From Eubacteriales bacterium (lineage in GTDB: Bacteria > Bacillota > Clostridia > Oscillospirales > Butyricicoccaceae): a DNA stretch of 64,000 nucleotides. The DNA is taken from positions 19,238-83,237 of the forward strand of contig JAUNSG010000011.1 of NCBI GenBank assembly GCA_030539335.1, in the 5' to 3' direction. The position numbers were made by a program, and so were the translations under genes. The notes under the pieces were generated by a model. That model worked only from the letters and a program-made list of their open reading frames with translations. It made no database searches and was not told the origin of the DNA. This document shows positions 1 to 64,000 of the stretch, piece after piece (position 1 is the stretch's first letter; the number at the start of each line of letters is the position of its first letter).

Positions 1-2
1 AC

Positions 3-842
3 TCACCGTCGGAATTGGTGGAAAGAGCAGCGGAGAAAGGTGTAGAACTGATTTCATTAACGGATCATAATTCCGTGCGCGGCGTAGCGGAAGCAAAGCG
101 AATTGCTCGAGCAAAGGGAATTCATTTTATCAATGGCATTGAGCTGGATTGTGTCTGTAGAAGAAAAAATGTACATATTTTGGGGTATGGACTGCCGGAA
201 GAAGCAGAGGAAACTCTGGACAAAATTGAAGAGTCCATTCTTGTACAGGAGCGGTATGCCGGAGGAATTCGAATTGAACTGATTCGGCAGTGCGGAATCG
301 CTGTGGATGGAGCCTGGCTTTTGGAAAACGCGATTAACGGCGTGATTACCGGAGAGCTGATCGCAGAATCTGCGTTGAACCACGAAGCAAACAGGAATTT
401 AAAACTGTTGGATCCGTATCGACCTGGCGGCGAACGGAGTGATTGTCCGTATTTAAATTTCTATTGGGATTTCTGTTCTCATGGAAAGCCGGCATATGTA
501 CCGATTCGATATAAGAGCAGTGCTGAAATTATCCGAATTATCCATGAAAATGACGGAATTGCAATTCTTGCTCATCCCGGAATATCCATTGGTCGGGAGA
601 AACAGATTACAAAGCAGCTGATGGATGAGGGGATTGACGGCATCGAAGTTTATACCAGTTATCATGATGCGGAAATGACACGGTTTTATCGCAATGTCGC
701 AGAGGAAAACAATTTGGTGATGACCTGCGGAAGCGATTATCATGGAAAAACTAAGCCGACCATCGAAATTGGATCCGTAAGTCCGGATGAGGGCTGTTTT
801 ATCATTGAAAAATTCGCATTGAGCTTGCTGGATGCAAGATAA
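3..842 (+). CDS. PHP-domain phosphoesterase (5'-truncated by window edge)
   Basis: LTDHN, GIEL, AHP and GSDYHG PHP motifs; the frame is open from position 3 (SPSELVERA) and the N-terminal HxH motif is missing. Confidence 0.85.
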   Translation, partial: SPSELVERAAEKGVELISLTDHNSVRGVAEAKRIARAKGIHFINGIELDCVCRRKNVHILGYGLPEEAEETLDKIEESILVQERYAGGIRIELIRQCGIAVDGAWLLENAINGVITGELIAESALNHEANRNLKLLDPYRPGGERSDCPYLNFYWDFCSHGKPAYVPIRYKSSAEIIRIIHENDGIAILAHPGISIGREKQITKQLMDEGIDGIEVYTSYHDAEMTRFYRNVAEENNLVMTCGSDYHGKTKPTIEIGSVSPDEGCFIIEKFALSLLDAR

Positions 843-872
843 AACCTAGTTGACAGAAAGGGGATCGTTGAA

Positions 873-1133
873 TTGAAAAACAGTTACGCATTTTTTGCGA
901 ATAAAGAGTGCAGGTATTTTCCTTGTCATGCTGGAGCAGACAGTGAGAATTTTAACTGCTTGTTTTGTTATTGTCCCTTGTATGTCCTTGGTGATCAATG
1001 CGGAGGAAATTTTACGTATTTGGGGAATGGGTATAAGGACTGTAGTACCTGTCTTTATCCCCATAATCCCGACAGTTATGGAAAAATTATAGAGCGATAT
1101 GGTGAGATCGTTCAGATGATGAAAAAGAGATAA
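873..1133 (+). CDS. small cysteine-rich putative metal-binding protein
   Basis: CRYFPCH, FNCLFCYCPLY, KDCSTCLYPH; typical clostridial Cys-rich small domain. Confidence 0.75.
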   Translation: MKNSYAFFANKECRYFPCHAGADSENFNCLFCYCPLYVLGDQCGGNFTYLGNGYKDCSTCLYPHNPDSYGKIIERYGEIVQMMKKR

Positions 1134-1146
1134 TAGGAGAAAAACA

Positions 1147-3783
1147 ATGAAGAAATGGGTATACGAGTTTTCAGAAGGCAATGCAAATATGCGTGAGCTT
1201 CTCGGCGGCAAGGGCGCGAACCTGGCTGAGATGACCAATCTGGGTCTGCCGATTCCGAATGGATTTACTGTTACCACAGAGGCCTGCACTGACTACTATA
1301 TACAGGGAAAGCAGATCTCTCAGGAGATTCAGGATCAGATTTTTGCAGCACTGGCAATTCTGGAGGAACAGCGCGGCAAGAAGTTCGGTGACGAGTCCGA
1401 TCCGATGCTGGTTTCTGTTCGTTCCGGCGCACGAGCATCCATGCCGGGCATGATGGATACCATTCTGAATCTTGGCCTGAATGATATTTCCGTTGAAGGT
1501 TTCGCAAAGAAGACCGGCAATCCGCGCTTTGCATATGACTCTTACCGTCGTTTCATCCAGATGTTCTCTGATGTAGTTATGGAGATGAGCAAGACCTTCT
1601 TCGAAGGCATTCTGGACGAGATCAAAGCTGCAAAGGGTGCAAAATACGATACAGATCTGACGGCAGAAGATCTGAAGGAAGTTATTGCAAAGTATAAGGC
1701 GATTTACGCGGAGAAAATGGGTGCAGAGTTCCCGCAGGACCCGAAGGTTCAGTTGATGGAAGCAGTAAAGGCTGTATTCCGTTCCTGGGACAATCCGCGG
1801 GCTATCGTATATCGTCGTATGAACGATATACCAGGCGACTGGGGCACTGCTGTTAACGTACAGTCGATGGTATTTGGCAACATGGGAGATACCTCCGGCA
1901 CCGGCGTTGCATTCACCCGCAACCCGTCCACCGGCGAAAAAGGTATCTTTGGTGAATACCTGATTAACGCTCAAGGCGAAGACGTAGTAGCAGGTATTCG
2001 TACGCCGCAACCGATTTCCCGTCTGGCGGCGGATCTTCCGGAATGCTACGCACAGTTCATGGAAATCGCTGAGTGTCTGGAGAATCATTATCGGGACATG
2101 CAGGACATGGAGTTCACCATTCAGGAAGGCAACCTGTTTTTCCTGCAGACCAGAAACGGAAAGCGCACTGCTTCGGCAGCGATTAAGATCGCTTGTGACT
2201 TGGTTGACGAAGGAAAAATCACCCCAGAGGAAGCCGTTCTTCGTATTGAGGCGAAGAGCCTTGATCAGCTGCTGCACCCGACCTTTGTTGCTGCTGCACT
2301 AAAGAGCGGCGAAGTAATCGGAGAGGCTCTGCCAGCATCTCCAGGCGCTGCTGCAGGTAAGGTTTATTTCTCTGCGGAAGACGCTAAGGCTGCTCGCGTT
2401 GAGCGCGGCGAAGCGGTTATTCTTGTTCGTCTGGAGACTTCTCCGGAGGATATTGAGGGCATGCATGCAGCGGAGGGCATCCTGACCGTTCGCGGAGGTA
2501 TGACCTCACACGCAGCCGTAGTAGCTCGTGGTATGGGTACTTGCTGCGTATCCGGCTGCGATGAGATTGCCATCGACGAAGAGGCTAAGGTATTCTCCCT
2601 CGGTGGCTATATTTTCCATGAAGGTGATGAGATCTCCCTCGACGGTTCTACCGGCAAGATTTATAAGGGTCTGATTCAGACTCAGGAAGCTTCTGTTGGC
2701 GGTGACTTCGCCCGTATCATGGCTTGGGCAGATGAGTTCCGCCGTCTGCAGGTTCGCACCAATGCGGATACTCCCTCCGACACTGCAAATGCAGTTCGTC
2801 TGGGCGCCGAGGGCATCGGCCTGTGCCGTACCGAGCATATGTTCTTCGAATCGGATCGTATTCCGAAGATCCGTAAGATGATTCTGTCTGACACCGTTGA
2901 GCAGCGTGAGTCAGCTCTGGCTGAGCTCCTTCCATTTCAGAAAGCAGACTTCAAGGTTATGTATACTGCACTGAATGGCCGTCCGATGACCGTTCGTTAT
3001 CTCGATCCACCGCTTCATGAGTTTGTCCCAACCGATCCGGAAGACATCGCAGTTCTGGCATCCGATATGGGTATGACTGCGGAACAGGTTCAGCAAAAGT
3101 GTGACGACCTCCATGAGTTCAACCCAATGATGGGCCATCGTGGTTGCCGTCTGGCTGTTACTTATCCGGAAATTGCTAAGATGCAGACCCGTGCGGTAAT
3201 GGAGGCCGCGATCGAGGTTCAGGAAGAGACCGGCAAGGCTATCGTCCCGGAAATCATGATCCCACTGGTAGGCGAGCGCAAAGAACTGAAGTTTGTGAAG
3301 GATATCGTTGTTGAGACTGCTGAGCAGGTTAAGTACGAAAAGAGAAGCGATATGGAATACCACATCGGTACTATGATTGAGATCCCGCGTGCAGCTCTGC
3401 TGGCTGACGAGATCGCTCAGGAAGCAGATTTCTTCTCCTTTGGCACCAACGACCTGACCCAGATGACCTTTGGCTTCTCGCGTGATGACTCCGGCAAGTT
3501 CCTGGATTCTTACTACAGTGCGAAGATTTACGAGTCCGACCCATTTTCCCGTCTCGACCGGAACGGCGTAGGCCAGCTGGTTAAACTGGCTACAGAGCGC
3601 GGCAAGGCTATCCGTCCGAACATCAAGCTTGGTATCTGCGGCGAGCACGGCGGCGATCCGGACTCGGTTGAGTTCTGTCACAAGGTTGGTCTGAACTATG
3701 TGTCCTGCTCGCCGTTCCGCGTGCCGATTGCACGTCTGGCAGCGGCACAGGCAGCGCTGCGAAATCCCGATTCATATAAATAA
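1147..3783 (+). CDS. ppdK: pyruvate, phosphate dikinase
   Basis: 878 aa; LLGGKGANLAEM, VSVRSGA, GGMTSHAAVVAR (phospho-His), GICGEHGGDP; RBS GGAG. Confidence 0.98.
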   Translation: MKKWVYEFSEGNANMRELLGGKGANLAEMTNLGLPIPNGFTVTTEACTDYYIQGKQISQEIQDQIFAALAILEEQRGKKFGDESDPMLVSVRSGARASMPGMMDTILNLGLNDISVEGFAKKTGNPRFAYDSYRRFIQMFSDVVMEMSKTFFEGILDEIKAAKGAKYDTDLTAEDLKEVIAKYKAIYAEKMGAEFPQDPKVQLMEAVKAVFRSWDNPRAIVYRRMNDIPGDWGTAVNVQSMVFGNMGDTSGTGVAFTRNPSTGEKGIFGEYLINAQGEDVVAGIRTPQPISRLAADLPECYAQFMEIAECLENHYRDMQDMEFTIQEGNLFFLQTRNGKRTASAAIKIACDLVDEGKITPEEAVLRIEAKSLDQLLHPTFVAAALKSGEVIGEALPASPGAAAGKVYFSAEDAKAARVERGEAVILVRLETSPEDIEGMHAAEGILTVRGGMTSHAAVVARGMGTCCVSGCDEIAIDEEAKVFSLGGYIFHEGDEISLDGSTGKIYKGLIQTQEASVGGDFARIMAWADEFRRLQVRTNADTPSDTANAVRLGAEGIGLCRTEHMFFESDRIPKIRKMILSDTVEQRESALAELLPFQKADFKVMYTALNGRPMTVRYLDPPLHEFVPTDPEDIAVLASDMGMTAEQVQQKCDDLHEFNPMMGHRGCRLAVTYPEIAKMQTRAVMEAAIEVQEETGKAIVPEIMIPLVGERKELKFVKDIVVETAEQVKYEKRSDMEYHIGTMIEIPRAALLADEIAQEADFFSFGTNDLTQMTFGFSRDDSGKFLDSYYSAKIYESDPFSRLDRNGVGQLVKLATERGKAIRPNIKLGICGEHGGDPDSVEFCHKVGLNYVSCSPFRVPIARLAAAQAALRNPDSYK

Positions 3784-3855
3784 CTTGGTATTTGACTCGT
3801 GGCCTCACTTGCTTGGATTTCTGGCAATAGTAACCTTTTTTTGGTCATGATAATA

Positions 3856-3899
3856 CCCCCTGATGTAGTACATTCGTTTTCCTACATCAGGGGGCTTTT
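3856..3899 (+). terminator. intrinsic terminator after ppdK
   Basis: CCCCCTGATGTAG / CTACATCAGGGGG stem followed by a T run. Confidence 0.8.
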
Positions 3900-4011
3900 G
3901 TCTATTGTCCGTTTTTTCTGGATCTGTTCAAAATCTGCCGGCGGTTTTAATCTGTTAAAAATGTCTGATTAGCGGGAAAAGAGCAGTTTCCAGATAGGCG
4001 GCAAGAATGTA

Positions 4012-5529
4012 TTATGCTTCTTCAGATGCGGTTGCGTGAATAAAATGCTCAATGCGGTAGGAAACGCGCAGCAGAAAACGAAGAGAGGGATCTTCTAAGT
4101 TCAGGTTTCCGATTTCAGCAATGCGGTCCAGACGGTAGGCCAGTGAATTTCGATGGATAAACAATGCATTGGCCGTTTCTTTGCTGTTGCACCAGCATTC
4201 CAGATAAACCTCCAGCGTATGGTGAAGATCGTTCCCGGTCTGCTTGTCGTGCTCTTTGAGCAGGGATAGGGCAGGGTGGATATAGTTCTTCAGCGTGGAG
4301 GAACGGGGGATTTGGTCGATTAGATCATAGAACTGCAGATCGACATAACGGCAAAAACGATTGGAATTGCCGAGCTGTTGATTCAGAGAAATTGCGGTGG
4401 AAGCCTGACGATACGAAAGAGAAAATTGCGAAATATCAGAAAATAGATTGGACATCCCAAGATATAGATTTTCTTTTTCCAATAGTCCTTCCAGTTGCGT
4501 TTGATACTCTTCCGGAAGATCCTTCATCGGCAAAGGCAGCAGGACGGCGATCGAATTCTCATGAACGGTCAGATAAGCTTCTGGAAGGATGAGAAGAATC
4601 TGACGGAGTATGTTCTGGAAGGGTTGTCTTTTCTTTAAATCGTGTGTTTGAATGCACAAGGCATACATTTGATTGGATAGCTTTAGCAAATTGGGAGAGG
4701 TATCGAGGCGTTCTAAAGGAGTCCCGATTAGGAGGTCGTCCAGCAACTGCTGGTACTTGCCGGTATGCTGTACAATATCCGGCTGATACCGATTGATGGT
4801 GTAGCTGAGCGCCCGGCTGACGTCGCGCATCGACTCCAAATGAGCCGATGAGAGCGAGACCTCCCCTTCAATCATCAGGACAAATCCGATCTGGACACCA
4901 TTTAGGAAGACCTTGCTGCTGCATTTCCGGTGCGGAGATTCCGGACAGGTCACCTCAATCGCATCGGTAGTGAACGTAGCCTTTCGCACCGTTTCCAACT
5001 GCTGCACGGCGCAGATGAATTCATAATTGCAAAACCCCTTTTCTACATTCTCTTTCCAGAGAAAATCCGTGACGGGAATGGTCGTGGAGTGGGAAAGGAT
5101 ACGGAATTTCATGTCGCAGAAAATCAAAGAATTTCCCAGCTTTAATGATGCCATATTCAAAACGGCATCGACATTGTGACTCTCGTTGGCCCGCTCGGCC
5201 AGCTCTTCGTATAAACTCCGCTGTGCGTGCGCAGAGATATACTGCTTGGCGGAATTGAAGGCGGCAAACAGAAACGGTGGTTCCACAGCGGCCAGATCAC
5301 TACAGGAGAAAGAAAACAGACCGGGAGAGACATCGGCCAAAATACATTGCTCCGGCTGAACGTTATTGGAAAGGGATTCCGCATAGCCGAAGTATACGAT
5401 TTGATCCGAAAATGTGGTTTGCTGGCCATCCAAAAGCGCAACATCCTTTATTTCATGAATATCGCTGATGCATATCGTGCGGATGGAAATCGTGTTCGAT
5501 AGATGCTGAAGCAGCTGTGAAAACAACAT
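4012..5529 (-). CDS. PucR/CdaR-family transcriptional regulator
   Basis: C-terminal TLEVYLECWCNSKETANALFIHRNSLAYRL HTH; likely start MLFSQ at 5529 after a GGGGGA RBS; divergent from the OYE-ADC gene. Confidence 0.9.
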   Translation of the reverse strand: MLFSQLLQHLSNTISIRTICISDIHEIKDVALLDGQQTTFSDQIVYFGYAESLSNNVQPEQCILADVSPGLFSFSCSDLAAVEPPFLFAAFNSAKQYISAHAQRSLYEELAERANESHNVDAVLNMASLKLGNSLIFCDMKFRILSHSTTIPVTDFLWKENVEKGFCNYEFICAVQQLETVRKATFTTDAIEVTCPESPHRKCSSKVFLNGVQIGFVLMIEGEVSLSSAHLESMRDVSRALSYTINRYQPDIVQHTGKYQQLLDDLLIGTPLERLDTSPNLLKLSNQMYALCIQTHDLKKRQPFQNILRQILLILPEAYLTVHENSIAVLLPLPMKDLPEEYQTQLEGLLEKENLYLGMSNLFSDISQFSLSYRQASTAISLNQQLGNSNRFCRYVDLQFYDLIDQIPRSSTLKNYIHPALSLLKEHDKQTGNDLHHTLEVYLECWCNSKETANALFIHRNSLAYRLDRIAEIGNLNLEDPSLRFLLRVSYRIEHFIHATASEEA

Positions 5530-5701
5530 AGGATGTCCCCCCCTTTTTTTCGGATAACGGAATGTTTTCTTCAGTATAGTGCGCCGTGCACAAAAGGTCA
5601 AGCATTTTTTAGGATGTATGCCGTTGTTTTGCACAGAACAAAACCGATAAAATGAATGCAACAAAAAAGACATTCTACGTCTGGGAAGAGGAGGAAACGA
5701 C

Positions 5702-8512
5702 ATGTATCAGAAGTTATTCGAATCCGGAAATATTGGCAAGGTAACGCTGAAAAATCGTCTCGTGATGTCTCCGATGGGCATTGGCCTGGCAGAGATGGAC
5801 GGCTCTCCGTCAGAGGATATGATCGCATTTTATGAAGCCCGTGCGATTGGCGGGGCCGGATTGATTATTCCAGAGATTACCCGTGTCAATGATATGCACG
5901 GAGCTGGTATGATGCGCCAGCTGTCTGTGACAAGGGATCGCAATGTGGAGGGTCTGGCCCGGCTGGCAGCGGCGATCCATAAGCATGGAAGCCGCATTTT
6001 TATTCAGCTGCATCATCCGGGCCGCGAGACGGTCACGGCATTGACCGGAGGGCCGGTGGTTTCGGCCTCTGCGATTCCATGTAAATATTTGCAGCAGGAA
6101 ACGCGTGCACTGACGACGGAGGAAGTCAAGCAGCTGATCGGACAGTTTATTGACGGTGCGGTTCGAGTCCAAAGGGCGGGATGTGACGGTGTGGAGCTGC
6201 ACGCTGCGCATGGATATCTGCTCCAGCAGTTCTTATCCCCGTATACGAATAAGAGAGAGGATGAATACGGCGGATCGTTTGAGAACCGCTTGCGCATGGT
6301 GAAGGAAATTATCGCGGGCATCCGCGAAGCGTGCGGTGCCGATTTCCCGATCGGCGTCCGTCTCAGTGTAGAAGAATTCCTGGATCAAACCGGAGTGACG
6401 GAAGATTACATTCATATTCAGGATGGCATCAAAATTGCCATGGCGCTGGAACAGAGTGGAATTGATTTTATCGATGTCTCGGTTGGTCTGTATGAGACGG
6501 GAAGCACCTGTGTGGAGCCGATTTCATTCCCGCAGGGCTGGCGGCGCGAGCTGCTCAAGGCGGTCAAGGATCATGTTTCCATTCCAGTGATCGGTGTCTC
6601 ATCGATCCGGGAACCGGCGGTTGCAGAAAAGATGTTGGAAGACGGCATTGAGGACTTTGTTTCCATGGGACGCAGCTGGCTGGCGGATGAACAGTGGGGC
6701 AGAAAGGTCCAGGAAGGCCGGGAAGAAGATCTGTGTAAATGTATCAACTGCCTGCGCTGCTTCGAGAGCCTGAATCAGTGGAACGGCGCCGGAATCCCGG
6801 CAGAATGCGCCCTGAACCCACGGATGGCGCGGGAGAAAAAATATGGCGATCTGATCTATGACCAGGAAGGCCATACCGCTGTTGTTGTTGGCGGAGGTCC
6901 GAGCGGCATGATCGCGGCCAAAACACTGGCAGAGCGCGGTGTGAAGGTTACATTGATTGACCGCGGCGAGGAATTGGGCGGCACGATCAATCTGGCGAAA
7001 AAGCCTCCGCTCAAGGAGCGGATGCAGTGGATCGCCGATTATTACCAGACGGCGTTGGATAAGCTGGGGGTTACGATCCAGCGGAACACAGAGGCAACGG
7101 CAGATCAGATTGCCGCGATGGCGCCGGATGCGGTGATTGTAGCGACGGGATCGAAGTCGGTGGTTCCATCGAAAATACCGGGAATCCAGCGTGAAACAGT
7201 ACATACGATTGAGGATGTTCTGTCCGGAAAGATTGCGCTGTCCGGAAAGAAGGTTGTCGTGGTCGGCGCAGGAAGCACGGGCATTGAGACCGCAGAATAT
7301 CTCTGCGCAGCCGGCAATACAGTGACGATTGCGGATATGCTGGACAAGGTTGCACCGAATGCAAACCATACCAATGTAGCGGACACTTGCGGCAGATTGC
7401 GCAAGTATGGGGCACAATTCCTTCTGGGTCATGCGCTGAAGGAAATCCAGGAAGGAAGTGTTGTTCTGGACCGTCAGAGCGACCACGAAGCGGTCACGGT
7501 TCCGGCAGATGCCGTTGTACTCTCCCTTGGATTCCGGCCGGACAATGGACTGGCACAGGAATTGAAGGAAAAAGGGATTCCGGTTGTTGTGACCGGCAAT
7601 GCCGTGAAGGACGGTACGATTGCCCCGGCGACCCGCAGCGGATACGAAGCCGCGCGAAAGCTGTTTGTCCGGGAAGAAAAGCGGCCGAGCTTCCTCACAG
7701 CCCCGGAGGAACTTCCGAATTTTGGAAAGGTTTCCCTGATGAAGAATCAGGAGGGAATCTATCTGGCATACTTGACGGACCCGGCTGCGATTGCGCGTCT
7801 CCTTCCGCCGCCGCTCAAGCCGTTTTCCGTTCCGGTGGTCACCCTGTCGGCATGTCATGTCAAGGAGCCGACCTTTGCGGACGATTATTATGAAGCGATC
7901 CTCGGCGTTTATTGTACGTATGGCAAGACACTGGGCCTGTATCCGATCGGACTGGTGCTGGGCGGCCCGGGCGCGGAGATGGCAGTGCAGTGTGGACGTG
8001 ACAACGGCTCCATCCCGAAAAAGCTCGGCGCAGAATTTGTGATCCGCCGCAATGGAAATGCGGTTACGGCACAGGTAACACGGCGCGGCACACAGCTTGT
8101 GGATGTGACGATGGAATTGGGCGAATACAACAATGCGATGACCGGCGTACTGTATCAGTTCCCGGAGGCAGGGAAAAAGACATATGGCGGCGGATTCTAT
8201 TTCCATCTGGATCGCGAGCCGGATGAAGCGGGGGTATCGCACTTCCAGAACGGCGCACTGCTGCAGAACTTGTGTGAATACAACTACCATTCCTGGGAGC
8301 CAGGCTTTGCCCGGCTGACGCTGCAATCCTCGATAGATGATCCATGGGCGGAGCTGCCGATCCATACAATCGTTGGCGGCGCATATTCCTGCAATGACCT
8401 GATGGTACACAAGCTGAATCTGGCAGAGAGGCTGGATGCCGATGAAATTGTTCCGTATCTGCTGACGGGTCGGTATGACCGTACCGCATTTATGGAAACC
8501 GGAAGAGTATAA
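5702..8512 (+). CDS. NADH:flavin oxidoreductase (OYE TIM barrel + 4Fe-4S + FAD/NAD domains) fused to a C-terminal acetoacetate-decarboxylase-family domain
   Basis: ELHAAHGYL, CINCLRC, VVGGGPSG and VVGAGSTG; from about aa 660 an ADC-like domain with GRDNGSIPKKLG (Schiff-base Lys pair). Confidence 0.88.
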   Translation: MYQKLFESGNIGKVTLKNRLVMSPMGIGLAEMDGSPSEDMIAFYEARAIGGAGLIIPEITRVNDMHGAGMMRQLSVTRDRNVEGLARLAAAIHKHGSRIFIQLHHPGRETVTALTGGPVVSASAIPCKYLQQETRALTTEEVKQLIGQFIDGAVRVQRAGCDGVELHAAHGYLLQQFLSPYTNKREDEYGGSFENRLRMVKEIIAGIREACGADFPIGVRLSVEEFLDQTGVTEDYIHIQDGIKIAMALEQSGIDFIDVSVGLYETGSTCVEPISFPQGWRRELLKAVKDHVSIPVIGVSSIREPAVAEKMLEDGIEDFVSMGRSWLADEQWGRKVQEGREEDLCKCINCLRCFESLNQWNGAGIPAECALNPRMAREKKYGDLIYDQEGHTAVVVGGGPSGMIAAKTLAERGVKVTLIDRGEELGGTINLAKKPPLKERMQWIADYYQTALDKLGVTIQRNTEATADQIAAMAPDAVIVATGSKSVVPSKIPGIQRETVHTIEDVLSGKIALSGKKVVVVGAGSTGIETAEYLCAAGNTVTIADMLDKVAPNANHTNVADTCGRLRKYGAQFLLGHALKEIQEGSVVLDRQSDHEAVTVPADAVVLSLGFRPDNGLAQELKEKGIPVVVTGNAVKDGTIAPATRSGYEAARKLFVREEKRPSFLTAPEELPNFGKVSLMKNQEGIYLAYLTDPAAIARLLPPPLKPFSVPVVTLSACHVKEPTFADDYYEAILGVYCTYGKTLGLYPIGLVLGGPGAEMAVQCGRDNGSIPKKLGAEFVIRRNGNAVTAQVTRRGTQLVDVTMELGEYNNAMTGVLYQFPEAGKKTYGGGFYFHLDREPDEAGVSHFQNGALLQNLCEYNYHSWEPGFARLTLQSSIDDPWAELPIHTIVGGAYSCNDLMVHKLNLAERLDADEIVPYLLTGRYDRTAFMETGRV

Positions 8513-8547
8513 GGATTGGCCGAAAGAGCAGAAAGGAAGCTTGACAT

Positions 8548-9303
8548 ATGAAATTGCAAAATAAAGTAGCCATCATTACTGGCTCCACACGTGGTATTGG
8601 ACGGGCAACGGCAAAATTATTTGCCAAGGAAGGCGCCAAGGTTGTCGTCGTCGGCACAAAGGAAGAGCTTGGCGAGAGCTGTGTCGCGGAAATCCGGCAG
8701 GATGGCGGCGAAGCTATTTTCTGCAAGACGGATGTGACGAGTGAAGCGAGCTTGGATGCGCTGCTTCAGGCCTCGTTGGATGCGTTTGGAAGACTTGATA
8801 TCCTGGTCAACAATGCCGGTGTCGGCGGGACTACCGCCAATATGAACCAGATCACCATGGAGGAATGGGATACCGTGCTGGCAACAAACCTGACCGCGCC
8901 GTTTGTCCTTTGTAAGAAGGTCATTCCGCTCATGGAAGAGCAGGGCGGCGGTACGATCGTCAACATTGCTTCCATGGCATCGACGGCAGCCGGACGCGGC
9001 GGACTGGCCTATACGGCGGCAAAGCATGGCCTGCTGGGTCTGACCCGTCAGATGTCCTTGGATCATGGACGCACAGGCATCCGTGTCAATGCCGTCCTTC
9101 CGGGACCGATTGATACAGAAATGATTGCCCGGGTCCTGGCAGTACCGCAGCACCCGGTTACGATGAAAGTAAAAATGAGCCCGGCAACGCGCCCCGGCAA
9201 GCCGGAAGAAGTTGCACAGGCCATTGCGTTCCTGGCAAGTGAGGAATCGTCCTTCATCCATGGAGCTGCGCTGGCGGTAGACGGTGGGTACACCATTTTC
9301 TAA
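8548..9303 (+). CDS. short-chain dehydrogenase/reductase
   Basis: TGSTRGIG, NNAG, YTAAK. Confidence 0.92.
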   Translation: MKLQNKVAIITGSTRGIGRATAKLFAKEGAKVVVVGTKEELGESCVAEIRQDGGEAIFCKTDVTSEASLDALLQASLDAFGRLDILVNNAGVGGTTANMNQITMEEWDTVLATNLTAPFVLCKKVIPLMEEQGGGTIVNIASMASTAAGRGGLAYTAAKHGLLGLTRQMSLDHGRTGIRVNAVLPGPIDTEMIARVLAVPQHPVTMKVKMSPATRPGKPEEVAQAIAFLASEESSFIHGAALAVDGGYTIF

Positions 9304-9602
9304 AGCGGAAAAGCATTCCGTAATAGGGATGATCCATTTGGAAGAAAAAGAAGCAATCACGGATAGGCAAACCAGAATTGGTGCGCTTATCCGTGATCTT
9401 TTTATGGAGCGAAACATGCTGATCGGCTGCGCGGGTTTGAAATAGACCGCGATGAGAAAAGCAATTGGTGATGCCGGATACACAAGCAGAGCATTTACCA
9501 ATTGCCAGAGCGGACAGGCCTCTTATACTGTCGCCATAAGAAAAACAGCTTTTCCGCCATGTTTGGGATATCCCATCTCTGGTCTGCAAAGCTGTTTTGC
9601 GT

Positions 9603-10169
9603 TCAATCATTCGGATCAATTTTTCGTATCACTCTGCATGGAACACCTCCTGCAAGCGAGTGATCCGGTATATCTGCGGTCACAACACTTCCTGCCGCAA
9701 TCACACACCCGGTTCCAATCGTCACGCCTGGCAGCACGGTTACATTTGCTCCTAGCCATACATGATCGCCGATGGTAATTGCCTTTGCCTGTTCCAGCCC
9801 CTGATCCCGCTCTCGATACGAAAGCGGATGATTTGCCGTATAAAATCCACAGGACGGACCGATAAATGCGTAATCGCCGATTGTAATCGGTGCACCGTCC
9901 ATAAAATAGCAATTCAAATTGACAAAAACCTTTTTTCCAAACTGGATATTCGTTCCATAATCGCAGAAAAACGGACTGCTGATCGCAAGCTCTTCCGGCT
10001 TGTAACCCAGCAGCTCTTCCAGTTTTTGCTGACGCTGTATCTCATCGCTCGGTCGGATGCGATTCAGCTCGTAGCACAGGTCCATCGCGTGTGTCCGTTC
10101 ATCCAGCAGATGTTTGTCGTAATTGGCATTATACCACTCTCCAGCCTTCATCTTTTGTTCTTCGGTCAT
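9603..10169 (-). CDS. maltose/galactoside O-acetyltransferase family protein
   Basis: Mac-type N-terminus, PFFCDYGTNI, hexapeptide repeats, AGGVPCRVIR. Confidence 0.9.
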   Translation of the reverse strand: MTEEQKMKAGEWYNANYDKHLLDERTHAMDLCYELNRIRPSDEIQRQQKLEELLGYKPEELAISSPFFCDYGTNIQFGKKVFVNLNCYFMDGAPITIGDYAFIGPSCGFYTANHPLSYRERDQGLEQAKAITIGDHVWLGANVTVLPGVTIGTGCVIAAGSVVTADIPDHSLAGGVPCRVIRKIDPND

Positions 10170-10330
10170 CGGTTCCTCCTTGGTTGTTCAAATTCACGGT
10201 TCATAGGATTTGCATACCCTGGTGTACCATATACATTTGTAGGTTCGTAATGGGGAGAACTCCTTCTGTGATCTTTCCTGTCCGCGTTGACGCTCGATAA
10301 CGAAGGGGCCGCTTTTGAATAATTGATTTT

Positions 10331-10367
10331 ATATTAATATATTATACTTGCGTTTGGATCTTGTCAA
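10331..10367 (-). promoter_or_regulatory. sigmaA promoter with overlapping GntR-type operator (acetyltransferase)
   Basis: minus strand TTGACA (10367-10362)-N17-TAATAT (10344-10339); ATATTAATATATTA at 10331-10344. Confidence 0.75.
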
Positions 10368-10586
10368 CCTAGGATTCTTCCGCTTCGCAGGGTCGCCCTA
10401 TTCTGCCTCACAGCTATAATTTCAGAGAGGTTGCATCAAGGGCGGATACACGGTTCTCTCAGATCGTCGAAGTCTTCGCAGGCGGGATGCACCATTCACA
10501 AAACTGGATTGCATAGATCGCATCGAGTGCTATCTCATGCAGCAGACGGTATCGGATAATATGGAAAGAAAATGATAGATTACTAC

Positions 10587-10624
10587 TTGACAAAATGGCA
10601 CAAATAAACTAATATATTAATATA
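10587..10624 (+). promoter_or_regulatory. sigmaA promoter with operator (ALDH)
   Basis: TTGACA 10587-10592, N17, TAATAT 10610-10615, within TAATATATTAATATA. Confidence 0.8.
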
Positions 10625-10660
10625 CCAAAAAGGCTTTGGACAGAAAGGCAGGTTGAAAGA

Positions 10661-12052
10661 ATGGGAGTTCTTACAGTTACCAATCCGATGACAGGTGAGG
10701 TCCTGGACAAGTTGACACTTTCTACGCATGAGGAAGTGTCTGCAATGGTAGAGGCAGCGGTTGCAGCACAGGAAAGCTGGGCGGCAACTCCGGTTTATGA
10801 GCGTGCAAAATATTTGTACCGTTTTGCCGACGCAATGGAGCAGGAAGAAGAGGTGATTTCGCGGCTATCTTCCATCGATATGGCGAAGCCGATTGCGCAG
10901 TCCCGTATAGAGACGGCGGATGGCATCAAGCTGCTGCGTGCCGCAGCAGAGCGGGCGAAGCACCTGTATGGTGACGTCCTGTCTGACAGCGGCCCGGGGT
11001 TCGAAGGCGATCTTGTGTTCACCAAGAGGGAACCACTCGGCACAATTGCGTGCATCATCCCGTTTAACTTCCCGATTGAGCTGACGTTCCAGAAGATTGC
11101 ACCGGCTTTGGCAATGGGCAATACGGTTCTGGTTAAGGCGCCGAGTTCCAACCCGTTGGCGGTCCTGTCGCTGGACAAGTACGCCAAAGCAGCAGGTTTC
11201 CCAGAGGGCGTGGTACAATTCTTTGTCTCCGAGCGGGATGTGGTCAATGAGTGCGTGCTGGCGAATCCCAAGGTGGATGCGGTCAGCTTGACCGGCAGCA
11301 CTGCCGCAGGCAAGAAGATCGTAGAGGCAGGAGCAGACACGCTCAAGCGCACCTTCCTGGAACTGGGCGGCAATGACGCATTGATTGTTTTTGAAGATGC
11401 AGATGTTGACAGGGCCGTAGAAGAAATGGTAACCAGCCGTCTGGAAAACAACGGACAGGTATGCTGTTCGTCTAAGCGGTTTATTGTTCAGCGAAAGATT
11501 TACAATTCGGTTGCCTCCAAGCTGCTGGAAAAGCTGAGTTCCCTCAAGCGTGGCGATGCATTGGAGGAAGATGCTGTAGTCACTGCTTTGGTTTCGGAAC
11601 AAGCGGCAAAGGCGGTAGAAGAACAGATTGCACATACGATAGAACAGGGGGCAAGGCTGCTGTATGGCGGCACCAGAGACGGCGCACGCATTGAACCGAC
11701 GGTTTTGCTGGATGTAACCCCGGAAATGGACATAGCATCTAACATGGAAATTTTTGGGCCGGTATTTCCGCTGATTCCGTTTGATACGGAAGAGGAGGGG
11801 ATCTCGATTGCCAACAATTCGATCTATGGCTTGTCTTCCGGCTTGATGACCAAGGACATGAATCGCGCATTCCGTGTAGCGAGCAAGCTCAAAGCTGGCG
11901 GCGCAGTGGTCAATGGCAGCGGCGGATATCGTCATCTGGATCAGCCGTTCGGAGGATTCAAGCAGAGCGGTCTGGGCCGGGAAGGGATTAGCATTTCCCT
12001 GGAAGAGTTTAGCCATATCAAAGTTTACGTCGTCAAAGGCGCATTCAATTAA
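10661..12052 (+). CDS. NAD(P)-dependent aldehyde dehydrogenase (lactaldehyde/succinate-semialdehyde DH-like)
   Basis: IIPFNFP, TGSTAAG, LELGGND, NGQVCCS (catalytic Cys), EIFGPV. Confidence 0.93.
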   Translation: MGVLTVTNPMTGEVLDKLTLSTHEEVSAMVEAAVAAQESWAATPVYERAKYLYRFADAMEQEEEVISRLSSIDMAKPIAQSRIETADGIKLLRAAAERAKHLYGDVLSDSGPGFEGDLVFTKREPLGTIACIIPFNFPIELTFQKIAPALAMGNTVLVKAPSSNPLAVLSLDKYAKAAGFPEGVVQFFVSERDVVNECVLANPKVDAVSLTGSTAAGKKIVEAGADTLKRTFLELGGNDALIVFEDADVDRAVEEMVTSRLENNGQVCCSSKRFIVQRKIYNSVASKLLEKLSSLKRGDALEEDAVVTALVSEQAAKAVEEQIAHTIEQGARLLYGGTRDGARIEPTVLLDVTPEMDIASNMEIFGPVFPLIPFDTEEEGISIANNSIYGLSSGLMTKDMNRAFRVASKLKAGGAVVNGSGGYRHLDQPFGGFKQSGLGREGISISLEEFSHIKVYVVKGAFN

Positions 12053-12082
12053 ATTTTCCTCCTTTTTCTCTCTCTCACACAT

Positions 12083-12184
12083 AGGAAGGCGCAGCATTGC
12101 GCCTTCCTGCATGGATACAAATTCCATTTTTCGCGTAGGATGAACGAACGCCTATCTCGTAGGAAGATAGGCGTTTGTTTCTTT
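12083..12184. terminator. two hairpins between convergent ALDH and B12-enzyme genes
   Basis: AGGAAGGCGC/GCGCCTTCCT (12083-12108) and AACGAACGCCTATCT/AGATAGGCGTTTGTT (12143-12179). Confidence 0.7.
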
Positions 12185-12190
12185 GCGTGA

Positions 12191-13966
12191 TTAATCCAGG
12201 TTCGAAAGCTGCTCTACGGTCAGGGCAATATCATTTTCGGCGTGAATGCCGAGATCCATCAGCATGTCGCCAATTTCGATTGGTTCCGAGTGACCGGGAA
12301 GGATTGCATTGAGCTTGCCACCCATAAAGATCCAATATTCTTTGCCGCGTTCCTCGGCAAGCTGGATGAGCTGACGGCCATAATCCAGAGCCTGGCCGTT
12401 GTGACAGCTGATGCCGATGTACTTGGTATCCACCTCATCCGCCAGGTCAAGCATGTCAACCGCATCCATATCGACACCGGCATTGACGGTTTCCGCTCCC
12501 ATCTCCTGCAAAACACCTTCGACAAGAACCAGGCCATACGTATGGGCATCGCCGGAGCCGACCACGACCTTTTTGCCGGTCAACGAACCGCGCAGTTGCT
12601 TGGCATCCAGACCGTCGATGATTTCCTGCTTCATCGCTAAGGTCTGCCGACCGAGTACCGTAGTGTAGAACGGCTTGATTTCCGTGTTTGCTGTGCCATA
12701 GGTCGAAGAGTGGAACATTTGCTCGTAACGGATCGGGTTCATTTCTGTGAGAACCAAAAGCATTTCCACCGGATCTTCGATGTCGATCCCCGCTTCTTTC
12801 AATCCCTCTAAGCTGTTGCGGAATAGCTTTTCGCCTTCTTCTGCCATGACATCGCGCATCTTTTCCAGCGGCGCAAAGTTGAAGTACGGAAGCCATTCGT
12901 CTGCCTTCTCTTCCGCACGCTTGCCGGCGGCAAAAATATCCTCCAGCTCCTGCAGCGTTGGAACACGCAGTTTCTCGGTGATGGAAACCGGATTGATGCC
13001 CAAACCCATGTGATATTTCTTTTCGACTAGAATTTCAAACAGCATTTCCGGAACGGAAACACCATAATTGCCATGGATGTCATGATCCCACTGCAAGTTG
13101 GTAGAACCGTTTAGGTAACGGAGAACCGGCTGGTCTTCGGTGGAGAGAACCTTATGCAGAGCCATTGCTACGGCACAGCGGGTGTCATTTTCACTCAGAA
13201 GACCGCCAAAGCCAATGGTATAGCGGGCGCCGCATAGGGTTGTGCAGATGTAGTGCTCCAACATGGCATAGCCAATATAGGAGGCGCAGTCCAAAAAGTA
13301 TCCGGCGTAACCGTCATCCAGATAGGTTTTTACTTCAAAGTATTCGTCACGTTTGGAGGCGACAACGCCCAGCGCTTTGACCATATTACACATGCGTTCG
13401 ACGTTGTCGTCATAGCCGAAAAAGCCCCAGTTAAACTGGCAGAATTCACCGATGGTTGGCGAACCATACTCTATTGCGAGAATGGTATTGGCCAGGCCGT
13501 TCGGTGTCGAGAGATGATAATCGTTGAAGGAGATATCGATCGGGCAGGCGTACTGCTGTACGGCGTAATCCTCCGGGGAATACATCTCATAGCTGGTAGT
13601 CGCGGGAGCCTTTTCACGCCATTCCGGAGGGAGGGCAACCAGGCCGCTTGGAATAGACTGAATCGAATGGATTTCCAGACCGGACCGCTGGGAGAATTCA
13701 TACAGCTTCTTTTCTGCCTCTACCTGTTCCTCCAGGGTGGCAAGTCCCAGAAGGATATTCCAATAGATTTTTCCCTGTTTCATCAAATCACGCTTCATTT
13801 CCGCATGATTTTTATATTTGTCCTGGCTGCGGATAAACCCACCGCGGCCAGCCTGGATGCTGTTGCCGATTTCTATGCCTTCCTTCAGCATGTCGCGTCC
13901 GTCGGGATGCTTTCCGGGCTTCAGGCTTTGAAGATATTCCAGCGAGACTTGATTTAGATGACCCAT
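12191..13966 (-). CDS. cobalamin-binding enzyme, 2-methyleneglutarate-mutase-like (putative AdoCbl radical mutase/lyase)
   Basis: 591 aa; C-terminal B12 Rossmann domain with SGDAHTYG (DxHxxG, His475), GISCHNG, FMGGKL; N-terminal segments (YLDDGYAG, ASYIG) match my recollection of Mgm; no CxxxCxxC. Confidence 0.75.
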   Translation of the reverse strand: MGHLNQVSLEYLQSLKPGKHPDGRDMLKEGIEIGNSIQAGRGGFIRSQDKYKNHAEMKRDLMKQGKIYWNILLGLATLEEQVEAEKKLYEFSQRSGLEIHSIQSIPSGLVALPPEWREKAPATTSYEMYSPEDYAVQQYACPIDISFNDYHLSTPNGLANTILAIEYGSPTIGEFCQFNWGFFGYDDNVERMCNMVKALGVVASKRDEYFEVKTYLDDGYAGYFLDCASYIGYAMLEHYICTTLCGARYTIGFGGLLSENDTRCAVAMALHKVLSTEDQPVLRYLNGSTNLQWDHDIHGNYGVSVPEMLFEILVEKKYHMGLGINPVSITEKLRVPTLQELEDIFAAGKRAEEKADEWLPYFNFAPLEKMRDVMAEEGEKLFRNSLEGLKEAGIDIEDPVEMLLVLTEMNPIRYEQMFHSSTYGTANTEIKPFYTTVLGRQTLAMKQEIIDGLDAKQLRGSLTGKKVVVGSGDAHTYGLVLVEGVLQEMGAETVNAGVDMDAVDMLDLADEVDTKYIGISCHNGQALDYGRQLIQLAEERGKEYWIFMGGKLNAILPGHSEPIEIGDMLMDLGIHAENDIALTVEQLSNLD

Positions 13967-13990
13967 AATTGTGTTCTCCTTTTTATTTTT

Positions 13991-15931
13991 TTAGGTCCAT
14001 TGCGGACTGCCGATAGCAGTAGCAACAATCTTTGATTGAATAAATGTTTTTTCTTCCGAGCCGACCGATTGGGTATAGGTTGGGATGATGGAATGACCAA
14101 CCGCACAGTTTCCACCGCCAGCGAGCGTTGCCTTCGCAGCGGCTTCGGTTTCGACCGTCTGAATGGCCCATTTTTCCGCGTCCTGCAAGTTGGGAAACCA
14201 GGTTGCTCCCCGCACGGAATGGACGACAAACCCTTTGTGATACTGGTCCGGACGAATTAAAGCCTCCGCAGTCAGAAGAACTTGCCCGACAGCGGCGCCG
14301 ATTGCATTGGCGACTTCTGCGTGTTCCGGAATCGTCAGATCCGTGTCAAGGGATTGACTGACCGTTGGAAACCAGGCAGCGACGGGCGCTCCGATTGCGA
14401 CGATTGGTTTTTTTAAAGACAGCTGTGACCGGAGGATTGGGTGATCGGAATCCAGCAGGAAACGGATACTTGGATGATAGAAATTGAATGTGCTGTGTTC
14501 GAAGTCCGCTGTGCTTTGCAGGCAGGCGATCTGAAGCTGACGATGGACTGCATCCAGACAGCTTTGCAAAAAGGAATCCGGAGTTTGTGCGGCCCGCTTT
14601 GCCAGAATGCCCAGTGCAGCGGCGGATGTTTTCGAATTTCCATGTACACGGCCGGCAGCATGAAGCAGATCGGTTGGCGTCAATGAGCACCGCTGCAACA
14701 CCCCGCGGCTGACATAGGAATCAAAGTCCAGCTTATCAAAGTCATGCCCCATCTTTTCGGAAAGATAGAACCGGGTATGCGGACCGTCGCGGAGGAGGGA
14801 AGTGAGTTTTTGCTCCTCGTAGTCCGCCTGCTCGGAAGGCTGTAGAAGTGTATAGCAGTCTACCGCCTGGCCGGTAAAGATCTCATGGGAATAGGAAGGC
14901 AGATAGGTTTCCCATTCCGCGATTAAATTGGGATTTTCCGTACCGGCCAGACAGAGCGGAATGACACGCTGTGGGCCGACAACAATATCCCCTTTGATAT
15001 TCCACTGGATGTAACTGTCACCGCCGATCCCATGTGTGGATATTTCAGCGGCACGCAGCTGTGTTTTCCAGCCGCCCACCGTAGCGCCGGAGTCCGAGAG
15101 GGAGATCTGTCCCTTGGTTACATTGGCGATATCCGTCGTCGTGCCGCCCATGTCAATGATGAGCGCGTCCTTGGACTGGGTTAAAAATAATCCGCCGGAG
15201 ATACTTGCAGCCGGGCCGGACAGGACCGTTTCGATCGGGCGGTTCAAGGCGAATTGATCCAACATCAGCGTGCCGTCGCCGCGGACAACCATGCACGGGG
15301 CATGGATGTTTCGCTCCTTTAACGCCCTCTGTACGGCGGCGATGAGGTGGGTGATATTGGGGATTAGAGCGGCATTCAGAACTGCGGTAACCGTGCGGTC
15401 GAAAAAGCCTAACGAATTGCTCAGTTCGTGCGCGCAGACAACCGGGATGGAGAGAATGCGCTGCACAGACGCTTTGACCTGAAGCTCATGCGCAGGGTTC
15501 CGCACGCTGGCAAAGCCGGAGATCGCAACCGCATCGATCTGACCACGCCAAGAAGCGGCAATCGACTCGATTTCGGCGGATTGCATAGGTTCTTTTTCTC
15601 GCCCTTTGATATCCAACTGCCCGGCGATCTGGTGGAGCTTATGCGCGGGAACTGCCTGCGCGTCTAAGGGACGCCCCATATACAGCAGACCGACCCGTCC
15701 TCCTCTCCCTTCCACCACGGCATTCGTAGCAAGCGTGGTGGAAAGGCAGACTGTAGAAATGGCATCCGGCTGCGAAAAGTGCAGATGTTCCAGGCTTTTG
15801 ACGATGCCGTGCAGCAGATTATTTTTTGTGGTATATGCTTTGGCTTTGTGAAGAATTCGGCGGCTGGCCGCGTCGATGATGACACTATCCGTGAAGGTTC
15901 CGCCCGTATCAATTCCGAGAATCACAGACAT
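13991..15931 (-). CDS. hydantoinase/oxoprolinase A-family ASKHA ATPase without a B subunit
   Basis: GIDTGGTFTD, IDMGGTTTD, SGPAAS, GIGGDS, ANAIGAA; 646 aa. Confidence 0.85.
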   Translation of the reverse strand: MSVILGIDTGGTFTDSVIIDAASRRILHKAKAYTTKNNLLHGIVKSLEHLHFSQPDAISTVCLSTTLATNAVVEGRGGRVGLLYMGRPLDAQAVPAHKLHQIAGQLDIKGREKEPMQSAEIESIAASWRGQIDAVAISGFASVRNPAHELQVKASVQRILSIPVVCAHELSNSLGFFDRTVTAVLNAALIPNITHLIAAVQRALKERNIHAPCMVVRGDGTLMLDQFALNRPIETVLSGPAASISGGLFLTQSKDALIIDMGGTTTDIANVTKGQISLSDSGATVGGWKTQLRAAEISTHGIGGDSYIQWNIKGDIVVGPQRVIPLCLAGTENPNLIAEWETYLPSYSHEIFTGQAVDCYTLLQPSEQADYEEQKLTSLLRDGPHTRFYLSEKMGHDFDKLDFDSYVSRGVLQRCSLTPTDLLHAAGRVHGNSKTSAAALGILAKRAAQTPDSFLQSCLDAVHRQLQIACLQSTADFEHSTFNFYHPSIRFLLDSDHPILRSQLSLKKPIVAIGAPVAAWFPTVSQSLDTDLTIPEHAEVANAIGAAVGQVLLTAEALIRPDQYHKGFVVHSVRGATWFPNLQDAEKWAIQTVETEAAAKATLAGGGNCAVGHSIIPTYTQSVGSEEKTFIQSKIVATAIGSPQWT

Positions 15932-16077
15932 GGAAATTCCTCCGTTTCCGACGGGAATATACCCAGGATAGGGAAACAGAGGCTGGCCAAATGGCTCAGC
16001 CTCTGCCTCCGCAAGTGTTTGTACATAGTGTGTGAAAAGGAAGTTGGATGTATACGAATTTGGTATGGAATTGTTTT

Positions 16078-17493
16078 TTACTTGATGTTGTATGTCTCAG
16101 AAACCTTGGCGATTTCAGCATCCAGGATATCAAAAATTTCGTCGACCTGTGCAATGGTGAGGTTGATCGGCGGGATAAAGGACAGGCGGTTGCCATAATA
16201 GCCGTTCAGCTGGGCGAGCAGACCGGCATCGCGCAGATTATTGACCAGTGCATGTGCTTCTTTCTTGGCCGGCTCCTTTGTCGTGCGGTCCCGAACCAGC
16301 TCCAGACCGAAGTATACGCCCTTTGCCGAGTAGGTACCAACGATGGGATACTTCTCCATGAGCTGATCCGCTCTCTTAACGATCTGCTCTCCGGCTCTGG
16401 TGCAGACCTCCAGAAGGTTGTCTTCTTCGATAATGTCAAGAACCGTGTTTGCTACGCGGCAGCCCATGGAATAGCCGGCATAGGTAGAGCAGATGAAGCT
16501 TACGTCAATGTCTTCAAACAGTTCGGCACGGCCGACGATACCAGACATTGGGATACCGGCGCCAAGCGCTTTGCCGAAGACCAGGATATCCGGGGCGACA
16601 TTTTCGTGCTCACATGCCCACATCTTGCCGGTACGGCCCATACCCGTCTGAACTTCGTCAAAGATCAGCAGGAAGCCGTATTTATCGGCCAGCTTGCGCA
16701 GTTCTCTGAGGAAGCCTTCCGGCGGAACGATGTATCCGGCCGAGCTTTGGCAGGGCTCAACGATCAGAGCAGCGACGTTGCAGATACCGGAATCCGGAGC
16801 ACCCATCGGCGTAACGCTGGTTGACATCATATTATCGATGAGCTGGACACACTGCTTTGCGCAATCGACACCGTCGCCGTCACCGTACGGGTTGCGGTAC
16901 GCATAGGGATAAGGGAACTGGTGGATGCAATTGTCCTGGGCCGGCATCGGGTTGTAATAGCTGGTCATGCGGCCGGAGCCGGTCAGTCCCATGGTCGCGG
17001 AGTTCTGGCCATGATAGGCGCCATAGAATGAAATGATGTGCTGGCGCTTGGTTGCATAGCGTGCCAAACGGATTGCATTTTCGACTGCATCCGAGCCGGA
17101 CAGGGCCAGACGGACACGCTTCGGGAAGTCACCCGGCGTGATGTCGATCAGACGGTTTACCAGCTTCAAACGCTCCGGAGTCGGGAAGTCAAACCAGAAA
17201 TCCAGCTCATTCATATACTGGTCGTACATTGCGTCGGCAATGCGCTTGTCAGAGTGGCCGAGGTTCATAGCGGACATGCCGGAGATACAGTCGATGTATT
17301 CCTTACCGTCAACGTCCCAGATGCGGTTACCCTTGCCTCTTTTGATAATCTGCGGATAGTCCCACTTGGTGAAGAGAACATTGCCCGGATGCTCGTGCTT
17401 CAGGAAGTCAATCAGCCCTTCCTTGTTGCCCGGAGTGACGCTCTCTGCGTTTTCAATGCGTTCCAGCAGTGCTTCATAAGGCTTCTTTGCCAT
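16078..17493 (-). CDS. class III PLP aminotransferase (omega-amine/GABA aminotransferase-like)
   Basis: SGSDAVE, AYHG, IFDEVQTGMGRTG, FGKALGAG (PLP Lys), STYAG. Confidence 0.93.
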   Translation of the reverse strand: MAKKPYEALLERIENAESVTPGNKEGLIDFLKHEHPGNVLFTKWDYPQIIKRGKGNRIWDVDGKEYIDCISGMSAMNLGHSDKRIADAMYDQYMNELDFWFDFPTPERLKLVNRLIDITPGDFPKRVRLALSGSDAVENAIRLARYATKRQHIISFYGAYHGQNSATMGLTGSGRMTSYYNPMPAQDNCIHQFPYPYAYRNPYGDGDGVDCAKQCVQLIDNMMSTSVTPMGAPDSGICNVAALIVEPCQSSAGYIVPPEGFLRELRKLADKYGFLLIFDEVQTGMGRTGKMWACEHENVAPDILVFGKALGAGIPMSGIVGRAELFEDIDVSFICSTYAGYSMGCRVANTVLDIIEEDNLLEVCTRAGEQIVKRADQLMEKYPIVGTYSAKGVYFGLELVRDRTTKEPAKKEAHALVNNLRDAGLLAQLNGYYGNRLSFIPPINLTIAQVDEIFDILDAEIAKVSETYNIK

Positions 17494-17506
17494 GATTCAT
17501 ACCTCC

Positions 17507-17523
17507 ATATATTAATATATTAG
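17507..17523 (-). promoter_or_regulatory. operator copy abutting the aminotransferase RBS
   Basis: ATATATTAATATATTAG directly upstream of the GGAGGT RBS. Confidence 0.75.
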
Positions 17524-17604
17524 ATTGGCTGATTTTTTTGGGCACAATCGATCTGTTTGAGGCCGATGTACCCAATGGAGATGCCGCTCCGTGATTTGTT
17601 ATAA

Positions 17605-17635
17605 ATATATTAATATATTAGTGCGAAAGTGTCAA
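17605..17635 (-). promoter_or_regulatory. sigmaA promoter with operator (aminotransferase-ATPase-mutase operon)
   Basis: minus strand TTGACA (17635-17630)-N17-TAATAT (17612-17607); ATATATTAATATATTAG at 17605-17621. Confidence 0.8.
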
Positions 17636-17679
17636 GGGGAAAATGAAAAAAACAAAGAGAAAAATTTTTGTGAAAGGTG

Positions 17680-17712
17680 TTGACAAACAATGAGTAATAT
17701 ATTAATATATAA
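17680..17712 (+). promoter_or_regulatory. sigmaA promoter with operator (ald)
   Basis: TTGACA 17680-17685, N17, TAATAT 17703-17708; TAATATATTAATATAT. Confidence 0.8.
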
Positions 17713-17787
17713 GAAAGAAGGCGGACAACCAATTCGAGTGCGCTGGAAAGTTCAAGCATATTCTATAGAATAAAGGAGTGTACAAAA

Positions 17788-18903
17788 ATGATCGTAGGAC
17801 TGGTTAAAGAAATCAAGAATCACGAGTACCGCGTGGGACTGACCCCGAATGATGTCAAGGCATATGTGGATGCCGGCAATAAAGTGATCGTTGAAACTGC
17901 CGCGGGTGAGGGCTCCGGGTTTACCAATGAGGAGTACACAGCAGCCGGCGCGGCCATTCTGGATACTGCGGCGGAAGTATGGGCCAAGGCTGACATGATC
18001 GTCAAGGTAAAGGAGCCGATTGCGTCGGAATATCCGTATCTGAAGAAGGATCAGATTCTGTATACTTATCTGCATCTGGCTGCGGACCGTCCGTTGACCG
18101 AGGCCCTCTTGAAGGCTGGAACCAAGGCGGTTGCTTATGAGACCATCACTGGAAAGAACGGCGGCCTGCCGTGCCTGACCCCGATGAGCCAGATTGCCGG
18201 ACGCATGGCGATTCAGGAGGGCGCGAAGTATTTGGAGAAGCCGTTCGGTGGCCGCGGCATGCTCTTAGCTGGCGTTCCGGGCGTTGAGAAGGCAAATGTT
18301 GTGATTCTTGGCGGCGGCGGAGTTGGAACCAATGCGTGCAAGATGGCGGTTGGAATGGGTGCAAATGTAACGATTCTGGACGTAAGTGCAGAGCGTCTGG
18401 CCTATTTAGATGATATTTTTGGAAGCCGCATCCAGACGCTGTACAGCAGCCGTGCAAATATTCTGGAATCCATCGCAAAGGCAGACCTGGTAATCGGCGC
18501 TGTTCTGCTGCCGGGCCGCAAGACACCGAACCTGATTCGGAAGGATGACCTGAAGCTCATGAAGAAGGGTGCGGTTGTCGTAGATGTTGCCGTTGACCAG
18601 GGCGGATGCATCGAGACGACCCATGCCACCACGCACGAGGAACCGGTATTCCTTGTAGATGGCATTGTTCACTACTGCGTTGCGAATATGCCGGGTGCCG
18701 TTTCGCGTACCTCGACGCTGGCGCTGGCAAACACCACACTGGCCCATGGCCTGGCGCTGGCAAACAAGGGATTCGAGCAGGCGATCAGAGAAGATGCTTG
18801 CCTGGCACAGGGAGTGAACTGCTACGACGGCAAGTGCACCTATGCCGGTGTTGCAGAAGCGCTGGACCTGGAGTTCCATGATATCCATGATCTGATTGGT
18901 TAA
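17788..18903 (+). CDS. ald: alanine dehydrogenase
   Basis: KEIKNHEYRVGLTP, KVKEP, YLHLAA, VILGGGGVG, DVAVDQGG, YCVANMPG. Confidence 0.96.
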   Translation: MIVGLVKEIKNHEYRVGLTPNDVKAYVDAGNKVIVETAAGEGSGFTNEEYTAAGAAILDTAAEVWAKADMIVKVKEPIASEYPYLKKDQILYTYLHLAADRPLTEALLKAGTKAVAYETITGKNGGLPCLTPMSQIAGRMAIQEGAKYLEKPFGGRGMLLAGVPGVEKANVVILGGGGVGTNACKMAVGMGANVTILDVSAERLAYLDDIFGSRIQTLYSSRANILESIAKADLVIGAVLLPGRKTPNLIRKDDLKLMKKGAVVVDVAVDQGGCIETTHATTHEEPVFLVDGIVHYCVANMPGAVSRTSTLALANTTLAHGLALANKGFEQAIREDACLAQGVNCYDGKCTYAGVAEALDLEFHDIHDLIG

Positions 18904-18950
18904 TCCAAATCATACATAGACAGTAATTCCTCTCTTAATTTCTGTGATGA

Positions 18951-18985
18951 AAGCCCTCCGACTTGCCACGGAGGGCTTCTTCCTT
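18951..18985 (+). terminator. terminator after ald
   Basis: AAGCCCTCCG/CGGAGGGCTT stem followed by a pyrimidine run. Confidence 0.7.
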
Positions 18986-19006
18986 ATATCGAAGGATAAA
19001 AAGTAC

Positions 19007-19048
19007 TTGATTTTGATGGCAAAATAGATTAAAGTATTAATATATTAG
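19007..19048 (+). promoter_or_regulatory. promoter with operator (alpha/beta hydrolase)
   Basis: TTGATT-N17-TAAAGT, then GTATTAATATATTAG at 19034-19048. Confidence 0.65.
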
Positions 19049-19066
19049 AAAGTGAGGGCGGTTGAT

Positions 19067-19846
19067 ATGAAATCAATATGCTATTCCAGCCGTGGCCAGA
19101 CTGTTTTCGGGTATGCACATGTACCTCAGACCAGGGGGAAAGCGCCGGCAATTCTGATGTGCCACGGATTTACGGGCTGTGCACAGGAAGGATCACGGCT
19201 GTTTGTACGATTTGCAGAGCAGGCATGCCGGCTTGGATTTTATGTCATGCGGATCGATTTTTTGGGTTCGGGGAACAGCGAACTGGATTTTGCAACGTAT
19301 ACTACGCCAAGCGGATGGATTGAGGACGCGAAAAATGGCATCCGGTTTTTAAAAGAGCAGCCGGAGGTGGACCCGGATCGGATCGCGATTCTTGGAGTCA
19401 GTCTCGGCGGATTTACTGCACTCATGACAGGAGCGGAGACCGATGTCGCGGCGGTGGTCGGCTGGGCTCCGGTGCTCAATCCTGCAAAAACCTTCCGTGG
19501 GATTTTGACGGAAAATAATTGGGATTATCTATTGGCGGGAAACCGGACAATCGAGTATATCTACTGTGGAAATCATTTTGCAGTCGGCAGTAAATTTGTA
19601 CAGGATCTGGAACGAATGTCGGTAACGGAGAGCTTAAAGCGGTATCGGGATATCCCGGTCTTGATTATGCAGGGAAGCAGCGATGCGGTGATCGACCCGC
19701 AGGATTCCGTAAAGCTGAAGCAATCCGGCGTATTCCCCTTTCAGCATGTCATGGTTGAAGGGGAAGAGCATTCCTTCCTGCTCCATGAGAAGAGCAATTT
19801 TTCCACGACGCTCGACTTCTTGCGCCGGGCGTTACTGGCCGTATAA
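19067..19846 (+). CDS. alpha/beta-fold serine hydrolase (esterase/amidase-like)
   Basis: CHGFTG, GVSLGG nucleophile elbow, DAVID, EEHSF; ATG at 19067 preferred over GTG at 19052. Confidence 0.88.
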   Translation: MKSICYSSRGQTVFGYAHVPQTRGKAPAILMCHGFTGCAQEGSRLFVRFAEQACRLGFYVMRIDFLGSGNSELDFATYTTPSGWIEDAKNGIRFLKEQPEVDPDRIAILGVSLGGFTALMTGAETDVAAVVGWAPVLNPAKTFRGILTENNWDYLLAGNRTIEYIYCGNHFAVGSKFVQDLERMSVTESLKRYRDIPVLIMQGSSDAVIDPQDSVKLKQSGVFPFQHVMVEGEEHSFLLHEKSNFSTTLDFLRRALLAV

Positions 19847-19909
19847 CGGTATGCATACCGATAAAAAAAGAAGCTGCATCGAGACAGCATCGATGCTGCT
19901 TCTTTCCTT

Positions 19910-20638
19910 CTATCTCATGAGCTGCCCTCCGTTGACATCCAGTGTTTCGCCGGTAATATAACCGGCATCGTCCGAAGTCAAAAAGCAGATGGCATGGGCC
20001 ACCTCCTCGGGAGAAGCGGCACGGCCAAGCGGTATCCCGTCGGCGGGAATGCCCTCCGTACGGGACATCGGCGTATCCACAGTCCCGGGGGAGACAGCGT
20101 TGACCGTGATGCCATGCTCTGCCCCCTGAAGGGCAAAGCATTTGGTCATCGCCAACAGGCCGCCCTTGGAGGCAGCATAGTGGATGCCGGAGAAAAAGGC
20201 TCCGCGCTGTCCGGCAATGGAGGAGACATTGACAATCCTGCCGTAGTGCTGCTGTTTCATGAAGGAAAATGCATGCCGACAGCAGAAAAATGGCGCCTTC
20301 AGATTGACGGTCATCATCCAATCCCATTCCGCCTCGGTGATTTCCTCCATTGTGTGAACGTTGGAGATACCGGCGCTGTTTACCAGGACGTCCAGCCGGT
20401 GATGACGGATGGAGATGGAATCCATCATGTCCTCGATCTGGCCTGGATCGGACAGATCACAGGGAATAAATTCCCCTGAGCCGCCGCGATCATATATTTT
20501 GCAGAGAGTTTTTTTCGCGTTTTCGGTGGAACGGCCGGTAAACAGAACATAGTCGCCGCGGGAAGCCAATTCAACGGCGGTTGCCTGGCCAATGCCGCTG
20601 GTTCCGCCCGTGACCAAAGAGATTCGTTTGTTACCCAT
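19910..20638 (-). CDS. short-chain dehydrogenase/reductase (FabG-like)
   Basis: TGGTSGIG, NSAG, HYAASK, LDVNGG. Confidence 0.9.
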   Translation of the reverse strand: MGNKRISLVTGGTSGIGQATAVELASRGDYVLFTGRSTENAKKTLCKIYDRGGSGEFIPCDLSDPGQIEDMMDSISIRHHRLDVLVNSAGISNVHTMEEITEAEWDWMMTVNLKAPFFCCRHAFSFMKQQHYGRIVNVSSIAGQRGAFFSGIHYAASKGGLLAMTKCFALQGAEHGITVNAVSPGTVDTPMSRTEGIPADGIPLGRAASPEEVAHAICFLTSDDAGYITGETLDVNGGQLMR

Positions 20639-20659
20639 GGTGCGCCCTCCTTTGTGTGA

Positions 20660-21187
20660 TTAAAATTCGATTCCTTCGCGGCTGGGCTGGCCACGATCAA
20701 ATGGATGCTTTATCTTGCAGATGTGGGATACATAATCCGCGTGACGCAGCAGGGTATCGCTGGGATTTTGTCCGGTAAGGATCACTTCCAGGTGGGATGG
20801 ACGATGGATCAGACAGGAAATCAGCTCTTCTTCGGCGATCAGGCCGGAAGCCACCGCGTAGACGGATTCATCTAGGAAGAGAAGATCGTATTCCGTGGAC
20901 CGGGCAAAGAGGTCCTTCAACAGCATGCGGTAGTGTTGAATGGTTTCCTCCCGCTCCGCGGGCGTCATTTGAAAGCTGAATTTTACATTGTCCGGTCCGT
21001 TTAACCGGGTTACGTTCGGCAGATGAGAAAGGGAACGGATCTCACCGGTGGAATTATCTTTCAAAAATTGATAGATCAGCACACGTTTTCCGCGCCCGGC
21101 GGCACGGATGCACAATCCCATTCCGGCGCTGGTTTTTCCTTTCCCGTCGCCGCAGTAGATGTGAATACAGCCTTTTTGTGTTTTCAT
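20660..21187 (-). CDS. cobO: cob(I)alamin/corrinoid adenosyltransferase (CobO/BtuR type)
   Basis: IHIYCGDGKGKTSA, QFLK, LDE, EVILTG, HPFDRG...REGIEF. Confidence 0.92.
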   Translation of the reverse strand: MKTQKGCIHIYCGDGKGKTSAGMGLCIRAAGRGKRVLIYQFLKDNSTGEIRSLSHLPNVTRLNGPDNVKFSFQMTPAEREETIQHYRMLLKDLFARSTEYDLLFLDESVYAVASGLIAEEELISCLIHRPSHLEVILTGQNPSDTLLRHADYVSHICKIKHPFDRGQPSREGIEF

Positions 21188-21255
21188 AGGGAAGCCTCCT
21201 GTTATATTTGTCCATAAAATGGGGACATTTTATTGATTTTCCAGCAAAAATGGTG

Positions 21256-21274
21256 TAGTATATTAGAGTATTAA
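21256..21274. promoter_or_regulatory. degenerate operator copy between cobO and gntR (possible autoregulation)
   Basis: TAGTATATTAGAGTATTAA; one mismatch to the TAATATATTA palindrome. Confidence 0.45.
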
Positions 21275-21320
21275 AATTGTGAGGATATAGAAAAATTATA
21301 TTGTATTGAGGAGTAAAACA

Positions 21321-22004
21321 ATGGCAGAGCTGAAAAGAAAGCGAGGACAGAATCGCACGGAAGTATATAACACGCTGAAGGATTCGATTCAATATCTGGA
21401 ACTGATGCCGGGATCGATTATCCACGAAAACGAATTGATCGAGCAGCTTGGTGTCAGCCGCACCCCCATTCGGGAAGCGCTGATCCGTCTGTCCAATGAG
21501 TACATGGTAGAGGTATATCCGCAGAGAGGTACATATGTATCAGCGATTGATTTCCATCTGGCACATGAGATTGCCTATATGCGGCACATTCTGGATACCG
21601 AAGTTTGTATGACTCTATGTAAAGGCAAGGTTCCGCTTCAGGATGCAGTGGATCAGGAGCTGTATTTTATGTCGCAGTGCGTAAAGAAGCAGGATGTTGT
21701 CGGATACATCAAGCACGACAATGCGTTCCATAATGAGATTTTTCGCGTGGCCGGTCACGAGATGATTTGGGAAATTATCTCGAATTCCCGCGCCCATTAC
21801 AATCGCATGCTCACATTGGATCTCCGACGTCCCGGCGTTCTGGAAAAATCGTATCAGGAGCATCAGGACATTGTCCGTGCGATTGAGAGCGGAGATGAGA
21901 CGGCATTGATGCAGATTTTGGACCGCCATCATGACCATCAAGATATGGAACGGCGTGAGGCGGAGATCCGTGCGATGTTTCCCGACTATTTTGCAAATGA
22001 ATAA
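21321..22004 (+). CDS. GntR-family regulator (FCD domain)
   Basis: ELIEQLGVSRTPIREAL winged HTH; DNAFHNEI FCD motif. Confidence 0.95.
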   Translation: MAELKRKRGQNRTEVYNTLKDSIQYLELMPGSIIHENELIEQLGVSRTPIREALIRLSNEYMVEVYPQRGTYVSAIDFHLAHEIAYMRHILDTEVCMTLCKGKVPLQDAVDQELYFMSQCVKKQDVVGYIKHDNAFHNEIFRVAGHEMIWEIISNSRAHYNRMLTLDLRRPGVLEKSYQEHQDIVRAIESGDETALMQILDRHHDHQDMERREAEIRAMFPDYFANE

Positions 22005-22060
22005 CGGATTCTGAGCTGTGGCAATGCTGCAGCTCTTTGTTTGGAAAAGAGAAATAACGC

Positions 22061-22097
22061 TTGACATCGGAATAATAATATATTAATATATTAATAT
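22061..22097 (+). promoter_or_regulatory. sigmaA promoter with extended operator (iolB-like)
   Basis: TTGACA 22061-22066, N17, TAATAT 22084-22089; TAATATATTAATATATTAATAT (two overlapping palindromes). Confidence 0.82.
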
Positions 22098-22147
22098 CGA
22101 AATTGCAAGAGGCTTGCGAAAAAAATAAAATGTAGGAGGCGAAATCA

Positions 22148-22939
22148 ATGTATATTGATAAGGAATGTGTGCGCGGCTACAACGAGTATATCCGCTGCGA
22201 TGTCAACAACGGAGAAAACAGCTATATGGATGTCGCGTTGCTTATCATGGAGGATGGAGATACGTATTCCTTCCATGAAAAAGAGAAAGAAATGGCATGG
22301 ATCCTGTTCCAGGGCAAAGCGACTGTGGAATATGACGGCAAGACGGTAGAGATGGATCGCCCGAATCCCTTTGACTACAGCACCTACTGCCTTCATCTCG
22401 CGGCCGGCGGGTCGTGCAAGCTGACGGCACACGACCATTGTGAGTTTTATGTGCAGAAGACCTACAATGATAAGAAGTTTGAGAATCATTTGTATCTGCC
22501 GGAGGAGACCGATACCTGGCGCAGAGGCGCCGACGGGGAATGTGCCGGATGCATCAAGCGTGACGTCCGCACCAGCTTTGACTATGAGATCAATCCGCTG
22601 TCCAACATGGTTCTGGGCGAGGTGGTCAATCTTCCGGGCAAGTGGTCTTCCTACCCGCCGCACTGGCATCCGCAGCCGGAGGTTTATTTCTATCACTTTG
22701 AGAAGAAGGAGGGCTTTGGCGCAGGCTGGGTAGACGGCAAGCTGGAGGAGCTGCATCACAACGGCCTCGCCATCATCACCAAGGATACGCACTCCATGGT
22801 GATGGCGCCGGGATATGCATGCTGTTACGCATGGGGAATCCGCCATCTGCCGGACAATCCCTGGAAGAAGACCCGCATTGATGATCCGGTCCATGAGTGG
22901 CTGTATGATCCGCAGGCGGAGTTCTGGAAGGGAGAGTAA
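22148..22939 (+). CDS. IolB-like (5-deoxy-glucuronate isomerase/KduI cupin family) isomerase
   Basis: GEVVNLPGKWSSYPPHWH, EVYFY, TH..V.APGY. Confidence 0.85.
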   Translation: MYIDKECVRGYNEYIRCDVNNGENSYMDVALLIMEDGDTYSFHEKEKEMAWILFQGKATVEYDGKTVEMDRPNPFDYSTYCLHLAAGGSCKLTAHDHCEFYVQKTYNDKKFENHLYLPEETDTWRRGADGECAGCIKRDVRTSFDYEINPLSNMVLGEVVNLPGKWSSYPPHWHPQPEVYFYHFEKKEGFGAGWVDGKLEELHHNGLAIITKDTHSMVMAPGYACCYAWGIRHLPDNPWKKTRIDDPVHEWLYDPQAEFWKGE

Positions 22940-23180
22940 TCTTGCGTTGTACTTGTACAAATCCTGACTGTCCGCTGCATCCCACCAGACGGCTGTACGC
23001 CGTGCATGGAGAAAAATCTGCGGCGCCGGGATTGGACTTCGCGGAGTTGGTTTTGAAAAACAGAGATCAATAAAGTCGACAGCACGGTATAACATGAGAG
23101 AACCACCGAAAAAATAAATACACAATAGCAAAGAGAAATCCTCTGCATGGGAAGAGACGCAACCATACAGAGGATTTTCT

Positions 23181-23675
23181 TTAGTTTGGTGTAGTTTCGT
23201 CGGAGTCAGAACGATCGGATGGCAAAGCGTGTGGCGTTGGGATTGGAAGACGAAGAAAAACGGTAAAGATGGAAGATACGATACCAATGCCCAAAGCCAG
23301 CGTACCTGCAATTCCAATGGTGTGAATACCGGTGTACAATGCGAGCATGGTGGAATTTTGGATGCAATACAACATGGTTTGATAGATTCCGCCGCCCGGA
23401 ACAAGAGGAATGAGGGAGACGGCGAGAAAAATACTGACCGGAGCATGCAGCGTCCGTGCACAGCACTCGGAATACAGCGTGATACCGATAGCCGCCAGAA
23501 AGTAACATGGGATACTGCTGGAGGAAAACGGGATGCCGCTCAGCGCGTAAATTAACCAACCGAGCATTCCGCCAAAGGCGGAAAACAGGAGCTTTCGCCC
23601 GGAAATTTGAAAGATAATACCGAAGCATAGGCTCGCAAAAAAGCTCATGGTGCATTCGTAGAGTATATTAACCAT
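23181..23675 (-). CDS. ThrE-family exporter, small subunit
   Basis: FGGMLGW, IPLVPGG; coupled to the upstream ThrE-family gene. Confidence 0.85.
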   Translation of the reverse strand: MVNILYECTMSFFASLCFGIIFQISGRKLLFSAFGGMLGWLIYALSGIPFSSSSIPCYFLAAIGITLYSECCARTLHAPVSIFLAVSLIPLVPGGGIYQTMLYCIQNSTMLALYTGIHTIGIAGTLALGIGIVSSIFTVFLRLPIPTPHALPSDRSDSDETTPN

Positions 23676-24438
23676 ATAACCCTCCCAAAAGAGTCAGGAT
23701 GCTGAGAGGAAGCGCAACACCAACAGCAATTCCGGCAGCGACCAGCAGGGCTTCGGCGAATTTGCTGATTCCAGCCATCACGTCACCGGCAACCAGGTCG
23801 CGGATTGCATTGGTGATCGGCAGCCCGGGAACAAGGAACATGATAGACCCGATAATCACATTGCTATAGGTGGGGATGAATCGCAGGCGATAACAGCATA
23901 CCGCGGCAAGCGAAACCCAGGCCGCGCTGATGATATGGATAAACAATCCATTGAAGCGCAAACGCTGCATACCAGAGTGGATCAGCCAGAGAATGATACC
24001 GATCCCAAAGGCACTTACGGCTTCAAAGAGAGATCCATGAAACAGCAAGGTGAAGAAAAAGCCGATACCGCCGGTGGCAAGACAGAGGTAATGGTTCGGA
24101 AACGTACAGCTTCCCGCGATTTCCGCAATGCGGGAATCGATTTTTCGGTAGTCCATAGGAGACGAACAGATTTCACGACAGAGAGAGTTTAGCTGATCCA
24201 ATTTGCCAAGATTGGTTCCGCGGTGATGTATTCTGCGCACACGGGTGACCGGCTGTGCCCCATCCCGCACAAAGGAAGTGATGATTGCCGTCGGTACCGC
24301 ATAGACATTCGCTTCCGTTGCACCGTAAGCAAAGCAGATGCGGGAGATGGATTCCTCTACTCGGTAGATTTCCGCTCCGTTTTCCAACAGAGCGGCGCCG
24401 ATGTTTACGGAGACCGTAATTAACTCAGAAGATGTCAT
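23668..24438 (-). CDS. ThrE-family threonine/serine exporter
   Basis: LLENGAEIYRVEESI, LVPGLPITNAIRDLVAGD; start MTSSE at 24438. Confidence 0.9.
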   Translation of the reverse strand: MTSSELITVSVNIGAALLENGAEIYRVEESISRICFAYGATEANVYAVPTAIITSFVRDGAQPVTRVRRIHHRGTNLGKLDQLNSLCREICSSPMDYRKIDSRIAEIAGSCTFPNHYLCLATGGIGFFFTLLFHGSLFEAVSAFGIGIILWLIHSGMQRLRFNGLFIHIISAAWVSLAAVCCYRLRFIPTYSNVIIGSIMFLVPGLPITNAIRDLVAGDVMAGISKFAEALLVAAGIAVGVALPLSILTLLGGLYG

Positions 24439-24590
24439 GATAAATCGTCGTCCTTTGGTTCGGAAAGAGTAATACAGTAGTATCATGAATGCCGGAGATT
24501 GTCAAGGTATTCCGTTGGAAAAGACAATTTGAGACAGGAAGAGAACAAAAATACAGACATACAAAAATAGGGAAAATTCCCCAATACTCC

Positions 24591-24624
24591 TTGACAAAAT
24601 GAGTGATATATATTAATATATTAG
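24591..24624 (+). promoter_or_regulatory. sigmaA promoter with operator (SSS symporter)
   Basis: TTGACA 24591-24596, N17, TAATAT 24614-24619; ATATATTAATATATTAG. Confidence 0.82.
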
Positions 24625-24756
24625 AGGATTACATGAGCTGCTGCAAACAGTGTTACATCGTACAACGAGAAAGGGTGTATGAGAAGGGAGCTTGAGGAGG
24701 TGTTGGCCCAGATCGGATAGAAAAAGAAGTAGAAACAGAAACGGAAGGAGAAAATA

Positions 24757-26496
24757 ATGAATTTTTTTAGTTCAATGGGATTCACGGCGGTATCGTTTCT
24801 TGCGTTTACCGTATTAGTTGCTGTAATTGCCTACTTTTACAGCAGAAATCGGGATATGAGCTCAGAGAGCGGATATTATCTGGCGGGCAGATCGCTGCCG
24901 GGTATTGTCATTGCCGGTTCGCTTATTATGACCGATTTATCGGCATCACAGCTGATTGGCAACAATGGACAATCGGTACAAGTCGGAATGGGCGTATTTG
25001 CGGCACAGGGATTTGGATTCTCTGGTATGATTCTGGTTGCACTGCTATTGGTTCCAAAATATTTGCAATCAGGAATCAGCACGATGCCGGAGTTTTATGA
25101 GCTTCGCTATGACAAATTCACCCGCAATTTGACCAGCATTATCATGATGATAAGTTATATTGTCGTTTTTCTGCCAAGCACCTTATATGCCGGCGCACAG
25201 GTATTCATCACGATTTTCAATGTAGATGGCATGCTGGGGATCTCTTACACAATGGCGATGACTATCATTTGTGTGATTATTGCGATCATCGGATTCTGTT
25301 ACGCGTTCTTTGGTGGTCTGAAGGCAATTGCAATGTCGGATACGATCAACGGCTTGGGAATGCTGGTTGGAGGCATTATAATAACGATTGCGGGAATGAT
25401 ATACCTGTCGAGTATATTAGGAGGAGACGGGTCGTTCCTAGACGGTTTGGATAAGTTCCTTCATACAGATCCTGCGATGATGAATATTATTAATGAAGCG
25501 GATTCCAACGAGCCGTGGTGGCCATGGCCGGTTATTTTAACCGGATTGACGGTAAATAACGTGTATTTCTGGGGCTGCGATCAGGCTATTGTCCAGCGCG
25601 CATTTGGAGCCAAGAGTATGGCCCATGCACAGAAGGGCATGATTTATGCCGGACTGTTGACATTGATCACCCCGTTTTTCCTGGTATTGCCGGGCATTAT
25701 TGCAAAATTTGTATTCACGGATATGGATTGGGCAACGAGTGGCGACCTTGCTTTCCCGATGCTGATTAATGCCGTACTGCCAAGGCCGGTTCTGGGATTC
25801 TTTGCAGCGTGTGTATTTGGCGCAATTATATCGACCTTCAATTCGTATTTGAACTCCGCATCTTCTATTTTTGCGATCAATATTTACAGCGATATTATTC
25901 ATCCGGAGGCGGATGAAAAGACCGTTGTTAAGTATGGCAGACTGTTTAGCGTCGTAGTTGCTGTCTGCGCGACCGCTATTGCGCCTTTCTTGGCGAATGT
26001 CAATGGTATTTTTTCATGGATGAATATGGCATTAGGTCTGTTTAATACACCAATTCTGATCATCACCTTGTTTGCGATCTTCTCAAAAAGAGCGCCTAGA
26101 TATCTGGGCAAGATTATCATTCCGATACATATTGTGATATATTTGCTGCTAAACTATCTGCTGCCGCATGTGATTCCGTTCTTTGGAACCATTCACTATA
26201 TGTATTACACGTTCGTACTATTTATTTTCGATGTCATTGTTTCGTTGATTGTCACGAAGATGAATCCGCTGGAGGAGGAGTACACGCTGCCAAACAACCC
26301 GCCGAAGGATATGGATCTGTCTCCATGGAAGTATCGAATTCATGCGTCGGTTGCGACACTGGCAATCGTGGCGATTATTTACGTTATATTCTCTCCGCTC
26401 GGATTCGGCAAGTGCGACGAGACGACCTGGGAGAGATACCAGAACAGCATGGACCGTTCTGCGGTTACCTGTGTCGTTGACCAGAGCGTACTATAA
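24757..26496 (+). CDS. sodium:solute symporter (YidK/SGLT-like)
   Basis: YYLAGRSL, STMPEFYELRY, YFWGCDQAIVQR, STFNSYLNS. Confidence 0.93.
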   Translation: MNFFSSMGFTAVSFLAFTVLVAVIAYFYSRNRDMSSESGYYLAGRSLPGIVIAGSLIMTDLSASQLIGNNGQSVQVGMGVFAAQGFGFSGMILVALLLVPKYLQSGISTMPEFYELRYDKFTRNLTSIIMMISYIVVFLPSTLYAGAQVFITIFNVDGMLGISYTMAMTIICVIIAIIGFCYAFFGGLKAIAMSDTINGLGMLVGGIIITIAGMIYLSSILGGDGSFLDGLDKFLHTDPAMMNIINEADSNEPWWPWPVILTGLTVNNVYFWGCDQAIVQRAFGAKSMAHAQKGMIYAGLLTLITPFFLVLPGIIAKFVFTDMDWATSGDLAFPMLINAVLPRPVLGFFAACVFGAIISTFNSYLNSASSIFAINIYSDIIHPEADEKTVVKYGRLFSVVVAVCATAIAPFLANVNGIFSWMNMALGLFNTPILIITLFAIFSKRAPRYLGKIIIPIHIVIYLLLNYLLPHVIPFFGTIHYMYYTFVLFIFDVIVSLIVTKMNPLEEEYTLPNNPPKDMDLSPWKYRIHASVATLAIVAIIYVIFSPLGFGKCDETTWERYQNSMDRSAVTCVVDQSVL

Positions 26497-26617
26497 TACG
26501 ACAATCCATTCGCAGCAGCATTCGCGAAGCACTAAGCTGTACCCGATATCTTCGGTACGGCTTGGTGCGCTGTTGGGGAATCCTAGCTGCTGTGTTGTGA
26601 AACGATGGAAACAGGGC

Positions 26618-26651
26618 TTGACAAGGAAAGATAAATATATTAATATATTAG
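26618..26651 (+). promoter_or_regulatory. sigmaA promoter with operator ([2Fe-2S] gene)
   Basis: TTGACA 26618-26623, N17, TAATAT 26641-26646; ATATATTAATATATTAG. Confidence 0.82.
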
Positions 26652-26695
26652 TTGGGAGTAAGAACTCACCGGATGAAATTATGGACGGAGGTGGC

Positions 26696-26986
26696 ATGAT
26701 GAAAATGCACGAGTATGTTGGTATCAAAAAGATGCCGAGAGGGAAGATGGTAATGTTTGAGTTCAATGGAAACCGGCTGTTTGGGCACGAAGGGGAACCG
26801 ATCTGTGTGACACTGGTTACGGAGGAACGGATTCATTCCTGTTTGAAGGATCGACCGTGCAATTCGTTCTGCAAAGTGGGAGATTGCAGAAAGTGTGCCA
26901 TGCTGGTGGATGGAGAGGTGCAGCACTATACTTGTTTGAAGCCAATCCGGGAGGGAATGGTTGTGAAGACGATGTGCAGTTGCTAG
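26696..26986 (+). CDS. small [2Fe-2S] protein (HcnA / sarcosine oxidase alpha N-terminal type)
   Basis: 96 aa from ATG 26696 after GGAGGT; FEFNG..GHEGEPI, FCKVGDCRKC..VDG..TCLKPIREGM. Confidence 0.75.
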   Translation: MMKMHEYVGIKKMPRGKMVMFEFNGNRLFGHEGEPICVTLVTEERIHSCLKDRPCNSFCKVGDCRKCAMLVDGEVQHYTCLKPIREGMVVKTMCSC

Positions 26987-27116
26987 TGTGCTGCAAATGT
27001 AAAATGCCAAACCACTTTTCTTTCTTCATTGCCGCGCTGTCCGTCCTTGGGCAGTGCGGCAGATTTTATCTTGGGACCATTGACAGGGAGCGGGAGGGCG
27101 CCGAAAGCCAACGCCA

Positions 27117-27149
27117 AAAGAGCTGCCGACGTGTGTCAGCAGCTCTTTG
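27117..27149. terminator. bidirectional terminator
   Basis: AAAGAGCTGCCGAC/GTCAGCAGCTCTTT. Confidence 0.7.
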
Positions 27150-27178
27150 AACGAACAGTCGGAGCAACGAGACCGGCG

Positions 27179-28132
27179 TTATGCCCCGGTCCCTCCGACG
27201 TTTACACGCAGACCGGAACGTTCCCAATACTCCTTGGCCTTCTGAATGGCCTCGTCCGTCGGAGGTTCCATCGTTTCACAGGAATAATCTCGATAGAGCG
27301 CAGACCACTTGTTGGAGCCCATCTGGTGGAAGGGAAGAATATGAATATCCTCAATGGAATTGTCTGCTGCAATGCGGGCGATCGTTTCGAGCATTGCGTC
27401 ACCGGTATTGACACCGGGGATCATTGGATATCGTAAAATCACGCGCGTCCCTTTGCGCCGCAAGCTTTCCAGATTGCAGAGGATCGGTTGGAATTGCTGG
27501 CCGGTTTGCGGAACGCTTGCACGGTCATCCGGAACCTTGATATCAAAAAGAACCAGATTGACATGATCCGTCACCTGGGTAAAACGTTCCGGCGCACAAA
27601 AGCCGCAGGTCTCAATCGCAGTGTGGATACCGGCGACCTGTAAACGGCGGAGCAGTTCCGAGGCAAAGGGGGCATACGTGGTACATTCGCCGCCGCTTAA
27701 TGTGACGCCTCCGCCGCTTTTTTCATAAAATACCTGATCGCGGATTGCGATGTCAAAGACTTCGTCCACGGACATCAGCGCGCCGGATACCTTCAGTGCG
27801 CCGGGATAGCAGGCTTCCGCACACTGTCCGCACCGTTTGCATTTTGTGACGTCGATGGAAATGCCTGCCTCGCCGACGGAAAGTGCGCCGTTTTTGCAGG
27901 TGCGGATGCAGTTTCCGCAGCCGATGCAATTGTCCTTGAAGTACATCAATTCCGGGGCCTGGCGCCAGGTCTCAGGGTTCTGGCACCAGCGGCAGCGGAG
28001 AGGACAACCTTTGAAAAAAACCATGGTGCGGATTCCGGGACCATCGTGAACCGTAAAGCGTTGAATATCAGTGACAACCGCCAGACGACCGTCTTTGATC
28101 TGTTCCCGTTGGGTCTGGTAAGTGTTCATCAT
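27179..28132 (-). CDS. glycyl-radical enzyme activating enzyme (radical SAM with ferredoxin insertion)
   Basis: QRFTVHDGPGIRT, CPLRCRWCQNPE, two CxxCxxCxxxC motifs, GGVTLSGGE; ATG at 28132 after GAGGTGA. Confidence 0.95.
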   Translation of the reverse strand: MMNTYQTQREQIKDGRLAVVTDIQRFTVHDGPGIRTMVFFKGCPLRCRWCQNPETWRQAPELMYFKDNCIGCGNCIRTCKNGALSVGEAGISIDVTKCKRCGQCAEACYPGALKVSGALMSVDEVFDIAIRDQVFYEKSGGGVTLSGGECTTYAPFASELLRRLQVAGIHTAIETCGFCAPERFTQVTDHVNLVLFDIKVPDDRASVPQTGQQFQPILCNLESLRRKGTRVILRYPMIPGVNTGDAMLETIARIAADNSIEDIHILPFHQMGSNKWSALYRDYSCETMEPPTDEAIQKAKEYWERSGLRVNVGGTGA

Positions 28133-28155
28133 ATGTAGGATCACCTCTTAGAATT

Positions 28156-28186
28156 ATGGGCTGTGTGCGAACAGCACACAGCCCAT
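28156..28186. other. perfect 13-bp hairpin between GRE and activase
   Basis: ATGGGCTGTGTGC-GAACA-GCACACAGCCCAT. Confidence 0.7.
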
Positions 28187-28209
28187 GGTTCGGTTTTCTG
28201 TGTTCAGCA

Positions 28210-30522
28210 TCAGATGCTGTGTTTGGTACGGTTGATAATGATTTCCTGCTGTGTTCGGGAAAGCGCAATGAAGTAAGCGGACAATCCGCCCAGATGGACA
28301 CGCAGGCCAGGATATTTTTCCGGGTGCTCCTGCGCATCCCGCAGCATCTCGGTGCTTGTGCCGGTGACCGTCATCATGATACCGCCGAGGTCGATAAACG
28401 ATTCGATCAGGGACTGGACGCGCTTGACGCCTTCCTCGCCTGCCAGCTCGTCGGAATTGATCTGCATATCGAGCGGACCGCCGGAATAATACGGCATGAT
28501 GTCCGGATGTGTGATGGACTTGATGACAGCGGTCGGCCCGTGAAGGTCAAGTCCGACGGACGGGGAGTAGTTGCTGCTTACGGTCTCCATAGAATGGCGG
28601 CCGTCCGCGGAAGCGCCGCAGCGGTGGCCAAAGTTTGCATAGCTCTCAAACGTGCCGCAGCCTACGTTGACAATGAAACCATTTTCCGCCTTTTCCTTGA
28701 CATCCGGCTGTGCGGCGCGCTCGTTGACGATGATCTCGAAATCCTTCATCAGGCGGGATGCAATCTCATCTGCCTCTGGATCGTCGTTGCCGAATTTCGG
28801 CGCGCGGTTGATGAGCATCTGCCGGAGGGCCTCCTGCCCCTTGAAATCGGTCCGAAGCGCTTTCCGGAGAGCCTCCATCGTCAATGTTTTCTCATCGTAG
28901 ACGAACTTCTTAATGGCAATCAGGGAATCCACACAATTGGCAAGGCCGGTCAGGAGGAAGGTATAAATGCTGTACTTTGCACCGCCGTTGGCGATATCCA
29001 ATCCTTGCGGGATGCAGTTATCGAGGAATGCGGAGAACAGTACGGATGGAGCAATCTTATAGCGCTCCTGCCAATAGCTGATTCGCAGATTCATAATGCG
29101 GTCAACATCATAACGGATCGAATCCAGAAAAGCTGCGTACAGATCTTCAAAGGTCTTAAACTGCAGCGGATCGCCGAAGGAAGGCGCTTCCTTGACGCCA
29201 CGCGCCATGCTTACACCTTCGTTCAAAAGGTATTCCAACAGCAGCAGAACCTGAATATGGCCATACTGGTAGTTGGTTTTGCCCGGAATCAGGACCTCCC
29301 AGCAACCATCGTTGGAATAGCAGCGGGCTTCCTCAAGCGGGATACCGGACTTCACCAGGCCATGGATGATCGGTTCGTCGTTGTAAATGGTCGGTTCACC
29401 GCTTCCGGTCCGCAGGATTCTTGCGCACATTTCATATAGCTTTTTCGGGCTGTTTTTGTGGAACCGAACAGACATAACCGGAGAGACAAGCTCAAAATAG
29501 TTCCACTGTTTGAGGATCATATAGGTCAATTCGTTGGTGGCATCCGAGCCGTCGGCCTTTACGCCACCGAGGATGACATTCTGCTCCCAATGGTTTGCGG
29601 AGGTGCCGAGGTTGTACTCCTCTGCATTCTCCATGGAAAAGACATTGTCGGCTTCATCCAGACAGCCGCCGTCATAGTTTTCGTCAACTGCGGTCATGTG
29701 ATCGAATTCCCAATGGGAGGAATCCATCTGGACACGCTCCGAGAATTTGACCAGCCAACTGCCGGTCAACTCCTCCGCCTGCTCTACGGTAATTGCACCG
29801 GATTCGATGTCTTTCTTATAGTACGGATAGAAATACTGATCGGGACGTCCGACAGCAACCTCTTCCATGCAGCTATGTAGGCTGAGGAAAAAGAAGAAAA
29901 AGCTCTGAAGCGCTTCGTGATAGCTTTCTGCCGGATATTCTGGCACTTTGTTGCAGATGCGAGCCATTTCCAGAAGCTCCTTGGCACGGGCCGGATCGGA
30001 TTCCCGATTTGCCTGACGAAGGCACATCTCTGCGTATCGGTGGGCGATGTCAACTACCGAATCCACACTGATAATCATTGCACGCCACAGATTGATTTTT
30101 TCCTGATCCGGGGAATCCTTTTGCAGTTCTGCTTCGACGGCCTGATAGATTTCTTCCTTGATGCCGCGGATACCGACGCGGAGCAGCTTCTCATAGTCGG
30201 CGGGATGTTTTGCCGCAACATTTTTCTCGGTAAAACCGGACTTTAAACCAGCTTCCTTTTCCTCCGGAAGAGCATACTGCGGAAATTCACGCCCGTAGCC
30301 GACAGACAGCATGTTGATTTTTCCGACAATCAGTTCATCGGACTTTAGCTCTGCCGGCATGTGACGCAGCAGGTGTTGGATGGCCAATGCTTTTCGAACA
30401 ACCAGTGGCTCTGCCTTGATCTCATCCGAGGTCAAGATGGTTTCATCCTTTCCCCACCATTCAATCTTCGTATAGTAGTCTTTTTTAAACAGACGTTCCT
30501 TGATTTTCTCCATTCGGGTCAT
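28210..30522 (-). CDS. glycyl radical enzyme, divergent uncharacterised subfamily
   Basis: 770 aa PFL2-like landmarks (GRPDQYFYPYY, PKFGNDD, ADGR); Cys loop NDGCWE (C407); Gly loop RVHLGGLSAYF (G746); adjacent activase. Confidence 0.88.
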   Translation of the reverse strand: MTRMEKIKERLFKKDYYTKIEWWGKDETILTSDEIKAEPLVVRKALAIQHLLRHMPAELKSDELIVGKINMLSVGYGREFPQYALPEEKEAGLKSGFTEKNVAAKHPADYEKLLRVGIRGIKEEIYQAVEAELQKDSPDQEKINLWRAMIISVDSVVDIAHRYAEMCLRQANRESDPARAKELLEMARICNKVPEYPAESYHEALQSFFFFFLSLHSCMEEVAVGRPDQYFYPYYKKDIESGAITVEQAEELTGSWLVKFSERVQMDSSHWEFDHMTAVDENYDGGCLDEADNVFSMENAEEYNLGTSANHWEQNVILGGVKADGSDATNELTYMILKQWNYFELVSPVMSVRFHKNSPKKLYEMCARILRTGSGEPTIYNDEPIIHGLVKSGIPLEEARCYSNDGCWEVLIPGKTNYQYGHIQVLLLLEYLLNEGVSMARGVKEAPSFGDPLQFKTFEDLYAAFLDSIRYDVDRIMNLRISYWQERYKIAPSVLFSAFLDNCIPQGLDIANGGAKYSIYTFLLTGLANCVDSLIAIKKFVYDEKTLTMEALRKALRTDFKGQEALRQMLINRAPKFGNDDPEADEIASRLMKDFEIIVNERAAQPDVKEKAENGFIVNVGCGTFESYANFGHRCGASADGRHSMETVSSNYSPSVGLDLHGPTAVIKSITHPDIMPYYSGGPLDMQINSDELAGEEGVKRVQSLIESFIDLGGIMMTVTGTSTEMLRDAQEHPEKYPGLRVHLGGLSAYFIALSRTQQEIIINRTKHSI

Positions 30523-30703
30523 AGTGAGTATCTCCTTTTCAAGCGGTTCAAAAACCTATGGTTTTGTTTCGGTTTGCCGTGCACGGATATCCATTTTGCA
30601 CTTGCCATCATCTGCATTTGATATTATAATTATATTACCTAAAAATGCACGATAATATAATTATAGTTGCGTATTTTTATATTATTCTATCAAAGGAGGG
30701 TGT

Positions 30704-31591
30704 ATGAGAAATTTTCAAATAGACCATACGCTGAAGGAGTCTCTGACCTATCATTCCGAAACCTTTCCGATTGAAACCTGTGTTGACCGGTATGATCTTC
30801 TTCCGGACCATACACTCAACTGCCATTGGCATGATGAATTTGAATTTGGGCTGCTGCTTTCCGGAGAGCTGGATTACAGCATCAGCGGGTATCAGACACG
30901 ATTGCAGCGCGGCGACTGCGTTTTTATCAATTCCGGGACAATGCATATGGCGCAGCAAGCGCCGGGCTGTCACAATGCCAATATGTTTATCATCGCGTTT
31001 TCCCATGCCTTTCTGACGGAGAATATGGATGGGGTGATTTATCAGAAATACTTCCGCCCGGCGTTGAAAAATCCGTTCCCAGGATTTGTACTGACAGGGG
31101 AGAGCGAAGTAAGGGAAGAAATTGCTTCCTATCTCACGGAACTGTATCAGCTGGAAACGGAAGGGGAACAGTATGAATTGTTGTGTATCAGTTTGCTCTG
31201 CCGGTTATGGGGCGTTACGCTGTCTTATCTGAACCGGATTTCTCCGGATTTGGGTATCCAGTTGATCGATAGGACGAGCGAAGAACGGGCAAAGGCCATC
31301 ATGTATTATATTCGCCAGCATTACTCCGAGGGAATTACCATTGAAAGCATTTCACGCAGTGCGAATGTGAGTCAAAGCGAGTGTTTTCGGTCCTTTAAGA
31401 AGTACACACAGAAAACCCCGGTGACGTATTTGAATGAATATCGTTTGGCGCAGGCCGCGAAGCGCCTGCGGGAATCCTCGGCTTCCGTGACGGAGATCAG
31501 TTCCGCCTGCGGGTTTTCTCATTCCAGCTATTTCTGCAAGCTGTTTAAAGAAAAATATGGTATCTCACCGACAAAATTTCGGAAGAGCTGA
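30704..31591 (+). CDS. AraC-family regulator (cupin sensor), divergent from the GRE
   Basis: HWHDEFE cupin; C-terminal double HTH, CGFSHSSYF..FKEKYGISP. Confidence 0.93.
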   Translation: MRNFQIDHTLKESLTYHSETFPIETCVDRYDLLPDHTLNCHWHDEFEFGLLLSGELDYSISGYQTRLQRGDCVFINSGTMHMAQQAPGCHNANMFIIAFSHAFLTENMDGVIYQKYFRPALKNPFPGFVLTGESEVREEIASYLTELYQLETEGEQYELLCISLLCRLWGVTLSYLNRISPDLGIQLIDRTSEERAKAIMYYIRQHYSEGITIESISRSANVSQSECFRSFKKYTQKTPVTYLNEYRLAQAAKRLRESSASVTEISSACGFSHSSYFCKLFKEKYGISPTKFRKS

Positions 31592-31635
31592 GGAGGCTGT
31601 CTTTATTAATTTGAGATTTTTGTTTTAAATAAAGT

Positions 31636-31671
31636 GGAGCATAGCAGAAAATATACCATCTGCTATGCTCC
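31636..31671. terminator. bidirectional terminator between araC and dctP
   Basis: GGAGCATAGCAGA/TCTGCTATGCTCC. Confidence 0.75.
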
Positions 31672-31743
31672 GGTTTGAGAAGAAAATTAAGATGCGGTTT
31701 TATTTCTATTAGGTAACAGGAGGGATGCGGCGCAAACGCCGAG

Positions 31744-32790
31744 TCAGTTGGCTGCCCGGTCTCTGGCTGCGATCACAGCGTCTACCACATCTGCTCCAGC
31801 TTTTTCCCGAACGAGCGGCCATACGTCAGCTTCCGCAACTTCTGCCATCCATTCATACGTTGCCTCATCCGGTTCAACGAATTCCATACCAGCATCCGTC
31901 AGAGCCTGAATGCTGGAATCGACCGATTCGTCTGCCATATCACGGCAGAGTGTAAGAAGTTCATCGCTCACTTCGTCGATGAGATCCTGATATTCCTTCG
32001 GCAGGCTGTCATAGAAGTCCTTATTGCACACCATTGTGATGTTATTATAGATATGATTGGTTGCACAATTGTATTTTTGCACCTCTGCGTATTTATTCAG
32101 CAGATTCTGGACATAGGAATCCTCCTGCGCATCCAGCAGACCTTGCTGCAGTGCAAGGAATACATCGCTGCGGTTCATCGGGGTCGGGTTTGCGCCAAGA
32201 GCCTTCCAGAAAGCAACATGGATGTCATTTGTCATCGTGCGGATATTCAGGTTCTTGAAGTCCTCTTTGGTTCGGAGTGGTGTGTTGCTTGTGGTCTCAC
32301 GGTACGCCTGATCGCCAATCATCAACAGCTTAATGCCCTTTTCCTCATATTTGCTGTTGAGCAGGCTGCGCAGCTCCGGGTCGTCAAAGGTTGCACGTCC
32401 AAGCTCAATGGTGTCGAACAAAGCGGGCATATCAAAAACATATGCTGCCGGAATATCTGTAGTGTGGTTGGCGCTATTGGATACGCCCATTTCGATCTGA
32501 CCACTTACAATATTCTCCATAACCTCTTTGTCACTGCCGAGCTGTCCAGCCGTATAGGCATCTACATGGATTGCGCCGTCGGATTTTTCTTCAACCAGAC
32601 GCTTAAACTCGGTAACGATTGTGCCGGTGATCGACTCTGTCGGTGCATCGCAGGAGATACTGAGCGAGTAAGTGCCCGAATCACTGCTGCCGCTTCCAGC
32701 AGCATCGCCGGTTGTCGACCCTCCGCAGGCCGTAAGTGCTGCGAGCATGCCGATAGATAATCCGGCGCATAACCATTTTCTCATTTTCAT
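31744..32790 (-). CDS. dctP: TRAP transporter substrate-binding lipoprotein
   Basis: lipobox LTAC, GQLGSD, NIRTM, LQQGLLDAQE. Confidence 0.92.
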   Translation of the reverse strand: MKMRKWLCAGLSIGMLAALTACGGSTTGDAAGSGSSDSGTYSLSISCDAPTESITGTIVTEFKRLVEEKSDGAIHVDAYTAGQLGSDKEVMENIVSGQIEMGVSNSANHTTDIPAAYVFDMPALFDTIELGRATFDDPELRSLLNSKYEEKGIKLLMIGDQAYRETTSNTPLRTKEDFKNLNIRTMTNDIHVAFWKALGANPTPMNRSDVFLALQQGLLDAQEDSYVQNLLNKYAEVQKYNCATNHIYNNITMVCNKDFYDSLPKEYQDLIDEVSDELLTLCRDMADESVDSSIQALTDAGMEFVEPDEATYEWMAEVAEADVWPLVREKAGADVVDAVIAARDRAAN

Positions 32791-32820
32791 TATAGGTGTC
32801 TCCTTTCATTTACAAATTGC

Positions 32821-34116
32821 TTAAGTGAGGCCAGGCAGCAACAAGCTGACCGGCGGAACAAACGTGATAATCAATTGGATTACAAAGAATACGAGTGCAA
32901 AGGGAACTGCCTTTTTGGCGATCGACATAACCGGCACCTTGGTCAGTGTACTTGCAACATATAGATTGTTGCCGATGGGCGGGGTGACATAACCAATCGC
33001 CAGATTGCAGATCATGATTACACCAAAGTGGATCGGGTGGATGCCAACTACGGCGACGATCGGCTGAAGGATCGGCGCAAGGATTAAGATTGCAGGGCCG
33101 GTGTCCATTACCATGCCGACAAACAGCAGGAATATATTGATGACAAGCAGCAGTACGATTTTATTGGTAAAAATACTGCCGATGGTCGATGCAATGACCT
33201 GCGGTGCCTGCGTCATGGTGAGTACCTTGCCAAATGCAGAGGCAGAACACAGGATAAATAAGATCGGTGCATATGTTCCGATGGATTCCTGAATAATACG
33301 GGGAAGGTCAGAAAACTTTGCCGAACGATAAATAAACAGGGAAACAATCAACGCGTATACGACAGAGATTACGGCAGCTTCTGTCGGGGTGACAAAGCCT
33401 CCATAAATACCGCCAAGAATAATAACAGGGGATAGTAATGCCCAAAAACTGTCCTTAAATACGTTCCAAAGCCCCTGGCTGCGCAGCTGCTGCACGGTTT
33501 CTCGGATCTTTTCTTTGTCCTCGCCGTGCTTGCGGCAGTAAAAGATACAATATAGCATCAGTGCCGAACCAACCAGAATACCCGGGAGGACGCCGGCGAT
33601 AAACAGAGAACCAACCGAACTACTGGTCGCCATGCAATAAAGGATGAACGGGATTGATGGCGGAATAATAATGCCCAAGCTTCCGGATACCGCAACCAAA
33701 GCAGTGCAGAACGGCAGATCATATCCCATAGCAACTAGAATCGGAATGGTCATAGAACCGACTGCGGCCGTAGTCGCTGGGCCAGAACCGGAAATTGCAC
33801 CATAGAACAGACAGGTGATAACGACTGCACAGGGCATGCCCGCGGTCTTATCTCCGATGAAATACGAGAAGATGTTAAAAATCTTTTTTGAAATTCCTCC
33901 GCGAGCCATCACAACACCGGAAAAGACAAACATTGGGATGGCAAGCAGGGGATTGCTGTTGATGCCGGTGACCATCTGACGGAGTAGGAAAACGGCGTCC
34001 GCAGCAAAATGCGGGTTGAGGAAGGTGGGGATAAAAGAAATCATGGCAAGGACGACGGAAATTGGTACTGCAATCAAAAGCAATACGATCATTGCCAGAA
34101 ATACTGGGGTTAGCAT
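32821..34116 (-). CDS. dctM: TRAP transporter large permease
   Basis: LLAIPMF, ISGSGPATTAAVG, IIIPPSIP, TPTEAA, GYVTPPIG. Confidence 0.95.
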   Translation of the reverse strand: MLTPVFLAMIVLLLIAVPISVVLAMISFIPTFLNPHFAADAVFLLRQMVTGINSNPLLAIPMFVFSGVVMARGGISKKIFNIFSYFIGDKTAGMPCAVVITCLFYGAISGSGPATTAAVGSMTIPILVAMGYDLPFCTALVAVSGSLGIIIPPSIPFILYCMATSSSVGSLFIAGVLPGILVGSALMLYCIFYCRKHGEDKEKIRETVQQLRSQGLWNVFKDSFWALLSPVIILGGIYGGFVTPTEAAVISVVYALIVSLFIYRSAKFSDLPRIIQESIGTYAPILFILCSASAFGKVLTMTQAPQVIASTIGSIFTNKIVLLLVINIFLLFVGMVMDTGPAILILAPILQPIVAVVGIHPIHFGVIMICNLAIGYVTPPIGNNLYVASTLTKVPVMSIAKKAVPFALVFFVIQLIITFVPPVSLLLPGLT

Positions 34117-34646
34117 TCGTTTTCACCTCCTTTTTCCATCGAGGCTTCTTCCTGCGAAGGATCCCAATGGAATTCATCACCTGTTTTGAAATGTCGTATA
34201 ATGCGGAACACATTTTGTGCCGCGCGGATCGTGGAAAGCGCACAGCCGATTAAAACAGATGCGTAAACATATACCATCGGCAGCCCCAGAGCGGGCGTTA
34301 TCTGCTGCGTATTGCTCAGCAATGCGAGGGAATAGGTGGTCAGCAGCCCGAAAAATACCATTACCAGAATCTGCGTTAAGAGCAGGACCGCATTGCGGAC
34401 CAGGCGGGGAAACGCTGCGACCAGCATCGTCAGTCGCATGGCTGTATTTCGGCGCAGTGTGTAGCTTACGCTGAGAAAACCGGACCAAACCAGCAGGATG
34501 CAGGATAATTCCTCCGCCCACGTAAGCGAGTTTTGGAAAACATACCGCATGATGATCTGTACCACCATGACAATTGTTATTGCAATGAGCAGCACCGCTA
34601 ATAACAATTCTTCGAGGTGGCGGTCCAGCCATTTTATTACCTTCAT
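34110..34646 (-). CDS. dctQ: TRAP transporter small permease
   Basis: QIIMRYVF, WAEEL; four TM helices. Confidence 0.9.
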   Translation of the reverse strand: MKVIKWLDRHLEELLLAVLLIAITIVMVVQIIMRYVFQNSLTWAEELSCILLVWSGFLSVSYTLRRNTAMRLTMLVAAFPRLVRNAVLLLTQILVMVFFGLLTTYSLALLSNTQQITPALGLPMVYVYASVLIGCALSTIRAAQNVFRIIRHFKTGDEFHWDPSQEEASMEKGGENEC

Positions 34647-34670
34647 GGGAAACCTCCTTACTTGTGTACT

Positions 34671-35267
34671 TTAAAATCCGAGATCCTCATCAACCAGTAT
34701 GACTTCCGAAGGCGTATGGTTTGGGGCACGATCGAGGATCAGAGTACAGCAGCAAATACGTTCTTTACCGCTGCAGTTGTAGCATTTTGGTGTCTCTCCC
34801 ACGGCGCATGGGGTTTTTGTACCCATGCGCCGTGCATTGAGCGGACCGGAAATCTGCTGCGCCCGAAGAAGGGCAGCATCCCGCGTCGACACAATTTTGT
34901 TGCGTCCCACCACATAGTAGACCTTTTCGGGGCCATACAGCATCATGGCCAGCCGGTTTCCCGCCCCATCGATGCAGACGATTTCACCGGTTTCTGAGAT
35001 GGCGTTCACACTGGTAATATAGATGCTGCACTGTGCCGCCAGATGTTTTACTTCATCACCGGCTATTTCGTGGTGCCATACCGTAACATTGTGCGCAGAT
35101 AACGCCTCATACAGTCCCATCTGTCGGACGGTAACACTTCCGCCAAAACCAATGGTTCTGCCAGAAAGGCATTGGGTAAGATAAGCCGTCGCCTGGACAT
35201 GGTCACGAAATGTGGATACCATAAACCCATGTGCTTCCAGTGCGTGCTGAATGTTGCTGTAATCCAT
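34671..35267 (-). CDS. LUD-domain (LutC/YkgG-like) protein
   Basis: GFGGSVT, SVNAISETGEIVCIDGAGNR, VGRNKIV, CxxCxxxxxxC tail. Confidence 0.85.
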   Translation of the reverse strand: MDYSNIQHALEAHGFMVSTFRDHVQATAYLTQCLSGRTIGFGGSVTVRQMGLYEALSAHNVTVWHHEIAGDEVKHLAAQCSIYITSVNAISETGEIVCIDGAGNRLAMMLYGPEKVYYVVGRNKIVSTRDAALLRAQQISGPLNARRMGTKTPCAVGETPKCYNCSGKERICCCTLILDRAPNHTPSEVILVDEDLGF

Positions 35268-35309
35268 AGCCGCCTCCTGTCCGATCCTTCTCCATGCATT
35301 GTCGGAGAT

Positions 35310-36197
35310 TTAGTCATTCCGTTCAATGCCAGACATTTTTTCGATAAGCTTCACAATACTCCAATTGTCGCCACCTGGCATGACGTTGATACCTGCCTGG
35401 AACATTTCGCGGCTGACCACTGCACACGGTGCAGGAACGCCCAGCTGCTTTGCAATCTCAACGCTCAACGTGATGTCCTTTTTCATTGTTGCGATGTGGC
35501 TGCCGGTATCCACAAATTTACGGTTAATGATCTTTTCTGTGGTGTTTTTGGTGAGTGCGCTGCCGATAATGCTTTCATTGAGCACTTTGGCAAACTGATT
35601 CAGATCCAGTTCAGCCTTTTCCGCCAGGACCATTGCTTCAAACAGTCCCTCGTAGGTTGAGCCCATAAACAACTGGATGCCCAGCTTCACCATCTGACCG
35701 TCACCCATGCGGGAGCCGACATGATAGATCTTTTCCTCATCGCCGATCGCACGCAGGACATCCATATTCTCGGAGATGACCTCTGCGTCACCTGCCGCCA
35801 TCAGGGAGAGCGTTCCGTCATTAGAACGGAAACGGCCACCGCTGACCGGCATGTCCACAACATGGATGCCACGCTCCTCCAATGGCTTTGCCTGACGTTG
35901 GATAAACCATGGTCCGATTGTCGCGGTAATAAATACGGTCGATCCAGGAGTGAGCACATCGGTCACGTCCGCCAGCACACCATCGACATGTTCGCCGTTC
36001 ATGACCATGATGAACAGAACATCCACATCGCGCGCGGTATCCGCCGTCGACTCTGCGAGCTTGCCGCCCGCTTTTACAAAATTCTCCCGGCGATCTTCAC
36101 GCAGGTCGTATCCCTTGATATCGAACCCTGCCTTCAGGATATTTTTTGCCATACCCATGCCCATATCGCCTAAACCAACAAATCCAACCTTTTTCAT
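35310..36197 (-). CDS. beta-hydroxyacid dehydrogenase (3-hydroxyisobutyrate DH family, LtnD-like)
   Basis: GFVGLGDMG, DMPVSGG, GQMVKLGIQLFMG, KDI. Confidence 0.88.
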   Translation of the reverse strand: MKKVGFVGLGDMGMGMAKNILKAGFDIKGYDLREDRRENFVKAGGKLAESTADTARDVDVLFIMVMNGEHVDGVLADVTDVLTPGSTVFITATIGPWFIQRQAKPLEERGIHVVDMPVSGGRFRSNDGTLSLMAAGDAEVISENMDVLRAIGDEEKIYHVGSRMGDGQMVKLGIQLFMGSTYEGLFEAMVLAEKAELDLNQFAKVLNESIIGSALTKNTTEKIINRKFVDTGSHIATMKKDITLSVEIAKQLGVPAPCAVVSREMFQAGINVMPGGDNWSIVKLIEKMSGIERND

Positions 36198-36216
36198 AAA
36201 AAGCTCCTCCGATCAA

Positions 36217-37125
36217 TCAATTAAAAATTTCCTGCAGATGCCGGATATCAATCCGGTAACCATCCAGACAGGTGCCGCCATCCGGACAATAGATGTTTTC
36301 GAGTGAGATGCATCCTTCATATCCATCACGTCGCAACGCCTGTGCAAGCGGCTCTAAATATGGTCCCAATTGACCGGTGCCAATCTCGCGGATGCCCATG
36401 TACGAGCGGCTGATGCTCAGTTCCGCATCTTTCACATGAATATGGGCCAAGATATCGCGGATCATTTCATAGGTTTCGAGGGTCGGCATTTCCCCATAAT
36501 ACATTGCATTGGACAAATCCCATAGATACTTTATTCGGCTCGATCCGAGATCATCGGCAAGTTTACGCATCAAGTAGGAAGAGCAAATCTGCCCATTTCC
36601 GTTTTCAACGACAAGGTCCATTTCTTCCGCCTCTGCCAGTTCGACTATCGGACGGTATAGGGTCAGCAGCTTATCCCATACGGTGTTATCGTTGGCCAGC
36701 CACTCTCTCGCACCGTGGTCACCAAAAGTAACCGGCTGTTTTGCAAAGCACATCACCCGCACCAGGGGAGCGCCCAGCACCTTCGCAAAGAAAATTGCGT
36801 TTTTTAACAGCTTCATATGGAGCTCATAAACCGCATCCCCGCATTCGGTGGAACGGATCGGAACGCCGCAAAACGCATGGCTGGTGATAATTGCCGGCTG
36901 GATTCCATAGCGGTCTGAGATTTCTTTGAGCCGGTAGGCTTCCTCGGCAACCAGTGTTTCGACAGGTACGCCGGGTACACTCCGTTTTTCGCCGCTGCAC
37001 AGCGTAGGATCCTGTATGCCATCCACGTGCTGGATTTCTGCGTAACTTATCCCGGTTTCTTTTAGGATTCGGCAGGACTCTTCGTAGTCCCCGCTGATTC
37101 CGTTTGTGATCGCTGTAATTTTCAT
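36217..37125 (-). CDS. sugar-phosphate isomerase/epimerase (xylose-isomerase-like TIM barrel)
   Basis: LVVEN, WDLSN, HIHVKD, ISLE metal ligands. Confidence 0.85.
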   Translation of the reverse strand: MKITAITNGISGDYEESCRILKETGISYAEIQHVDGIQDPTLCSGEKRSVPGVPVETLVAEEAYRLKEISDRYGIQPAIITSHAFCGVPIRSTECGDAVYELHMKLLKNAIFFAKVLGAPLVRVMCFAKQPVTFGDHGAREWLANDNTVWDKLLTLYRPIVELAEAEEMDLVVENGNGQICSSYLMRKLADDLGSSRIKYLWDLSNAMYYGEMPTLETYEMIRDILAHIHVKDAELSISRSYMGIREIGTGQLGPYLEPLAQALRRDGYEGCISLENIYCPDGGTCLDGYRIDIRHLQEIFN

Positions 37126-37562
37126 TCAAGGCCTCCTTTTCGTAATTGGTCAAAATGTATGAATTCCAGGTTTTATTTCTCCTGTGTTTTGTGTTTTTAG
37201 TATATCAGTGATTCCTTTATTAAGAAATGGATTATCGTCTGATGTTTGATCGCTTTTTGGATTCGTGAGATTTCGGAACTTTTCTTGTTCATTATCCGGC
37301 TTGTTTCGGAAAATTCCCCGTTTTTTGTCCGATTATTGGGGAAATAAAAAAATTCGGGCTTCGGTTTTCGTGAAGCCCGTTTGGATTTCTATCGTATTAT
37401 CTTCGCAAACTATTCCAATATTTTACATGGATATTGAATACATTGAATGATTATGTATTGACATTTTGTTTATTTGTTGTGTAAACTGTATATAGACAAG
37501 CATAAATCATGTCTTTTGTATGTTTATTTTGGTTCATTTTGTAGGAAAAGGAGGTTTGCTAC

Positions 37563-38459
37563 ATGAATAACATGCACGCTTTTTCGCAAGAAGTCTCCTG
37601 CGACTCTTTGCTGGATTCGCTGTTTTTTTACGAGAATCAGATCCCTCGTATGAAAAATATCATCCACGTCAGCAATTGTCCCATCTACTCTTACCGCAGT
37701 CATGCGCATGCCTCCTGGGCAGAAATTGTACTGATTGCAGGCGGACAGGGGGTATATCATGTTGGACGCGAACGGTATGAGGTGCAGGCAGGAGATGTTC
37801 TGCTGATTAATCGCATGGTACTTCATTCCTGTGAATCCTCCCCATCCGACGCACTGGATGCCTATACGCTTTCCCTGTGCGAGTTTCAAATTGTTGATTT
37901 AGAACCTGGTATGCTTCTGCCGGCCGACACATGCCCACTTATTAAAACCGGAGACCAATTCCCCTTTGTTCGTGAATTATTCTCGCAACTGCTATTTCAA
38001 AGCAGCGAAAAAAGGCCGGGCTACCGAATGGTTTGCGACCATATTATTTTTGTACTATGCCGCTTTTTCCACCAGTATATCCAGGATTCCTGCAATCACA
38101 TCCGCAGCAAAAGTATATCGCAATTAGCTAGCGAAGTTTTGGAGTATATTGAAGAGAATTTCACTTCCAACATCACGCTGGAAGGTCTGTCAAAACGTTT
38201 TTTTGTTACACCAAAGCACTTATGCCATATCATGTCTACCGAATGTGGTATTTCACCAATTGATTACGTGATTCGCAAGCGCATCAACTCTGCACAATGG
38301 CGCTTGGTAATGGAGGATACCTCGATCAAGGACATTGCTTATGCGTTGGGCTATGAAAGTCAGGATTATTTCACAAAGCAATTTCAAAAGCGCACGGGTA
38401 TGACACCCTCTACCTACCGTTCTCGCTATTCAAAGGTGTTGAAATTTGTATCCCCATAG
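37563..38459 (+). CDS. AraC-family regulator, divergent from the TRAP operon
   Basis: HAHASWAE cupin; LGYESQDYFTKQFQKRTGMTP. Confidence 0.92.
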   Translation: MNNMHAFSQEVSCDSLLDSLFFYENQIPRMKNIIHVSNCPIYSYRSHAHASWAEIVLIAGGQGVYHVGRERYEVQAGDVLLINRMVLHSCESSPSDALDAYTLSLCEFQIVDLEPGMLLPADTCPLIKTGDQFPFVRELFSQLLFQSSEKRPGYRMVCDHIIFVLCRFFHQYIQDSCNHIRSKSISQLASEVLEYIEENFTSNITLEGLSKRFFVTPKHLCHIMSTECGISPIDYVIRKRINSAQWRLVMEDTSIKDIAYALGYESQDYFTKQFQKRTGMTPSTYRSRYSKVLKFVSP

Positions 38460-38838
38460 CGTGCTTTAGCGAGGTGGCTTGGTGTGTTACAGAGTACAGG
38501 ATGATGAGCGGAGACCGTCACAACAACGAAGGAAACAAATAGGAAGACCGTCAGCGGAGAAATCTGCCGGCGGTTTCTTTACCTGCCGGTTATGCGAATT
38601 TTGCCGTGTAGCAATTAGATATTTCAACAGGTACTGAAAAATTTGGTGCGTTTTTCTTTCAAGGTGGTCTCCAAATTTCCACATATTTTGGTGAAAAAAT
38701 GAAAATGTTTCGAGTATTTTTGGAACATTTTTTCAATATATACAGATATTTTTCGCAGAACACGCGTGTTTTGTAAATTATTCCATTGATTTTTCTTCCG
38801 AGCCGAGTATACTTAAAAATAATCTCATATTTCCATAA

Positions 38839-39112
38839 TGCAGTGAACAGGAACACGGATCTACCTGATTCAACCTTTCAGAGAGCCGCCGGATGGTGCG
38901 AGGCGGCAGGACACAGGCAGGTTTATCCCCTGCGAGCAGGCCATACAACAATTGGCGCTGTCAGTTCAGTAATATAGTCCGGCATCCCTCCGTTATCGGG
39001 AAGCGCATTTGCGGCAGAGCGGTCGTATCCACGACAATTGGAGTGGTATCGCGGAGGAAAATTCCAGCCTCCGTCTCCAGCGGTTTTTCACGCGGGAGAC
39101 GGGGGCTTTTCT
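38839..39112 (+). ncRNA. T-box riboswitch leader
   Basis: stem I start TGCAGTGAACAGG with AGAGA and GGTGCGA boxes; T-box AATTGGAGTGGTATCGCGG (39036-39054); antiterminator GAG-TGGTATC-GCGGAGG/CCTCCGT-CTC; terminator GCCTCCGTCTCC/GGAGACGGGGGC+T run; upstream TTGATT-N16-TATACT. Confidence 0.85.
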
Positions 39113-39156
39113 GTTGTTGGAAAGAGTGGGAATTCTATAAGGGAAGTGTTGTTATT

Positions 39157-40839
39157 ATGAATGGTCTCACCATGATGGCAGTTGCCATTGTCGTACTTGG
39201 CGGTGCATATCTGCTGTATGGCAAATGGCTCGCCAAAACCTGGGGCGTCGATCCGAATGCAAAGACGCCTGCTTATGAAATGGAAGATGGCGTGGATTAC
39301 GTCCCGGCGGACCGCGGCGTTGTCTTTGGTCATCAGTTCGCATCGATCGCCGGAGCCGGCCCGATCAATGGACCGATCCAGGCCGCGATTTTCGGCTGGG
39401 TGCCGGTATTGCTTTGGTGCCTGCTGGGCGGCGTCTTCTTCGGCGCAGTACAGGACTTTTCCGCTATGTATGCCTCGGTAAAGAACAAGGGACATTCCAT
39501 CGGCGTCATCATTGAGCTGTACGTCGGCAAATTGGGCAAGAAGCTGTTCCTTTTGTTCTGCTGGCTGTTCTCCATCCTCGTCGTTGCTGCATTTGCCGAT
39601 ATCGTTGCCGGAACCTTCAACGGCTTTGCGGAAGATGGCAGCCTGATCGCCGCCAATGCCTCGGTCGCAACCACCAGTATTCTGTTTATCGCCGCGGCGG
39701 TTTGCCTTGGCTTCTTCCTCAAGTACACGCATCTGCCTGCCGCAGCGAACACAGCCATTGCCATTGTCCTGCTGATTGCCTGCATTGCACTCGGCCTTAC
39801 ATTCCCGGTCTACCAGACGACCGGTTTCTGGCACATGTTTGTGTTTATCTACATCTTTATCGCATCCATCGTCCCGGTTTGGGCGCTGCTCCAGCCGCGT
39901 GACTATCTGAACAGCTATCTGCTGGTTGCCATGATTGTGGCCGCCGTTGTCGGTATCGTGGTGTATAATCCGTCCATGAATCTTCCGACCTTTACCGCAT
40001 TCAATGTCAACGGCTCGTATCTGTTCCCGACCCTGTTTGTCACCATTGCCTGCGGCGCGATTTCGGGATTCCATTCCCTCGTCTCTTCGGGTACGGCGAG
40101 CAAGCAGATCAAGAACGAGCGCGACATGCTGCCGGTCTCGTTCGGCGCGATGCTGATGGAAAGTATGCTGGCTGTGATCTCCCTTGTCTGCGTTGGCTTC
40201 CTCGCCAATGGCGCCGCTCTGCCGGACGGCACCCCGCCGCAGGTCTTTGCCTCCGCCATCGCCACGTTCTTAACCAAACTGGGGATTTCCGAAACCGTCT
40301 CCTCGACCTTGATCCTGTTGGCTGTTTCGGCCTTTGGCCTGACCTCGCTCGATTCCGTTGCGCGCGTCGGACGCCTCTCCTTCCAGGAATTCTTTGTCGA
40401 TGCCGACACGGACATGGATAACCTCTCGCCGACGGTGAAATTCTTATCCAATAAGTATGTCGCGACGGCGGCGACACTGGTTCTGGCGTTCGCATTGGCC
40501 AAGATGGGCTATGCCAACATCTGGCCTCTGTTCGGTTCCGCCAATCAGCTGCTCGGTGCACTGTCGCTCATCGCCTGTGCGGTATTCCTCAAGCACACGC
40601 ACCGCAAGGGCTTTATGCTGTGGTTCCCGATGGTCTGCATGCTCGGCATCACCTTCACGGCGCTGACACTCAAGATTATCGCGCTGGCAACCGCCCTCTT
40701 CGGCGGTACCACAGTCAATGCCTTTGGCGACGGCCTTCAGCTGGTATTCGCTGTCCTGCTGTTCGCCCTCGGCGTGATTGTCGCCGTCATGGGCATCCGC
40801 AAGCTGGTGGAAAAGGAGCCGGTGCGCAGCAACGCATAA
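39157..40839 (+). CDS. cstA: carbon starvation protein A family peptide/pyruvate transporter
   Basis: DGVDYVP, FGHQFASIAGAGPINGP, IACGAISGFH, IWPLFGSANQLL; start MNGL at 39157. Confidence 0.93.
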   Translation: MNGLTMMAVAIVVLGGAYLLYGKWLAKTWGVDPNAKTPAYEMEDGVDYVPADRGVVFGHQFASIAGAGPINGPIQAAIFGWVPVLLWCLLGGVFFGAVQDFSAMYASVKNKGHSIGVIIELYVGKLGKKLFLLFCWLFSILVVAAFADIVAGTFNGFAEDGSLIAANASVATTSILFIAAAVCLGFFLKYTHLPAAANTAIAIVLLIACIALGLTFPVYQTTGFWHMFVFIYIFIASIVPVWALLQPRDYLNSYLLVAMIVAAVVGIVVYNPSMNLPTFTAFNVNGSYLFPTLFVTIACGAISGFHSLVSSGTASKQIKNERDMLPVSFGAMLMESMLAVISLVCVGFLANGAALPDGTPPQVFASAIATFLTKLGISETVSSTLILLAVSAFGLTSLDSVARVGRLSFQEFFVDADTDMDNLSPTVKFLSNKYVATAATLVLAFALAKMGYANIWPLFGSANQLLGALSLIACAVFLKHTHRKGFMLWFPMVCMLGITFTALTLKIIALATALFGGTTVNAFGDGLQLVFAVLLFALGVIVAVMGIRKLVEKEPVRSNA

Positions 40840-41098
40840 CGGATTTCTGAAAAAGTGTACAGAAAAATTTTTAAGCCGCTGGGGAGCGATCCGCTCCCCA
40901 ACGGCCTTCTCTTTGTCAGAGCAAATCCGGATCTAAAAATCGCAAGGAGTACGTTAACATGCCGAATTTGACAATTTCTTGACTTTTCCTTTCCCATTTG
41001 CTACAATAACAGATATTAAATAGGAACGTGCGTAATCCATGAGTTATCTCCGGCCTGCGCACTTTTTGTTTTGCTTTACCGGATCGGAGAGGATTCTT

Positions 41099-42472
41099 AT
41101 GCAAGAAAAACAAAATCCATTGAAAACCGAACGGATCAGTGTCCTGCTCCGTCGGTTTGCCGTCCCCAGTATCATCGCGATGCTGGTCGGCGCCCTGTAC
41201 AACATTGTCGACCAGTTTTTTATCGGGCAAAGTATCGGGGAGCTGGGCAATGCGGCAACCAATGTCGCATTCCCGCTGAGTACCATGTGCATCGCCATCT
41301 CCCTGCTGTTTGGCATCGGCGGCGCCTCCGCCTTTAACCTGACCATGGGGCGCGGCGACCCCAAGCGTGCGATACATTTCATCGGCAACGCCGCCGCCAT
41401 GCTGGTCCTGTGCGGCACGGTGCTGTGTATTGTCGTGCGGCTCTTTCTCACGCCGATGCTCTGTGCCTTCGGTGCGCCGGACAATGTGCTCCCGCTGGCC
41501 CGCACCTATACCGGAATCACCAGCCTTGGCTTCCCGTTTTTGATTTTATCCACCGGCGGCGGCCACTTGATCCGTGCGGACGGCAGTCCCCGGTTTTCAA
41601 TGACATGCAATCTGACCGGTGCGATCATCAACACGATCCTCGATCCGCTGTTTATTTTCGGCTTCGGCTGGGGCATGGCAGGTGCTGCACTGGCGACCAT
41701 TATCGGCCAGTTTGTCGCGGCGATCCTGGTCATCCGCTATCTGATGCATTACAAAACCGTGCCGCTTCAGCGCAGGCACCTGCGTCCGCGTTGGGAGTAT
41801 ATCCGTTGGATCATGTCGCTCGGCGCGGCAAGCTGTTTCAATCAGATTGCCATTACCGTCGTACAGATCGTCATGAACAACTCGTTGACGTATTACGGCG
41901 CGCTGTCCATCTATGGGGAATCCATTCCGCTGGCCTGCGCCGGCATCATCACCAAGGTCAATCAGATCTTTTTGTCGGTTATCATCGGCCTGGCACAGGC
42001 AATCCAGCCGCTGGCCAGCTTCAATTACGGCGCAAAGCAATACGGCCGCGTCCGTCAGACCTATCGCCTCGCGGTCTCGGTTGGCTTTTCGATCGCCCTT
42101 TTGTCCTTCGTTGTGTTCCAAGGCATTCCGCGTCAGATTATTTCGCTGTTTGGCTCCGGTGACGAGCTGTATTTCCAGTTTGCGGTCTCCTATTTCCGCA
42201 TCTTCCTGCTCTGCACCTTCCTCAACTTCCTGCAGCCGATCACATCGACCTTTTTCACCGCGATCGGCAAACCGAAGAAGGGTATGTTCCTGTCCATGAC
42301 CCGTCAGATCCTGTTCCTTCTGCCGCTGATCGTGATTCTGCCGCTTTGGTTTGGCATCGACGGCATCCTGTACTCCGGGCCGATTGCGGACTTTATCGCC
42401 GCGCTGGTATCCTTCCTCATGATCCGTTTTGAGATGCGGCATATGCCGGCCGACGGCTGCCCCGCATCCTGA
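41099..42472 (+). CDS. MATE-family efflux transporter (MepA-like)
   Basis: FAVPSII, YNIVDQFFIG, NTILDPLFIF, GAALATIIGQ, QPLASFNYGA. Confidence 0.93.
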   Translation: MQEKQNPLKTERISVLLRRFAVPSIIAMLVGALYNIVDQFFIGQSIGELGNAATNVAFPLSTMCIAISLLFGIGGASAFNLTMGRGDPKRAIHFIGNAAAMLVLCGTVLCIVVRLFLTPMLCAFGAPDNVLPLARTYTGITSLGFPFLILSTGGGHLIRADGSPRFSMTCNLTGAIINTILDPLFIFGFGWGMAGAALATIIGQFVAAILVIRYLMHYKTVPLQRRHLRPRWEYIRWIMSLGAASCFNQIAITVVQIVMNNSLTYYGALSIYGESIPLACAGIITKVNQIFLSVIIGLAQAIQPLASFNYGAKQYGRVRQTYRLAVSVGFSIALLSFVVFQGIPRQIISLFGSGDELYFQFAVSYFRIFLLCTFLNFLQPITSTFFTAIGKPKKGMFLSMTRQILFLLPLIVILPLWFGIDGILYSGPIADFIAALVSFLMIRFEMRHMPADGCPAS

Positions 42473-42631
42473 TATATGTGCAAAAAAACACCGCTGGGAG
42501 CGCGCGCTCCCGGCGGTGTTCCGATTTTATAACAGATCATTCAATTCCTGCCATAACGAAATTGCAGAGAGCCGATCCGCATGGTATACTATTGTTAAAT
42601 ATTGAGAGACTGCCAATGGGAGGTTGCCGCG

Positions 42632-43366
42632 ATGTTCACCGTAGAAGAGATTCAAAGCCTGAATGAACTGGAACTGGCTGTCTATGAGTACGTTATGCAG
42701 CACAAGAGCACGGTTGCATATATGCGGATTCGGGAACTGGCAACCGAGTCGCACGTGTCCACAACGACGGTGCTCCGATTCTGCAAGAAGATGGGCTGTG
42801 ACGGCTATGCAGAATTCAAGCTCCGGATGAAAGAATACATCGGACAGAAGCAGATCTCGGAGCTGCCGGAGGATTTTTCGGAGATCAAGGCGTTTTTTGA
42901 CCGGATGGAAAACCCGAAATTTCAAAAGAAGCTGGACGAAGCGACGGCGCTGATCACCAAGGCCGACCGTGTCGTTTTCATTGGCATAGGCAATTCCGGG
43001 CACATCGGGCAGTATGGTGCGCGGTACTTTACGAACCTTGGAAAGTTCAGTCTGTACATTTCCGACCCATTCTATCCGGTGAACATGCTGGACACCATGT
43101 CGACGGTAGCGGTTGTCCTGTCCGTGTCCGGAGAACCGCAGCAGATCATTCAAATCGTCAATGGTCTGAAAAAGTCCGGCTGTCAAATGATTGCGATTAC
43201 CAATTCCGAACAGAGCACGTTGGCAAAACTGGCCGATATTGCACTGACGTATTATATCACGATGCACCGGGGAGAAAATAATATCGATTTTACCTCGCAG
43301 ATTCCAGCGATTCATCTGGTAGAGACCCTGGGGAAGCGGGTGCGGAACCGGCTTGCCGAGCGCTGA
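42632..43366 (+). CDS. MurR/RpiR-family regulator
   Basis: HVSTTTVLRFCKKMG HTH plus SIS domain (GIGNS, LSVSGE). Confidence 0.92.
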   Translation: MFTVEEIQSLNELELAVYEYVMQHKSTVAYMRIRELATESHVSTTTVLRFCKKMGCDGYAEFKLRMKEYIGQKQISELPEDFSEIKAFFDRMENPKFQKKLDEATALITKADRVVFIGIGNSGHIGQYGARYFTNLGKFSLYISDPFYPVNMLDTMSTVAVVLSVSGEPQQIIQIVNGLKKSGCQMIAITNSEQSTLAKLADIALTYYITMHRGENNIDFTSQIPAIHLVETLGKRVRNRLAER

Positions 43367-43598
43367 GCGCAGGAAAAGACAAGGGAATCAAACGGTTGAG
43401 AAAACAGGTTGTTTTTTGGAAGGAACATGTTCCGAAAATACATGCCTGTTTTTTCTTGTGTCAAAAATACTGACTTTTCCGGACATTTTTTCTATAATAA
43501 ACACAGTTAACAAACCCGGCGCCGGACGAAACCCAATTCTGTAGAATGGCCAAGATACAGAAGGAAAGAAAAAAGAAAGAAAATGGGAGGAATCCACT

Positions 43599-46923
<3,325 letters not shown>

Positions 46924-47101
46924 CGCGATTTGATCCATAGTCCCCCCCGATAAGACCTGTCAGGCGAATGTCTTCGGACTTCGTCTGGCAGGTTTTTTCC
47001 TGCGGTTTCCGAAGGGGCACAGGATGCCGGTTATAAACACGTTCCGGTTGTTGGTTTTTTTGAAAAAAAACACCCGCCGAGCGCGGATGTATCTGGGGAG
47101 A

Positions 47102-48214
47102 TCACGCGGCTCCGGAGGGCTTGTGGATGTCTTCCCGCAGGAGGCGGTAGGCGGCCGCCGCAAGGGGGACGCTCAACAGCATGCCGAACACACCCATCAT
47201 GCCGCCGCCGACCGTGACGGCAGCCAGCACCCAGATGGCGGGCAGTCCCAGAGAAGACCCGACCACGCGGGGATAAATCAGATTCCCTTCCAACTGCTGC
47301 AGAACAACGATGAAAATCAGGAAGATGACGGCCTTCACCGGGGATACGGTCAATATCATAAAGGCCCCCACACCGGCGCCGAGGTAAGCGCCCGCAACCG
47401 GGATGAGTGCGGTAAAGCCCACCAGTGCGCCGATCATTGCCGCATACGGCAGGCGCAGGAGCAGCATACCGGCGATGCAAAGCAGGCCGAGGATGACCGC
47501 TTCGGTGCACTGCCCCACAATATACCGATGGAAGCAGTCGTTCAAAACCGAAAGCAGATCGATTGTTTTGTCGTACCAGCGCGGCTTCAGATAGCGTTTC
47601 ATCAGCCGGTTGCACTGACGGCGAAGCGTTTCTTTCCCGATCAGAAGATAAATGGCAAAGATCGTGCTGAGCAGCGCGGTGACAAAACCGGAAAAGACCG
47701 TGGAGATCGTGCGGATGACGACATCCATGACATTGCCGAAACCGGAGGTCAGCACCTGCAGGAACTGCACGGTTTTGGACTGCCAATCGACCGCAGACAG
47801 CGTATGCGCCACAGTCTCCGGCAGGATGTTCAGGCTTTCCAGCCCGGATGTCAGGGCGGCCAGGGTGTCCGGCAGGGTTGCAAAGATCAGCTGGATGCAG
47901 GAAGAGAGCTGCGGGACAACCAGGCGGAGAATGAGGGCGATGACGGCGATTAATGTGAGAAAGGCCGCCGCCATACAGACCGGCCGGCGGCTTTTGATGG
48001 CGGCGCTGTGGTTGGATTTGACGAAATAATGCCGTTCATAGAAGCTCATCAGGATGTTGAGCAGATAGGCAATGACACAGCCGATCCAGAGCGGTGCGGC
48101 GGCACCGAGCAGGGTGATGACAAAGCCTACGGCATCGTTCCAGTAAAGGATGCACAGGTACAGAAGAAATACACTGACACCAAGGCGAAAGCAATGATTC
48201 CATTCGATTTTCAT
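47102..48214 (-). CDS. AI-2E family transporter
   Basis: YIVGQ, ALIPVAG, QQLEGNLIYPRVVG. Confidence 0.9.
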   Translation of the reverse strand: MKIEWNHCFRLGVSVFLLYLCILYWNDAVGFVITLLGAAAPLWIGCVIAYLLNILMSFYERHYFVKSNHSAAIKSRRPVCMAAAFLTLIAVIALILRLVVPQLSSCIQLIFATLPDTLAALTSGLESLNILPETVAHTLSAVDWQSKTVQFLQVLTSGFGNVMDVVIRTISTVFSGFVTALLSTIFAIYLLIGKETLRRQCNRLMKRYLKPRWYDKTIDLLSVLNDCFHRYIVGQCTEAVILGLLCIAGMLLLRLPYAAMIGALVGFTALIPVAGAYLGAGVGAFMILTVSPVKAVIFLIFIVVLQQLEGNLIYPRVVGSSLGLPAIWVLAAVTVGGGMMGVFGMLLSVPLAAAAYRLLREDIHKPSGAA

Positions 48215-48249
48215 ATCAAAGCCTCTCTTGTTCTATCGGTTGTGATCCA

Positions 48250-49128
48250 TTACTCACTCTGGGAGGCGAGGAGCGGCTCGTCCCCACGGGAGATCAGATA
48301 GTAATAATCACAGGCATCGGTGACGGCGCGGGTCTTGATGAGAACCATACCGAGCGTATCCGTCGTCGTGACATTTTTCTTGCGGGTTTCATTTTCGTGC
48401 CATTTTCCCCGCAGGTAAAAGGGATCCATCACCGCCAGGGTCTTGTCGTCCACCTGTCCGATGATGGCGACATAGTGGCCGCTTTCGGCAAACAGATCGG
48501 TCGTTCCCCCATACAGTCCGGGGGTGTGAGCCAGAGCCATGCCGCCCGCCGTGATGTGCTCTTTCAGTTTGCGCTTGGAGCGGGTTAAGCTGTACTGGAA
48601 TCCACCCCATTTTTCCTGTGCGGCCGCCAACAGCTTGCGCGGATGGGTGCCGCCGTTGTAGCGCGCCCCGCAGTCGGTCGCCAGACGGCACATCGTGAGT
48701 GTGGTCGCCTCTTCAATTCCGCAATAGTTGCGCAGGATATTGCCGACGGAAACCGGACAGCAGCCGCCGGATGAGATGGTGGCCCCCTCCGGAAGGCCCT
48801 TTTTGTTGGTGTATTCCGTGTGGCGATAGCTCGTTTGAATTTCATAGTCGGGGAAATCCAGGGAAAGATTTGCCGTATAGACATAACCGATCTTTCCATT
48901 GACCTTGAGCTTGCACCAGTTCCCGGAGCGGGACATGCGGAGAATGGTCCGGGTTTCTCCCGGCTGCATTTGTGTCAGCAACTCGCTGGAGGATTTGGCA
49001 TAGGCCCGGACATCTGCCGGACGGATCGCGGTCGCCGTCGCATCCATCGCCAGCGAGGCAGAGGAGAGTAGCGTAGTGAGAACGAGTGCAGCAATACCTC
49101 CATAAACTGCTTTTCGGATAAATTTCAT
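48250..49128 (-). CDS. secreted SH3 + C39-like cysteine peptidase
   Basis: signal peptide; WCKLKVNGKIGYV SH3b; GGCCPVS, GHYVAI, VMDP catalytic residues. Confidence 0.75.
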   Translation of the reverse strand: MKFIRKAVYGGIAALVLTTLLSSASLAMDATATAIRPADVRAYAKSSSELLTQMQPGETRTILRMSRSGNWCKLKVNGKIGYVYTANLSLDFPDYEIQTSYRHTEYTNKKGLPEGATISSGGCCPVSVGNILRNYCGIEEATTLTMCRLATDCGARYNGGTHPRKLLAAAQEKWGGFQYSLTRSKRKLKEHITAGGMALAHTPGLYGGTTDLFAESGHYVAIIGQVDDKTLAVMDPFYLRGKWHENETRKKNVTTTDTLGMVLIKTRAVTDACDYYYLISRGDEPLLASQSE

Positions 49129-49441
49129 AATACTACCTCAAATACTCGAAAAAGGATTGTTTTTTAGTCATTGTAGGGAAAAATGGGCGATTGTCAACAC
49201 CAAAGTGTGGAATAACCGGTTTTTCTGTCGCAGGTCCCGGGGCGGGGCTTACAACGTATCATTTGAAACGGAATAACCGTGTAGCAGACGCCCCCGGATA
49301 TCAGAAAATTACCTGTGCGGTAAAAAAGTTACGGTTGAACCGAGGGAGGAGCGGTGGTATTCTGTAACCAGGGAAAGCATTCCCCCTTGTGCCCGCCAAT
49401 AAACTATATCTGGGGAACACCGCAGTCATTCCGGACTTGAA

Positions 49442-50365
49442 TTGGAAAATCAGGGACAAGGAATTTGTCATGGAATTTCACAGGATACGGTTATGTTTGA
49501 TTCTCTTATTTTTACGGATAAGGACCAGGCCGCGCCGGAGCATCCGATGGCGGAACTGCTTTGGGTTCGCAGTGCCCGTTCCTTTCAATTGGAACCACAT
49601 GAGAGCTATTATGGTGACAAGCAGCCGGAGGAGCTGCTTGTGTTTGCACTGCAAAAAGGGGAACTGAATGTGGAATCCGACTTCCTTCACGGGATCGTGG
49701 GGAGTGGACAGGTGTTTTTTCTGCCGCAGCAGACGCGGGACTGCAGCCTGACGGCGCGTCAGGACAGCGAGGGCATCGTGTTTGCCCTGGCCGGTTCTCT
49801 TCTGGAGCGCATTTTGGGTGAGCACATCCGGGAACAGCGGCTGTACTGCCCGCATGGCCTGCCCGGTATTTTGGATGCCGCCGCGGCGCTGCAAAGCGAG
49901 GCGATGTATCCGGAGCAGAATTCCGCCCTTGCCTACCGGCTGCTGATGGAGCTGTATCGAATGGCGGAGCGGTATGAGGGAAAACCCGGTTATCCGCCGT
50001 TGGTGGAGGCGGCGATGGGGATCATCCAGGAGGAATTTGCCCAGCTCGACGGCGTTTCGGAGGTTGCCGAACGGCTTGGCGTTTCCGAGAACCATCTGAT
50101 CCGGCTGTTTTCCCAGCATGTTGGGATCTCGCCGGGACGCTGCCTGAGAAAGCGGCGGATGCACTATGCCCGGGAGCTGCTCGCGCATTCGGATCTGCCG
50201 GTGTCGCTGATAGCGGAGCTGACGGGCTTTGCAGAAGCCAATTATTTTTCCAAGGTATTCCGCAGGGAAACCGGGCTGTCGCCGAGCGAGTATGCGCGCC
50301 AGTATGCGCAGACGGAGGCGATCGAACCATCTGTCCGCCGGCGAATGGACGAACTCTATTTGTAG
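49442..50365 (+). CDS. AraC-family regulator
   Basis: HLIRLFSQHVGISP, TGFAEANYFSKVFRRETGLSP; exact start uncertain. Confidence 0.85.
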   Translation: MENQGQGICHGISQDTVMFDSLIFTDKDQAAPEHPMAELLWVRSARSFQLEPHESYYGDKQPEELLVFALQKGELNVESDFLHGIVGSGQVFFLPQQTRDCSLTARQDSEGIVFALAGSLLERILGEHIREQRLYCPHGLPGILDAAAALQSEAMYPEQNSALAYRLLMELYRMAERYEGKPGYPPLVEAAMGIIQEEFAQLDGVSEVAERLGVSENHLIRLFSQHVGISPGRCLRKRRMHYARELLAHSDLPVSLIAELTGFAEANYFSKVFRRETGLSPSEYARQYAQTEAIEPSVRRRMDELYL

Positions 50366-50524
50366 TACCGAACGAATCTCGTGTGACAAAACTGTGCCGC
50401 GGCGCGTCTCGCGGTACGGTTTTTTTTCTTTGGTGTGCGGCGCGGGTCGGCGCTGTTTGCAGACAGGGACAATCTGTGGTAAAATAGGAAAACAAATTGA
50501 ATTTGTGGAAGGGAGAAAGGACAG

Positions 50525-51514
50525 ATGTCAATTTTAGTATTGGGCGGCGCGGGCTACATCGGTTCGCACACCGTATATGAACTGATTGACGCGGGGAAAG
50601 AGGTCGTCATCGCGGATAATCTGGAGACCGGACACATCGAGGCGGTCCATCCGAAGGCAAAATTCTATCCGGGTGACATCCGCGACCGCGCGTTTGTGGA
50701 TTCGGTCTTTGAGAATGAGACGATTGAGGGCGTCATCCATTTCGCGGCCAATTCGCTGGTCGGGGAGTCCATGACCAACCCGCTCAAGTATTACGACAAC
50801 AACCTGTGCGGCACCAAGGTTCTGCTGGAATCCATGGTGGCACACGGCATCGATAAGATTGTATTCTCGTCCACGGCGGCGACGTACGGCGAGCCGGAGC
50901 GCGTCCCGATTCTGGAGACCGACCGCACCGAGCCGACCAACTGCTATGGCGAGACCAAGCTCAGCATGGAAAAGATGTTCCGGTGGACGAGCGCGGCACA
51001 TGGCCTGCGGTTTGTCTCCCTGCGCTACTTCAATGCCTGCGGCGCGCATGTGTCCGGCACAATCGGCGAGGCGCACAACCCGGAATCCCACCTGATTCCG
51101 CTGATTTTGCAGGTTCCGAACGGGAAGCGCGAGTTTATCTCGATCTTTGGCGACGACTACGACACCAAGGACGGCACGTGCATCCGCGACTACATCCATG
51201 TCACCGACCTGGCACAGGCGCATATCCTCGCGATGGACTATCTGATGAACGGCGGGGAGAACAACATTTTCAACCTCGGAAACGGCGTCGGCTTCACGGT
51301 CAAGGAAGTCATCGACACCGCGCGCAAGGTGACCGGTCATCCGATCCCGGCGAAGACCACCCCGCGCCGCGCGGGCGATCCGGCACAGCTCATCGCATCG
51401 AGCGAGAAGGCCCGTTCGGTGCTCGGCTGGGACCCACAGCACGCCGACCTCGAGGAGATCATTGCGACGGCGTGGAACTGGCACAAGAACCATCCAAACG
51501 GCTTTGCAACGTAA
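50525..51514 (+). CDS. galE: UDP-glucose 4-epimerase
   Basis: GGAGYIGSH, SSTAATYG, YGETK, RYFNACGA, RDYIHV. Confidence 0.96.
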   Translation: MSILVLGGAGYIGSHTVYELIDAGKEVVIADNLETGHIEAVHPKAKFYPGDIRDRAFVDSVFENETIEGVIHFAANSLVGESMTNPLKYYDNNLCGTKVLLESMVAHGIDKIVFSSTAATYGEPERVPILETDRTEPTNCYGETKLSMEKMFRWTSAAHGLRFVSLRYFNACGAHVSGTIGEAHNPESHLIPLILQVPNGKREFISIFGDDYDTKDGTCIRDYIHVTDLAQAHILAMDYLMNGGENNIFNLGNGVGFTVKEVIDTARKVTGHPIPAKTTPRRAGDPAQLIASSEKARSVLGWDPQHADLEEIIATAWNWHKNHPNGFAT

Positions 51515-51713
51515 AAAAGCACACAGAAAAGAAGACCGCTGCATCATGCAGCGGTCTTTGTGTTTCTTTGTGGATTATTCTTCTGCTTTTCTTCTCAGGA
51601 AGCCGAATGCATAGGGGAAAAGTTGGGATTGCAGAGAACAGACCGGAAATGCTATAATCAAGGTGACCATAGACTTGTGGCGAGAAAACCGAAACGAAAA
51701 AAGGAGAGGTAAC

Positions 51714-52403
51714 ATGAAAAAGATCAAAGGGATCACAATGGCCGTGCTGGCAGGCGTCCTGGCGGTACTGCTGACCGCCTGTGGCTCGTCGTTCGACGCC
51801 GGAAAGTATATGCAGGCGGGGCTGGATGCCGCGATCCGCGGGGAATTTACGGATTATGTGGAGATCACAGGGATCACGGAGGAAGAAGCCGAGCAGGAAT
51901 ACAATGAGATTCTGGATTCGTTTACCGAGCAGATGAACGAGCTGGGGCTGTCGGACGAGCTGAATGAGAAGTACCGCACGTTCTTTGCCGATCTGCTCAA
52001 AAAGACCAAGTATGAGGTCAAGGATATCCGCAGCGGCGAAGAAAAGGGCAGCTATGATGTTGACATTGAGATTCAGCCGGTCACCGGTGTCTTTGACGGC
52101 CTGATGGATGAGCTGAATGACGTGGTGGATGAGTATATTGAGGAGATCCTCGGCAGTGGAGAGATCCCGACTGAGGAGGAGCTGACCGAATGGGCTGGCG
52201 AACAGGTATATGCCATCCTTTCGGCGAAGCTGGATGACGTATCCTATGGCGATGCGGAGACGGTTACCGTCACCATCGCAAAGGATGACAGCGGGGAATA
52301 CACGGTTTCGGACGATGATCTGGGGGCCGTTGCACTCAAGCTGATTGATCTGGGCGATCTGAAGGAATACGCCGAGGACGCGTTGGAGGACGCGGCGGAA
52401 TAA
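51714..52403 (+). CDS. acidic lipoprotein of unknown function
   Basis: MKK start, lipobox LLTAC, Asp/Glu-rich. Confidence 0.75.
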   Translation: MKKIKGITMAVLAGVLAVLLTACGSSFDAGKYMQAGLDAAIRGEFTDYVEITGITEEEAEQEYNEILDSFTEQMNELGLSDELNEKYRTFFADLLKKTKYEVKDIRSGEEKGSYDVDIEIQPVTGVFDGLMDELNDVVDEYIEEILGSGEIPTEEELTEWAGEQVYAILSAKLDDVSYGDAETVTVTIAKDDSGEYTVSDDDLGAVALKLIDLGDLKEYAEDALEDAAE

Positions 52404-52464
52404 CCGTTGGGAAACGAAGAAAAAAAGAGCACGGCCAGGATTTTCCCGGCCGTGCTTTTATCTT

Positions 52465-53892
52465 TTATTTTTTCTCGTCGTTCTGGTATTTTTCCGGCGT
52501 CTTGATGACCACCGTCAGCCCCGAACGATCCTGTGCTTTTTTCCGTTTGCGGCGGACGGCGCGGAGGATCAGGAACAGGACACTGAACAGGACAAGCACT
52601 GCGGCAAGGACCGTGATGATAAGAAGACGGAGGGTATCCATCGGCAGGACGGTTGCCACGGCGCTGCCGGAACCGGCAGAAACGGTTTTCTGAAGGGAGC
52701 GGGCGGAGGACTGTGCAGCGGCAAACAAACCGGTTTTCACCGGAAGTACCGTGCGGCTGAGAACCGCCGCCTCGCCCTGCATGTGCGTTGCCGCCTTGTA
52801 GGTATCCCAAGCCTCTTCCTTCAAGCCGAGGGTGAGGACCGGCGTCTCGCCGTCTTCCTCCATCGCCACGGAATAGGTGATGTCGTCGGCGCTCAGGTCG
52901 GACGGAAGGACGATGGGAAGATCGGGAAGTTCCCCGGTATCCAGATTGATCTCCAGCCCGGCGCTCTCGATCGCAGCGGTCAGCGAATCGCTATAATCCG
53001 CCGGTGTCAGCGTCAGTGGGGTGTAGTTGTCACAGCAGTAGTCCACGAGCTTTTCGGTATCGCTGTATTTGGCGCCCGGATCCATGCTGTTCATGACGAC
53101 GACGATCAGGCTGCGGTCACCGCGCTCCATGTAAGCAACAAAGGTGTGGTGGGCCAGATGGGTCCAGCCGGTCTTTCCCGCGATCAGCTCTTTGTTGTAG
53201 TATTCCGAGGCCGGGAGAAGCATGTCGACCTTTGTCCAGATTTCCCACGGCTCCGTGACAACGTCGTCCACCTCAAGGGCATACTGCTTCGCCCCGGCAA
53301 ACGTATAGTAGTCCGAATGCTTGCTGAGCTCATAGGAGATCAGCGCCATATCACGTGCCGAGCAGCGGTGGATTTGCTCGTCGTCCGGGTCCAGTCCGTT
53401 CGGATTGGCAAAGTGGGTGTGGGTGCAGCCCAGCTCATCGGCACGGGCATTCATCATATCCACAAACGTATCCAGATCGCCGCCGACATATTCCGCCAGA
53501 ATGTTGGCGGCATCGTTGGCGGAATCCACGAGCATACAGTACATCAGATCGCGGATCGTACGCTTTTGCCCCTCCTCAAAGCCGATCAGGGTGGAGGTCG
53601 GATCGACGGCAATCAGTGCGTCATAGGTGACCTCCGCCTTATCGTCGAGGGAAATCTCCCCGGCATCGACCTTTTCCAGCACGAGCAGAGCGGTCATCTG
53701 TTTGGTGATGGAGGCCGGACGCAGCGCGCGGTTGGCGTGCTTTTGGTATAAAATCTCCCCGTTGGATGCATCGATGACGCAGGCGGATTCCGAAACCAGC
53801 TTCGGTGTCTCTGCCAGAGCCTGACTGTGTGCGCCCAGCCCGACGATGCAGCCGATCAGCAGGCACAGGGTGCAGAGTAGTTTTTTCTTCAT
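52465..53892 (-). CDS. D-alanyl-D-alanine carboxypeptidase (PBP5/S11 family)
   Basis: PASITK (SxxK), SAN, NPNGL, GKTG; signal peptide and C-terminal TM. Confidence 0.93.
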   Translation of the reverse strand: MKKKLLCTLCLLIGCIVGLGAHSQALAETPKLVSESACVIDASNGEILYQKHANRALRPASITKQMTALLVLEKVDAGEISLDDKAEVTYDALIAVDPTSTLIGFEEGQKRTIRDLMYCMLVDSANDAANILAEYVGGDLDTFVDMMNARADELGCTHTHFANPNGLDPDDEQIHRCSARDMALISYELSKHSDYYTFAGAKQYALEVDDVVTEPWEIWTKVDMLLPASEYYNKELIAGKTGWTHLAHHTFVAYMERGDRSLIVVVMNSMDPGAKYSDTEKLVDYCCDNYTPLTLTPADYSDSLTAAIESAGLEINLDTGELPDLPIVLPSDLSADDITYSVAMEEDGETPVLTLGLKEEAWDTYKAATHMQGEAAVLSRTVLPVKTGLFAAAQSSARSLQKTVSAGSGSAVATVLPMDTLRLLIITVLAAVLVLFSVLFLILRAVRRKRKKAQDRSGLTVVIKTPEKYQNDEKK

Positions 53893-54077
53893 TGTTTTGG
53901 TTCCCCCCGGATGATGGCGATTGCAAAATCAAACGATTGCACAATCTTATGTTATTTGGTACTATTATATGTGTGAACAATACCTGTCTCATCATACACC
54001 CAACCGGTAGAAAGTACAATATAAAATCGGGATAAATTTCAGGAAACCGGTAGAATAAGTGGATAAAGGATCATTTT

Positions 54078-54356
54078 ATGAAAGCAATTTGGATTTATCT
54101 GCTGCTCGTCAACGGCATCGGTGCGGCGGTCACGGCGTGGGATAAACGCGCCGCCCGGCGCGGCGCCTGGCGGGTTGCGGAAAAGACGCTGTTTCTGTGG
54201 TGTGTCCTGGGCGGCTGTCCGGGAGTGTACCTGACGATGCGGTGTATCCATCATAAGACACGGCATAAGCGCTTTATGTGGGGCATCCCATTGATTTTTG
54301 TCCTGCAATGCGCGCTGGTGTTCCTGCTGTGGAAACGCGTTATCACCATACTGTAA
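54078..54356 (+). CDS. DUF1294-type small membrane protein
   Basis: WDKRAARRGAWRVAEKTL, GG..G, HHKTRH. Confidence 0.85.
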   Translation: MKAIWIYLLLVNGIGAAVTAWDKRAARRGAWRVAEKTLFLWCVLGGCPGVYLTMRCIHHKTRHKRFMWGIPLIFVLQCALVFLLWKRVITIL

Positions 54357-54380
54357 CGGGAGAAGAAAAGGAGAAGTATT

Positions 54381-55646
54381 ATGCTGTTATTGAAACATGG
54401 CCTGCTGCTCGATCCGTATACACAGACCGAGTGTCAGACAGATCTTCTGATTGACGACTATGGCATTCTGGCGGAGATCGGGCCGGCCCTGTCGGCGGAC
54501 TGCCCGACGGTGGATCTGGCCGGACGCACGGTTTCGCCGGGTCTGGTGGATGTGCATGTCCACTTCCGCGATCCGGGTCTGACGCACAAGGAGGATGTGA
54601 TCTCGGGCGCGGCGGCGGCCGCCGCAGGCGGCTTTACGACCGTGGTCTGCATGGCGAATACCAAACCGGTGGTGGACACCGTCGAGACACTGGAGTATGT
54701 GCAGGAGAAGGCCAGGCAGGTGCCGGTCAATGTCCTGCAGGCCGCGGCGGTGACCAAGGGCCTGAAGGGCACAGAGCTGACGGATTTTGCCGCGCTGCAT
54801 GCCGCCGGGGCGCCGGGCTTTACGGACGACGGCATCAATCTGACCAACCCAAAGCTCTGTCTGGAGGCCATGTGCCGCGCGAAAGATCTTGCGGTTCCGC
54901 TGTCCTTCCACGAGGAGCAGCCGGACTTTATCCTGTCGCCGGGCGTCAACTATGGCAGCGCCGCGTCGATCAAATTCGGCGTGCCGGGCGCCATGCCGTC
55001 CTCCGAGGAGTGCATGATCGCGCGTGATATCGCGCTGGCGCTGCGTTCCGGCGCCCGTGTGGCGTTCCAGCATGTCAGCTCCGCGATTTCGGTCCAGATG
55101 ATCCGGGCGGGAAAACAGCTCGGCGCGGACATCCATGCCGAGGTGACGCCGCACCATTTGAGCATGACGGAAGAGGACGTGCTGGATCACGGCGTGAATG
55201 CGCGGATGAATCCGCCGCTGCGCACCGAGCATGACCGCCGGGCGCTGATTGAGGGCTTGAAGGATGGGACGATCGATATGATCGCCACCGACCATGCGCC
55301 TCACGCCGCCGAGGAAAAGAACCAGCCGTTTGCCAAGGCGCCGTCCGGCATCACCGGGCTGGAGACATCGTTCGCCGTGTGCAACACGACGCTCGTCCAG
55401 ACCGGAGAGATGACCCGGCTGGAGCTGCTGCGCGTGATGAGCCGGAACCCGGCGGAGTTTTACGGCATGACCGGCAAGTCGGTCGAGGTCGGGAACCGTG
55501 CGGAGCTGATGATTGCCGACTGGGAGGCGCCTGTCGTCTTTACCCATTACCGTTCCAAATCGACCAACACCCCCTTTACCGGGCGGGAGCTGACCGGCAA
55601 GGTCTGCGCCATCGTCATGGGGGACCAGTATTACACGCAGGAATAA
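54381..55646 (+). CDS. pyrC: dihydroorotase
   Basis: DVHVHFRDPG, MANTKP, QHVS, EVTPHH, MNPPLR, ATDHAPH. Confidence 0.93.
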   Translation: MLLLKHGLLLDPYTQTECQTDLLIDDYGILAEIGPALSADCPTVDLAGRTVSPGLVDVHVHFRDPGLTHKEDVISGAAAAAAGGFTTVVCMANTKPVVDTVETLEYVQEKARQVPVNVLQAAAVTKGLKGTELTDFAALHAAGAPGFTDDGINLTNPKLCLEAMCRAKDLAVPLSFHEEQPDFILSPGVNYGSAASIKFGVPGAMPSSEECMIARDIALALRSGARVAFQHVSSAISVQMIRAGKQLGADIHAEVTPHHLSMTEEDVLDHGVNARMNPPLRTEHDRRALIEGLKDGTIDMIATDHAPHAAEEKNQPFAKAPSGITGLETSFAVCNTTLVQTGEMTRLELLRVMSRNPAEFYGMTGKSVEVGNRAELMIADWEAPVVFTHYRSKSTNTPFTGRELTGKVCAIVMGDQYYTQE

Positions 55647-55661
55647 GGAGGAGAGAGCAGC

Positions 55662-55841
55662 ATGGGAATTTTCGATCCGGTTTCGTATACCGTCATCCGC
55701 ATTGACGGGGACTATGCCTATCTGCAAAAGGAGGACGACCCGGGCGCAGAGCTGGCACAGGTTGCGCTGGCCCGCCTGCCGGAGGGAATCGCGGACGGCA
55801 GCCGCGTACAGCGTGTCCTGACAGATTACGAGCTGTTGTAA
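55662..55841 (+). CDS. 59-aa conserved-type small protein (below ORF-track cutoff)
   Basis: GGAGGAG RBS; MGIFDPVSYTVIRIDGDYAYL...ALARLPEGIADGSRV. Confidence 0.65.
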   Translation: MGIFDPVSYTVIRIDGDYAYLQKEDDPGAELAQVALARLPEGIADGSRVQRVLTDYELL

Positions 55842-55903
55842 TCCGGAAACTGCCGCACCGAAGAAAGAAACACCGGTCCCAATGGACCGGTGTTTCTTTT
55901 GCT

Positions 55904-56749
55904 TTAAGTGCCGGACGGCAGTCCGGTTTCCCCGATAGCTGTTCCGACAAGGCCGTTTAGTGCCCGAATACTCGTCAGCTGCAGCTCGGTCGGTTCGCTT
56001 CCGAAATTACATTTTTCCACATGGACGTTGTAAACAATTACGGCCATTCCTTCCTGATATCCCCAGTTTTTTTGGATGATTTCTTTTGTGTTCCGGGAAT
56101 CCTTCCGGTCGACTGTGATGCAGGGATACACCCCTTCCGGGAGGACGGACAGGTTGGAGCCGGTATTTTCTTTGGTGGCGACTTCAAGAAAAAAGCTGCA
56201 CACTGTTTGCTCCGGATTCTGGTAAATCAGCAGCTGATTGGCGGGAAGGAGCGGCATCAGCGCATTTTCCTGCGCGGTTTTATACAGCTTGGCGACTTCG
56301 ATTTCGATCTGTCTGCGCTCTGGAAGCTCCGGAAAGATGGTTGTCATGATAATATGCCGCCGACGGATGTGCCGCTCGTATACCGTGTTTTTGTCCCTGG
56401 GGACACGGTTCTGTTCCATATTTTGAAGGAAAAACTCGACCGAGTTCAGATTCCTCTGGATTTTCTCGATTCTCTGCTGTGCCAGCGCTTTGCCTTCGAC
56501 CAATAGCTTCTGGAATTGTAAGACGCCCTGCTCGTCCAGGTATTGCGTCAGGTTCTTCAGGGGGATCCCGAGATCAATGCATAAAAGGATGGTATCCAGT
56601 GTGGGAAGCTGTTCGGCAGAGTAGTACCGGTATTTTGTTTTTTCATCGATGTATGCAGGGGCCAGCAGGCCCTTTTTCTCATAATAGCGCAGCGAATTGA
56701 TGTTGATATTTCGCAGTCTGGCAAATTCGCTGATGGTAAAATACTGCAT
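55904..56749 (-). CDS. MerR-family regulator
   Basis: FTISEFARL, SLRYYEKKGLLAP, YRYYS. Confidence 0.9.
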   Translation of the reverse strand: MQYFTISEFARLRNININSLRYYEKKGLLAPAYIDEKTKYRYYSAEQLPTLDTILLCIDLGIPLKNLTQYLDEQGVLQFQKLLVEGKALAQQRIEKIQRNLNSVEFFLQNMEQNRVPRDKNTVYERHIRRRHIIMTTIFPELPERRQIEIEVAKLYKTAQENALMPLLPANQLLIYQNPEQTVCSFFLEVATKENTGSNLSVLPEGVYPCITVDRKDSRNTKEIIQKNWGYQEGMAVIVYNVHVEKCNFGSEPTELQLTSIRALNGLVGTAIGETGLPSGT

Positions 56750-56830
56750 CTTTCTCGCCTCCTGTTGACTCTGTTATTATAACAGGGTTTAACATGATAG
56801 GGAACCCAAAGTTATGGAGGAATTTATCCG

Positions 56831-57994
56831 ATGAATACAAAATCAAAAAACTATCTTCTCTTCCTGTCGGTACTTTCTGTGTTTGCCTTTGGCAACTGTA
56901 TGGGAGCGATCGATGGCGCGTTATCCAAAATTGCCGTGGCGCTGGAGGTGGATCACACCGTGGCCCTGTATGTCGGAAGCATCCCGGCGCTGACCTCTGT
57001 GGCATCCAGCCTGTTCCTGGGATTTGTTGCGGGGAAAAAGCTTCCGTTTAAGGCCTGTGCCGTTTGCTGTGCGGTTTTGATGATTTTTGCGGGTACGATC
57101 CCCTTCCTGGCACAAAATTTTGCAGCAATCCTGCTTGCGAGGGGATTCTTTGGCTTGGGGCTTGGCGGGATGATGAGCCTGCAAAACCCGATCGCGACAA
57201 AGCTGATCCCGCTGGAAAGCAGGGCTGCGATCCTCGGTGTGGGGACGTGCATAGCGTTTCTGTTTCAGTGCATTTTACAGCTTGTGGGTGGGATTCTGGC
57301 GGATGTTCGTTGGAATCTGGTCTTTTTCACCCATCTGATTCTGCTGATCCCGCTTGTGGCCATGGCGTTTCTGCTTCCCAAAATGGCGCTGGACCCTCCC
57401 GAAGCAAAACAGGAGGGAACGGAAAAGCTTTCGGCGACTGTGCTTGTGATGTGCGTAATCCTGGGGGTCATTGTCATGAATCTGGCGCCGCTCCTGTTCG
57501 GCAGTGCGTTTTATGTGGCCGCCCTTTCCGACAGCGCCACGATCGCTTCCGTGATAGCCATGCTGTTTTCCATTGGATGCATGATCGGTGGCTTGCTCTA
57601 TCCGACACTGTATCGCGTGCTGAAAGAGAAATGCTTCGCCGCTTTTTTGTTGATTGGTGCAATGGGCCTTCTCATCAGTGCGACGGCGACTTCCATCCCG
57701 CTGCTTGGGATCGGTTTCTTTATCGGCGGCATCAGCTTTGCCAGCACACAGACCGGAATGATGATGCTGATCGGGCTGCTCTGTCCCCCGGAGCGAGTGG
57801 CGTTTGCATCCGCCCTCATGATGGTGTTTTTAAATCTCGGGGCTTTTCTTTGCTCCAGCTGGGAAAGGATGATTGGAACGATCACAGGCGATTCCCTGTA
57901 CGCACCGCTTCTGGTGGGTGCAGTGATTTTTGTCATTCTGGCCGTGATCCTGTTTGTGAGATCGCCGTTCCCGCGGGGCAGGAGGAGCGCATAA
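56831..57994 (+). CDS. MFS transporter
   Basis: about 12 hydrophobic segments, LLARGFFGLG; divergent from MerR. Confidence 0.88.
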   Translation: MNTKSKNYLLFLSVLSVFAFGNCMGAIDGALSKIAVALEVDHTVALYVGSIPALTSVASSLFLGFVAGKKLPFKACAVCCAVLMIFAGTIPFLAQNFAAILLARGFFGLGLGGMMSLQNPIATKLIPLESRAAILGVGTCIAFLFQCILQLVGGILADVRWNLVFFTHLILLIPLVAMAFLLPKMALDPPEAKQEGTEKLSATVLVMCVILGVIVMNLAPLLFGSAFYVAALSDSATIASVIAMLFSIGCMIGGLLYPTLYRVLKEKCFAAFLLIGAMGLLISATATSIPLLGIGFFIGGISFASTQTGMMMLIGLLCPPERVAFASALMMVFLNLGAFLCSSWERMIGTITGDSLYAPLLVGAVIFVILAVILFVRSPFPRGRRSA

Positions 57995-58225
57995 TCCGGA
58001 CGACGATACCATTCCGGCAGGGGCAGATCTTACCCACTTGTCCGGAAATTGAAAAAAATTACAGATAAAAGAAGAAGGATGACAAAATTGTTGTGCAACC
58101 TGGCGGAGTTGTTACGAAACTGTTTCTAATTTGTTCATGGGTTGTTCCTTCCCTTTTCATAAATTCGTGTTATAATACCACTAGATGTAAAAAAGAAGCG
58201 CGAAATTGCAACGAAAGATCGCGCT

Positions 58226-58954
58226 TTGGGGGGACGCACTTCGCACGAGAAAGAAAATGGAGGCAATTCATTGACAGAGAAAAAGGACTTTTGCTGCATG
58301 GTTCTGTGTGGCTATGGCTCCGGCCAGCAGGACGGACAGACACTGTGCCAGCACTTACAGAGAAACGGGATGGATGCCGTTTTGGTTCCGCCGTGCGCCG
58401 GGGAGAAGGCACGGCTGTCCCGCCGGTTTTGGATTCATACCGTCCGGATGAGATATCTGACCTTGCGCCGGCAGTACCGGCGCATCGCCGTGATCGGCCT
58501 GTCGATCGGCGGCATGATGGAATTTCATCTGGCGGAATTCCGGCCTGCGGCGGCGGTATTCATCAACTCACCGATGGGGAACAGCTCATTGCAGGAAATC
58601 CGCCGTCTGTTCCGCCGGGACCTGCAGCCGGAGCTCGGGTTCCTGCGCTCGCCGTTCGGATGCTATCAGCTCTGGCGGTTTGTGCAGGATACGCGCAGAT
58701 GCCCGATTTCCGATTTGGAATGCCCGACCCTGATCATCCAGACGCGGGATGACAAGGTGAGCGATCCAAACAATGCCGAGGAGCTGTACAAGCGCCTGCG
58801 CGTCAGCAGCAAAAACCTCCGCTATTATGACAACGGAGGACACAATGTTCTGGACAGCCGCATGGATCTGTCTGTATGCAGTGACGTATTTCAGTTCTGT
58901 TCCTCCATACGCGGGGAAGCAGAGGAAAAAGAACCCGCAGAGACTCTTTCCTGA
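58226..58954 (+). CDS. alpha/beta hydrolase (carboxylesterase-like)
   Basis: GLSIGG, QTRDDKV, GGHNV; start uncertain. Confidence 0.7.
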   Translation: MGGRTSHEKENGGNSLTEKKDFCCMVLCGYGSGQQDGQTLCQHLQRNGMDAVLVPPCAGEKARLSRRFWIHTVRMRYLTLRRQYRRIAVIGLSIGGMMEFHLAEFRPAAAVFINSPMGNSSLQEIRRLFRRDLQPELGFLRSPFGCYQLWRFVQDTRRCPISDLECPTLIIQTRDDKVSDPNNAEELYKRLRVSSKNLRYYDNGGHNVLDSRMDLSVCSDVFQFCSSIRGEAEEKEPAETLS

Positions 58955-58974
58955 GCTGCTCTGCGGGTTTTCTA

Positions 58975-59562
58975 TTACAGCGATCCCTTGGTGGACAGGA
59001 CATCCACAATGCGCGGGTCGTGCTGGGTTGCCATATCGAGCGCCTTGGCGAACGCTTTGAACATCGCTTCCATGATGTGGTGGTTGTTCGAGCCGTAGAA
59101 TACCTTGATGTGCAGGTTCATGCCGGCGGCATAGGAGATGGCATAGAAGAACTCCCGTGCCATTTCGGTGTCCATATCGCCGCAGCGGTCCGCGGTGAAT
59201 TCGCCGTCAAAGACCAGATACGGGCGGCCGGACAGATCTACGGCGCAGAGCACCAATGCCTCATCCATCGGGAGGATGCAGGAGCCATAGCGGCGGATGC
59301 CCTTTTTGTCACCGACCGCCTCGCGGATCGCGGTGCCGAGGACGATGCCGGTGTCCTCTACGGTGTGATGGCAGTCGACCTCCAAATCGCCGTCCACCTT
59401 GACCTCCAGGTCAAACAGGCCGTGACGGGCGAAGCCGTCGAGCATATGATCGAAAAAACCGATGCCGGAATCTAGGGCGGCCTTTCCGGTGCCGTCGAGA
59501 TTCAGATCGAGTGAAATTTTTGTTTCCTTTGTGTTGCGCTGTACGCGGCTGGTTCTGGGCAT
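58975..59562 (-). CDS. hisB: imidazoleglycerol-phosphate dehydratase
   Basis: RNTKET, GFFDHML, DCHHTVED, NNHHIMEAMFKA, STKG. Confidence 0.97.
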   Translation of the reverse strand: MPRTSRVQRNTKETKISLDLNLDGTGKAALDSGIGFFDHMLDGFARHGLFDLEVKVDGDLEVDCHHTVEDTGIVLGTAIREAVGDKKGIRRYGSCILPMDEALVLCAVDLSGRPYLVFDGEFTADRCGDMDTEMAREFFYAISYAAGMNLHIKVFYGSNNHHIMEAMFKAFAKALDMATQHDPRIVDVLSTKGSL

Positions 59563-59784
59563 AACTGCGCGCTCCTTTCTGATAGATCGCAATTGCTAAA
59601 CCAATTATAACGGGTGGAGGACGGTTTTGCAACATTTCGGAGGAAATACCATGGTGTGCCGGGAAAATGGATCTGTGCCGTCCGGTTGTTTTTCCATAGT
59701 AAAATGTTAAATTTTCTTGGAAAAAGGCCATAGCCGAAAAAATATGGTATACTGGTAACGGAATGTGAAAAGGAGAGATTCGGC

Positions 59785-60348
59785 ATGAGCGAATGGAAAG
59801 AAAAAGTAGAGAACTATTTGCAGCAGCAGGAGGAAATCCATGCGGCTGATTTTGCGGTAAAACGAAATGTGGTGCAGTCCGGCTATGCGTTTTCCATGAG
59901 CGCGTCCTACCGGAACGATGACCCGCGCTATATGCTGGGGATCAAGGGGGCGCTGGAAAATGACAATCTGTGCAGTGAATACTGCTTTTTTGCGGACTGT
60001 GAGGAGCTGACGGCGGAAAAGCTGGACTGGTACTTCACGGCGGGCAATGAGATCCGGGATGCGCTGACCGAACAGGGACAGTCAGGACATCAGTTCACGA
60101 TGATCGGGCTGGTGCTGTGCACCGAGAATTTCCCGAAAAACCTGCACCGCAAGGTGCGCCGCCATTCGGACATCAAGCGGTATAAAAAGACCGGAACCGG
60201 CTGGAGTGAGGTGCGCATCTGCGTGGTCGACCTGGCGGACGGGATGATCTATGCCAACGCGGACGGCGACGCGCTCAAGCGCCGGCTGACGCAGGGTGTC
60301 CCGCAGCAGAAGCCGAGCCTTTGGGCGAAGCTGCTCGGACGGGCGTAA
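59785..60348 (+). CDS. hypothetical protein
   Basis: 187-aa ORF with GGAG RBS and upstream promoter-like sequence; no family recognised. Confidence 0.65.
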   Translation: MSEWKEKVENYLQQQEEIHAADFAVKRNVVQSGYAFSMSASYRNDDPRYMLGIKGALENDNLCSEYCFFADCEELTAEKLDWYFTAGNEIRDALTEQGQSGHQFTMIGLVLCTENFPKNLHRKVRRHSDIKRYKKTGTGWSEVRICVVDLADGMIYANADGDALKRRLTQGVPQQKPSLWAKLLGRA

Positions 60349-60463
60349 CCCATGCTTCGGGCATGACCACAGAAGAAGCAGCCGCAAAAATGGACGCTTC
60401 GGTGGAAGATTTGACAAAGCGGTTGAACGGCGGGAAGAACTAGAACGACAAGGGGGAAAGCAA

Positions 60464-60868
60464 ATGGGCATTGGATTTGATATCGGCTTTGGCGTATTTG
60501 AGGTTCTGTTTGTCGTTGTCTTTGTGATTGTCCTTGGGACGTTCCTTGTGACGGCGGTAAAGGGAATTGGCACATGGAACAAAAACAACCATTCCCCGCG
60601 GCTCACGGTTTCGGCGGTGGTCGTGACGAAACGCACGGAGGTCTCGCACATGACCCATGCCAATGCGGGCGATCCGACCGGCGCCCATGGATTCCACACG
60701 ACCTCTTCGTCGCGGTATTTCGTGACCTTTGAGGTGGAAAGCGGGGACCGGATGGAATTTTCCATCGACGGTGCCGAGTACGGCATGCTGGCGGAAGGGG
60801 ACAGAGGGTATCTGTCCTTTCAGGGGACGCGGTATCTGTCGTTTGAACGGGGAAACAAAGACGGGTGA
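60464..60868 (+). CDS. DUF2500-type membrane protein
   Basis: N-terminal TM, WNKNNHSPRLTV, YFVTFEVESGDR, FQGTRY. Confidence 0.85.
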   Translation: MGIGFDIGFGVFEVLFVVVFVIVLGTFLVTAVKGIGTWNKNNHSPRLTVSAVVVTKRTEVSHMTHANAGDPTGAHGFHTTSSSRYFVTFEVESGDRMEFSIDGAEYGMLAEGDRGYLSFQGTRYLSFERGNKDG

Positions 60869-61004
60869 GCGGAAACCACTTGTAACAGCGTGAGAAGGAG
60901 GCGGATGGGTTGTACCGTGCATCCAGACCGTCTGCCCGATAATTTCATAGACAAACAAAGCCTGCTGGGCAAACCCAGCAGGCTTTTTGTATGGTCAAAA
61001 CAAC

Positions 61005-62273
61005 TTATTTTTCCTGCAAGCGGACGCGGACGGAGTTTTCGTGTGCCATCAGGCCCTCCTCATGCGCCAGACGGGTGCAGGTATCCGCCAGATTGCGGCA
61101 GCCCTCGCGGGAGATGTGCTGGGTGAAGGAGGCTTTGAGGAAGGTACCGACCCAGACGCCGTTGGAATACTTGGCGGTTGCCATGGTCGGCAGGGTGTGA
61201 TTGGTGCCGGAGCAGTAGTCGCCGAATGCAACCGGGGTGTATTCCCCGATGAACAGCGAACCGAAGTTGGTCAGGCGGGATGCAACCGATTCCGCGTTGT
61301 GGGTGTGTACCTCCAGATGCTCCGGAGCGATGTCGTTGGTGAGTGCAATCGCCTCGTCCATGCTGTCGGCAATCAGGATCATGCCGTTGTCATTCCAGGA
61401 CTGCATCGCGGTCTCTCCGGTAGAGAGCGTCGGCGCCATCTTTTCCAGGGAATCCAGCACCTTCTGGGCGAATTCCGGCGAGGTGGTGACCAGCGTGCTG
61501 CGCGCATTCAGATCGTGCTCACTTTGGGCGAGCAGGTCTGCGGCGGTAAAGTCCGGATTGGCCTGTCCGTCCGCCAGAACCAGAACCTCACTCGGTCCGG
61601 CCAGGCTGTCGATGCCGACCGAGCCCATGACCTGACGCTTGGCCTCTACCACAAAGCGGTTGCCCGGACCGGCGATCAAATCGACCTTTTTGACGGTTTC
61701 CGTGCCATAGGCCATCGCCGCGATCGCCTGTGCGCCGCCGGTGCAGTAGATTTCATCGACACCGGCGATATCCATCGCCACGAGCACCGCCGGATGGATC
61801 GTGTCATAGCCCTTGGACACCGGGCTGCATGCGACGACGGTCTTGACCCCGGCGACCTTGGCGGGGATTGCGAGCATGAGCGCCGAGCTGGGCAGTGGAT
61901 AGCGGCCGGCAGGGACATATGCACCGACGGTTTCCACCGGGATCAGACGATGGCCCAGAGTGACGCCCGGCACCGGTGTCGCCGTGGTCAGTGGGCGGAT
62001 GCATTCGAGCTGCTTTTCCGCGAAGAAACGGATCTGTGCAGCGGCGGCGCGGATGGCATCGACGGTTTCCGGTGCAACCTGCGTATAAGCCGCATGGATC
62101 TGTTCGTCCGAGATGCGCACGGTGTCCATTTCCACGTTATCAAACTTTTTGGTCAGGGCGAGAAGCTCCTTATCGCCCTTTTCACATACGCTGCGGATGA
62201 TCTCCGCGACGAGATCGGTTGTGGCCTGATCGCGCTCATAGGTCTTGCGCGGCGCGTCCTTCATCAAATACAT
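61005..62273 (-). CDS. hisD: histidinol dehydrogenase family protein
   Basis: GPGNRFV, AGPSE, QSEHD, APEHLE, GDYCSGTNHTLPT; monocistronic with its own promoter; may be a paralogue (see findings). Confidence 0.8.
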   Translation of the reverse strand: MYLMKDAPRKTYERDQATTDLVAEIIRSVCEKGDKELLALTKKFDNVEMDTVRISDEQIHAAYTQVAPETVDAIRAAAAQIRFFAEKQLECIRPLTTATPVPGVTLGHRLIPVETVGAYVPAGRYPLPSSALMLAIPAKVAGVKTVVACSPVSKGYDTIHPAVLVAMDIAGVDEIYCTGGAQAIAAMAYGTETVKKVDLIAGPGNRFVVEAKRQVMGSVGIDSLAGPSEVLVLADGQANPDFTAADLLAQSEHDLNARSTLVTTSPEFAQKVLDSLEKMAPTLSTGETAMQSWNDNGMILIADSMDEAIALTNDIAPEHLEVHTHNAESVASRLTNFGSLFIGEYTPVAFGDYCSGTNHTLPTMATAKYSNGVWVGTFLKASFTQHISREGCRNLADTCTRLAHEEGLMAHENSVRVRLQEK

Positions 62274-62441
62274 GGGATAGGCTCCTTTTTTTGAGTTATC
62301 AGAATGTCAGTTTCCATCATAGGCTTACAGTTGCCTTTATTATAATGCGGATCGAAGGGGGTTGTCAATGTTGCGCGGTTTCGGGACAGAGAACGCAAAG
62401 CGGGAGTGGGCCTCCCGCCCACTCCCGGTCCGTTTGTCTGC

Positions 62442-63188
62442 TTACCGTGCGACCTTCGTCAGGAACGCCTGGGTCCGCGGATTCTGCGGGTTGTCCAAAA
62501 CATCCTCCGGACGGCCCTGCTCGACGATGTATCCATCCGCCATGAAAATCACGCGGTCGGACACCGCCTTGGCGAAGTCGATCTCATGGGTGACAATGAC
62601 CATGGTCATCTTCTCCTCGGCCAGTTGGCGCAGGATCTTGAGGACCTCGGTCGTCAGCTCCGGATCGAGCGCGGACGTCGGTTCATCAAAGAACAGCATT
62701 TTCGGATTCATCGCCAGGGCACGGGCGATAGCGACGCGCTGCTGTTGTCCGCCGGAGAGCTGGCAGGGATAATTGTCCGCCTTTTCGGCCAGACCGACGT
62801 CATTCAGCAGCTTTTTTGCCTCAGCGATGACCTCGTTCCTGCCGCGCTTCTGGATGTGGATCGGCGCATCGATCAGGTTTTTCAGGACGGAGTAATGCGG
62901 GAACAGATTGAAGTTCTGGAAGACCAGTCCGTAAAAGCTCTTGAGCTGGGCCAGCTTGCGTTTGTCGGCATAGACGCCGTTTTTTACCGCGGCATCGCCG
63001 CCGTAAATCAGATCGCCGCCGTCCATGGTTTCCAGCATGGTGGCACAGCGCAGCAGGGTGGATTTGCCCGAACCGGAAGGGCCGATGATCGAGACGACCT
63101 CGCCCTCTGCCACAGACATGGAGATGTCGTGCAGGACATGCAGATCGCCAAAGCTCTTTTTCAAATGGTTGATTTCCAACAGTTTCAT
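62442..63188 (-). CDS. polar amino acid ABC transporter ATP-binding protein
   Basis: [27 protein letters not shown]. Confidence 0.95.
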
Positions 63189-63202
63189 TGCAGCACCCCT
63201 CC

Positions 63203-63856
63203 TTACTGATAGTACGCCAGCTTGCGCTCGACGGCATTCATCGCAAAGGCGACGAGGTAATTAAAGACATAGTAGAACAGGCCGGCGACAAACAGCGGGG
63301 CAATCGAAGCCTGTGCCGCTGCAACCTGCTTGGCGAGCGTGAACATCTCGGCATAGGCAAGAACGAATGCCAGAGAGGTGTCCTTGGTCAGTGTGATGAT
63401 CTCGTTGGTCACCGGAGGCAGGACACGCTTTGCCATCTGCGGGAAAATGATCTTGCAGAAGGTCTGTGCACGGCTGTAGCCCAGTACCGCCGCGGCCTCA
63501 TACTGTCCGACCGGAATGGATTGGATGCCGGCGCGGTAGATTTCTGCGAAATAGGCGGCATAGTTGATGGAGAAGCCGACGATAGCAGCCCAAAATCTCC
63601 AGGTGTTGGATACGGCGACACCAAATACATAATACGGTCCGAAGAATACCACGACGAGCTGGAGCATCAGCGGCGTGCCGCGCAGGACGGAGATGATAAA
63701 GTTGACCACAATCGCGAGCGGACGGAGTTTCGACATGCGTCCGAAGCAGATCAGCAGGCCGAGCGGCATGGAAAAAATCAGGGTCAGGATGAACAGCAGG
63801 AGAGATGCACCGATACCGGGGACAATCTGCTGTACGACGGACAGGATATAAGCCAT
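63203..63856 (-). CDS. polar amino acid ABC transporter permease
   Basis: [24 protein letters not shown]. Confidence 0.95.
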
Positions 63857-63957
63857 TCTGTTTCCTTCTTTCTCTCTTTCGATTCTACTCTCTGAAAAAC
63901 GAGCAAAGCGGCGGAAACTGGAACTGCTCCGCCGCTCTGTTTCATTGCATTACTTTG

Positions 63958-64000
63958 TTATTCTGCGCCGTAGCACCAGGTATCTGCCAGATAGCTGTAC
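63958..64000 (-). CDS. 3' end of a probable amino-acid ABC substrate-binding protein (partial)
   Basis: YSYLADTWCYGAE-stop upstream of the permease on the same strand. Confidence 0.45.
   Translation of the reverse strand, partial: YSYLADTWCYGAE

Follow-up and report, generated by a model that had tools for sequence, protein, structure and literature searches.

Closest described systems

The Fe-S ene-reductases of the Old Yellow Enzyme (OYE) family, which include the clostridial 2-enoate reductases, E. coli FadH (dienoyl-CoA reductase, DCR; 1ps9), 2-naphthoyl-CoA reductase (NCR; 6qkg), BaiCD/BaiH and the bilirubin reductase BilR, are built from an FMN barrel, a CxxCxxC...C 4Fe-4S motif and a FAD/NAD(P)H domain. 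In bile-acid 7-dehydroxylation, an alcohol is oxidized, an enone is formed by dehydration (BaiE), and a Fe-S flavoenzyme reduces the C=C bond. The acetoacetate decarboxylase (ADC) superfamily comprises the true decarboxylases (EC 4.1.1.4; 3bh2, 3bgt), with their β-cone fold, GR...PKK motif and Glu76, and further solved enzymes such as MppR (4jm3-4jme), Sbi00515 (4zbo, 4zbt, 6eej) and Swit_4259 (5upb). Among the solved non-decarboxylases with a function stated in a PDB title or paper, the lysine serves C-C or dehydration chemistry; the titles for Sbi00515 read 'aldolase-dehydratase in Schiff base complex with pyruvate' and 'in covalent complex with dienone product'. MppR, Sbi00515 and Swit_4259 yield conjugated 2-oxo-enoates or cyclized keto acids, on which an OYE could plausibly act. 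None of the three is linked to a reductase, and their source organisms, aerobic actinobacteria and a sphingomonad, are not anaerobes.

In the 64,000-nt stretch of DNA analyzed here (the window), a single protein combines the three-part plan of the Fe-S ene-reductases with an ADC-superfamily domain, which is absent from all the reductases named above. We conclude, with a probability of roughly 85%, that the locus forms a self-contained catabolic cassette of three genes that is mobile by horizontal transfer. In it, a PucR-type regulator would govern a two-enzyme operon, and the two enzymes would catalyze three coupled reactions with a small carbonyl compound as the substrate. The architecture of the fusion, together with its accompanying SDR, points to a catabolic reaction sequence so far undescribed.

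Domain architecture of the fusion protein

The fusion gene (5702..8512, plus strand) is one uninterrupted ORF of 936 aa, as claimed in the preliminary description, and is preceded by a directly readable ribosome-binding site, GAGGAGG (5688..5694, plus strand), 7 nt 5' of the ATG. The architecture claimed there also held: Pfam matches were obtained for Oxidored_FMN (residues 4-342, 1.2e-71), Pyr_redox_2 (393-628, 7.9e-30) and ADC (PF06314; 676-909, 3.3e-44; 151.6 bits, cut-off 29.8), with a 4Fe-4S motif in the same protein. To assess conservation, we retrieved 80 genome loci, of which 73 were aligned over the full length. The mean identity of the orthologues to the window protein is 77%, 63% and 69% in three regions, all well conserved. 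Modeling was confident: the AlphaFold model of the fusion has a pLDDT of 86.8 and a pTM of 0.76, and the ADC domain modeled on its own reaches a pLDDT of 96.1. The inter-domain linker (residues 656-672; 7667..7717, plus strand) is poorly conserved, with a pLDDT below 50 at 657-669. The best Foldseek TMq is 0.65, so that the whole protein is covered by no solved structure. Searches of PDB, NCBIfam and the literature gave no characterized member, in agreement with the initial statement that no such enzyme was known.

The OYE barrel (residues 1-345; 5702..6736, plus strand; PF00724, 1.2e-71) contains the invariant H167-x-x-H170-G-Y172 (nt 6200-6217, plus strand). It is followed by the 4Fe-4S motif C347-x2-C350-x2-C353...C369 (6740..6808, plus strand), which lines up with the cluster regions in DCR and NCR and has all four cysteines invariant in the 73 orthologues. 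In the FAD/NAD(P)H-binding two-Rossmann domain (residues 385-655; 6854..7666, plus strand; Pyr_redox_2 and Pyr_redox), the glycines of both GxGxxG motifs (397-402 and 522-527) are likewise invariant. A nearly invariant Asp545 closes the second β-α-β unit, which suggests that NADH is probably the electron donor.

By Foldseek, the barrel resembles YqjM (1z41, TMt 0.88), and the reductase part as a whole resembles NCR (TMt 0.91) and DCR (0.88) over ~676-703 columns; overall, the known Fe-S ene-reductases of this family show 28-30% identity and TMt values of 0.88-0.92. The label 'BaiH/DCR-type' given in the preliminary description stands for the architecture. It does not extend to the active site or to the curated families: Glu164 and His252 of DCR are not conserved (the latter position is Tyr264 in the fusion), and the match to the BaiCD model reaches 449 of the 825 bits required, the curated cut-offs for BaiCD, BilR and mycofactocin-OYE all being missed widely. 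The fusion carries HAAHGY, as in YqjM-type OYEs, in place of MGSEGY in DCR and CAIVGY in NCR.

The ADC-superfamily β-cone domain (residues 673-936; 7718..8509, plus strand) is supported by the Pfam match, Foldseek and the orthologue invariants, which are Q683, E731, E759-M-A, G765-R766, P772-K773-K774, Y860, Y862, W865 and D879-D880-P881. Foldseek returned ADC-superfamily structures only, led by 3bh2 and 3bgt (TMt 0.78, 18-20% identity). In HMM alignments, the counterpart of GRDNGSIPKKLG (G765-G776) is GRELWGFPKKAG in 3bgt, the ADC of C. violaceum, and the PKK in 3bh2, the ADC of C. acetobutylicum, making K773 and K774 the equivalents of Lys115 and Lys116. The retention of this lysine pair, noted earlier from the motif, is thus borne out by the alignments and by its invariance among the orthologues. 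Lys773, the predicted Schiff-base lysine (codon 8018..8020, plus strand), is also at least 90% conserved through the wider subfamily, and the Glu76 equivalent is kept.

Arg29 and Glu61 are important for ADC according to the structural literature on that enzyme. The fusion has an invariant glutamine (Gln683) where ADC has Arg29, and a non-acidic residue (Ser716) in place of Glu61. With 28.4 bits, the domain falls far short of the 150 required by the NCBIfam model for acetoacetate decarboxylase. In contrast to true ADCs, to which the sequence alignment extends over the N-terminal half only, it shows invariant motifs of its own (QEG, GPGAEM, SSxDDPW and GRYDR) and is fused to, or operonic with, a reductase. 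Taken together, the retained Schiff-base lysine and Glu76, the loss of Arg29 and Glu61 and the failed ADC model suggest that the domain works through a Schiff base but is probably not a simple acetoacetate decarboxylase.

Gene neighborhood and regulation

A classical SDR of 251 aa (8548..9303, plus strand; adh_short_C2, 2.9e-69) lies 35 nt 3' of the fusion gene in the same operon, and shows TGSTRGIG at residue 11 (TGxxxGxG), NNAG at 88 and Y155-x3-K159; it reached none of the NCBIfam equivalog cut-offs. An SDR adjoins the fusion in 46 of the 72 other loci and is missing from this position in 26 of all 73. These SDRs belong to three non-orthologous lineages, and were thus recruited at least three times.

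In distantly related loci the reductase and the ADC-like domain are encoded separately. There, the ADC-like gene lies 28-30 nt 3' of a reductase gene (632-640 aa; 43% identity to the N-terminal 651 aa of the fusion) and 5' of an SDR gene; the orders ADC-Red-SDR, BKACE-SDR-ADC-Red and Red-SDR-ADC also occur. Among the 34 informative metagenome loci, defined by at least 1.5 kb of flank, 31 group the reductase, ADC-like and SDR genes, which occur in three orders; the reductase gene is upstream on the same strand in 31 of the 34. Overall, more than 90% of informative loci have the reductase, ADC-like and SDR components either fused or next to each other, in at least four arrangements. Their conserved association argues that the three activities work together, which upholds the functional coupling first proposed. 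The reductase and ADC trees each contain one fused clade with identical three sub-clades. No conserved transporter or substrate-specific neighbor was found in the fused loci.

The divergently oriented regulator gene, outside 5702-9303, encodes a PucR-family protein of 505 aa from a conserved start, MLFSQLL (4012..5529, minus strand), with a GGDEF_2-like middle (9.2e-10), a C-terminal HTH_30 (2.2e-19) and an N-terminal part without a family match. Its longest ORF, running to 5703, was rejected as an over-extension, and the start was set from the sequence and the RBS. Depending on the filter, 57-58 of 72 fused loci have a divergent orthologue of the regulator (30-50% identity over ~500 aligned aa).

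A promoter scan and a consensus search identified a conserved 27-nt element, TATAGTGCGCCGTGCACAAAAGGTCAA (5575..5601, no strand assigned), located 128 nt 5' of the start of the fusion gene. The promoter match on the minus strand (5601..5573), TTGACC-17-TATACT, is a candidate promoter of the regulator, and its spacer contains a palindrome of the GTGCA-N3-TGCAC type. The consensus TATAGTGCAnnnTGCACAAATTGTCAA, searched with up to 6 mismatches of 24, was found in 55 of 58 loci with the regulator and in none of the 11 without it, the latter counted only where enough flank was available; in shuffled 18-kb loci the best match had 6-9 mismatches. This co-occurrence makes the suggested PucR control plausible, and the element is a candidate PucR operator.

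Proposed reaction sequence and alternatives

The regulator would presumably respond to the substrate. With NAD(P)H as the donor (probably NADH), electrons would pass by way of FAD and the 4Fe-4S cluster to FMN, where the classical OYE site (His167/His170/Tyr172) would reduce a carbonyl-activated C=C bond. Lys773, helped by Glu731, would condense with a ketone of the same substrate to give a Schiff base or enamine. As to the order of the steps, we tentatively favor, at somewhat below even odds, formation of an enone by the ADC-like domain through a Schiff base, its immediate reduction, and then a ketone/alcohol step. The ADC-like domain would act as MppR, Sbi00515 and Swit_4259 do, by β-elimination of water or by aldol condensation-dehydration. 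The product, a conjugated enone or 2-oxo-enoate, would be a reactive Michael acceptor formed in an unfavorable equilibrium, and the fused reductase would reduce it at once and irreversibly. The SDR might either supply the starting ketone from an alcohol or reduce the final ketone, with reductive dehydroxylation or chain extension as the net outcome.

The fold and the Schiff-base lysine chemistry on keto compounds are shared with MppR, Sbi00515 and Swit_4259, whereas in sequence these enzymes resemble the domain very faintly (E=0.2 for 4zbo and 2e-7 for 5upb), and TMt is 0.62-0.72. Against the favored mechanism, the ADC-like domain is closer in profile and fold to the true decarboxylases (E=2e-22 and TMt 0.78 for 3bgt) than to Sbi00515 (0.2 and ~0.69) or MppR, and shows no residue-level sign of a dehydratase or aldolase role. 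The 26 fused loci that lack an adjacent SDR and the lack of a conserved transporter or substrate-specific neighbor also speak against it.

The same proximity, making genuine ADCs the closest solved relatives, is an argument for a different sequence, in which the OYE part saturates an unsaturated keto-acid and so yields a β-keto acid, Lys773 decarboxylates it through a Schiff base and the SDR reduces the resulting ketone. The invariant equivalents of Lys115, Lys116 and Glu76 and the GR motif would suit it, and a labile β-keto acid intermediate would provide a rationale for the fusion. The score far below the ADC model's cut-off, the replacement of Arg29 and Glu61 and the half-length alignment speak against it, and we consider it unlikely. 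Decarboxylation was one of two ADC chemistries named in the preliminary description.

Cleavage of a C-C bond in a ring or chain appears improbable. Here, the reductase would convert a phenol tautomer or cyclic enone to a cyclic or linear 1,3-dione, the Lys-enamine of the ADC-like domain would cleave it by retro-Claisen hydrolysis or retro-aldol reaction, and the SDR or a 3-hydroxyacid dehydrogenase together with BKACE would process the keto- or hydroxy-acid, in parallel to the anaerobic phloroglucinol pathway. In that pathway the triacetate-forming dehydrogenase comes from the 3HCDH family and the lyase is of the BKACE type (PMC10470551). A 3-hydroxyacyl-CoA-dehydrogenase-like (3HCDH-type) gene is present in 12 split loci, and in one locus (L090) the SDR, ADC and reductase genes share their operon with a BKACE gene; both would fit a hydroxy- or β-keto acid product and so favor a C-C cleaving role. 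The nearest NCBIfam relatives of this BKACE are 3-keto-5-aminohexanoate, 3,5-dioxohexanoate and 3-oxoadipate cleavage enzymes, all below cut-offs. Gln in place of Arg29 might also suit a neutral carbonyl or gem-diol over a carboxylate. However, BKACE occurs in just 1 of ~170 loci and never in a fused one. The known enzymes of β-diketone hydrolysis have other folds, and no ADC-superfamily member is known to have this activity.

The favored sequence could in principle run in reverse with an identical domain set, since Sbi00515-type reactions are reversible in principle: the flavoenzyme would act as a BaiCD-like desaturase, converting an SDR-supplied ketone to an enone, and the ADC-like domain as a hydratase-aldolase that adds water to the enone and then splits it in a retro-aldol step, opposite to the reaction of Sbi00515. 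BaiCD is the best NCBIfam match of the reductase part, but far below its cut-off. Thermodynamics disfavor the NAD+-dependent conversion of a ketone to an enone, and the HxxHGY site is that of reductive OYEs, which makes this direction very unlikely. We regard as remote a non-catalytic ADC-like domain serving as a substrate-binding, oligomerization or regulatory module on an ordinary enoate reductase. True ADCs and clostridial enoate reductases are reported to assemble into large oligomers. Nevertheless, the Schiff-base lysine, its Glu partner and ~20 more residues are invariant in the 73 orthologues, the lysine is conserved subfamily-wide, and in distant lineages the domain is also a separate co-operonic protein.

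The logic of the favored sequence resembles, as a lead, the SDR, Fe-S flavoenzyme and dehydratase trio of bile-acid 7-dehydroxylation. The SDR and reductase families are shared with the bai set (BaiA; BaiCD/BaiH), whereas BaiE differs in fold from the ADC-like domain, and the cassette stays below the cut-offs of the bai models.

Distribution and integrity of the fusion

This enzyme of anaerobic bacteria has full-length orthologues, at least 73 of them and with 57-82% identity, in Lachnospiraceae, Oscillospiraceae, Acetobacterium, Anaerovoracaceae, Clostridium and Coriobacteriia, and more than 120 protein clusters of ~936 aa carry the identical set of three Pfam domains, as a check of the domain architecture suggested in the preliminary description revealed. 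The cofactor and catalytic motifs, including Lys773/Lys774, are invariant throughout the 73. The preliminary description named a plant phenolic or a steroid as candidate substrates. Carriers include Acetobacterium of tundra and wetland and inhabitants of digesters and sediments. These non-host habitats argue against a host-specific compound as the substrate, and make bile acids unlikely.

The preliminary description had allowed that close relatives might carry two genes. All close relatives proved to be fused; the genes are split in distant relatives alone, whose ADC parts show 33-35% identity, and this pattern favors coupling over read-through. An artefactual junction, created by faulty assembly or by read-through between two genes, is refuted, and nothing was found in its favor. 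Two MAG copies are broken, one by a frameshift (L073) and one by an internal deletion at the junction (L074). The frame is conserved over the junction in 73 full-length copies of independent origin, which come from both isolates and MAGs and include the complete chromosomes of Anaeromicropila herbilytica and Lacrimispora sp. HJ-01.

Domain architecture and conservation of the fusion protein

The fusion gene (5702-8512, + strand) is an uninterrupted ORF encoding a 936-aa protein with three Pfam domains in series: Oxidored_FMN (PF00724; residues 4-342, E=1.2e-71, 242 bits vs. a cut-off of 27), Pyr_redox_2 (residues 393-628, 104.7 bits), and ADC (PF06314; residues 676-909, E=3.3e-44, 151.6 bits vs. 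a cut-off of 29.8). For the whole protein, AlphaFold gives a model with a mean pLDDT of 86.8 and a pTM of 0.76, in which a linker at residues 657-669 is the sole disordered stretch. When compared with known structures by Foldseek, the reductase part superposed on 2-naphthoyl-CoA reductase (NCR, 6qkg) and on the E. coli 2,4-dienoyl-CoA reductase FadH (1ps9) with TMt of 0.88-0.92 over ~680 columns, and the Old Yellow Enzyme (OYE) part on YqjM (1z41) with TMt of 0.88. No PDB entry covered the whole fusion, the best TMq being 0.65.

To judge which residues are invariant, we used an alignment of 73 full-length fusion orthologues. Unchanged throughout this set are H167, H170, and Y172 of the OYE HxxHGY site, the four cysteines of the 4Fe-4S motif (C347, C350, C353, and C369), and both dinucleotide GxGxxG motifs (residues 397-402 and 522-527). 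Thus, the motifs of the predicted electron path, comprising NAD(P)H, FAD, 4Fe-4S, and FMN, are intact. The invariant residues of the ADC-like domain are Q683, E731, E759-M-A, G765-R766, P772-K773-K774, Y860, Y862, W865, and D879-D880-P881, which leaves the predicted Lys/Glu Schiff-base site intact as well. Relative to the window protein, the orthologues average 77% identity in the OYE part, 63% in the FAD/NAD part, and 69% in the ADC part, indicating that all three regions are well conserved.

Functional class of the reductase half

OYE-family enzymes are FMN-containing TIM barrels in which a His/His(Asn) pair binds the activating group of the substrate and a Tyr serves as the proton donor. 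The PF00724 score, the invariant H167/H170/Y172, and the YqjM-type HAAHGY string place the N-terminal part of the fusion in this family, and the CxxCxxC...C motif followed by a two-Rossmann FAD/NAD(P)H module places it in the Fe-S flavoenzyme subclass, which has the architecture of FadH, enoate reductase, and TMADH. However, the active-site string HAAHGY is that of YqjM-type OYEs, whereas the corresponding strings are MGSEGY in FadH and CAIVGY in NCR. We take the catalytic residues of E. coli FadH to be Glu164/Tyr166 and His252. Aligned with 1ps9, the fusion has His170 in place of Glu164 and Tyr264 in place of His252, so that only the Tyr is kept, and GWHE of FadH corresponds to GLYE in the fusion. 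The HAAHGY string and Tyr264 thus leave the usual database name of the fusion, 2,4-dienoyl-CoA reductase, unsupported.

The reductase half reached none of the curated NCBIfam equivalog cut-offs. It scored 449.3 bits with the BaiCD/BaiH model (NF041087, cut-off 825), 415.2 bits with the long-form bilirubin reductase BilR (NF045599, cut-off 750), and 431 bits with mycofactocin OYE-2 (cut-off 793). Its substrate is expected to be a carbonyl- or carboxylate-activated alkene, and Asp545, located at the end of the second Rossmann β-strand, suggests NADH as the electron donor. In anaerobic gut chemistry, the main enzymes are Fe-S flavoenzyme reductases, whose substrates are bile acids, bilirubin, steroids, isoflavones, and cinnamates; every clade assigned so far has accounted for a metabolite conversion that matters to medicine or ecology.

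The ADC-like domain is a predicted Schiff-base enzyme of a distinct family

By its PF06314 score, its β-cone fold, and the invariant PKK in the G-R-x5-P-K-K region, the ADC-like domain is a member of the acetoacetate decarboxylase (ADC) superfamily. Modeled alone, it has a pLDDT of 96.1, and its significant Foldseek matches, 24 in all, are without exception ADC-superfamily structures, led by the true decarboxylases (TMt 0.78, 18-20% identity) and followed by MppR, Sbi00515, 3cmb, and Swit_4259. The aldolase-dehydratases/cyclases Sbi00515, Swit_4259, and MppR, whose Schiff-base Lys is kept in the ADC-like domain, gave TMt of 0.62-0.72. Profile E-values were 2e-22 for 3bgt, 2e-7 for 5upb, and 0.2 for Sbi00515 (4zbo). 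By these comparisons, the domain is nearer to true ADCs than to the aldolase-dehydratases.

The segment GRDNGSIPKKLG of the fusion aligns with GRELWGFPKKAG of the Chromobacterium violaceum ADC and with PKK of the C. acetobutylicum ADC, and K773 and K774 are thus the equivalents of Lys115 and Lys116. This equivalence had been proposed in the preliminary description and is borne out by the alignment to both enzymes. The active-site set of ADC, which we take to be Arg29, Glu61, Glu76, Lys115, and Lys116 (C. acetobutylicum numbering), is only partly present: Glu76, Lys115, and Lys116 are retained as E731, K773, and K774, whereas Gln683 occupies the position of Arg29, and that of Glu61 is taken by Ser716 or, elsewhere in the subfamily, by hydrophobic residues. 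The curated model for true acetoacetate decarboxylase (EC 4.1.1.4; NF002614) gave 28.4 bits vs. a cut-off of 150. The domain also has invariant motifs of its own, and we describe it as a predicted Schiff-base enzyme of a distinct family.

To our knowledge, few functions have been characterized in the ADC superfamily, for which a fixed partnership with a reductase is a new physiological context. The PDB, NCBIfam, and the searchable literature contained no characterized enzyme with the architecture of the fusion, and a literature search for an acetoacetate decarboxylase joined to an OYE-type reductase, or associated with PucR, returned no relevant paper. The parts of the fusion come from known superfamilies, and there is a substantial chance that its chemistry is new.

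Split relatives and the origin of the fusion

The ADC-like subfamily is small (a search of 1.84 billion representative proteins gave only 319 matches at E≤0.001), and it also occurs as stand-alone proteins of ~280 aa. Stand-alone proteins with 33-35% identity are encoded 28-30 nt downstream of a separate gene for a 632-640 aa OYE/Fe-S/FAD reductase, which is 43% identical to residues 1-651 of the fusion, and directly upstream of a short-chain dehydrogenase/reductase (SDR) gene. Other gene orders were also observed. Locus L093 has the ADC-like, reductase, and SDR genes in this order behind a TetR gene; a third arrangement is reductase-SDR-ADC; and in L090 (L090:3422-8186) BKACE, SDR, ADC-like, and reductase genes form one operon behind a sigma-54 PrpR-like activator. 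The L090 BKACE (β-keto acid cleavage enzyme) reaches no NCBIfam cut-off and comes nearest to the models for the 3-keto-5-aminohexanoate, 3,5-dioxohexanoate, and 3-oxoadipate cleavage enzymes. A metagenome scan yielded 80 stand-alone loci, 34 of which had 1.5 kb or more of flanking sequence on each side; a same-strand upstream reductase was present in 31 of these 34.

A tree of the reductases resolves the fused copies (support 100) and the split copies (support 98) as two separate clades. In the ADC-domain tree, the fused clade has a support of 97, with one long-branch stand-alone sequence nested within it. Both trees share three sub-clades, comprising the Coriobacteriia, an Anaerovoracaceae-type group, and the main Clostridia group. 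Most simply, the fusion would have arisen once from an ancestral reductase/ADC/SDR operon, and the two halves would have co-evolved after that. The preliminary description had allowed for the case that close relatives carry two genes; the fusion withstands it, as the split arrangement is limited to distant relatives, and this distribution supports a functional coupling of the halves.

The split operons often contain additional genes, for one of two uncharacterized polytopic membrane proteins (24 and 12 loci), a 3-hydroxyacyl-CoA-dehydrogenase (3HCDH)-like protein (12 loci), LuxR regulators, or an OprB porin. The first membrane protein, of ~400 aa, is encoded directly upstream of the split operons in 24 loci (L082:3808-5004, L084, L087, L109-L113, L133-L141, and others); it has no Pfam or NCBIfam match and may be a substrate permease. 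A second, unrelated membrane protein of ~356 aa (e.g., L123:7680-8747) replaces it in 12 other loci. A gene with 3HCDH_N and 3HCDH domains adjoins the split triad in L185 (L185:4075-4986) and in 11 more loci; this family supplies the 3-hydroxy-5-oxohexanoate dehydrogenase of the phloroglucinol pathway (PMC10470551).

Regulator and candidate operator

The divergent gene upstream of the fusion (4012-5529, - strand) encodes a regulator of the PucR/CdaR type, with a C-terminal HTH_30 domain (PF13556, 69.4 bits) and a GGDEF_2-like domain (39.2 bits). It reaches no NCBIfam equivalog (AdeR, 79.9 bits vs. a cut-off of 700). The longest possible ORF would overlap the start of the fusion gene, whereas the ATG at 5529 (MLFSQLL...) gives a protein of ~505 aa over which the orthologues align and an intergenic region of 172 nt. 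A divergent adjacent regulator gene is present in 57-58 of the 72 fused loci, depending on the filter used.

The intergenic region contains a conserved, palindrome-bearing 27-nt element, TATAGTGCAnnnTGCACAAATTGTCAA, at 5575-5601, which across the loci precedes the first operon gene by 104-190 nt. The element was called present at no more than 6 mismatches of 24. It was found in 55 of 58 loci with the regulator vs. 0 of 11 loci without the regulator and with enough flank, and the best matches in shuffled loci had 6-9 mismatches. Read on the minus strand, it comprises TTGACC-17-TATACT, the predicted promoter of the regulator gene itself, with the palindrome GTGCA-N3-TGCAC in the spacer. This is the shape expected of an autoregulatory operator, and the element, which is also upstream of the enzyme promoter, is a candidate for that role. 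The earlier proposal that the enzymes are under PucR control is thus well supported, on comparative grounds, by the co-occurrence of regulator and element. In addition, a half-site-like word, TGCACA(A/G)AA, occurs twice, 43 nt apart, at 5587-5595 (within the 27-nt element) and at 5630-5638. The second copy, which coincides in part with the probable -35 region of the fusion promoter, is a possible additional site for the regulator.

The adjacent SDR

The gene at 8548-9303 (+ strand), 35 nt after the fusion, encodes a classical SDR of 251 aa with TGSTRGIG at residue 11, NNAG at residue 88, and Y155-x3-K159 (adh_short_C2, 233.7 bits). Partner and neighbor genes were counted by tblastn. An SDR adjoins the fusion in 46 of the 72 other fused loci and is missing from the adjacent position in 26 of 73 when the window is counted. 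These SDRs fall into three non-orthologous lineages, type A in 27 loci, type B (that of the window) in 13, and type C in 6; the type C SDR is PRK06194-like, as is the SDR of the split locus L093. That different SDRs were recruited repeatedly speaks for a ketone/alcohol step as a requirement alongside the fusion, though not one tied to a single SDR lineage. All three lineages are below every NCBIfam equivalog cut-off, hence the identity of the SDR gives no hint of the substrate. Beyond the regulator and the SDR, nothing is conserved around the fusion in the fused loci, where the recurrent neighbors (ABC/FtsX transporter, two-component system, MCP, MatE, DegV, UvrB, and pyruvate kinase) are generic or lineage-specific.

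Proposed reaction and alternatives

The reductase and ADC-like halves are associated with a predicted SDR-type step. The reaction sequence that we favor, with a probability of about 0.4, begins with the ADC-like domain, which would form an enone by Schiff-base-assisted dehydration or aldol-dehydration. The fused reductase would then remove this reactive and thermodynamically disfavored enone, and the SDR would work either before or after its formation and reduction. Dehydration and aldol-dehydration are the reactions of the functionally characterized non-decarboxylase members of the ADC superfamily (PDB titles; MppR). A fusion makes most sense if the intermediate is toxic or disfavored.

An order in which reduction comes first and is followed by a true β-keto-acid decarboxylation would fit the closeness of the ADC-like domain to true ADCs, but it is unlikely given the lost Arg and Glu residues and the failure of the curated ADC model. 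We are more doubtful that the reductase produces a dione or hydroxyketone whose C-C bond is then cleaved through an enamine, a scheme suggested by the BKACE and 3HCDH neighbors and by analogy with the phloroglucinol pathway (PMC10470551). The system could also operate in reverse, as a desaturase plus a hydratase-aldolase, to which we assign little probability, and it is similarly improbable that the ADC domain is non-catalytic.

Taking enone-forming dehydration together with enamine-driven cleavage of a dione or hydroxyketone, we put at somewhat under even odds the broader proposal that a Schiff-base reaction new to the ADC superfamily, obligatorily coupled to an ene-reductase and served by a swappable SDR, constitutes an unrecognized, widespread anaerobic route for the breakdown of carbonyl or phenolic compounds. 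If so, the route would act in guts, rumen, digesters, and sediments on a carbonyl or phenolic compound that is common and of plant or microbial origin. For enzymologists, the cassette is a defined system of two proteins that comes with its own regulator and a putative operator, a pair that could be used as a biosensor for the substrate. Should the Schiff-base step and the ene-reduction prove to be channeled, the fusion would be a natural coupling of lysine (amine) catalysis to flavin ene-reduction, of interest for biocatalysis.

Distribution and genomic setting

In the protein database, more than 120 clusters of ~936-aa proteins share the same three Pfam domains at 75-82% identity. Some of the clusters represent from hundreds to ~4,000 sequences, with up to ~4,000 metagenome sequences in single 90%-identity clusters. 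The scan of species-representative genomes gave 80 loci, including isolates and complete chromosomes. The carriers include Robinsoniella, Anaerocolumna, Anaeromicropila, Lacrimispora, Hespellia, Murimonas, Lachnotalea, Jingyaoa, Flintibacter, Acetobacterium tundrae, A. paludosum, Clostridium cadaveris, Sinanaerobacter, Baileyella, and Mobilibacterium, and the actinobacterium Olsenella phocaeensis has a copy with 57-58% identity. Among the carriers that can be cultivated are Robinsoniella peoriensis, Anaerocolumna xylanovorans DSM 12503, Hespellia stercorisuis DSM 15480, Murimonas intestini DSM 26524, Lachnotalea glycerini DSM 28816, and A. tundrae DSM 9173. Only two copies are broken, both in MAGs, and with this many clusters and loci the chance that the fusion is an artefact is negligible. 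One of the broken copies (L073:8001-10809) is frameshifted at residue 557. The other (L074:4246-6995) has a deletion of ~18 residues and a frameshift exactly at the reductase/ADC junction; it was considered as a natural re-split, but the internal deletion removes the conserved segment with F674, M680, and Q683, and the copy is hence a pseudogene or an assembly error.

The fusion clade is common, with horizontal transfer across families and two phyla. The ADC-like domain is absent from all 60 relatives of the window genome that were searched (23 genomes from its genus, 13 from its family, and 24 from its order), and the nearest homologues of the window fusion (81-82%) belong to other families, indicating that the cassette is an accessory, horizontally moved element in this genome. 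A tblastn search of 72,556 plasmids gave no match to the cassette. According to the record titles, the fused form comes from human, mouse, pig, and ruminant guts, from digesters, and from subsurface and wetland Acetobacterium. The split form comes from activated sludge, sediment, and fermentation metagenomes. This breadth of sources argues for a widely available plant- or microbe-derived substrate rather than a host-specific one.

No empty insertion site could be defined at the cassette locus, since the flanking pyruvate phosphate dikinase (PPDK) gene is a second copy and the PPDK genes of the congeners have unrelated downstream genes. This PPDK gene (1147-3783) is one of two in the window's own genome, the other being at G000:C13:87729-90341; both copies match the window's query at 90%, and each congener has one copy. 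The window copy may belong to a larger accessory region. Past the cassette, the gene at 9603-10169 (- strand) encodes a maltose O-acetyltransferase-like hexapeptide transferase that is not conserved beside the fusion elsewhere. Two long antisense ORFs, one of 603 aa opposite the fusion (6599-8410, - strand) and one of 294 aa opposite the SDR (8617-9501, - strand), are by-products of the composition of the coding strand.

What the first reader, a model, noticed from the sequence alone, without database searches (positions are those of the whole stretch)
10331..26651. Recurring operator WATATTAATATATTA fused to the -10 box of seven TTGACA-N17-TAATAT promoters
Seen: copies at 10331, 10610, 17507, 17605, 17695, 19034, 22076, 24607 and 26634, with a degenerate copy at 21256 upstream of gntR. 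In seven cases a perfect TTGACA lies exactly 17 nt before TAATAT, so the palindrome TAATATATTA overlaps the -10 element. I saw no copy outside 10.3-26.7 kb when scanning by eye. Inference: this is the repressor site of the local FCD-type GntR. It is a pure A/T box built from 8-bp-period overlapping palindromes, unlike the GT..AC-type boxes typical of FadR-subfamily regulators. It defines the pathway boundaries independently of protein annotation.
Basis: partly seen in the sequence, partly recalled or inferred. Interest (0 to 1): 0.75.

Follow-up and report, generated by a model that had tools for sequence, protein, structure and literature searches.

The report
AT-only operator of a GntR regulon
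A 16-base A/T-only palindrome sits on the -10 box of nine promoters in one 17-kb catabolic gene island and travels through evolution with the island's GntR-type regulator, so it is almost certainly that repressor's binding site: a solid but fairly ordinary regulon prediction with an unusual sequence.

Summary
The palindrome AATATATTAATATATT (2 mismatches or fewer) occurs at nine promoter-proximal places between 10.3 and 26.7 kb, plus a degenerate copy before gntR. Seven copies are fused to TTGACA-N17-TAATAT promoters.

- **Specificity in this genome:** in the whole 2.76-Mb genome the 11 best matrix hits all lie in this locus. Seven of the nine TTGACA-N17-TAATAT promoters in the genome are here.
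- **Link to the regulator:** all 12 other loci fetched that encode an ortholog of the local FCD-type GntR (42-89% identity; Butyricicoccus, Ruminococcus, Eubacterium, Bilifractor, Planctomycetaceae, a deltaproteobacterium) carry 1-5 strong copies. Local shuffles predict 0-0.04 copies for the ten of those loci that were shuffle-tested. The copies lie before gntR and its neighbours, even where the neighbours are different genes.
- **Controls:** ten loci with paralogous GntRs have none. Within the genus only the two genomes with the ortholog are enriched.

Best reading: a repressor operator that blocks the -10 element and is relieved by an unknown pathway metabolite. The "pure A/T, non-GT..AC" description holds in this genome. 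Across orthologs the consensus is t-R-ATATATT|AATATAT-Y-a. Non-canonical FadR-subfamily motifs (BioR, NanR) are already known.

Binding and repression are untested. This is a new member of a known kind, of moderate interest.

The parts
10328..10343 (.). Operator 1 (TTTATATT|AATATATT). It lies on the minus-strand promoter TTGACA(10367-10362)-N17-TAATAT(10344-10339) of the Mac-type acetyltransferase gene 9603-10169. The palindrome centre is about 8 nt downstream of the start of the -10 box, so the site covers the -10 and the likely transcription start.
   Evidence: 24.8 bits
10603..10626 (.). Operator 2, two registers 8 nt apart (AATAAACTAATATATT and AATATATTAATATACC). It lies on the promoter TTGACA(10587)-N17-TAATAT(10610-10615) of the aldehyde dehydrogenase gene 10661-12052.
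   Evidence: 22.1 and 27.6 bits
17506..17521 (.). Operator 3 (CATATATT|AATATATT). It directly abuts the GGAGG ribosome-binding site of the aminotransferase gene, about 100 nt downstream of its promoter. It is an auxiliary or roadblock site with no -35 partner.
   Evidence: 24.1 bits; three sites with similar spacing in the closest relative G005:C201
17604..17619 (.). Operator 4 (perfect AATATATT|AATATATT). It lies on the minus-strand promoter TTGACA(17635-17630)-N17-TAATAT(17612-17607) of the operon encoding the class III aminotransferase (16078-17493), the hydantoinase-like ATPase (13991-15931) and the B12 enzyme (12191-13966).
   Evidence: 32.5 bits; orthologous sites in L002, L003, L136, L137, L148
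17696..17711 (.). Operator 5 (AATATATT|AATATATA). It lies on the promoter TTGACA(17680)-N17-TAATAT(17703-17708) of the alanine dehydrogenase gene 17788-18903.
   Evidence: 31.6 bits; conserved in L002, L003, L136, L148
19031..19046 (.). Operator 6 (AAAGTATT|AATATATT). It lies before the alpha/beta-hydrolase gene (ORF 19052-19846, probable ATG at 19067). The promoter is weaker (TTGATG-N16-TATTAA or N19-TAATAT), and the site follows the alanine dehydrogenase terminator at 18951-18978.
   Evidence: (27.8 bits); weak orthologous site at L003:5592 before the hydrolase gene
21253..21276 (.). Degenerate operator 7 (AGTATATT|AGAGTATT). It overlaps the -10 box (TAGTAT) of the gntR promoter TTGATT-N17-TAGTAT, in the 133-nt divergent gap between gntR and cobO-SDR. 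It is the likely site of weak autoregulation.
   Evidence: 13.9 bits; better autoregulatory sites before gntR orthologs in L001, L002, L003, L136, L140, L143, L144, L148, L150
21321..22004 (+). The gntR gene: a 227-aa regulator with a GntR winged helix-turn-helix domain and an FCD domain. It is the proposed repressor that binds the operators.
   Evidence: 136 homologs with E<=1e-20 (the 120 listed are 33-89% identical), recognition helix SRTPIRE and wing YPQxGTYV near-invariant
22077..22100 (.). Operator 8, the strongest: three and a half 8-nt units (AATATATT AATATATT AATATCGA). It lies on the promoter TTGACA(22061)-N17-TAATAT(22084-22089) of the KduI/IolB-family gene 22148-22939.
   Evidence: 34.6-35.7 bits; conserved in L002, L003, L143, L150
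24607..24622 (.). Operator 9 (TATATATT|AATATATT). It lies on the promoter TTGACA(24591)-N17-TAATAT(24614-24619) of the sodium:solute symporter gene 24757-26496. It sits in the divergent gap with the ThrE-type exporter genes 23181-24486, for which no separate promoter or operator was found.
   Evidence: 28.1 bits
26634..26649 (.). Operator 10 (perfect AATATATT|AATATATT). It lies on the promoter TTGACA(26618)-N17-TAATAT(26641-26646) of a monocistronic 96-aa 2Fe-2S protein gene (26696-26986), which is ended by the terminator at 27029-27062.
   Evidence: (32.1 bits)
9603..26986 (.). Extent of the predicted regulon. It comprises the acetyltransferase, aldehyde dehydrogenase, B12 enzyme plus ATPase plus aminotransferase, alanine dehydrogenase, hydrolase, SDR plus corrinoid adenosyltransferase, gntR, KduI/IolB-like gene, (ThrE exporter), SSF transporter and 2Fe-2S protein.

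Best explanation
The element is the operator of the FCD-type GntR repressor encoded at 21321-22004.

**The site.** The unit is a 16-bp palindrome, AATATATT|AATATATT. The consensus across lineages is t-R-ATATATT|AATATAT-Y-a. A GntR dimer would bind it with one winged helix-turn-helix per half-site. Because the 8-nt half-site is itself palindromic, tandem units 8 nt apart create overlapping alternative or extra half-sites.

**Position on the promoters.** At seven sigma-A promoters the palindrome is built into the promoter, in one of two registers:
- Its centre falls on the first base of the -10 hexamer and it spans about -19 to -4. This holds for five promoters.
- It sits 8 nt further downstream and spans about -11 to +5. 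This holds for the two promoters at 10.3 and 10.6 kb.

The -10 hexamer is therefore forced to read TAATAT, and a perfect TTGACA -35 box compensates.

**Mechanism.** Bound repressor would exclude RNA polymerase from the -10 element. An extra site next to the aminotransferase ribosome-binding site would add a roadblock or cooperative binding. A weak site on the gntR promoter would give leaky autoregulation. An unidentified pathway metabolite, probably a carboxylate as for other FCD regulators, would release the repressor. That would switch on about nine transcription units of an uncharacterised B12-dependent catabolic island together.

**Shown versus inferred.**
- Shown: the sites, their promoter geometry, their genome-wide specificity, and their co-inheritance with the regulator.
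- Inferred: binding, the direction of regulation (repression), and the effector.
For: 1. **Non-random and locus-specific.**
2. **Information beyond a promoter's needs.** Palindrome positions -8 to -1 are equally conserved on both arms, including the arm that lies in the -35/-10 spacer. One strong site (17506) has no promoter context.
3. **Footprint in close relatives.** In three Butyricicoccus relatives (GntR 75-89% identical) the sites are retained at the gntR promoter (L001, L002, L003) and, in L002 and L003, also at the alanine dehydrogenase and KduI promoters; the aminotransferase-side site is kept in L003, and L002, whose contig ends before the aminotransferase gene, has a site at the corresponding position upstream of alanine dehydrogenase. 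The surrounding spacers diverge.
4. **Co-occurrence with the regulator.** 12 of 12 further loci with a GntR ortholog (42-89% identical) have 1-5 site clusters of 20 bits or more. For the ten of them that were shuffle-tested (all but L148 and L150), shuffles within 60-bp blocks predict 0-0.04.
5. **Targets differ, motif stays.** The motif persists where the neighbouring genes are different and no B12 gene is present in the fetched stretch:
   - L139: aldehyde dehydrogenase as the adjacent gene.
   - L141: EamA transporter and Mac acetyltransferase.
   - L144: ILVD/EDD dehydratase, LarA-like gene and an ABC transporter.

6. **Same-genus presence/absence.** The 14-mer count is 8 and 7 in the two genomes with the ortholog. 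It is 0-2 in the 22 genomes without it.
7. **Negative controls.** None of 10 paralogous FCD-GntR loci reaches 20 bits. A B12-homolog locus without the GntR (L149) has no site.
8. **Conserved DNA-reading parts.** The recognition helix and wing are invariant or nearly so in 120 homologs, matching the invariant motif.
9. **No other regulator.** No other DNA-binding protein is encoded in the island. No Rfam element occurs in the leader regions.
10. **Precedent for extra half-sites.** Additional half-sites 7-12 nt from FadR-subfamily palindromes are a described feature (PMC4494728).
Against: - There is no binding, expression or transcription-start data.
- One locus (L137/L138) keeps the operator at the aminotransferase promoter although no GntR gene lies within the 21 kb fetched. 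The regulator may be elsewhere on that contig or genome, but this could not be checked.
- The motif lacks the GT/AC box that marks most FadR-subfamily operators.
- My attempt to explain this lack does not discriminate. The residue equivalent to FadR Arg35 is never Arg in the orthologs, but the motif-less paralogs lack Arg there too.
- The matrix used to find sites in other loci was built from this window's sites, so the cross-lineage consensus is biased towards it.
- Within the genus the regulator, the island and the motif are inherited together. That comparison alone therefore cannot separate the regulator from the island.
Confidence: 0.78

Rival explanations
1. The palindrome is bound by a different protein that is not encoded in the island, such as a global or nucleoid-associated A/T-binding factor or another transcription factor. 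On this reading the GntR recognises something else.
For: L137/L138 keeps the motif without a GntR gene within 21 kb. The site has no GT/AC box.
Against: The motif is confined to one locus of the genome, which a global factor would not produce. It follows the GntR ortholog into loci with unrelated neighbours. It is absent from same-genus genomes that lack the ortholog. No other regulator is common to the loci.
Confidence: 0.08
2. The GntR binds the sites but is not a simple repressor. It might act as an activator or dual regulator, or need the ligand as a co-repressor.
For: The direction of regulation was not measured. Some FadR-subfamily members, FadR itself for example, activate certain promoters (established knowledge).
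Against: The sites cover the -10 hexamer and the spacer or start site of promoters that already have a perfect -35 box and 17-nt spacing. That geometry is typical of steric repression and is incompatible with known class I or class II activation.
Confidence: 0.08
3. There is no regulator site. The shared sequence is a specialised promoter element (an unusual extended -10 box or an alternative sigma factor's target), or a promoter cassette that was copied around the island.
For: Seven copies coincide with a promoter, and the -10 hexamer is part of the motif.
Against: - The motif is a two-fold symmetric palindrome found in both orientations and in two registers relative to the -35 box.
- It occurs away from promoters (17506; L137:8319).
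- The spacers and flanks of the copies are unrelated, so they are not duplications.
- It is conserved in genomes from several phyla beside one regulator family.
- No sigma factor is encoded nearby.
Confidence: 0.04

Closest known systems
FadR-subfamily (FCD) GntR repressors with palindromic operators on their target promoters, such as Bacillus subtilis GntR, E. coli DgoR, UxuR/ExuR, LldR and PdhR
   Same: The domain architecture is the same (GntR winged helix-turn-helix plus FCD). The regulator is encoded locally and probably autoregulated. The operators are A/T-rich palindromes that overlap promoters of a catabolic cluster. Extra half-sites lie 7-12 nt away (PMC4494728).
   Different: The conserved TKGT/ACMA box is missing. 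The 14-bp core contains only A and T in the consensus. At most 35% sequence identity to any solved or named member (closest solved chain 7u5q_A, E=1.5e-26, function not stated). The effector and the pathway are unknown.
BioR of alpha-proteobacteria (operator TTATMKATAA)
   Same: It is a FadR-subfamily regulator whose palindromic operator is A/T-rich and does not fit the GT..AC consensus (PMC4494728).
   Different: The BioR site is a 10-bp palindrome of a different sequence with a central M/K position. It controls a biotin regulon. No relationship to this orthologous group was shown, and no tandem 8-nt arrangement is reported.
NanR of E. coli (repeated TGGTATAW boxes)
   Same: The half-site resembles the G-containing variants found here (GGTATATT, GATATATT). 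Several adjacent boxes with short periodicity allow more than one dimer or register.
   Different: NanR boxes are direct repeats containing GG. Here the arrangement is an inverted repeat, the core is G-free in this genome, and NCBIfam similarity to NanR is weak (E=2.4e-12, far below the cut-off).

Membership tests
GntR family, FadR/FCD subfamily (the regulator) | N-terminal GntR-type winged helix-turn-helix domain | tested here: met
   PF00392, E=4.2e-18, 65 bits against a cut-off of 27
GntR family, FadR/FCD subfamily (the regulator) | C-terminal all-helical FCD effector/oligomerisation domain | tested here: met
   PF07729, E=8.9e-18, 65 bits against a cut-off of 24.3. The Asp/His pattern (DNAFH, EH, HH) aligns with the solved FCD protein 3sxy. 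Its role in metal binding is inferred.
Canonical FadR-subfamily operator (NyGTM-N0-1-KACNy / TKGT..ACMA) | Palindromic, A/T-rich site | tested here: met
   16-bp perfect palindrome; symmetric matrix
Canonical FadR-subfamily operator (NyGTM-N0-1-KACNy / TKGT..ACMA) | Conserved GT and AC dinucleotides flanking the centre | tested here: not met
   No G/C in the consensus at positions -7 to +7, in 10 window sites and 32 sites from other loci. G occurs only at position +/-8, in about a quarter of the non-window half-sites. The family consensus is taken from PMC4494728.
Canonical FadR-subfamily operator (NyGTM-N0-1-KACNy / TKGT..ACMA) | Site lies upstream of the regulator gene and/or adjacent regulated operons | tested here: met
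   Sites lie before gntR and its neighbours in 13 of 13 loci that carry the ortholog
Promoter-occluding repressor operator | Overlap with core promoter elements (-35, spacer, -10 or start site) | tested here: met
   Seven sites overlap the -10 box of TTGACA-N17-TAATAT promoters. The promoters are consensus matches, not mapped transcription starts.
Promoter-occluding repressor operator | The protein binds the site and lowers transcription, and an inducer relieves this | not testable with these tools
   No binding or expression data.

The most novel reading that the evidence does not exclude
This widespread GntR/FCD orthologous group (over 100 members in Bacillota, Planctomycetota and deltaproteobacteria) may read DNA in a way not described for the family. 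On this reading it recognises a G/C-free 16-bp palindrome, mainly through DNA shape and minor-groove contacts, and uses tandem self-palindromic 8-nt units to bind in shifted registers or as higher oligomers. It would serve as the master switch of an undescribed B12-radical pathway for an amine-bearing, sugar-like substrate. The operator would then be a ready-made tool for finding that pathway's genes and inducer.
Probability: 0.2. Interest if true: 0.6.

Novelty: new member of a known kind. Interest (0 to 1): 0.4.

Why it matters
The operator gives an annotation-independent outline of a 17-kb regulon built around an uncharacterised single-chain B12 enzyme, its ATPase partner, an aminotransferase/alanine dehydrogenase pair and transporters.

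The same regulator and motif recur beside this cluster in distant phyla. The site can therefore be used to collect pathway genes across genomes.

It also offers a simple experimental handle: finding which compound releases the repressor would identify the pathway's substrate.

For the GntR field it adds a well-populated group whose motif lacks the GT/AC hallmark. In itself, though, it is a standard case of a local repressor sitting on its promoters.

Tried and rejected
- **Collection scan with the exact 14-mer.** Scanning the genome collection for ATATTAATATATTA was uninformative. A/T-only words are common in A/T-rich genomes. Only one of the 120 hits (L064) lay next to a GntR gene.
- **Literature searches.** Searches for the motif strings and for the pathway found nothing relevant.
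- **Extra regulon members in this genome.** The best outside hits are inside an ATP-grasp ORF (C32), between an ABC transporter and an AraC gene at only 19 bits (C5), or between co-directional genes in an A/T-rich patch (C30). All were rejected.
- **Residue-level explanation for the missing G/C.** The residue equivalent to FadR Arg35 is never Arg in 121 homologs. It is also non-Arg in the ten motif-less paralogs, so this is permissive at best.
- **Known RNA elements in the leaders.** None was found.
- **GntR gene elsewhere on the L137 contig.** The record is not held.

Full report
**1. The observation**

- The pattern WATATTAATATATTA with up to one mismatch matches 15 overlapping positions, all between 10330 and 26650. 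None is expected in dinucleotide-preserving shuffles.
- TTGACA-N17-TAATAT matches exactly seven times, always at those sites, again with none expected.
- Read as a palindrome, the unit is AATATATT|AATATATT.
- Copies with two mismatches or fewer start at 10328, 10603/10611, 17506, 17604, 17696, 19031, 22077, 24607 and 26634.
- A degenerate copy lies at 21253-21276 before gntR.
- The window lies in a 2.76-Mb, 51.6% GC draft genome. In that genome:
  - TAATATATTA occurs 11 times, ten of them here.
  - The 11 best hits of a matrix built from the nine sites are all in this locus, with a gap before the next hit.
  - The three best outside candidates are not convincing.
  - Seven of the nine TTGACA-N17-TAATAT promoters lie in this locus. 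None of the 47 TTGACA-N17-TATAAT promoters does.
- The description is therefore accurate, apart from coordinates that are off by 1-3 nt.

**2. Surroundings**

The sites punctuate a compact island:

| Gene | Coordinates | Strand |
|---|---|---|
| Mac-type acetyltransferase | 9603-10169 | - |
| Aldehyde dehydrogenase | 10661-12052 | + |
| 591-aa protein with a C-terminal B12-binding domain | 12191-13966 | - |
| Hydantoinase-A-like ATPase | 13991-15931 | - |
| Class III aminotransferase | 16078-17493 | - |
| Alanine dehydrogenase | 17788-18903 | + |
| Alpha/beta hydrolase | 19052-19846 | + |
| SDR | 19910-20638 | - |
| Corrinoid adenosyltransferase | 20660-21187 | - |
| GntR/FCD regulator | 21321-22004 | + |
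| KduI/IolB-family protein | 22148-22939 | + |
| ThrE-type exporter pair | 23181-24486 | - |
| Sodium:solute symporter | 24757-26496 | + |
| 96-aa 2Fe-2S protein | 26696-26986 | + |

- A strong terminator at 27029-27062 closes the last unit.
- The glycyl-radical enzyme further on has its own AraC-type neighbour.
- The GntR is the only DNA-binding protein in the island.
- No Rfam family matches the leader regions.

**3. Geometry**

- In five promoters (17635, 17680, 22061, 24591, 26618) the palindrome starts 10 nt after the -35 hexamer. Its centre falls on the first base of the -10 hexamer.
- In the two promoters at 10367 and 10587 it is shifted 8 nt downstream, over the -10 box and the probable start site.
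- The -10 hexamer is thus part of the palindrome. This explains the unusual TAATAT and, plausibly, the perfect -35 hexamers.
- One strong site (17506) has no promoter and abuts the aminotransferase ribosome-binding site.
- The 8-nt half-site is itself palindromic, so runs of units (three and a half at 22073-22100) create overlapping registers.
- Both arms carry equal information, including the arm in the -35/-10 spacer, where a promoter needs none.

**4. Who binds it: comparative evidence**

*Close relatives.* The GntR has close orthologs in three Butyricicoccus-type assemblies (75-89% identical).
- L003 keeps the gene order. It holds sites at the aminotransferase/alanine dehydrogenase divergent promoters, before gntR and before the KduI-like gene.
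- L002 and L001 agree as far as their contigs reach.
- The spacers and flanks differ between these loci.

*Wider search.* 136 homologs were found at E<=1e-20. I fetched loci either through these regulators or through the B12 enzyme. Every locus with a GntR ortholog has sites of 20 bits or more:

| Locus | Assembly label | GntR identity |
|---|---|---|
| L136 | Ruminococcus-labelled | 55% |
| L148 | (not labelled) | 56% |
| L139 | Eubacterium | 62% |
| L141 | Bilifractor | 58% |
| L140 | Planctomycetaceae | 57% |
| L142 | (not labelled) | 55% |
| L143 | (not labelled) | 50% |
| L150 | (not labelled) | 46% |
| L144 | a deltaproteobacterium | 42% |

- These loci hold one to five site clusters each. 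For the loci that were shuffle-tested (not L148 or L150), shuffles within 60-bp blocks predict 0-0.04.
- The sites lie before gntR itself and before adjacent operons.
- L139, L141 and L144 lack the B12 gene in the fetched stretch and have different neighbours, yet keep the motif. This separates the motif from the pathway genes and ties it to the regulator.

*Controls.*
- Ten loci with paralogous FCD regulators (23-35% identical) have no site of 20 bits or more.
- A B12-homolog locus with a LuxR-type regulator and no GntR has none.
- Among 24 genomes of the genus, the 14-mer with up to one mismatch occurs 8 and 7 times in the two genomes that have the ortholog. It occurs 0-2 times in the rest, similar to a reversed-pattern control.

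*The exception.* In L137/L138 the aminotransferase promoter keeps TTGACA-N17-TAATAT with two sites, but no GntR gene lies in the 21 kb in hand. I could not search the rest of that record.

**5. The motif in the family context**

- Pooling 32 sites from other loci gives t-R-ATATATT|AATATAT-Y-a, with G at position +/-8 in about a quarter of half-sites. This consensus is biased by the seed matrix.
- A survey of GntR motifs gives the FadR-subfamily consensus as an A/T-rich palindrome with conserved TKGT/ACMA boxes. It lists BioR (TTATMKATAA) and NanR (TGGTATAW repeats) as exceptions, and notes extra half-sites 7-12 nt from many palindromes (PMC4494728).
- The present motif therefore lacks the hallmark box but is not without precedent. 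Its 8-nt tandem units fit the described extra half-sites.
- The same paper links Arg at the FadR Arg35 position with the G of the box. Here that residue is Asn37. It is never Arg in 121 homologs, while the recognition helix SRTPIRE and the wing are invariant. However, the motif-less paralogs also lack Arg there, so this does not explain the specificity.
- The closest solved structure is an unnamed GntR-family protein, 7u5q, without DNA.

**6. Mechanism**

The best-supported model is a dimeric repressor that occupies the -10 region of each promoter.
- It has an auxiliary site in the aminotransferase leader and a weak autoregulatory site.
- It is released by a pathway metabolite bound in the FCD domain.
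- The sites, their geometry and the co-inheritance with the regulator are shown.
- Binding, the direction of regulation and the effector are inferred from how the family works.
- The nature of the pathway (an amine-bearing, possibly sugar-derived substrate, judging from sugar-type transporters, ROK regulators, aldolase and dehydrogenases in related clusters) remains open. It was not pursued beyond two literature searches that found nothing.

**7. Verdict**

- This is a new, well-populated member of a known kind of system, with an atypical operator sequence.
- Its main value is as a handle on an uncharacterised B12-dependent pathway.

Noticed in passing
L064:5677-6400: A Campylobacterales assembly has a GntR/FCD gene (33% identical to the window's) with TAATATATTAATATATTAATA 25-45 nt before its start. 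An ABC importer follows. It may be a distant member of the same operator class, but the genome is 33% GC and chance is not negligible (0.13 expected).
   Followed up: partly
L137:8260-8345 (same in L138): A B12 cluster (enzyme 70% identical) keeps TTGACA-N17-TAATAT and two operator copies before its aminotransferase. No GntR gene lies in the 21 kb fetched; the only regulators in view are a ROK protein and a two-component system.
   Followed up: partly
window 9603-10169; L139:595-1161; L141:10714-11280: A Mac-type hexapeptide acetyltransferase recurs near the GntR orthologs even in loci without the B12 genes. In the window it has its own operator-bearing promoter. It may be a conserved regulon member, for example for detoxification of a non-metabolised analogue.
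   Followed up: no
L149:7921-15613: A homolog of the B12 enzyme (61% identical) sits with an aldehyde:ferredoxin oxidoreductase, two hydantoinase-like genes and a LuxR/GerE regulator. There is no GntR and no motif, so the enzyme family is used in at least one other context.
   Followed up: no
L150:1-1073 and 10001-11776: One contig carries two paralogs of the B12 enzyme. One stands next to a GerE regulator and one in the GntR-controlled cluster, which here also has PfkB kinase and class II aldolase genes.
   Followed up: no
window 27029-27436: The 135-aa ORF begins inside a strong terminator hairpin (27029-27062) and overlaps the end of the radical-SAM activase gene on the other strand. It has no family match and is probably not a gene.
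   Followed up: partly
window 30704-31591: An AraC-family regulator lies divergent from the glycyl-radical enzyme (28210-30522) and next to TRAP transporter genes (31744-34116). This looks like a separate regulatory unit that bounds the GntR regulon.
   Followed up: partly
window 19932-19959: An eighth near-identical promoter string (TTGACA-N16-TAATAT) lies inside the SDR gene on the opposite strand, without the palindrome. It is probably a chance match.
   Followed up: no
window 24487-24590: No convincing promoter or separate operator was found for the ThrE-type exporter pair (23181-24486, minus strand). Whether it belongs to the regulon is open.
   Followed up: no

What the first reader, a model, noticed from the sequence alone, without database searches (positions are those of the whole stretch)
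12191..13966. Single-chain 2-methyleneglutarate-mutase-like B12 enzyme outside the nicotinate pathway
Seen: His-on DxHxxG motif (D473-A-H475-TYG), SxHxG and GG motifs in a C-terminal Rossmann domain, preceded by a domain of about 460 aa. There is no radical-SAM CxxxCxxC, no KamE-type PLP-Lys insert after DxHxxG, and the protein is far too long for a methyltransferase corrinoid protein. From memory, segments such as PDGRDMLKEG, YLDDGYAGYF and ASYIG..LEHYI...LCG align with Eubacterium barkeri Mgm; this is recalled, not computed. Inference: a new AdoCbl carbon-skeleton mutase or eliminase with an unknown substrate.
Basis: partly seen in the sequence, partly recalled or inferred. Interest (0 to 1): 0.85.

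Follow-up and report, generated by a model that had tools for sequence, protein, structure and literature searches.

The report
Uncharacterised B12 radical enzyme, not Mgm
The gene encodes an intact vitamin-B12 radical enzyme from a widespread, unstudied family that shares only its domain layout with 2-methyleneglutarate mutase, and it sits in a conserved, co-regulated gene cluster that points to breakdown of a sugar-like amine or polyol by B12 chemistry nobody has described.

Summary
The ORF (12191-13966, minus strand, 591 aa) and its motifs are real: DAHTYG at 473-478, SCHNG at 520-524, GG at 549-550, and no CxxxCxxC.

An AlphaFold model (pLDDT 87.7) shows an 8-stranded barrel plus a C-terminal Rossmann B12 domain. 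Its best PDB fold matches are AdoCbl isomerases: methylmalonyl-CoA mutase, ornithine and lysine aminomutases, and GlmE.

The recalled similarity to Mgm is wrong. I recovered two genuine Mgm orthologues from nicotinate-fermentation clusters. BLASTP, a superfamily HMM and hhalign match them only in the B12 domain.

The protein belongs to an unnamed superfamily of about 590-aa proteins (304 representatives at 50% identity). Every member I examined lies near an ASKHA ATPase, adjacent in all but one case.

Here it is the third gene of an operon: class-III aminotransferase, partnerless hydantoinase-A-type ATPase, B12 enzyme. The operon belongs to a GntR regulon with alanine dehydrogenase, an aldehyde dehydrogenase, a KduI/IolB isomerase, an SDR, an alpha/beta hydrolase, a CobO adenosyltransferase and a sugar-type transporter. 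This gene set recurs in at least 10 loci from other organisms.

A 56% paralogue with its own aminotransferase/sugar-kinase/aldolase cluster lies 15 kb upstream of the window.

Most likely function: an AdoCbl radical enzyme acting on an amino- or polyhydroxy sugar derivative. The substrate is unknown.

The parts
12191..13966 (-). 591-aa B12 enzyme (whole ORF including stop)
12587..13966 (-). N-terminal part, residues 1-460: an 8-stranded (beta/alpha) barrel (strands at about 68-73, 101-104, 144-147, 171-174, 211-215, 248-253, 282-286, 323-325) plus a helical linker (338-455)
   Evidence: AlphaFold model. Foldseek matches to MCM, GlmE and KamD. No sequence-family match.
12194..12586 (-). C-terminal Rossmann B12-binding domain, residues 461-591
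   Evidence: PF02310. PDB sequence hits to IcmF, MetH and HcmB B12 domains.
12533..12550 (-). His-on motif DAHTYG (D473...G478)
   Evidence: D473 and H475 are conserved across the whole superfamily.
13991..15931 (-). 646-aa hydantoinase-A-type ASKHA ATPase with no HyuB partner. It lies 24 bp upstream of the B12 gene and is the putative reactivase/chaperone.
   Evidence: Pfam. Model and Foldseek. No PF02538 in the genome. Lies beside the B12 gene in the window and 10 other examined loci of this superclade; its paralogue lies 12 kb from the paralogous B12 gene.
16078..17493 (-). 471-aa class-III (GABA-AT group) aminotransferase-family protein, first gene of the operon
   Evidence: Conserved in related loci.
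17607..17635 (-). Promoter-like site TTGACA-17-TAATAT for the aminotransferase-ATPase-B12 operon. Its -10 element overlaps an operator copy.
17510..17712 (.). Cluster of operator copies (TATTAATATATTA) between the divergent aminotransferase and alanine dehydrogenase genes
   Evidence: 16 copies in the window, all between 10.3 and 26.7 kb, against 0.02 expected by chance
17788..18903 (+). Alanine dehydrogenase
   Evidence: TIGR00518, 505.7 bits, above its cut-off. Conserved in related loci.
10661..12052 (+). NAD(P)-dependent aldehyde dehydrogenase, convergent with the B12 gene
   Evidence: Conserved or replaced by AFOR in related loci.
22148..22939 (+). KduI/IolB-family cupin isomerase. It is a second copy beside the canonical iolB on another contig.
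   Evidence: Conserved in related loci.
21306..22004 (+). GntR/FCD regulator, probable repressor of the regulon
   Evidence: Conserved in related loci.
20660..21187 (-). CobA/CobO/BtuR ATP:corrinoid adenosyltransferase
   Evidence: Also present in L007.
19910..20638 (-). SDR oxidoreductase
   Evidence: SDRs are present in L007, L009, L017 and L006.
19052..19846 (+). alpha/beta hydrolase, a possible lactonase or esterase
24757..26496 (+). Sodium:solute symporter of the YidK type (PRK10484, above its cut-off), with an operator copy upstream
9603..10169 (-). Maltose/galactoside O-acetyltransferase-like hexapeptide transferase, with operator copies in its upstream region

Best explanation
The gene encodes a member of an unnamed, widespread superfamily of single-chain, His-on adenosylcobalamin radical enzymes. 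Each has an N-terminal (beta/alpha)8 barrel and a C-terminal Rossmann B12 domain.

Shown:
- The fold and the cofactor motif.
- The barrel has no detectable homology to Mgm.
- The gene is the third in an operon of class-III aminotransferase, hydantoinase-A-type ATPase and B12 enzyme.
- That operon belongs to a GntR-operator regulon. The regulon also holds alanine dehydrogenase, an aldehyde dehydrogenase, a KduI/IolB isomerase, an SDR, an alpha/beta hydrolase, a CobO adenosyltransferase and a sugar-type transporter.
- The same gene set recurs in other phyla, often with a CUT2 sugar ABC transporter.

Inferred:
- CobO supplies AdoCbl.
- The partnerless ASKHA ATPase exchanges or repairs damaged cofactor. 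This is the role proposed for GlmL/MutL, which takes its place in a sister clade and in the real Mgm operon.
- The enzyme abstracts a hydrogen atom from a sugar-derived substrate carrying a vicinal amino-alcohol or diol. It then performs a 1,2-shift or elimination that yields a deoxy-carbonyl product.
- The aminotransferase, with alanine dehydrogenase recycling pyruvate/alanine, either removes the substrate's own amino group or installs a transient one on a keto-sugar. The second option follows DesI/DesII logic.
- The product is then isomerised by the KduI/IolB protein, cleaved, and the resulting aldehyde is oxidised.

The substrate is unknown.
For: Fold:
- AlphaFold pLDDT 87.7, pTM 0.85.
- Foldseek top hits are MCM (E 3e-9, TM 0.52), ornithine 4,5-aminomutase, GlmE (TM 0.55 on the target) and KamD. 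MetH scores lower, TM 0.27-0.37.

Cofactor:
- DxHxxG, SxH and GG motifs are present. D473 and H475 are conserved superfamily-wide.
- CobO is in the regulon.

Family:
- 304 representatives at 50% identity.
- None carries a functional name.

Partner ATPase:
- It lies beside the B12 gene in the window and 10 other examined loci.
- It is replaced by a MutL/GlmL type in a sister clade and in Mgm operons.
- The genome has no HyuB.

Context:
- The set of aminotransferase, AlaDH, KduI, GntR and ALDH/AFOR is conserved.
- CUT2 sugar transporters occur in L006, L009, L010, L017 and the paralogue cluster. Their binding protein is nearest to ribose/sugar-type CUT2 binding proteins.
- A transketolase or TAL/FSA aldolase is present in L017 and L009.
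- The operator occurs 16 times against 0.02 expected, with divergent promoters.

Paralogue:
- Its cluster holds GDH, ALDH, two sugar isomerase/epimerase-type barrels, a class-II ketose-bisphosphate aldolase, a Zn-ADH, an FGGY kinase, a HemL-like aminotransferase, a CUT2 transporter and a second HydA-type ATPase.

Active site:
- Residues conserved superfamily-wide in the barrel are mostly acidic (D149, D218, D226, E237, E331) with one Arg (R117). This fits a cationic or polyhydroxy substrate better than a dicarboxylate.

Precedent:
- Aminotransferase followed by radical deamination is how DesI/DesII deoxygenate a sugar (PMC11434129).
Against: - No biochemical data exist, and no substrate was identified.
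- All known His-on AdoCbl enzymes are carbon-skeleton mutases or PLP aminomutases, not eliminases, so the eliminase-type chemistry would be unprecedented for this fold.
- If the enzyme itself released ammonia from a natural amine, the aminotransferase would be redundant. The order of steps is therefore inferred, not shown.
- The aminotransferase's nearest solved relatives are amino-acid racemases and GABA aminotransferases, not sugar aminotransferases.
- The ATPase's nearest structures are catalytic ATPase subunits of carboxylases and lactamases. None of its 50 listed Foldseek matches is annotated as a B12-enzyme reactivase.
- Active-site residues were read from conservation plus secondary structure, not from coordinates.
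Confidence: 0.6

Rival explanations
1. It is a carbon-skeleton mutase in the strict sense, of the glutamate-mutase/Mgm/MCM type. It would rearrange a CoA-free acid, amino acid or aldehyde intermediate of the pathway. One example is the aldehyde or 2-oxo/amino acid made by the aminotransferase, with a formyl, acyl or glycyl group migrating.
For: - Every characterised His-on barrel-plus-Rossmann AdoCbl enzyme without PLP is a carbon-skeleton mutase (established knowledge).
- The best fold matches are MCM and GlmE.
- One Arg (R117) is conserved superfamily-wide and could hold a carboxylate.
- The aminotransferase is closest to enzymes acting on amino acids.
- The ALDHs resemble succinate-semialdehyde and lactaldehyde dehydrogenases.
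Against: - The barrel is acid-rich with few basic residues.
- No CoA ligase, CoA transferase or thioesterase is in the conserved set.
- The transporters are of the sugar/polyol type.
- The KduI/IolB isomerase and the transketolase, aldolase and kinase genes point to sugar-like intermediates.
Confidence: 0.25
2. It is a true 2-methyleneglutarate mutase, with the nicotinate genes located elsewhere in the genome.
For: Only the domain order and the length (591 against about 620 aa).
Against: - Two Mgm orthologues from complete nicotinate clusters share only the B12 domain with it.
- PrpF/Mii is absent from this 100%-complete genome and from 20 relatives.
- The helper is HydA-type, not GlmL-type.
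Confidence: 0.01
3. It is a corrinoid protein used for methyl transfer or another non-radical role, not an AdoCbl radical enzyme.
For: - Weak NCBIfam and PDB hits of the B12 domain to MtbC, MtgC and MetH.
- MetH appears among the Foldseek hits.
Against: - Those hits cover the Rossmann domain only and fall far below their cut-offs.
- No B12-binding_2 cap (PF02607) is detected.
- No methyltransferase genes are in the cluster.
- TM-scores favour the mutases.
- CobO and an ASKHA helper are present.
Confidence: 0.04
4. The hydantoinase-A-type ATPase is not a reactivase but a catalytic partner. It would activate the substrate with ATP, for example as an enol-phosphate as in acetone carboxylase or caprolactamase, before or after the B12 step.
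For: - The best structural matches are the ATPase subunits of N-methylhydantoinase, acetone and acetophenone carboxylase, and caprolactamase, TM 0.55-0.65.
- It carries Hydant_A_N and Hydantoinase_A domains.
Against: - Those enzymes need a HyuB-type partner, which is absent from the genome.
- In a sister clade and in Mgm operons the same position is held by GlmL/MutL-type proteins.
- The N-terminus has a weak MutL/GlmL match.
Confidence: 0.1

Closest known systems
2-Methyleneglutarate mutase (Mgm, EC 5.4.99.4) of Eubacterium barkeri and its orthologues in nicotinate-fermentation clusters (here L014:8145-10004 and L024:6139-8001)
   Same: - Single chain of about 600 aa.
- Large N-terminal catalytic part followed by a C-terminal DxHxxG B12 domain.
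- No CoA ester.
- Accompanied by an ASKHA-type accessory ATPase.
   Different: - No detectable sequence similarity outside the B12 domain.
- The helper is hydantoinase-A type, not GlmL/MutL.
- The context is aminotransferase/sugar genes rather than Mii, DmdAB, Dml and enamidase.
- Mii is absent from the genome.
Glutamate mutase GlmE/GlmS with GlmL/MutL (PDB 1cb7, 1i9c)
   Same: - The barrel is structurally alignable to GlmE (TM 0.46 on the query, 0.55 on the target).
- The Rossmann domain is alignable to GlmS (TM 0.72 on the target).
- His-on cofactor binding and a CoA-free substrate.
- An ASKHA helper in the operon.
   Different: - Fused into one chain.
- No PF06368 match.
- 12% identity.
- The barrel's conserved residues are mainly acidic, whereas GlmE uses three arginines to hold glutamate (established knowledge).
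Methylmalonyl-CoA mutase family (PDB 8dyl, 2xij, 1req)
   Same: Best overall fold match, with barrel plus C-terminal Rossmann domain in one chain.
   Different: - 10-12% identity.
- About 130 residues shorter.
- No MeaB-type G-protein and no acyl-CoA genes in the cluster.
DesI/DesII (aminotransferase plus radical-SAM deaminase of TDP-desosamine biosynthesis; PMC11434129), with ethanolamine ammonia-lyase as a mechanistic comparison
   Same: This is an analogy of logic only. An aminotransferase is coupled to a radical enzyme acting on a vicinal amino-alcohol of a sugar, giving a deoxy-keto sugar.
   Different: - DesII is a radical-SAM enzyme and EAL is a base-on AdoCbl enzyme. Neither shares this protein's family.
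- The analogy is inferred from gene context and was not tested.

Membership tests
2-methyleneglutarate mutase (Mgm) | Sequence homology of the catalytic (non-B12) part to Mgm | tested here: not met
   BLASTP against two Mgm orthologues gives only 24% over 83 aa of the B12 domain, or nothing. The superfamily HMM at --max matches mainly HMM positions 446-553, the B12 domain, plus one 2-bit stretch in the second Mgm. hhalign aligns only the B12 domain, probability 12-16%.
2-methyleneglutarate mutase (Mgm) | Nicotinate-fermentation context: Mii/PrpF, GlmL-type protein, DmdAB aconitase-type dehydratase, Dml lyase | tested here: not met
   The real clusters L014, L024 and L013 show that context. None of these genes is in the window. 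PF04303 is absent from the genome and 20 relatives.
2-methyleneglutarate mutase (Mgm) | Single chain with a C-terminal DxHxxG B12 domain | tested here: met
2-methyleneglutarate mutase (Mgm) | Interconverts 2-methyleneglutarate and (R)-3-methylitaconate | not testable with these tools
   Needs an enzyme assay.
His-on AdoCbl isomerases (barrel plus Rossmann; MCM, Glm, aminomutases) | DxHxxG ... SxL ... GG cofactor-binding fingerprint in a Rossmann domain | tested here: met
   DAHTYG at 473-478, SCH at 520-522 (His in place of Leu), GG at 549-550. PF02310 scores above its cut-off.
His-on AdoCbl isomerases (barrel plus Rossmann; MCM, Glm, aminomutases) | (beta/alpha)8 substrate barrel that packs on the corrin | tested here: met
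   By a confident model only: (pLDDT 87.7) and Foldseek to MCM, GlmE, OAM and KamD. Packing against the cofactor was not modelled.
His-on AdoCbl isomerases (barrel plus Rossmann; MCM, Glm, aminomutases) | Uses adenosylcobalamin and forms a substrate radical | not testable with these tools
   Indirect support only: CobO adenosyltransferase in the regulon and an ASKHA helper.
Glutamate mutase E subunit | Met_asp_mut_E (PF06368) sequence family | tested here: not met
   No hit at E <= 0.01. No PDB sequence hit to GlmE.
PLP-dependent aminomutases (KamDE, OraSE) | Aminomutase sequence families and a PLP-lysine in the B12 subunit | tested here: inconclusive
   No Pfam or PDB sequence hit to them. 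Fold matches are weaker than to MCM. The PLP-lysine position was not checked residue by residue.
Corrinoid methyltransferase proteins / MetH | B12-binding_2 helical cap (PF02607) and cognate methyltransferases | tested here: not met
   No PF02607 hit. No methyltransferase genes nearby. NCBIfam MtbC/MtgC scores are 17-24 bits against cut-offs of 310-350.
B12-dependent radical SAM enzymes | CxxxCxxC cluster motif and the PF04055 domain | tested here: not met
Hydantoinase/oxoprolinase/acetone-carboxylase ATPases (for the partner gene) | HyuA-type ATPase working with a HyuB-type subunit | tested here: not met
   The HyuA fold and domains are present, but PF02538 is absent from the whole genome and from all examined loci.

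The most novel reading that the evidence does not exclude
The family would be the first His-on, mutase-fold AdoCbl enzyme to work as an eliminase on sugars. A keto-sugar or cyclitol would be transaminated (alanine as donor, recycled by alanine dehydrogenase). It would then be radically deaminated to a deoxy-keto sugar. That would be a catabolic, B12-based counterpart of the DesI/DesII deoxygenation trick. It would be serviced by a new class of B12 reactivase built on a partnerless hydantoinase-A ATPase.
Probability: 0.2. Interest if true: 0.85.

Novelty: new variant of a known kind. Interest (0 to 1): 0.68.

Why it matters
The list of reactions known for adenosylcobalamin is short and has hardly grown in decades. 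This protein belongs to a large, phylogenetically scattered family with the right fold and cofactor motif and its own helper ATPase. The family has no known reaction.

In this orthologue group the neighbours are unusually informative. They are an aminotransferase with an amino-acid dehydrogenase, sugar-type transporters, a KduI/IolB isomerase and aldehyde oxidisers. That turns 'unknown B12 enzyme' into a bounded experimental question.

Solving it would add a B12 reaction class or substrate class and a new reactivase type. It would also add a catabolic route present in gut, rumen and environmental anaerobes. Finally, it removes a tempting mis-annotation: 'Mgm-like' or 'methylmalonyl-CoA mutase cobalamin-binding subunit', as some sources name these proteins.

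Tried and rejected
1. Direct look-up of Mgm failed. The PNAS 2006 nicotinate paper is not held, and no database name 'methyleneglutarate mutase' appeared among homologues.
   - I reached Mgm indirectly. E. coli YbhH pulled the sequence of E. barkeri Mii (PDB 3g7k) out of a PDB alignment.
   - A homologue search then led to nicotinate clusters.
2. My single genome-contig scan was run with one protein, not an alignment, so it returned only close relatives.
3. I first suspected that the alphaproteobacterial clade (Ruegeria, Bosea) was the proteobacterial Mgm. Its context is Peptidase_M24 and HalD, with no nicotinate genes, so I rejected this.
4. Taurine/isethionate and other sulfonate routes were considered because of the aminotransferase/AlaDH pair and the nearby glycyl-radical enzyme. 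I dropped them because:
   - the GRE lies outside the operator regulon;
   - it is not conserved with the family;
   - the transporters are of the sugar type.
5. Plain myo-inositol catabolism was considered because of the many Iol-like families. The genome already has canonical iolD and iolB on another contig, so this cluster serves something else, possibly a related compound.
6. Literature searches for a characterised member found nothing.
7. The KduI-like protein has no solved relative by sequence.
Full report
**Observation.** The ORF at 12191-13966 on the minus strand is intact: 591 aa with an ATG start.
- Pfam finds only PF02310 (B12-binding) at residues 471-558, E 1.9e-9, above its cut-off.
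- NCBIfam and the PDB sequence search likewise match only this domain, all far below family cut-offs. The hits are GlmS, MtbC, IcmF and MetH.
- There is no CxxxCxxC motif.
- The first 460 residues match no curated family.

**Fold.** I built an AlphaFold model from 39 homologues (alignment A1). It is confident: pLDDT 87.7, pTM 0.85.
- It shows eight strand-helix repeats between residues 68 and 335, a helical linker (338-455) and a Rossmann domain.
- Foldseek against the PDB puts AdoCbl isomerases first: human and bacterial methylmalonyl-CoA mutase (E 3e-9, TM 0.52), ornithine 4,5-aminomutase, the GlmE barrel (TM 0.55 on the target) and lysine 5,6-aminomutase.
- Methionine synthase appears with lower TM, 0.27-0.37.

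**Is it Mgm-like?** No tool gave me Mgm directly, so I reached it through its neighbour Mii.
- E. coli YbhH pulled the sequence of E. barkeri 3-methylitaconate isomerase (PDB 3g7k) out of a PDB alignment.
- A search with those letters found a 99%-identical protein and many at 70-85%.
- The 99% protein sits on a short contig followed by a MutL/GlmL gene and a PEP-mutase/ICL-type lyase.
- An 82% orthologue lies in a full nicotinate cluster. It holds a molybdenum hydroxylase, an amidohydrolase, aconitase large and small subunits, a 619-aa B12 protein, PrpF/Mii, MutL and a PEP_mutase/ICL lyase.
- A Sporomusa genome has the same core, a 620-aa B12 protein flanked by aconitase subunits, PrpF/Mii, MutL and a PEP_mutase/ICL lyase.
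- The two B12 proteins are 70% identical to each other.
- The C-terminal tail upstream of the 99% Mii resembles theirs. I take these proteins as genuine Mgm orthologues.

Against them, the query shows the following.
- BLASTP gives only 24% identity over 83 residues of the B12 domain (E 0.028), or nothing.
- An HMM of the query's whole superfamily, with all filters off, essentially matches them only at positions 446-553.
- hhalign aligns only the B12 domain, at 12-16% probability.
- The recalled strings PDGRD, YLDDG, ASYIG and LEHYI are absent from both.
- PrpF/Mii is absent from this 100%-complete genome and from 20 relatives.

The Mgm resemblance is one of architecture only.

**The family.**
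- About 270 close relatives (57-88% identity) exist. They are named at most 'cobalamin B12-binding domain-containing protein' or 'methylmalonyl-CoA mutase cobalamin-binding subunit'.
- An exhaustive phmmer search of 1.8 billion representatives finds 304 clusters. Many are full-length (about 585-600 aa) at 25-50% identity, and they fall into several well-supported clades.
- None carries a functional name.
- D473, H475, the GG pair and a set of barrel residues (R117, D149, D218, D226, E237, T289, N300, E331) are conserved across all clades.
- The family is patchy. It occurs in 3 of 399 sampled genomes of the class. Within the genus, only this genome has the orthologue.

**Surroundings.** The gene is third in an operon.
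- A class-III aminotransferase-family gene (16078-17493) comes first, then a 646-aa hydantoinase-A-type ATPase (13991-15931). The gap before the B12 gene is 24 bp.
- A TTGACA-17-TAATAT promoter lies at 17635-17607. It is divergent from an identical one for alanine dehydrogenase.
- The operator TATTAATATATTA occurs 16 times in the window against 0.02 expected, and every copy lies between 10.3 and 26.7 kb. Copies sit in front of these two units, the ALDH, an O-acetyltransferase, the alpha/beta hydrolase, the KduI/IolB gene and a YidK-type sodium:solute symporter.
- A GntR/FCD regulator, an SDR and a CobA/CobO adenosyltransferase lie inside the same block.

The core set recurs with 58-88% orthologues in Butyricicoccus, Ruminococcus, Lachnospiraceae and 'Eubacterium' MAGs.
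- The core is GntR, aminotransferase, ATPase, B12 enzyme and KduI. Alanine dehydrogenase and an ALDH or a tungsten-type aldehyde:ferredoxin oxidoreductase usually accompany it.
- Frequent additions are a CUT2 sugar ABC transporter, SDR/Zn-ADH/GFO_IDH_MocA dehydrogenases, a glyoxalase-fold protein, and a split transketolase or a TAL/FSA aldolase.
- The CUT2 binding protein is nearest to ribose/sugar-type CUT2 binding proteins.

**A second copy.** Fifteen kb upstream of the window on the same contig lies a 56% paralogue. Its operon holds:
- glutamate dehydrogenase and an ALDH;
- two xylose-isomerase-like barrels;
- a class-II ketose-bisphosphate aldolase;
- a Tdh/IolM-like Zn-ADH and a xylulokinase-like FGGY kinase;
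- a HemL-like class-III aminotransferase;
- a CUT2 transporter;
- a second HydA-type ATPase, 49% identical over the N-terminal 324 residues to the first.

It lacks the operator. This gives two independent pairings of this enzyme with the same kinds of partners: an aminotransferase, an amino-acid dehydrogenase that recycles the amino acceptor or donor, an ALDH, and sugar-processing enzymes with sugar transporters. That makes an amino-/polyhydroxy sugar-derived substrate the most economical reading. The genome already has canonical iolD and iolB elsewhere, so this is not ordinary inositol catabolism.

**The partner ATPase.**
- Its model (pLDDT 86.8) matches the ATPase subunits of N-methylhydantoinase, acetone and acetophenone carboxylase, and caprolactamase, TM 0.55-0.65.
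- Those enzymes need a HyuB-type subunit, and none exists in the genome.
- The ATPase stays beside the B12 gene even in a 43% clade that has lost the other neighbours.
- A more distant clade carries a GlmL/MutL-type protein in the same position, as do the real Mgm operons.
- Its N-terminus has a weak MutL/GlmL match.
- I therefore read it as a cofactor-repair chaperone. This is inferred, and a catalytic role remains a rival.

**Mechanism proposed.**
- Shown: the fold, the cofactor motif, the operon and regulon structure, and the conservation of neighbours.
- Inferred: CobO makes AdoCbl, and the enzyme abstracts a hydrogen atom and shifts or eliminates a vicinal OH or NH3+ on a sugar-derived substrate to give a deoxy-carbonyl compound. 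The KduI/IolB-type protein then performs the aldose-ketose isomerisation its relatives perform on deoxy-sugar acids. A transketolase or aldolase cleaves the product, and ALDH or AFOR oxidises the aldehyde.
- The aminotransferase with AlaDH or GDH either removes the substrate's own amine or installs a transient one on a keto-sugar made by the dehydrogenases. The second option mirrors DesI/DesII, where transamination followed by radical deamination deoxygenates a sugar (PMC11434129). It would explain why neutral-sugar transporters, dehydrogenases, an aminotransferase and an ammonia-recycling dehydrogenase travel together.
- The main rival is a true carbon-skeleton mutase acting on an acid, amino-acid or aldehyde intermediate. 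Every known PLP-free His-on AdoCbl enzyme is of that kind.

**Verdict.**
- I found no paper describing this family.
- It is a new family within the known kind 'barrel plus Rossmann AdoCbl radical enzymes'. It comes with a new helper type and an undescribed pathway.

Noticed in passing
G000 contig C25:1-19300 (locus L022), just upstream of the window. The paralogue is at L022:3796-5556.: A second B12 enzyme, 56% identical, sits in its own operon. The operon holds GDH, ALDH, two xylose-isomerase-like barrels, a class-II ketose-bisphosphate aldolase, a Zn-ADH, an FGGY kinase, a HemL-like aminotransferase, a CUT2 ABC transporter and a second HydA-type ATPase. It has no copy of the window's operator.
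   Followed up: partly
window 10332-26650: The operator TATTAATATATTA occurs 16 times (0.02 expected), only inside 10.3-26.7 kb. Copies overlap the -10 elements of TTGACA-N17-TAATAT promoters.
   Followed up: yes
window 22145-23461 (-): A 438-aa ORF with no Pfam match lies antisense to the conserved KduI/IolB gene. It is probably not a gene.
   Followed up: partly
window 27179-30522 (-): A glycyl-radical enzyme (PFL-like plus Gly_radical) and its radical-SAM activase sit just outside the operator regulon. They are not conserved with the B12 family.
   Followed up: no
window 5702-8512 (+): A 936-aa fusion of an Old-Yellow-Enzyme/pyridine-nucleotide-disulphide reductase with an acetoacetate-decarboxylase-family domain. 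It is followed by an SDR and preceded by a PucR regulator.
   Followed up: no
G000 contig C21:8282-11073: Canonical iolD (824 bits, above its cut-off) lies next to a second KduI/IolB gene. The genome therefore has an ordinary inositol locus besides the B12 cluster.
   Followed up: partly
L011:13688-15850, L016:7657-9810, L017:13763-17373: In several related loci a tungsten-type aldehyde:ferredoxin oxidoreductase, preceded by an 83-85-aa protein (ThiS-like in L017), sits beside the B12/ATPase pair (beside the B12 gene only in L016). In L011 and L016 it appears instead of an ALDH; in L017 it accompanies one.
   Followed up: no
L016:11934-15613: One 61% orthologue is followed by two tandem HydA-type ATPase genes (660 and 570 aa). 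No KduI gene or AT3/AlaDH pair lies beside it; a smaller Aminotran_3 gene sits about 7 kb upstream.
   Followed up: no
L023:6506-9764 and L008:7867-11794: Other clades of the superfamily have different partners. One very common clade (412 sequences in its 90% cluster) pairs with a MutL/GlmL-type ATPase and an SDR. An alphaproteobacterial clade sits with two M24 peptidase-family genes and a HalD-family gene.
   Followed up: partly
L014 and L024: Nicotinate-fermentation clusters with Mgm, Mii, a GlmL-type protein, DmdAB and Dml occur in an unnamed MAG and in Sporomusa carbonis. The GlmL-type gene always follows mii.
   Followed up: partly

What the first reader, a model, noticed from the sequence alone, without database searches (positions are those of the whole stretch)
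13991..15931. Partnerless hydantoinase-A-type ATPase directly upstream of the B12 enzyme: candidate new reactivase
Seen: two ASKHA phosphate loops (DTGGTFTD, DMGGTTTD), no HyuB/oxoprolinase-B gene in the window, and only 24 bp to the mutase start. Established: AdoCbl enzymes suffer cofactor inactivation and use ATP-dependent reactivases, and the diol dehydratase reactivase DdrA is an actin/Hsp70-fold ATPase. Inference: this protein exchanges damaged cobalamin on the neighbouring enzyme, working with CobO, rather than hydrolysing a lactam.
Basis: inference. Interest (0 to 1): 0.65.

Follow-up and report, generated by a model that had tools for sequence, protein, structure and literature searches.

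The report
Hydantoinase-like helper ATPase for B12 enzyme
This gene encodes an ATP-binding protein related to hydantoinase subunit A; it has no B subunit anywhere in the genome, belongs to a large unstudied family that travels with vitamin-B12-binding proteins, and is most likely an ATP-driven helper that keeps the neighbouring B12 radical enzyme loaded with working cofactor, though no activity has been tested.

Summary
A 646-aa ORF (13991-15931, minus strand) carries DTGGTFTD and DMGGTTTD. It ends 24 nt before a 591-aa B12 enzyme, with an AAGGAG ribosome-binding site in the gap. No HyuB gene exists in the window or in the 100%-complete genome.

The protein has a true HyuA fold (AF2 pLDDT 89; best PDB matches are N-methylhydantoinase, acetone carboxylase beta and caprolactamase alpha). 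It sits in a separate HyuB-less family.

- About 15 of 19 well-flanked loci of the B12-enzyme family hold such a gene within 7 kb, in varying order and strand.
- More distant family members lie beside, or are fused to, corrinoid-methyltransferase parts (MttB, corrinoid protein, DUF1638, RACo) in about 50 of 80 loci.
- Distant relatives of the B12 enzyme (26% identity) carry a genuine GlmL/MutL gene in the same position. The family profile matches MutL over 251 columns (hhalign probability 97.5%).
- This genome has two B12-enzyme paralogues and two HyuA-like paralogues, and no MeaB, EutA, DdrA or MutL.

Best reading (about 0.6): an ATP-dependent chaperone or reactivase of the AdoCbl enzyme. The CobO link is weak, and the biochemistry is untested. 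The scan has already noted this family on other DNA, in one similar operon and in several methyltransferase operons.

The parts
13991..15931 (-). HyuB-less HyuA-like ASKHA ATPase gene (646 aa, P0001)
   Evidence: AF2 model pLDDT 89.4, pTM 0.85. Foldseek top hits are HyuA-type subunits, E 1e-23 to 1e-29.
15887..15910 (-). PHOSPHATE-1 loop DTGGTFTD (residues 8-15)
   Evidence: D8, G10, G11, T12 and D15 are kept in at least 98% of 94 family members.
15131..15154 (-). PHOSPHATE-2 loop DMGGTTTD (residues 260-267)
   Evidence: D260, G262, G263, T264 and D267 are 100% conserved.
14285..14407 (-). ADENOSINE/CONNECT-2-like motifs PIVAIGAPVAAW ... EVANAIGAAVG (residues 509-549)
   Evidence: G514, A515, P516, A543 and G545 are near-invariant. 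W520 and A547 are 100% conserved only in the B12-enzyme-linked members.
13967..13990 (-). 24-nt spacer with AAGGAG ribosome-binding site 8 nt before the B12-enzyme ATG
12191..13966 (-). Client: single-chain AdoCbl-mutase-like enzyme (591 aa, P0002), a barrel domain plus a C-terminal B12-binding domain
   Evidence: Pfam B12-binding at residues 471-558. AF2 pLDDT 86.6. Foldseek top hits are methylmalonyl-CoA mutase, ornithine 4,5-aminomutase and glutamate mutase E.
12533..12550 (-). DxHxxG base-off/His-on cobalamin motif (D473, H475, G478)
   Evidence: Invariant in the 20-sequence alignment A2.
16078..17493 (-). Class III aminotransferase, first gene of the same transcription unit
   Evidence: Pfam Aminotran_3, 304 bits.
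17607..17635 (-). Promoter-like TTGACA-N17-TAATAT with the shared TATTAATATATTA operator, upstream of the aminotransferase/HyuA-like/B12 unit
   Evidence: 7 copies in the window against 0 expected.
20660..21187 (-). CobO-type ATP:corrinoid adenosyltransferase, a possible source of fresh AdoCbl
   Evidence: Pfam CobA_CobO_BtuR, 174 bits. Linkage to the pair is seen elsewhere only in L106.

Best explanation
P0001 is a dedicated ATP-dependent accessory protein (chaperone or reactivase) of the adjacent AdoCbl-type radical enzyme P0002. It is not a hydantoinase or oxoprolinase. It derives from the HyuA branch of the ASKHA (actin/Hsp70/sugar-kinase) ATPases, keeps an intact nucleotide site and has lost the HyuB partner. 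The proposed mechanism is inferred by analogy with GlmL/MutL, DdrAB and EutA. It binds the enzyme when the cofactor has been damaged (cob(II)alamin or hydroxocobalamin after loss of the adenosyl group) or when the enzyme is empty. It uses ATP binding and hydrolysis to open the B12-binding Rossmann domain away from the barrel, so that the dead corrinoid leaves and AdoCbl can enter. The AdoCbl would be made by an adenosyltransferase such as the CobO encoded 4.7 kb away. Shown here: the fold, the conserved ATP motifs, the absence of HyuB, the conserved pairing with the B12 enzyme, and the family-wide linkage to B12-binding proteins. Inferred: physical interaction, ATPase activity and cofactor exchange.
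For: (1) HyuA fold with all ASKHA nucleotide motifs near-invariant. (2) No HyuB in the genome or in 109 related loci, while 5 of 5 canonical HyuA controls have HyuB adjacent. Canonical HyuA scores only 74-115 bits against P0001, and only over residues 5-322; family members score 340-1450 bits. The tree splits the two groups at 100* support. (3) Pairing with the client: 11 of about 14 well-flanked metagenome loci of the P0002 family hold a HyuA-like gene within 7 kb, upstream or downstream, on the same or the opposite strand. All 3 long-contig loci have it directly adjacent while the other neighbours differ. (4) This genome has 2 P0002 paralogues, 2 HyuA-like paralogues and only 3 B12-binding-domain genes in all. 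(5) Positional analogue: 26%-identical single-chain B12 enzymes in two genomes are followed at once by full-length MutL/GlmL genes (445 and 459 bits). [quoted passage not shown] The P0001 family profile against a MutL profile gives hhalign probability 97.5%, E 8e-12, 251 columns. (6) The wider family: 50 of 80 loci hold MttB, corrinoid protein, DUF1638, pterin methyltransferase or RACo genes, the nearest within 200 bp in 35. DUF1638 is fused to the HyuA-like ORF in 10 loci. DUF1638 is genetically required for a split B12 methionine synthase (PMC5764234). The HyuA-like protein is strongly induced together with a glycine-betaine corrinoid methyltransferase cluster (PMC9768040). (7) The client has an AdoCbl-mutase fold and a DxHxxG motif, and such enzymes generally have dedicated chaperones. 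This genome has no MeaB, EutA, DdrA-type or MutL gene that could serve instead.
Against: Gene linkage cannot tell an accessory chaperone from an obligatory ATP-using subunit or a pathway enzyme. About 30 of 80 family loci show no B12-related neighbour. Three or four P0002-family loci have no HyuA-like gene within 7 kb, and the second paralogue pair in this genome lies 12 kb apart. HyuA-type proteins are known as substrate-phosphorylating subunits, not chaperones. The function of GlmL/MutL itself is poorly characterised. CobO linkage is rare.
Confidence: 0.6

Rival explanations
1. P0001 is an ATP-dependent catalytic partner in the pathway. Like HyuA in caprolactamase, N-methylhydantoinase or acetone carboxylase, it would phosphorylate a carbonyl or enol oxygen of the (unknown) substrate, so that the B12 enzyme acts on an activated intermediate. 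Alternatively it is an obligatory ATP-using subunit of the B12 enzyme.
For: The closest solved folds are all substrate-phosphorylating HyuA-type subunits and the nucleotide site is intact. The strict pairing with the B12 enzyme would also be expected of a two-component enzyme.
Against: Close relatives in the same family sit in corrinoid methyltransferase operons with chemically unrelated substrates and are fused to DUF1638. That argues for a cofactor- or protein-directed role rather than a substrate-directed one. In a sister B12-enzyme family the same position is held by MutL/GlmL, which is not a kinase of substrates. In this genome one pair is 12 kb apart.
Confidence: 0.17
2. P0001 is an Fe-S-less, ATP-coupled helper of corrinoid reduction or activation. 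It would work like RamA/RACE, holding the corrinoid in a conformation that lets an external reductant make Co(I), here feeding adenosylation rather than methyl transfer.
For: The family is linked to methyltransferase corrinoid proteins and to DUF1638, which co-varies with RamA-like activases (PMC5764234). CobO needs cob(I)alamin.
Against: RACo/RamA-type genes are present alongside the HyuA-like gene in 11 of the 80 loci, so the two are not redundant. P0001 has no Fe-S or Fer2 domain and no RACo_C_ter match. This genome has no RamA/RACo and no DUF1638. AdoCbl enzymes are normally repaired by cofactor exchange, not by on-enzyme reduction.
Confidence: 0.13
3. P0001 is an ordinary hydantoinase/oxoprolinase A subunit whose B subunit is encoded elsewhere or has diverged beyond recognition, and its position next to the B12 enzyme is incidental.
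For: Database names ('hydantoinase/oxoprolinase family protein') and Pfam Hydant_A_N and Hydantoinase_A matches.
Against: No HyuB in a 100%-complete genome by two methods. No HyuB in 109 related loci, although 5 of 5 canonical controls have it adjacent. A long, fully supported branch separates the family from HyuB-partnered HyuAs. The pairing with the B12 enzyme recurs in different gene orders.
Confidence: 0.03

Closest known systems
GlmL/MutL, accessory protein of glutamate mutase (Pfam PF13941, NCBIfam NF040745), and the GlmL-related Or-4 of ornithine aminomutase clusters
   Same: It is an ASKHA-type protein encoded directly beside an AdoCbl mutase with a DxHxxG B12 domain. A sister family of single-chain B12 enzymes has MutL in exactly this position. 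The N-terminal 250 residues are detectably homologous (hhalign 97.5%; MutL HMM 32-45 bits on all family members).
   Different: It is not a member: NF040745 scores 30 bits against a cut-off of 475, and PF13941 matches only profile positions 1-53. P0001 is 646 aa against about 460 aa. It has a HyuA-type helical insert and C-terminal beta domain, and is much closer to HyuA in sequence and fold.
HyuA-type subunits of ATP-dependent N-methylhydantoinase (PDB 9h03), caprolactamase (6yra), acetone carboxylase beta (5svc, 5m45) and acetophenone carboxylase (5l9w)
   Same: The full-length fold is the same (TM-score 0.56-0.67 normalised to the query, E 1e-23 to 1e-29). Both have Hydant_A_N and Hydantoinase_A domains. 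They share the nucleotide motifs, including TxTD at 418-421.
   Different: No HyuB partner exists anywhere. Sequence similarity is confined to residues 5-322. There are family-specific invariant residues: D219 and D305 where HyuA has N/S and G, and S64 and P516. The genomic partners are B12-binding proteins.
DdrAB/GdrAB (PduGH) and EutA reactivases of diol/glycerol dehydratase and ethanolamine ammonia-lyase
   Same: The proposed job is the same: ATP-dependent release of damaged cobalamin from an AdoCbl radical enzyme by an ASKHA-fold protein encoded beside it. This part rests on established knowledge of those systems.
   Different: No Pfam DDR (PF08841) or EutA (PF06277) match, and no DdrA chain among the top 50 fold matches. 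No DdrB-like small subunit was recognised, although I did not search for one specifically. The client is a base-off/His-on mutase-type enzyme, not a base-on eliminase.
RamA/RACo/RACE reductive activators of corrinoid proteins (COG3894; Raco_middle plus RACo_C_ter)
   Same: They are ASKHA ATPases that service B12-binding domains. They occur in the same operons as the methyltransferase-linked branch of this family.
   Different: P0001 has no Fe-S domain and no RACo_C_ter match. The two co-occur rather than replace each other. This genome has none.
'HydA hydantoinase' of glycine-betaine methyltransferase clusters ('Ca. Formimonas warabiya' DCMF, Sporomusa ovata; PMC9768040) and M. acetivorans MA4395/MA4396 beside mtaCB2 (PMC11619418)
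   Same: By annotation and gene context these are likely the same HyuB-less family, in its methyltransferase-linked branch (Sporomusa silvacetica locus L005); I did not compare their sequences directly. The DCMF protein is co-induced with its B12 system. No function is assigned in the literature.
   Different: Their clients are small methyl-carrier corrinoid proteins with MttB or MtaB methyltransferases, not an AdoCbl radical enzyme. In the tree they fall in a separate 77-row clade (99*) from the B12-enzyme-linked rows.

Membership tests
HyuA (hydantoinase/oxoprolinase A, Pfam PF05378 + PF01968) | Hydant_A_N and Hydantoinase_A domains above the gathering score | tested here: met
   116.5 bits and 95.7 bits, but Hydantoinase_A matches only profile positions 1-145 of 291.
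HyuA (hydantoinase/oxoprolinase A, Pfam PF05378 + PF01968) | Full-length HyuA fold | tested here: met
   Foldseek hits to 9h03, 5svc, 5l9w, 5m45 and 6yra with E 1e-23 to 1e-29 and TM-score 0.56-0.67.
HyuA (hydantoinase/oxoprolinase A, Pfam PF05378 + PF01968) | Works with a HyuB (PF02538) subunit, usually adjacent | tested here: not met
   No HyuB in the genome or in 109 family loci. It is adjacent in 5 of 5 canonical controls.
HyuA (hydantoinase/oxoprolinase A, Pfam PF05378 + PF01968) | ATP-dependent lactam, hydantoin or ketone activation | not testable with these tools
   Needs an enzyme assay.
GlmL/MutL (PF13941, NF040745) | Full-length match to the family model above its cut-off | tested here: not met
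   NF040745 scores 30.2 bits against a cut-off of 475. PF13941 scores 34 bits on profile positions 1-53 only. A local MutL HMM gives 32-45 bits, against 650-670 bits for true MutL.
GlmL/MutL (PF13941, NF040745) | Encoded beside an AdoCbl mutase with a DxHxxG B12 domain | tested here: met
   24-nt spacer to P0002, DxHxxG motif and mutase fold.
GlmL/MutL (PF13941, NF040745) | Detectable common ancestry | tested here: met
   hhalign probability 97.5%, E 7.8e-12, 251 columns covering both phosphate loops.
DdrA/PduG-type reactivase large subunit (PF08841) | DDR ATPase-like domain, with a DdrB/PduH small subunit | tested here: not met
   No PF08841 hit on P0001 at E<=0.01. The genome has only a sub-threshold 24-bit fragment elsewhere. 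No DdrA chain in the top 50 fold hits.
EutA (PF06277) | EutA domain | tested here: not met
   No hit on P0001 or in the genome.
RamA/RACo/RACE (PF14574, PF17651, Fe-S domain) | RACo_C_ter ASKHA domain plus an N-terminal Fe-S domain | tested here: not met
   No such Pfam hits on P0001. None in the genome.
ATP-dependent B12 reactivating factor (functional class) | ATP/Mg-dependent release of damaged cobalamin and recovery of enzyme activity | not testable with these tools
   Needs purified P0001 and P0002.
HyuB-less HyuA-like family linked to B12-binding proteins (uncharacterised) | About 650 aa; LSTTLATNA, D219, D305 and GAP motifs; no HyuB; a B12-binding protein nearby | tested here: met
   Alignments A1 and A3, motif table, tree and contexts.

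The most novel reading that the evidence does not exclude
The HyuB-less HyuA-like family as a whole is a fourth, undescribed lineage of B12 chaperones. It would be a general ATP-driven opener or loader of the base-off/His-on cobalamin-binding Rossmann domain, serving both AdoCbl radical enzymes (this clade) and the methyl-carrier corrinoid proteins of methylotrophic methanogens, acetogens and betaine degraders (the clade that works with, or is fused to, DUF1638). The clade here would be the branch that specialised on a new single-chain AdoCbl enzyme family.
Probability: 0.4. Interest if true: 0.8.

Novelty: new variant of a known kind. Interest (0 to 1): 0.62.

Why it matters
AdoCbl enzymes inactivate themselves, and each well-studied one has a dedicated repair or loading factor: MeaB/MMAA, DdrAB, EutA or GlmL. 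This gene would add a new, HyuA-derived lineage to that list. It would also give the first functional handle on thousands of proteins now named 'hydantoinase/oxoprolinase family protein'. Many of these sit in corrinoid methyltransferase operons of methanogens, acetogens and gut and marine betaine degraders, where an ATP-dependent step beyond RamA/RACE is unexplained. There is a practical point too. Anyone trying to reconstitute the uncharacterised P0002-type B12 enzyme, whose substrate is unknown, will probably need to co-express this protein. Genome annotation that infers hydantoin or oxoproline metabolism from these genes is probably wrong.

Tried and rejected
- A single-protein scan of genome contigs found nothing; it worked only with an alignment.
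- I could not retrieve the E. barkeri nicotinate-cluster paper to check for an Mgm-linked accessory gene. Four literature searches linking hydantoinase, reactivase or ASKHA to AdoCbl enzymes found nothing relevant.
- The 29 family loci with no corrinoid neighbour share no other conserved neighbour. A Pfam tally of 121 neighbour proteins showed no family in more than 6 of them, and none of the 25 commonest was HyuB or a B12 family. They neither help nor hurt.
- I rejected DdrA/EutA-like membership and RamA-like membership.
- I rejected a conserved CobO linkage: CobO is near the pair only in the window and in L106.
- No true MutL stands in for the HyuA-like gene in the P0002-family loci that lack one.
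- A complex prediction of P0001 with P0002 was not possible, because the tool folds single chains only.
- Caveats. ORFs in the fetched loci were called with my own simple longest-ORF script. The 80 loci are the best of more than 600 pattern matches, and many are related. The tree used the 'quick' method (SH-aLRT support only) and is rooted on a long outgroup branch.
Full report
**Observation.** The ORF at 13991-15931 on the minus strand encodes 646 aa. DTGGTFTD lies at residues 8-15 and DMGGTTTD at residues 260-267. Pfam finds Hydant_A_N (116.5 bits), the first half of Hydantoinase_A (95.7 bits, profile positions 1-145 of 291) and a weak MutL match (34 bits). NCBIfam finds only far-sub-threshold matches: caprolactamase alpha at 113 bits against a cut-off of 1000, and GlmL at 30 bits against 475. 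The stop codon is followed by 24 nt containing AAGGAG, then the ATG of a 591-aa protein with a C-terminal B12-binding domain (12191-13966). A class III aminotransferase lies upstream (16078-17493). The only strong promoter-like site for these three genes is TTGACA-N17-TAATAT at 17635-17607. It carries the operator-like TATTAATATATTA that recurs 7 times between 10.3 and 26.7 kb. CobO is at 20660-21187. HyuB (PF02538) is absent from the window and from the whole 2.76-Mb, 100%-complete genome. An independent HyuB HMM run against every genome ORF gave nothing at E<=1.

**What the protein is.** An AlphaFold2 model built on 84 homologues is confident (pLDDT 89.4, pTM 0.85). Its best PDB matches, over the full length, are the HyuA-type subunits of N-methylhydantoinase (9h03), acetone carboxylase (5svc, 5m45), acetophenone carboxylase (5l9w) and caprolactamase (6yra), with E 1e-23 to 1e-29 and TM-score 0.56-0.67. 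Generic sugar kinases follow far behind, and no DdrA chain appears in the top 50. All ASKHA nucleotide motifs are near-invariant in 94 family members: D8-x-GGT-x-TD, N70, E74, N145, E149, D260-x-GGTT-x-D, GxGGDS at 301-306, TxTD at 418-421, and G514 and A543-x-G545. The family also has its own invariant residues where canonical HyuA differs: S64, D219, D305 and P516. So it is a HyuA-fold protein that very probably still binds and hydrolyses ATP.

**A separate, HyuB-less family.** Thousands of proteins of about 650 aa match full length at 42-87% identity. Five canonical HyuA genes, taken from beside HyuB genes in genomes of the same phylum, score only 74-115 bits, and only over residues 5-322. 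In a maximum-likelihood tree they are cut off by a fully supported long branch. A HyuB HMM found HyuB next to all five controls. It found none in the 80 genome loci and 29 metagenome loci that hold members of the HyuB-less family.

**Link to the neighbouring enzyme.** The neighbour P0002 belongs to a well-conserved family of about 588 aa (58-88% identity) with an invariant DxHxxG motif. Its model (pLDDT 86.6) is most like methylmalonyl-CoA mutase, ornithine 4,5-aminomutase, glutamate mutase E and lysine 5,6-aminomutase. That is the barrel-plus-Rossmann layout of AdoCbl radical enzymes.
- Starting from P0002, so not biased by the ATPase, 11 of about 14 metagenome loci with adequate flanks hold a HyuA-like gene within 7 kb. 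It lies upstream or downstream, on the same or the opposite strand, and twice as a tandem pair.
- All three loci taken from long contigs have it directly adjacent, while the other neighbours change (aldehyde:ferredoxin oxidoreductase, KduI, transaldolase, ABC or TRAP transporters).
- In this genome there are two P0002 paralogues. The second is at C25:3796-5556, 56% identical, in a sugar-type operon. There are also two HyuA-like paralogues, the second at C25:17360-19186, just outside the window. Only three genes in the genome have a B12-binding domain.
- In the tree the window protein sits in an 8-row clade (96*) in which every member lies beside a P0002-type gene.

**Link to B12 proteins in general.** In the 80 GTDB loci of more distant members (33-48% identity), only three have a P0002 gene. 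Fifty have corrinoid-methyltransferase components: corrinoid protein in 32, MttB in 26, DUF1638 in 25, pterin methyltransferase in 17 and RACo/RamA-type activase in 11. The nearest such gene is within 200 bp in 35 loci; the five canonical HyuA/HyuB loci have none. In 10 loci DUF1638 is fused to the N-terminus of the HyuA-like ORF, and in about 10 more it is adjacent. The literature supports the context but assigns no function.
- A 'HydA hydantoinase' is part of glycine-betaine methyltransferase clusters, and its protein is strongly induced on betaine in strain DCMF (PMC9768040).
- MA4395/MA4396 lie beside mtaCB2 in M. acetivorans (PMC11619418).
- DUF1638, together with a RamA-like protein, is genetically needed for a split B12 methionine synthase (PMC5764234).

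A family that accompanies two chemically unrelated kinds of B12 protein is more likely to act on the shared element, the cobalamin-binding domain and its cofactor, than on substrates.

**Positional analogue.** Two genomes hold 26%-identical single-chain B12 enzymes of the same length and layout as P0002. In both, the next gene (a 4-bp overlap in one, a 16-bp gap in the other) is a full-length MutL/GlmL-family gene, at 445 and 459 bits. [quoted passage not shown] The HyuB-less family profile matches a MutL profile at hhalign probability 97.5% (E 8e-12) over 251 columns spanning both phosphate loops. A MutL HMM gives all family members 32-45 bits. So P0001 holds, beside its B12 enzyme, the place that a distantly homologous accessory ATPase holds in the sister family. 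This genome has no MeaB (only 19-bit P-loop fragments), no EutA, no DDR domain above threshold, no MutL, no RamA/RACo and no DUF1638. The two HyuA-like proteins are therefore the only recognisable candidates for a B12 chaperone.

**Mechanism and its status.** I commit to an ATP-dependent chaperone or reactivase. It would bind P0002 when the cofactor is damaged or missing, and use ATP-driven opening of the B12 domain to release the dead corrinoid and let AdoCbl in. Fold, motifs, absence of HyuB and linkage are shown. Interaction, ATPase activity and exchange are inferred. CobO is close to the pair only here and in L106, where B12 enzyme, HyuA-like gene and CobO are contiguous. I found no perfect operator copy in front of the cobO unit.

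**Rivals.**
- A substrate-activating kinase-like subunit (0.17). The HyuA precedent favours it; the methyltransferase and DUF1638 contexts and the MutL analogue disfavour it.
- An Fe-S-less helper of corrinoid reduction (0.13). It is disfavoured because RACo genes co-occur with the family rather than replace it.
- A conventional hydantoinase with a hidden partner (0.03).

**Novelty and prior notes.** No paper that I could find assigns this family a role. ASKHA-type reactivases of AdoCbl enzymes are a known kind (DdrA, EutA, GlmL), so I class this as a new variant: a HyuA-derived lineage. After I had reached the reading above, I looked up earlier notes of this scan. They show that the same family has been flagged repeatedly on other DNA, once in a similar aminotransferase/ATPase/B12 operon and several times in corrinoid methyltransferase operons, with the same general conclusion. 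Those are unchecked AI notes and do not count as independent evidence. The checks reported here are my own.

**Limits.** Gene calls in the fetched loci are from a simple script. The loci are partly related to one another. The tree is a quick search with a long outgroup branch, so the basal position of the B12-enzyme-linked rows is suggestive only. About 30 of 80 family loci show no informative neighbour.

Noticed in passing
G000 contig C25:117-9853 and 17360-19186 (upstream of the window; locus L090): A second P0002 paralogue (56% identity) sits in an operon with glutamate dehydrogenase, aldehyde dehydrogenase, two xylose-isomerase-like TIM barrels, class II aldolase, Zn-alcohol dehydrogenase and an FGGY kinase. 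A second, shorter HyuA-like paralogue lacks residues about 328-413 of P0001 and lies 12 kb downstream of it, ending 52 bp before the window starts.
   Followed up: partly
L100:10347-13999, L102:8856-12014, L156:11934-15613: Some P0002-family loci carry two tandem HyuA-like genes (about 660 aa and about 570 aa), which suggests a heterodimeric version. This recalls the MA4395/MA4396 pair in M. acetivorans.
   Followed up: no
L106:6965-11275: B12 enzyme, HyuA-like gene and CobO are contiguous on one strand. This is the only other locus in which CobO accompanies the pair.
   Followed up: partly
window 15977-16005 (minus strand): A 9-bp inverted repeat (CAGAGGCTG ... CAGCCTCTG) followed by TTTCCC lies in the 146-nt spacer between the aminotransferase and the HyuA-like gene. 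It may be an attenuator or an mRNA-processing or stability element inside the operon.
   Followed up: no
L029, L031, L033, L044, L056, L061, L063, L067, L078 (ORFs of about 940-980 aa): These ORFs are N-terminal DUF1638 fused to the HyuA-like ATPase. In the tree most of them fall in one clade that also contains unfused members lying beside methyltransferase genes.
   Followed up: partly
L150:321-4930 and L151:3580-8698 (genomes G188, G129): A distinct family of single-chain B12 enzymes (582-588 aa, 26% identical to P0002) is paired with MutL and flanked by PLP enzymes (class I/II aminotransferase, beta-eliminating lyase). It may be another uncharacterised AdoCbl enzyme of amino-acid metabolism.
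   Followed up: no
search of 251 genomes of the phylum: MutL-family genes are very common (98 of 251 genomes). Some genomes (G194, G226, G081, G131) hold 5-6 copies in open frames of 600-650 aa, which points to a longer, multi-copy MutL subfamily of unknown clients.
   Followed up: no
window 520/547-equivalent columns of the family alignment: W520 and A547 are 100% conserved in the B12-enzyme-linked HyuA-like proteins but are mostly Y and V in the methyltransferase-linked ones. They may be client-specificity positions beside the adenosine motif.
   Followed up: no
window 5702-8512 (+): A single 936-aa ORF fuses an Old-Yellow-Enzyme FMN domain, a pyridine-nucleotide-disulphide-oxidoreductase domain and an acetoacetate-decarboxylase-family domain. 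It lies beside a PucR-type regulator and a short-chain dehydrogenase.
   Followed up: no
window 27179-30522 (-): A glycyl radical enzyme (PFL-like plus Gly_radical) with its radical-SAM activase lies 11 kb from the B12 cluster, next to an AraC regulator and a TRAP solute-binding protein.
   Followed up: no
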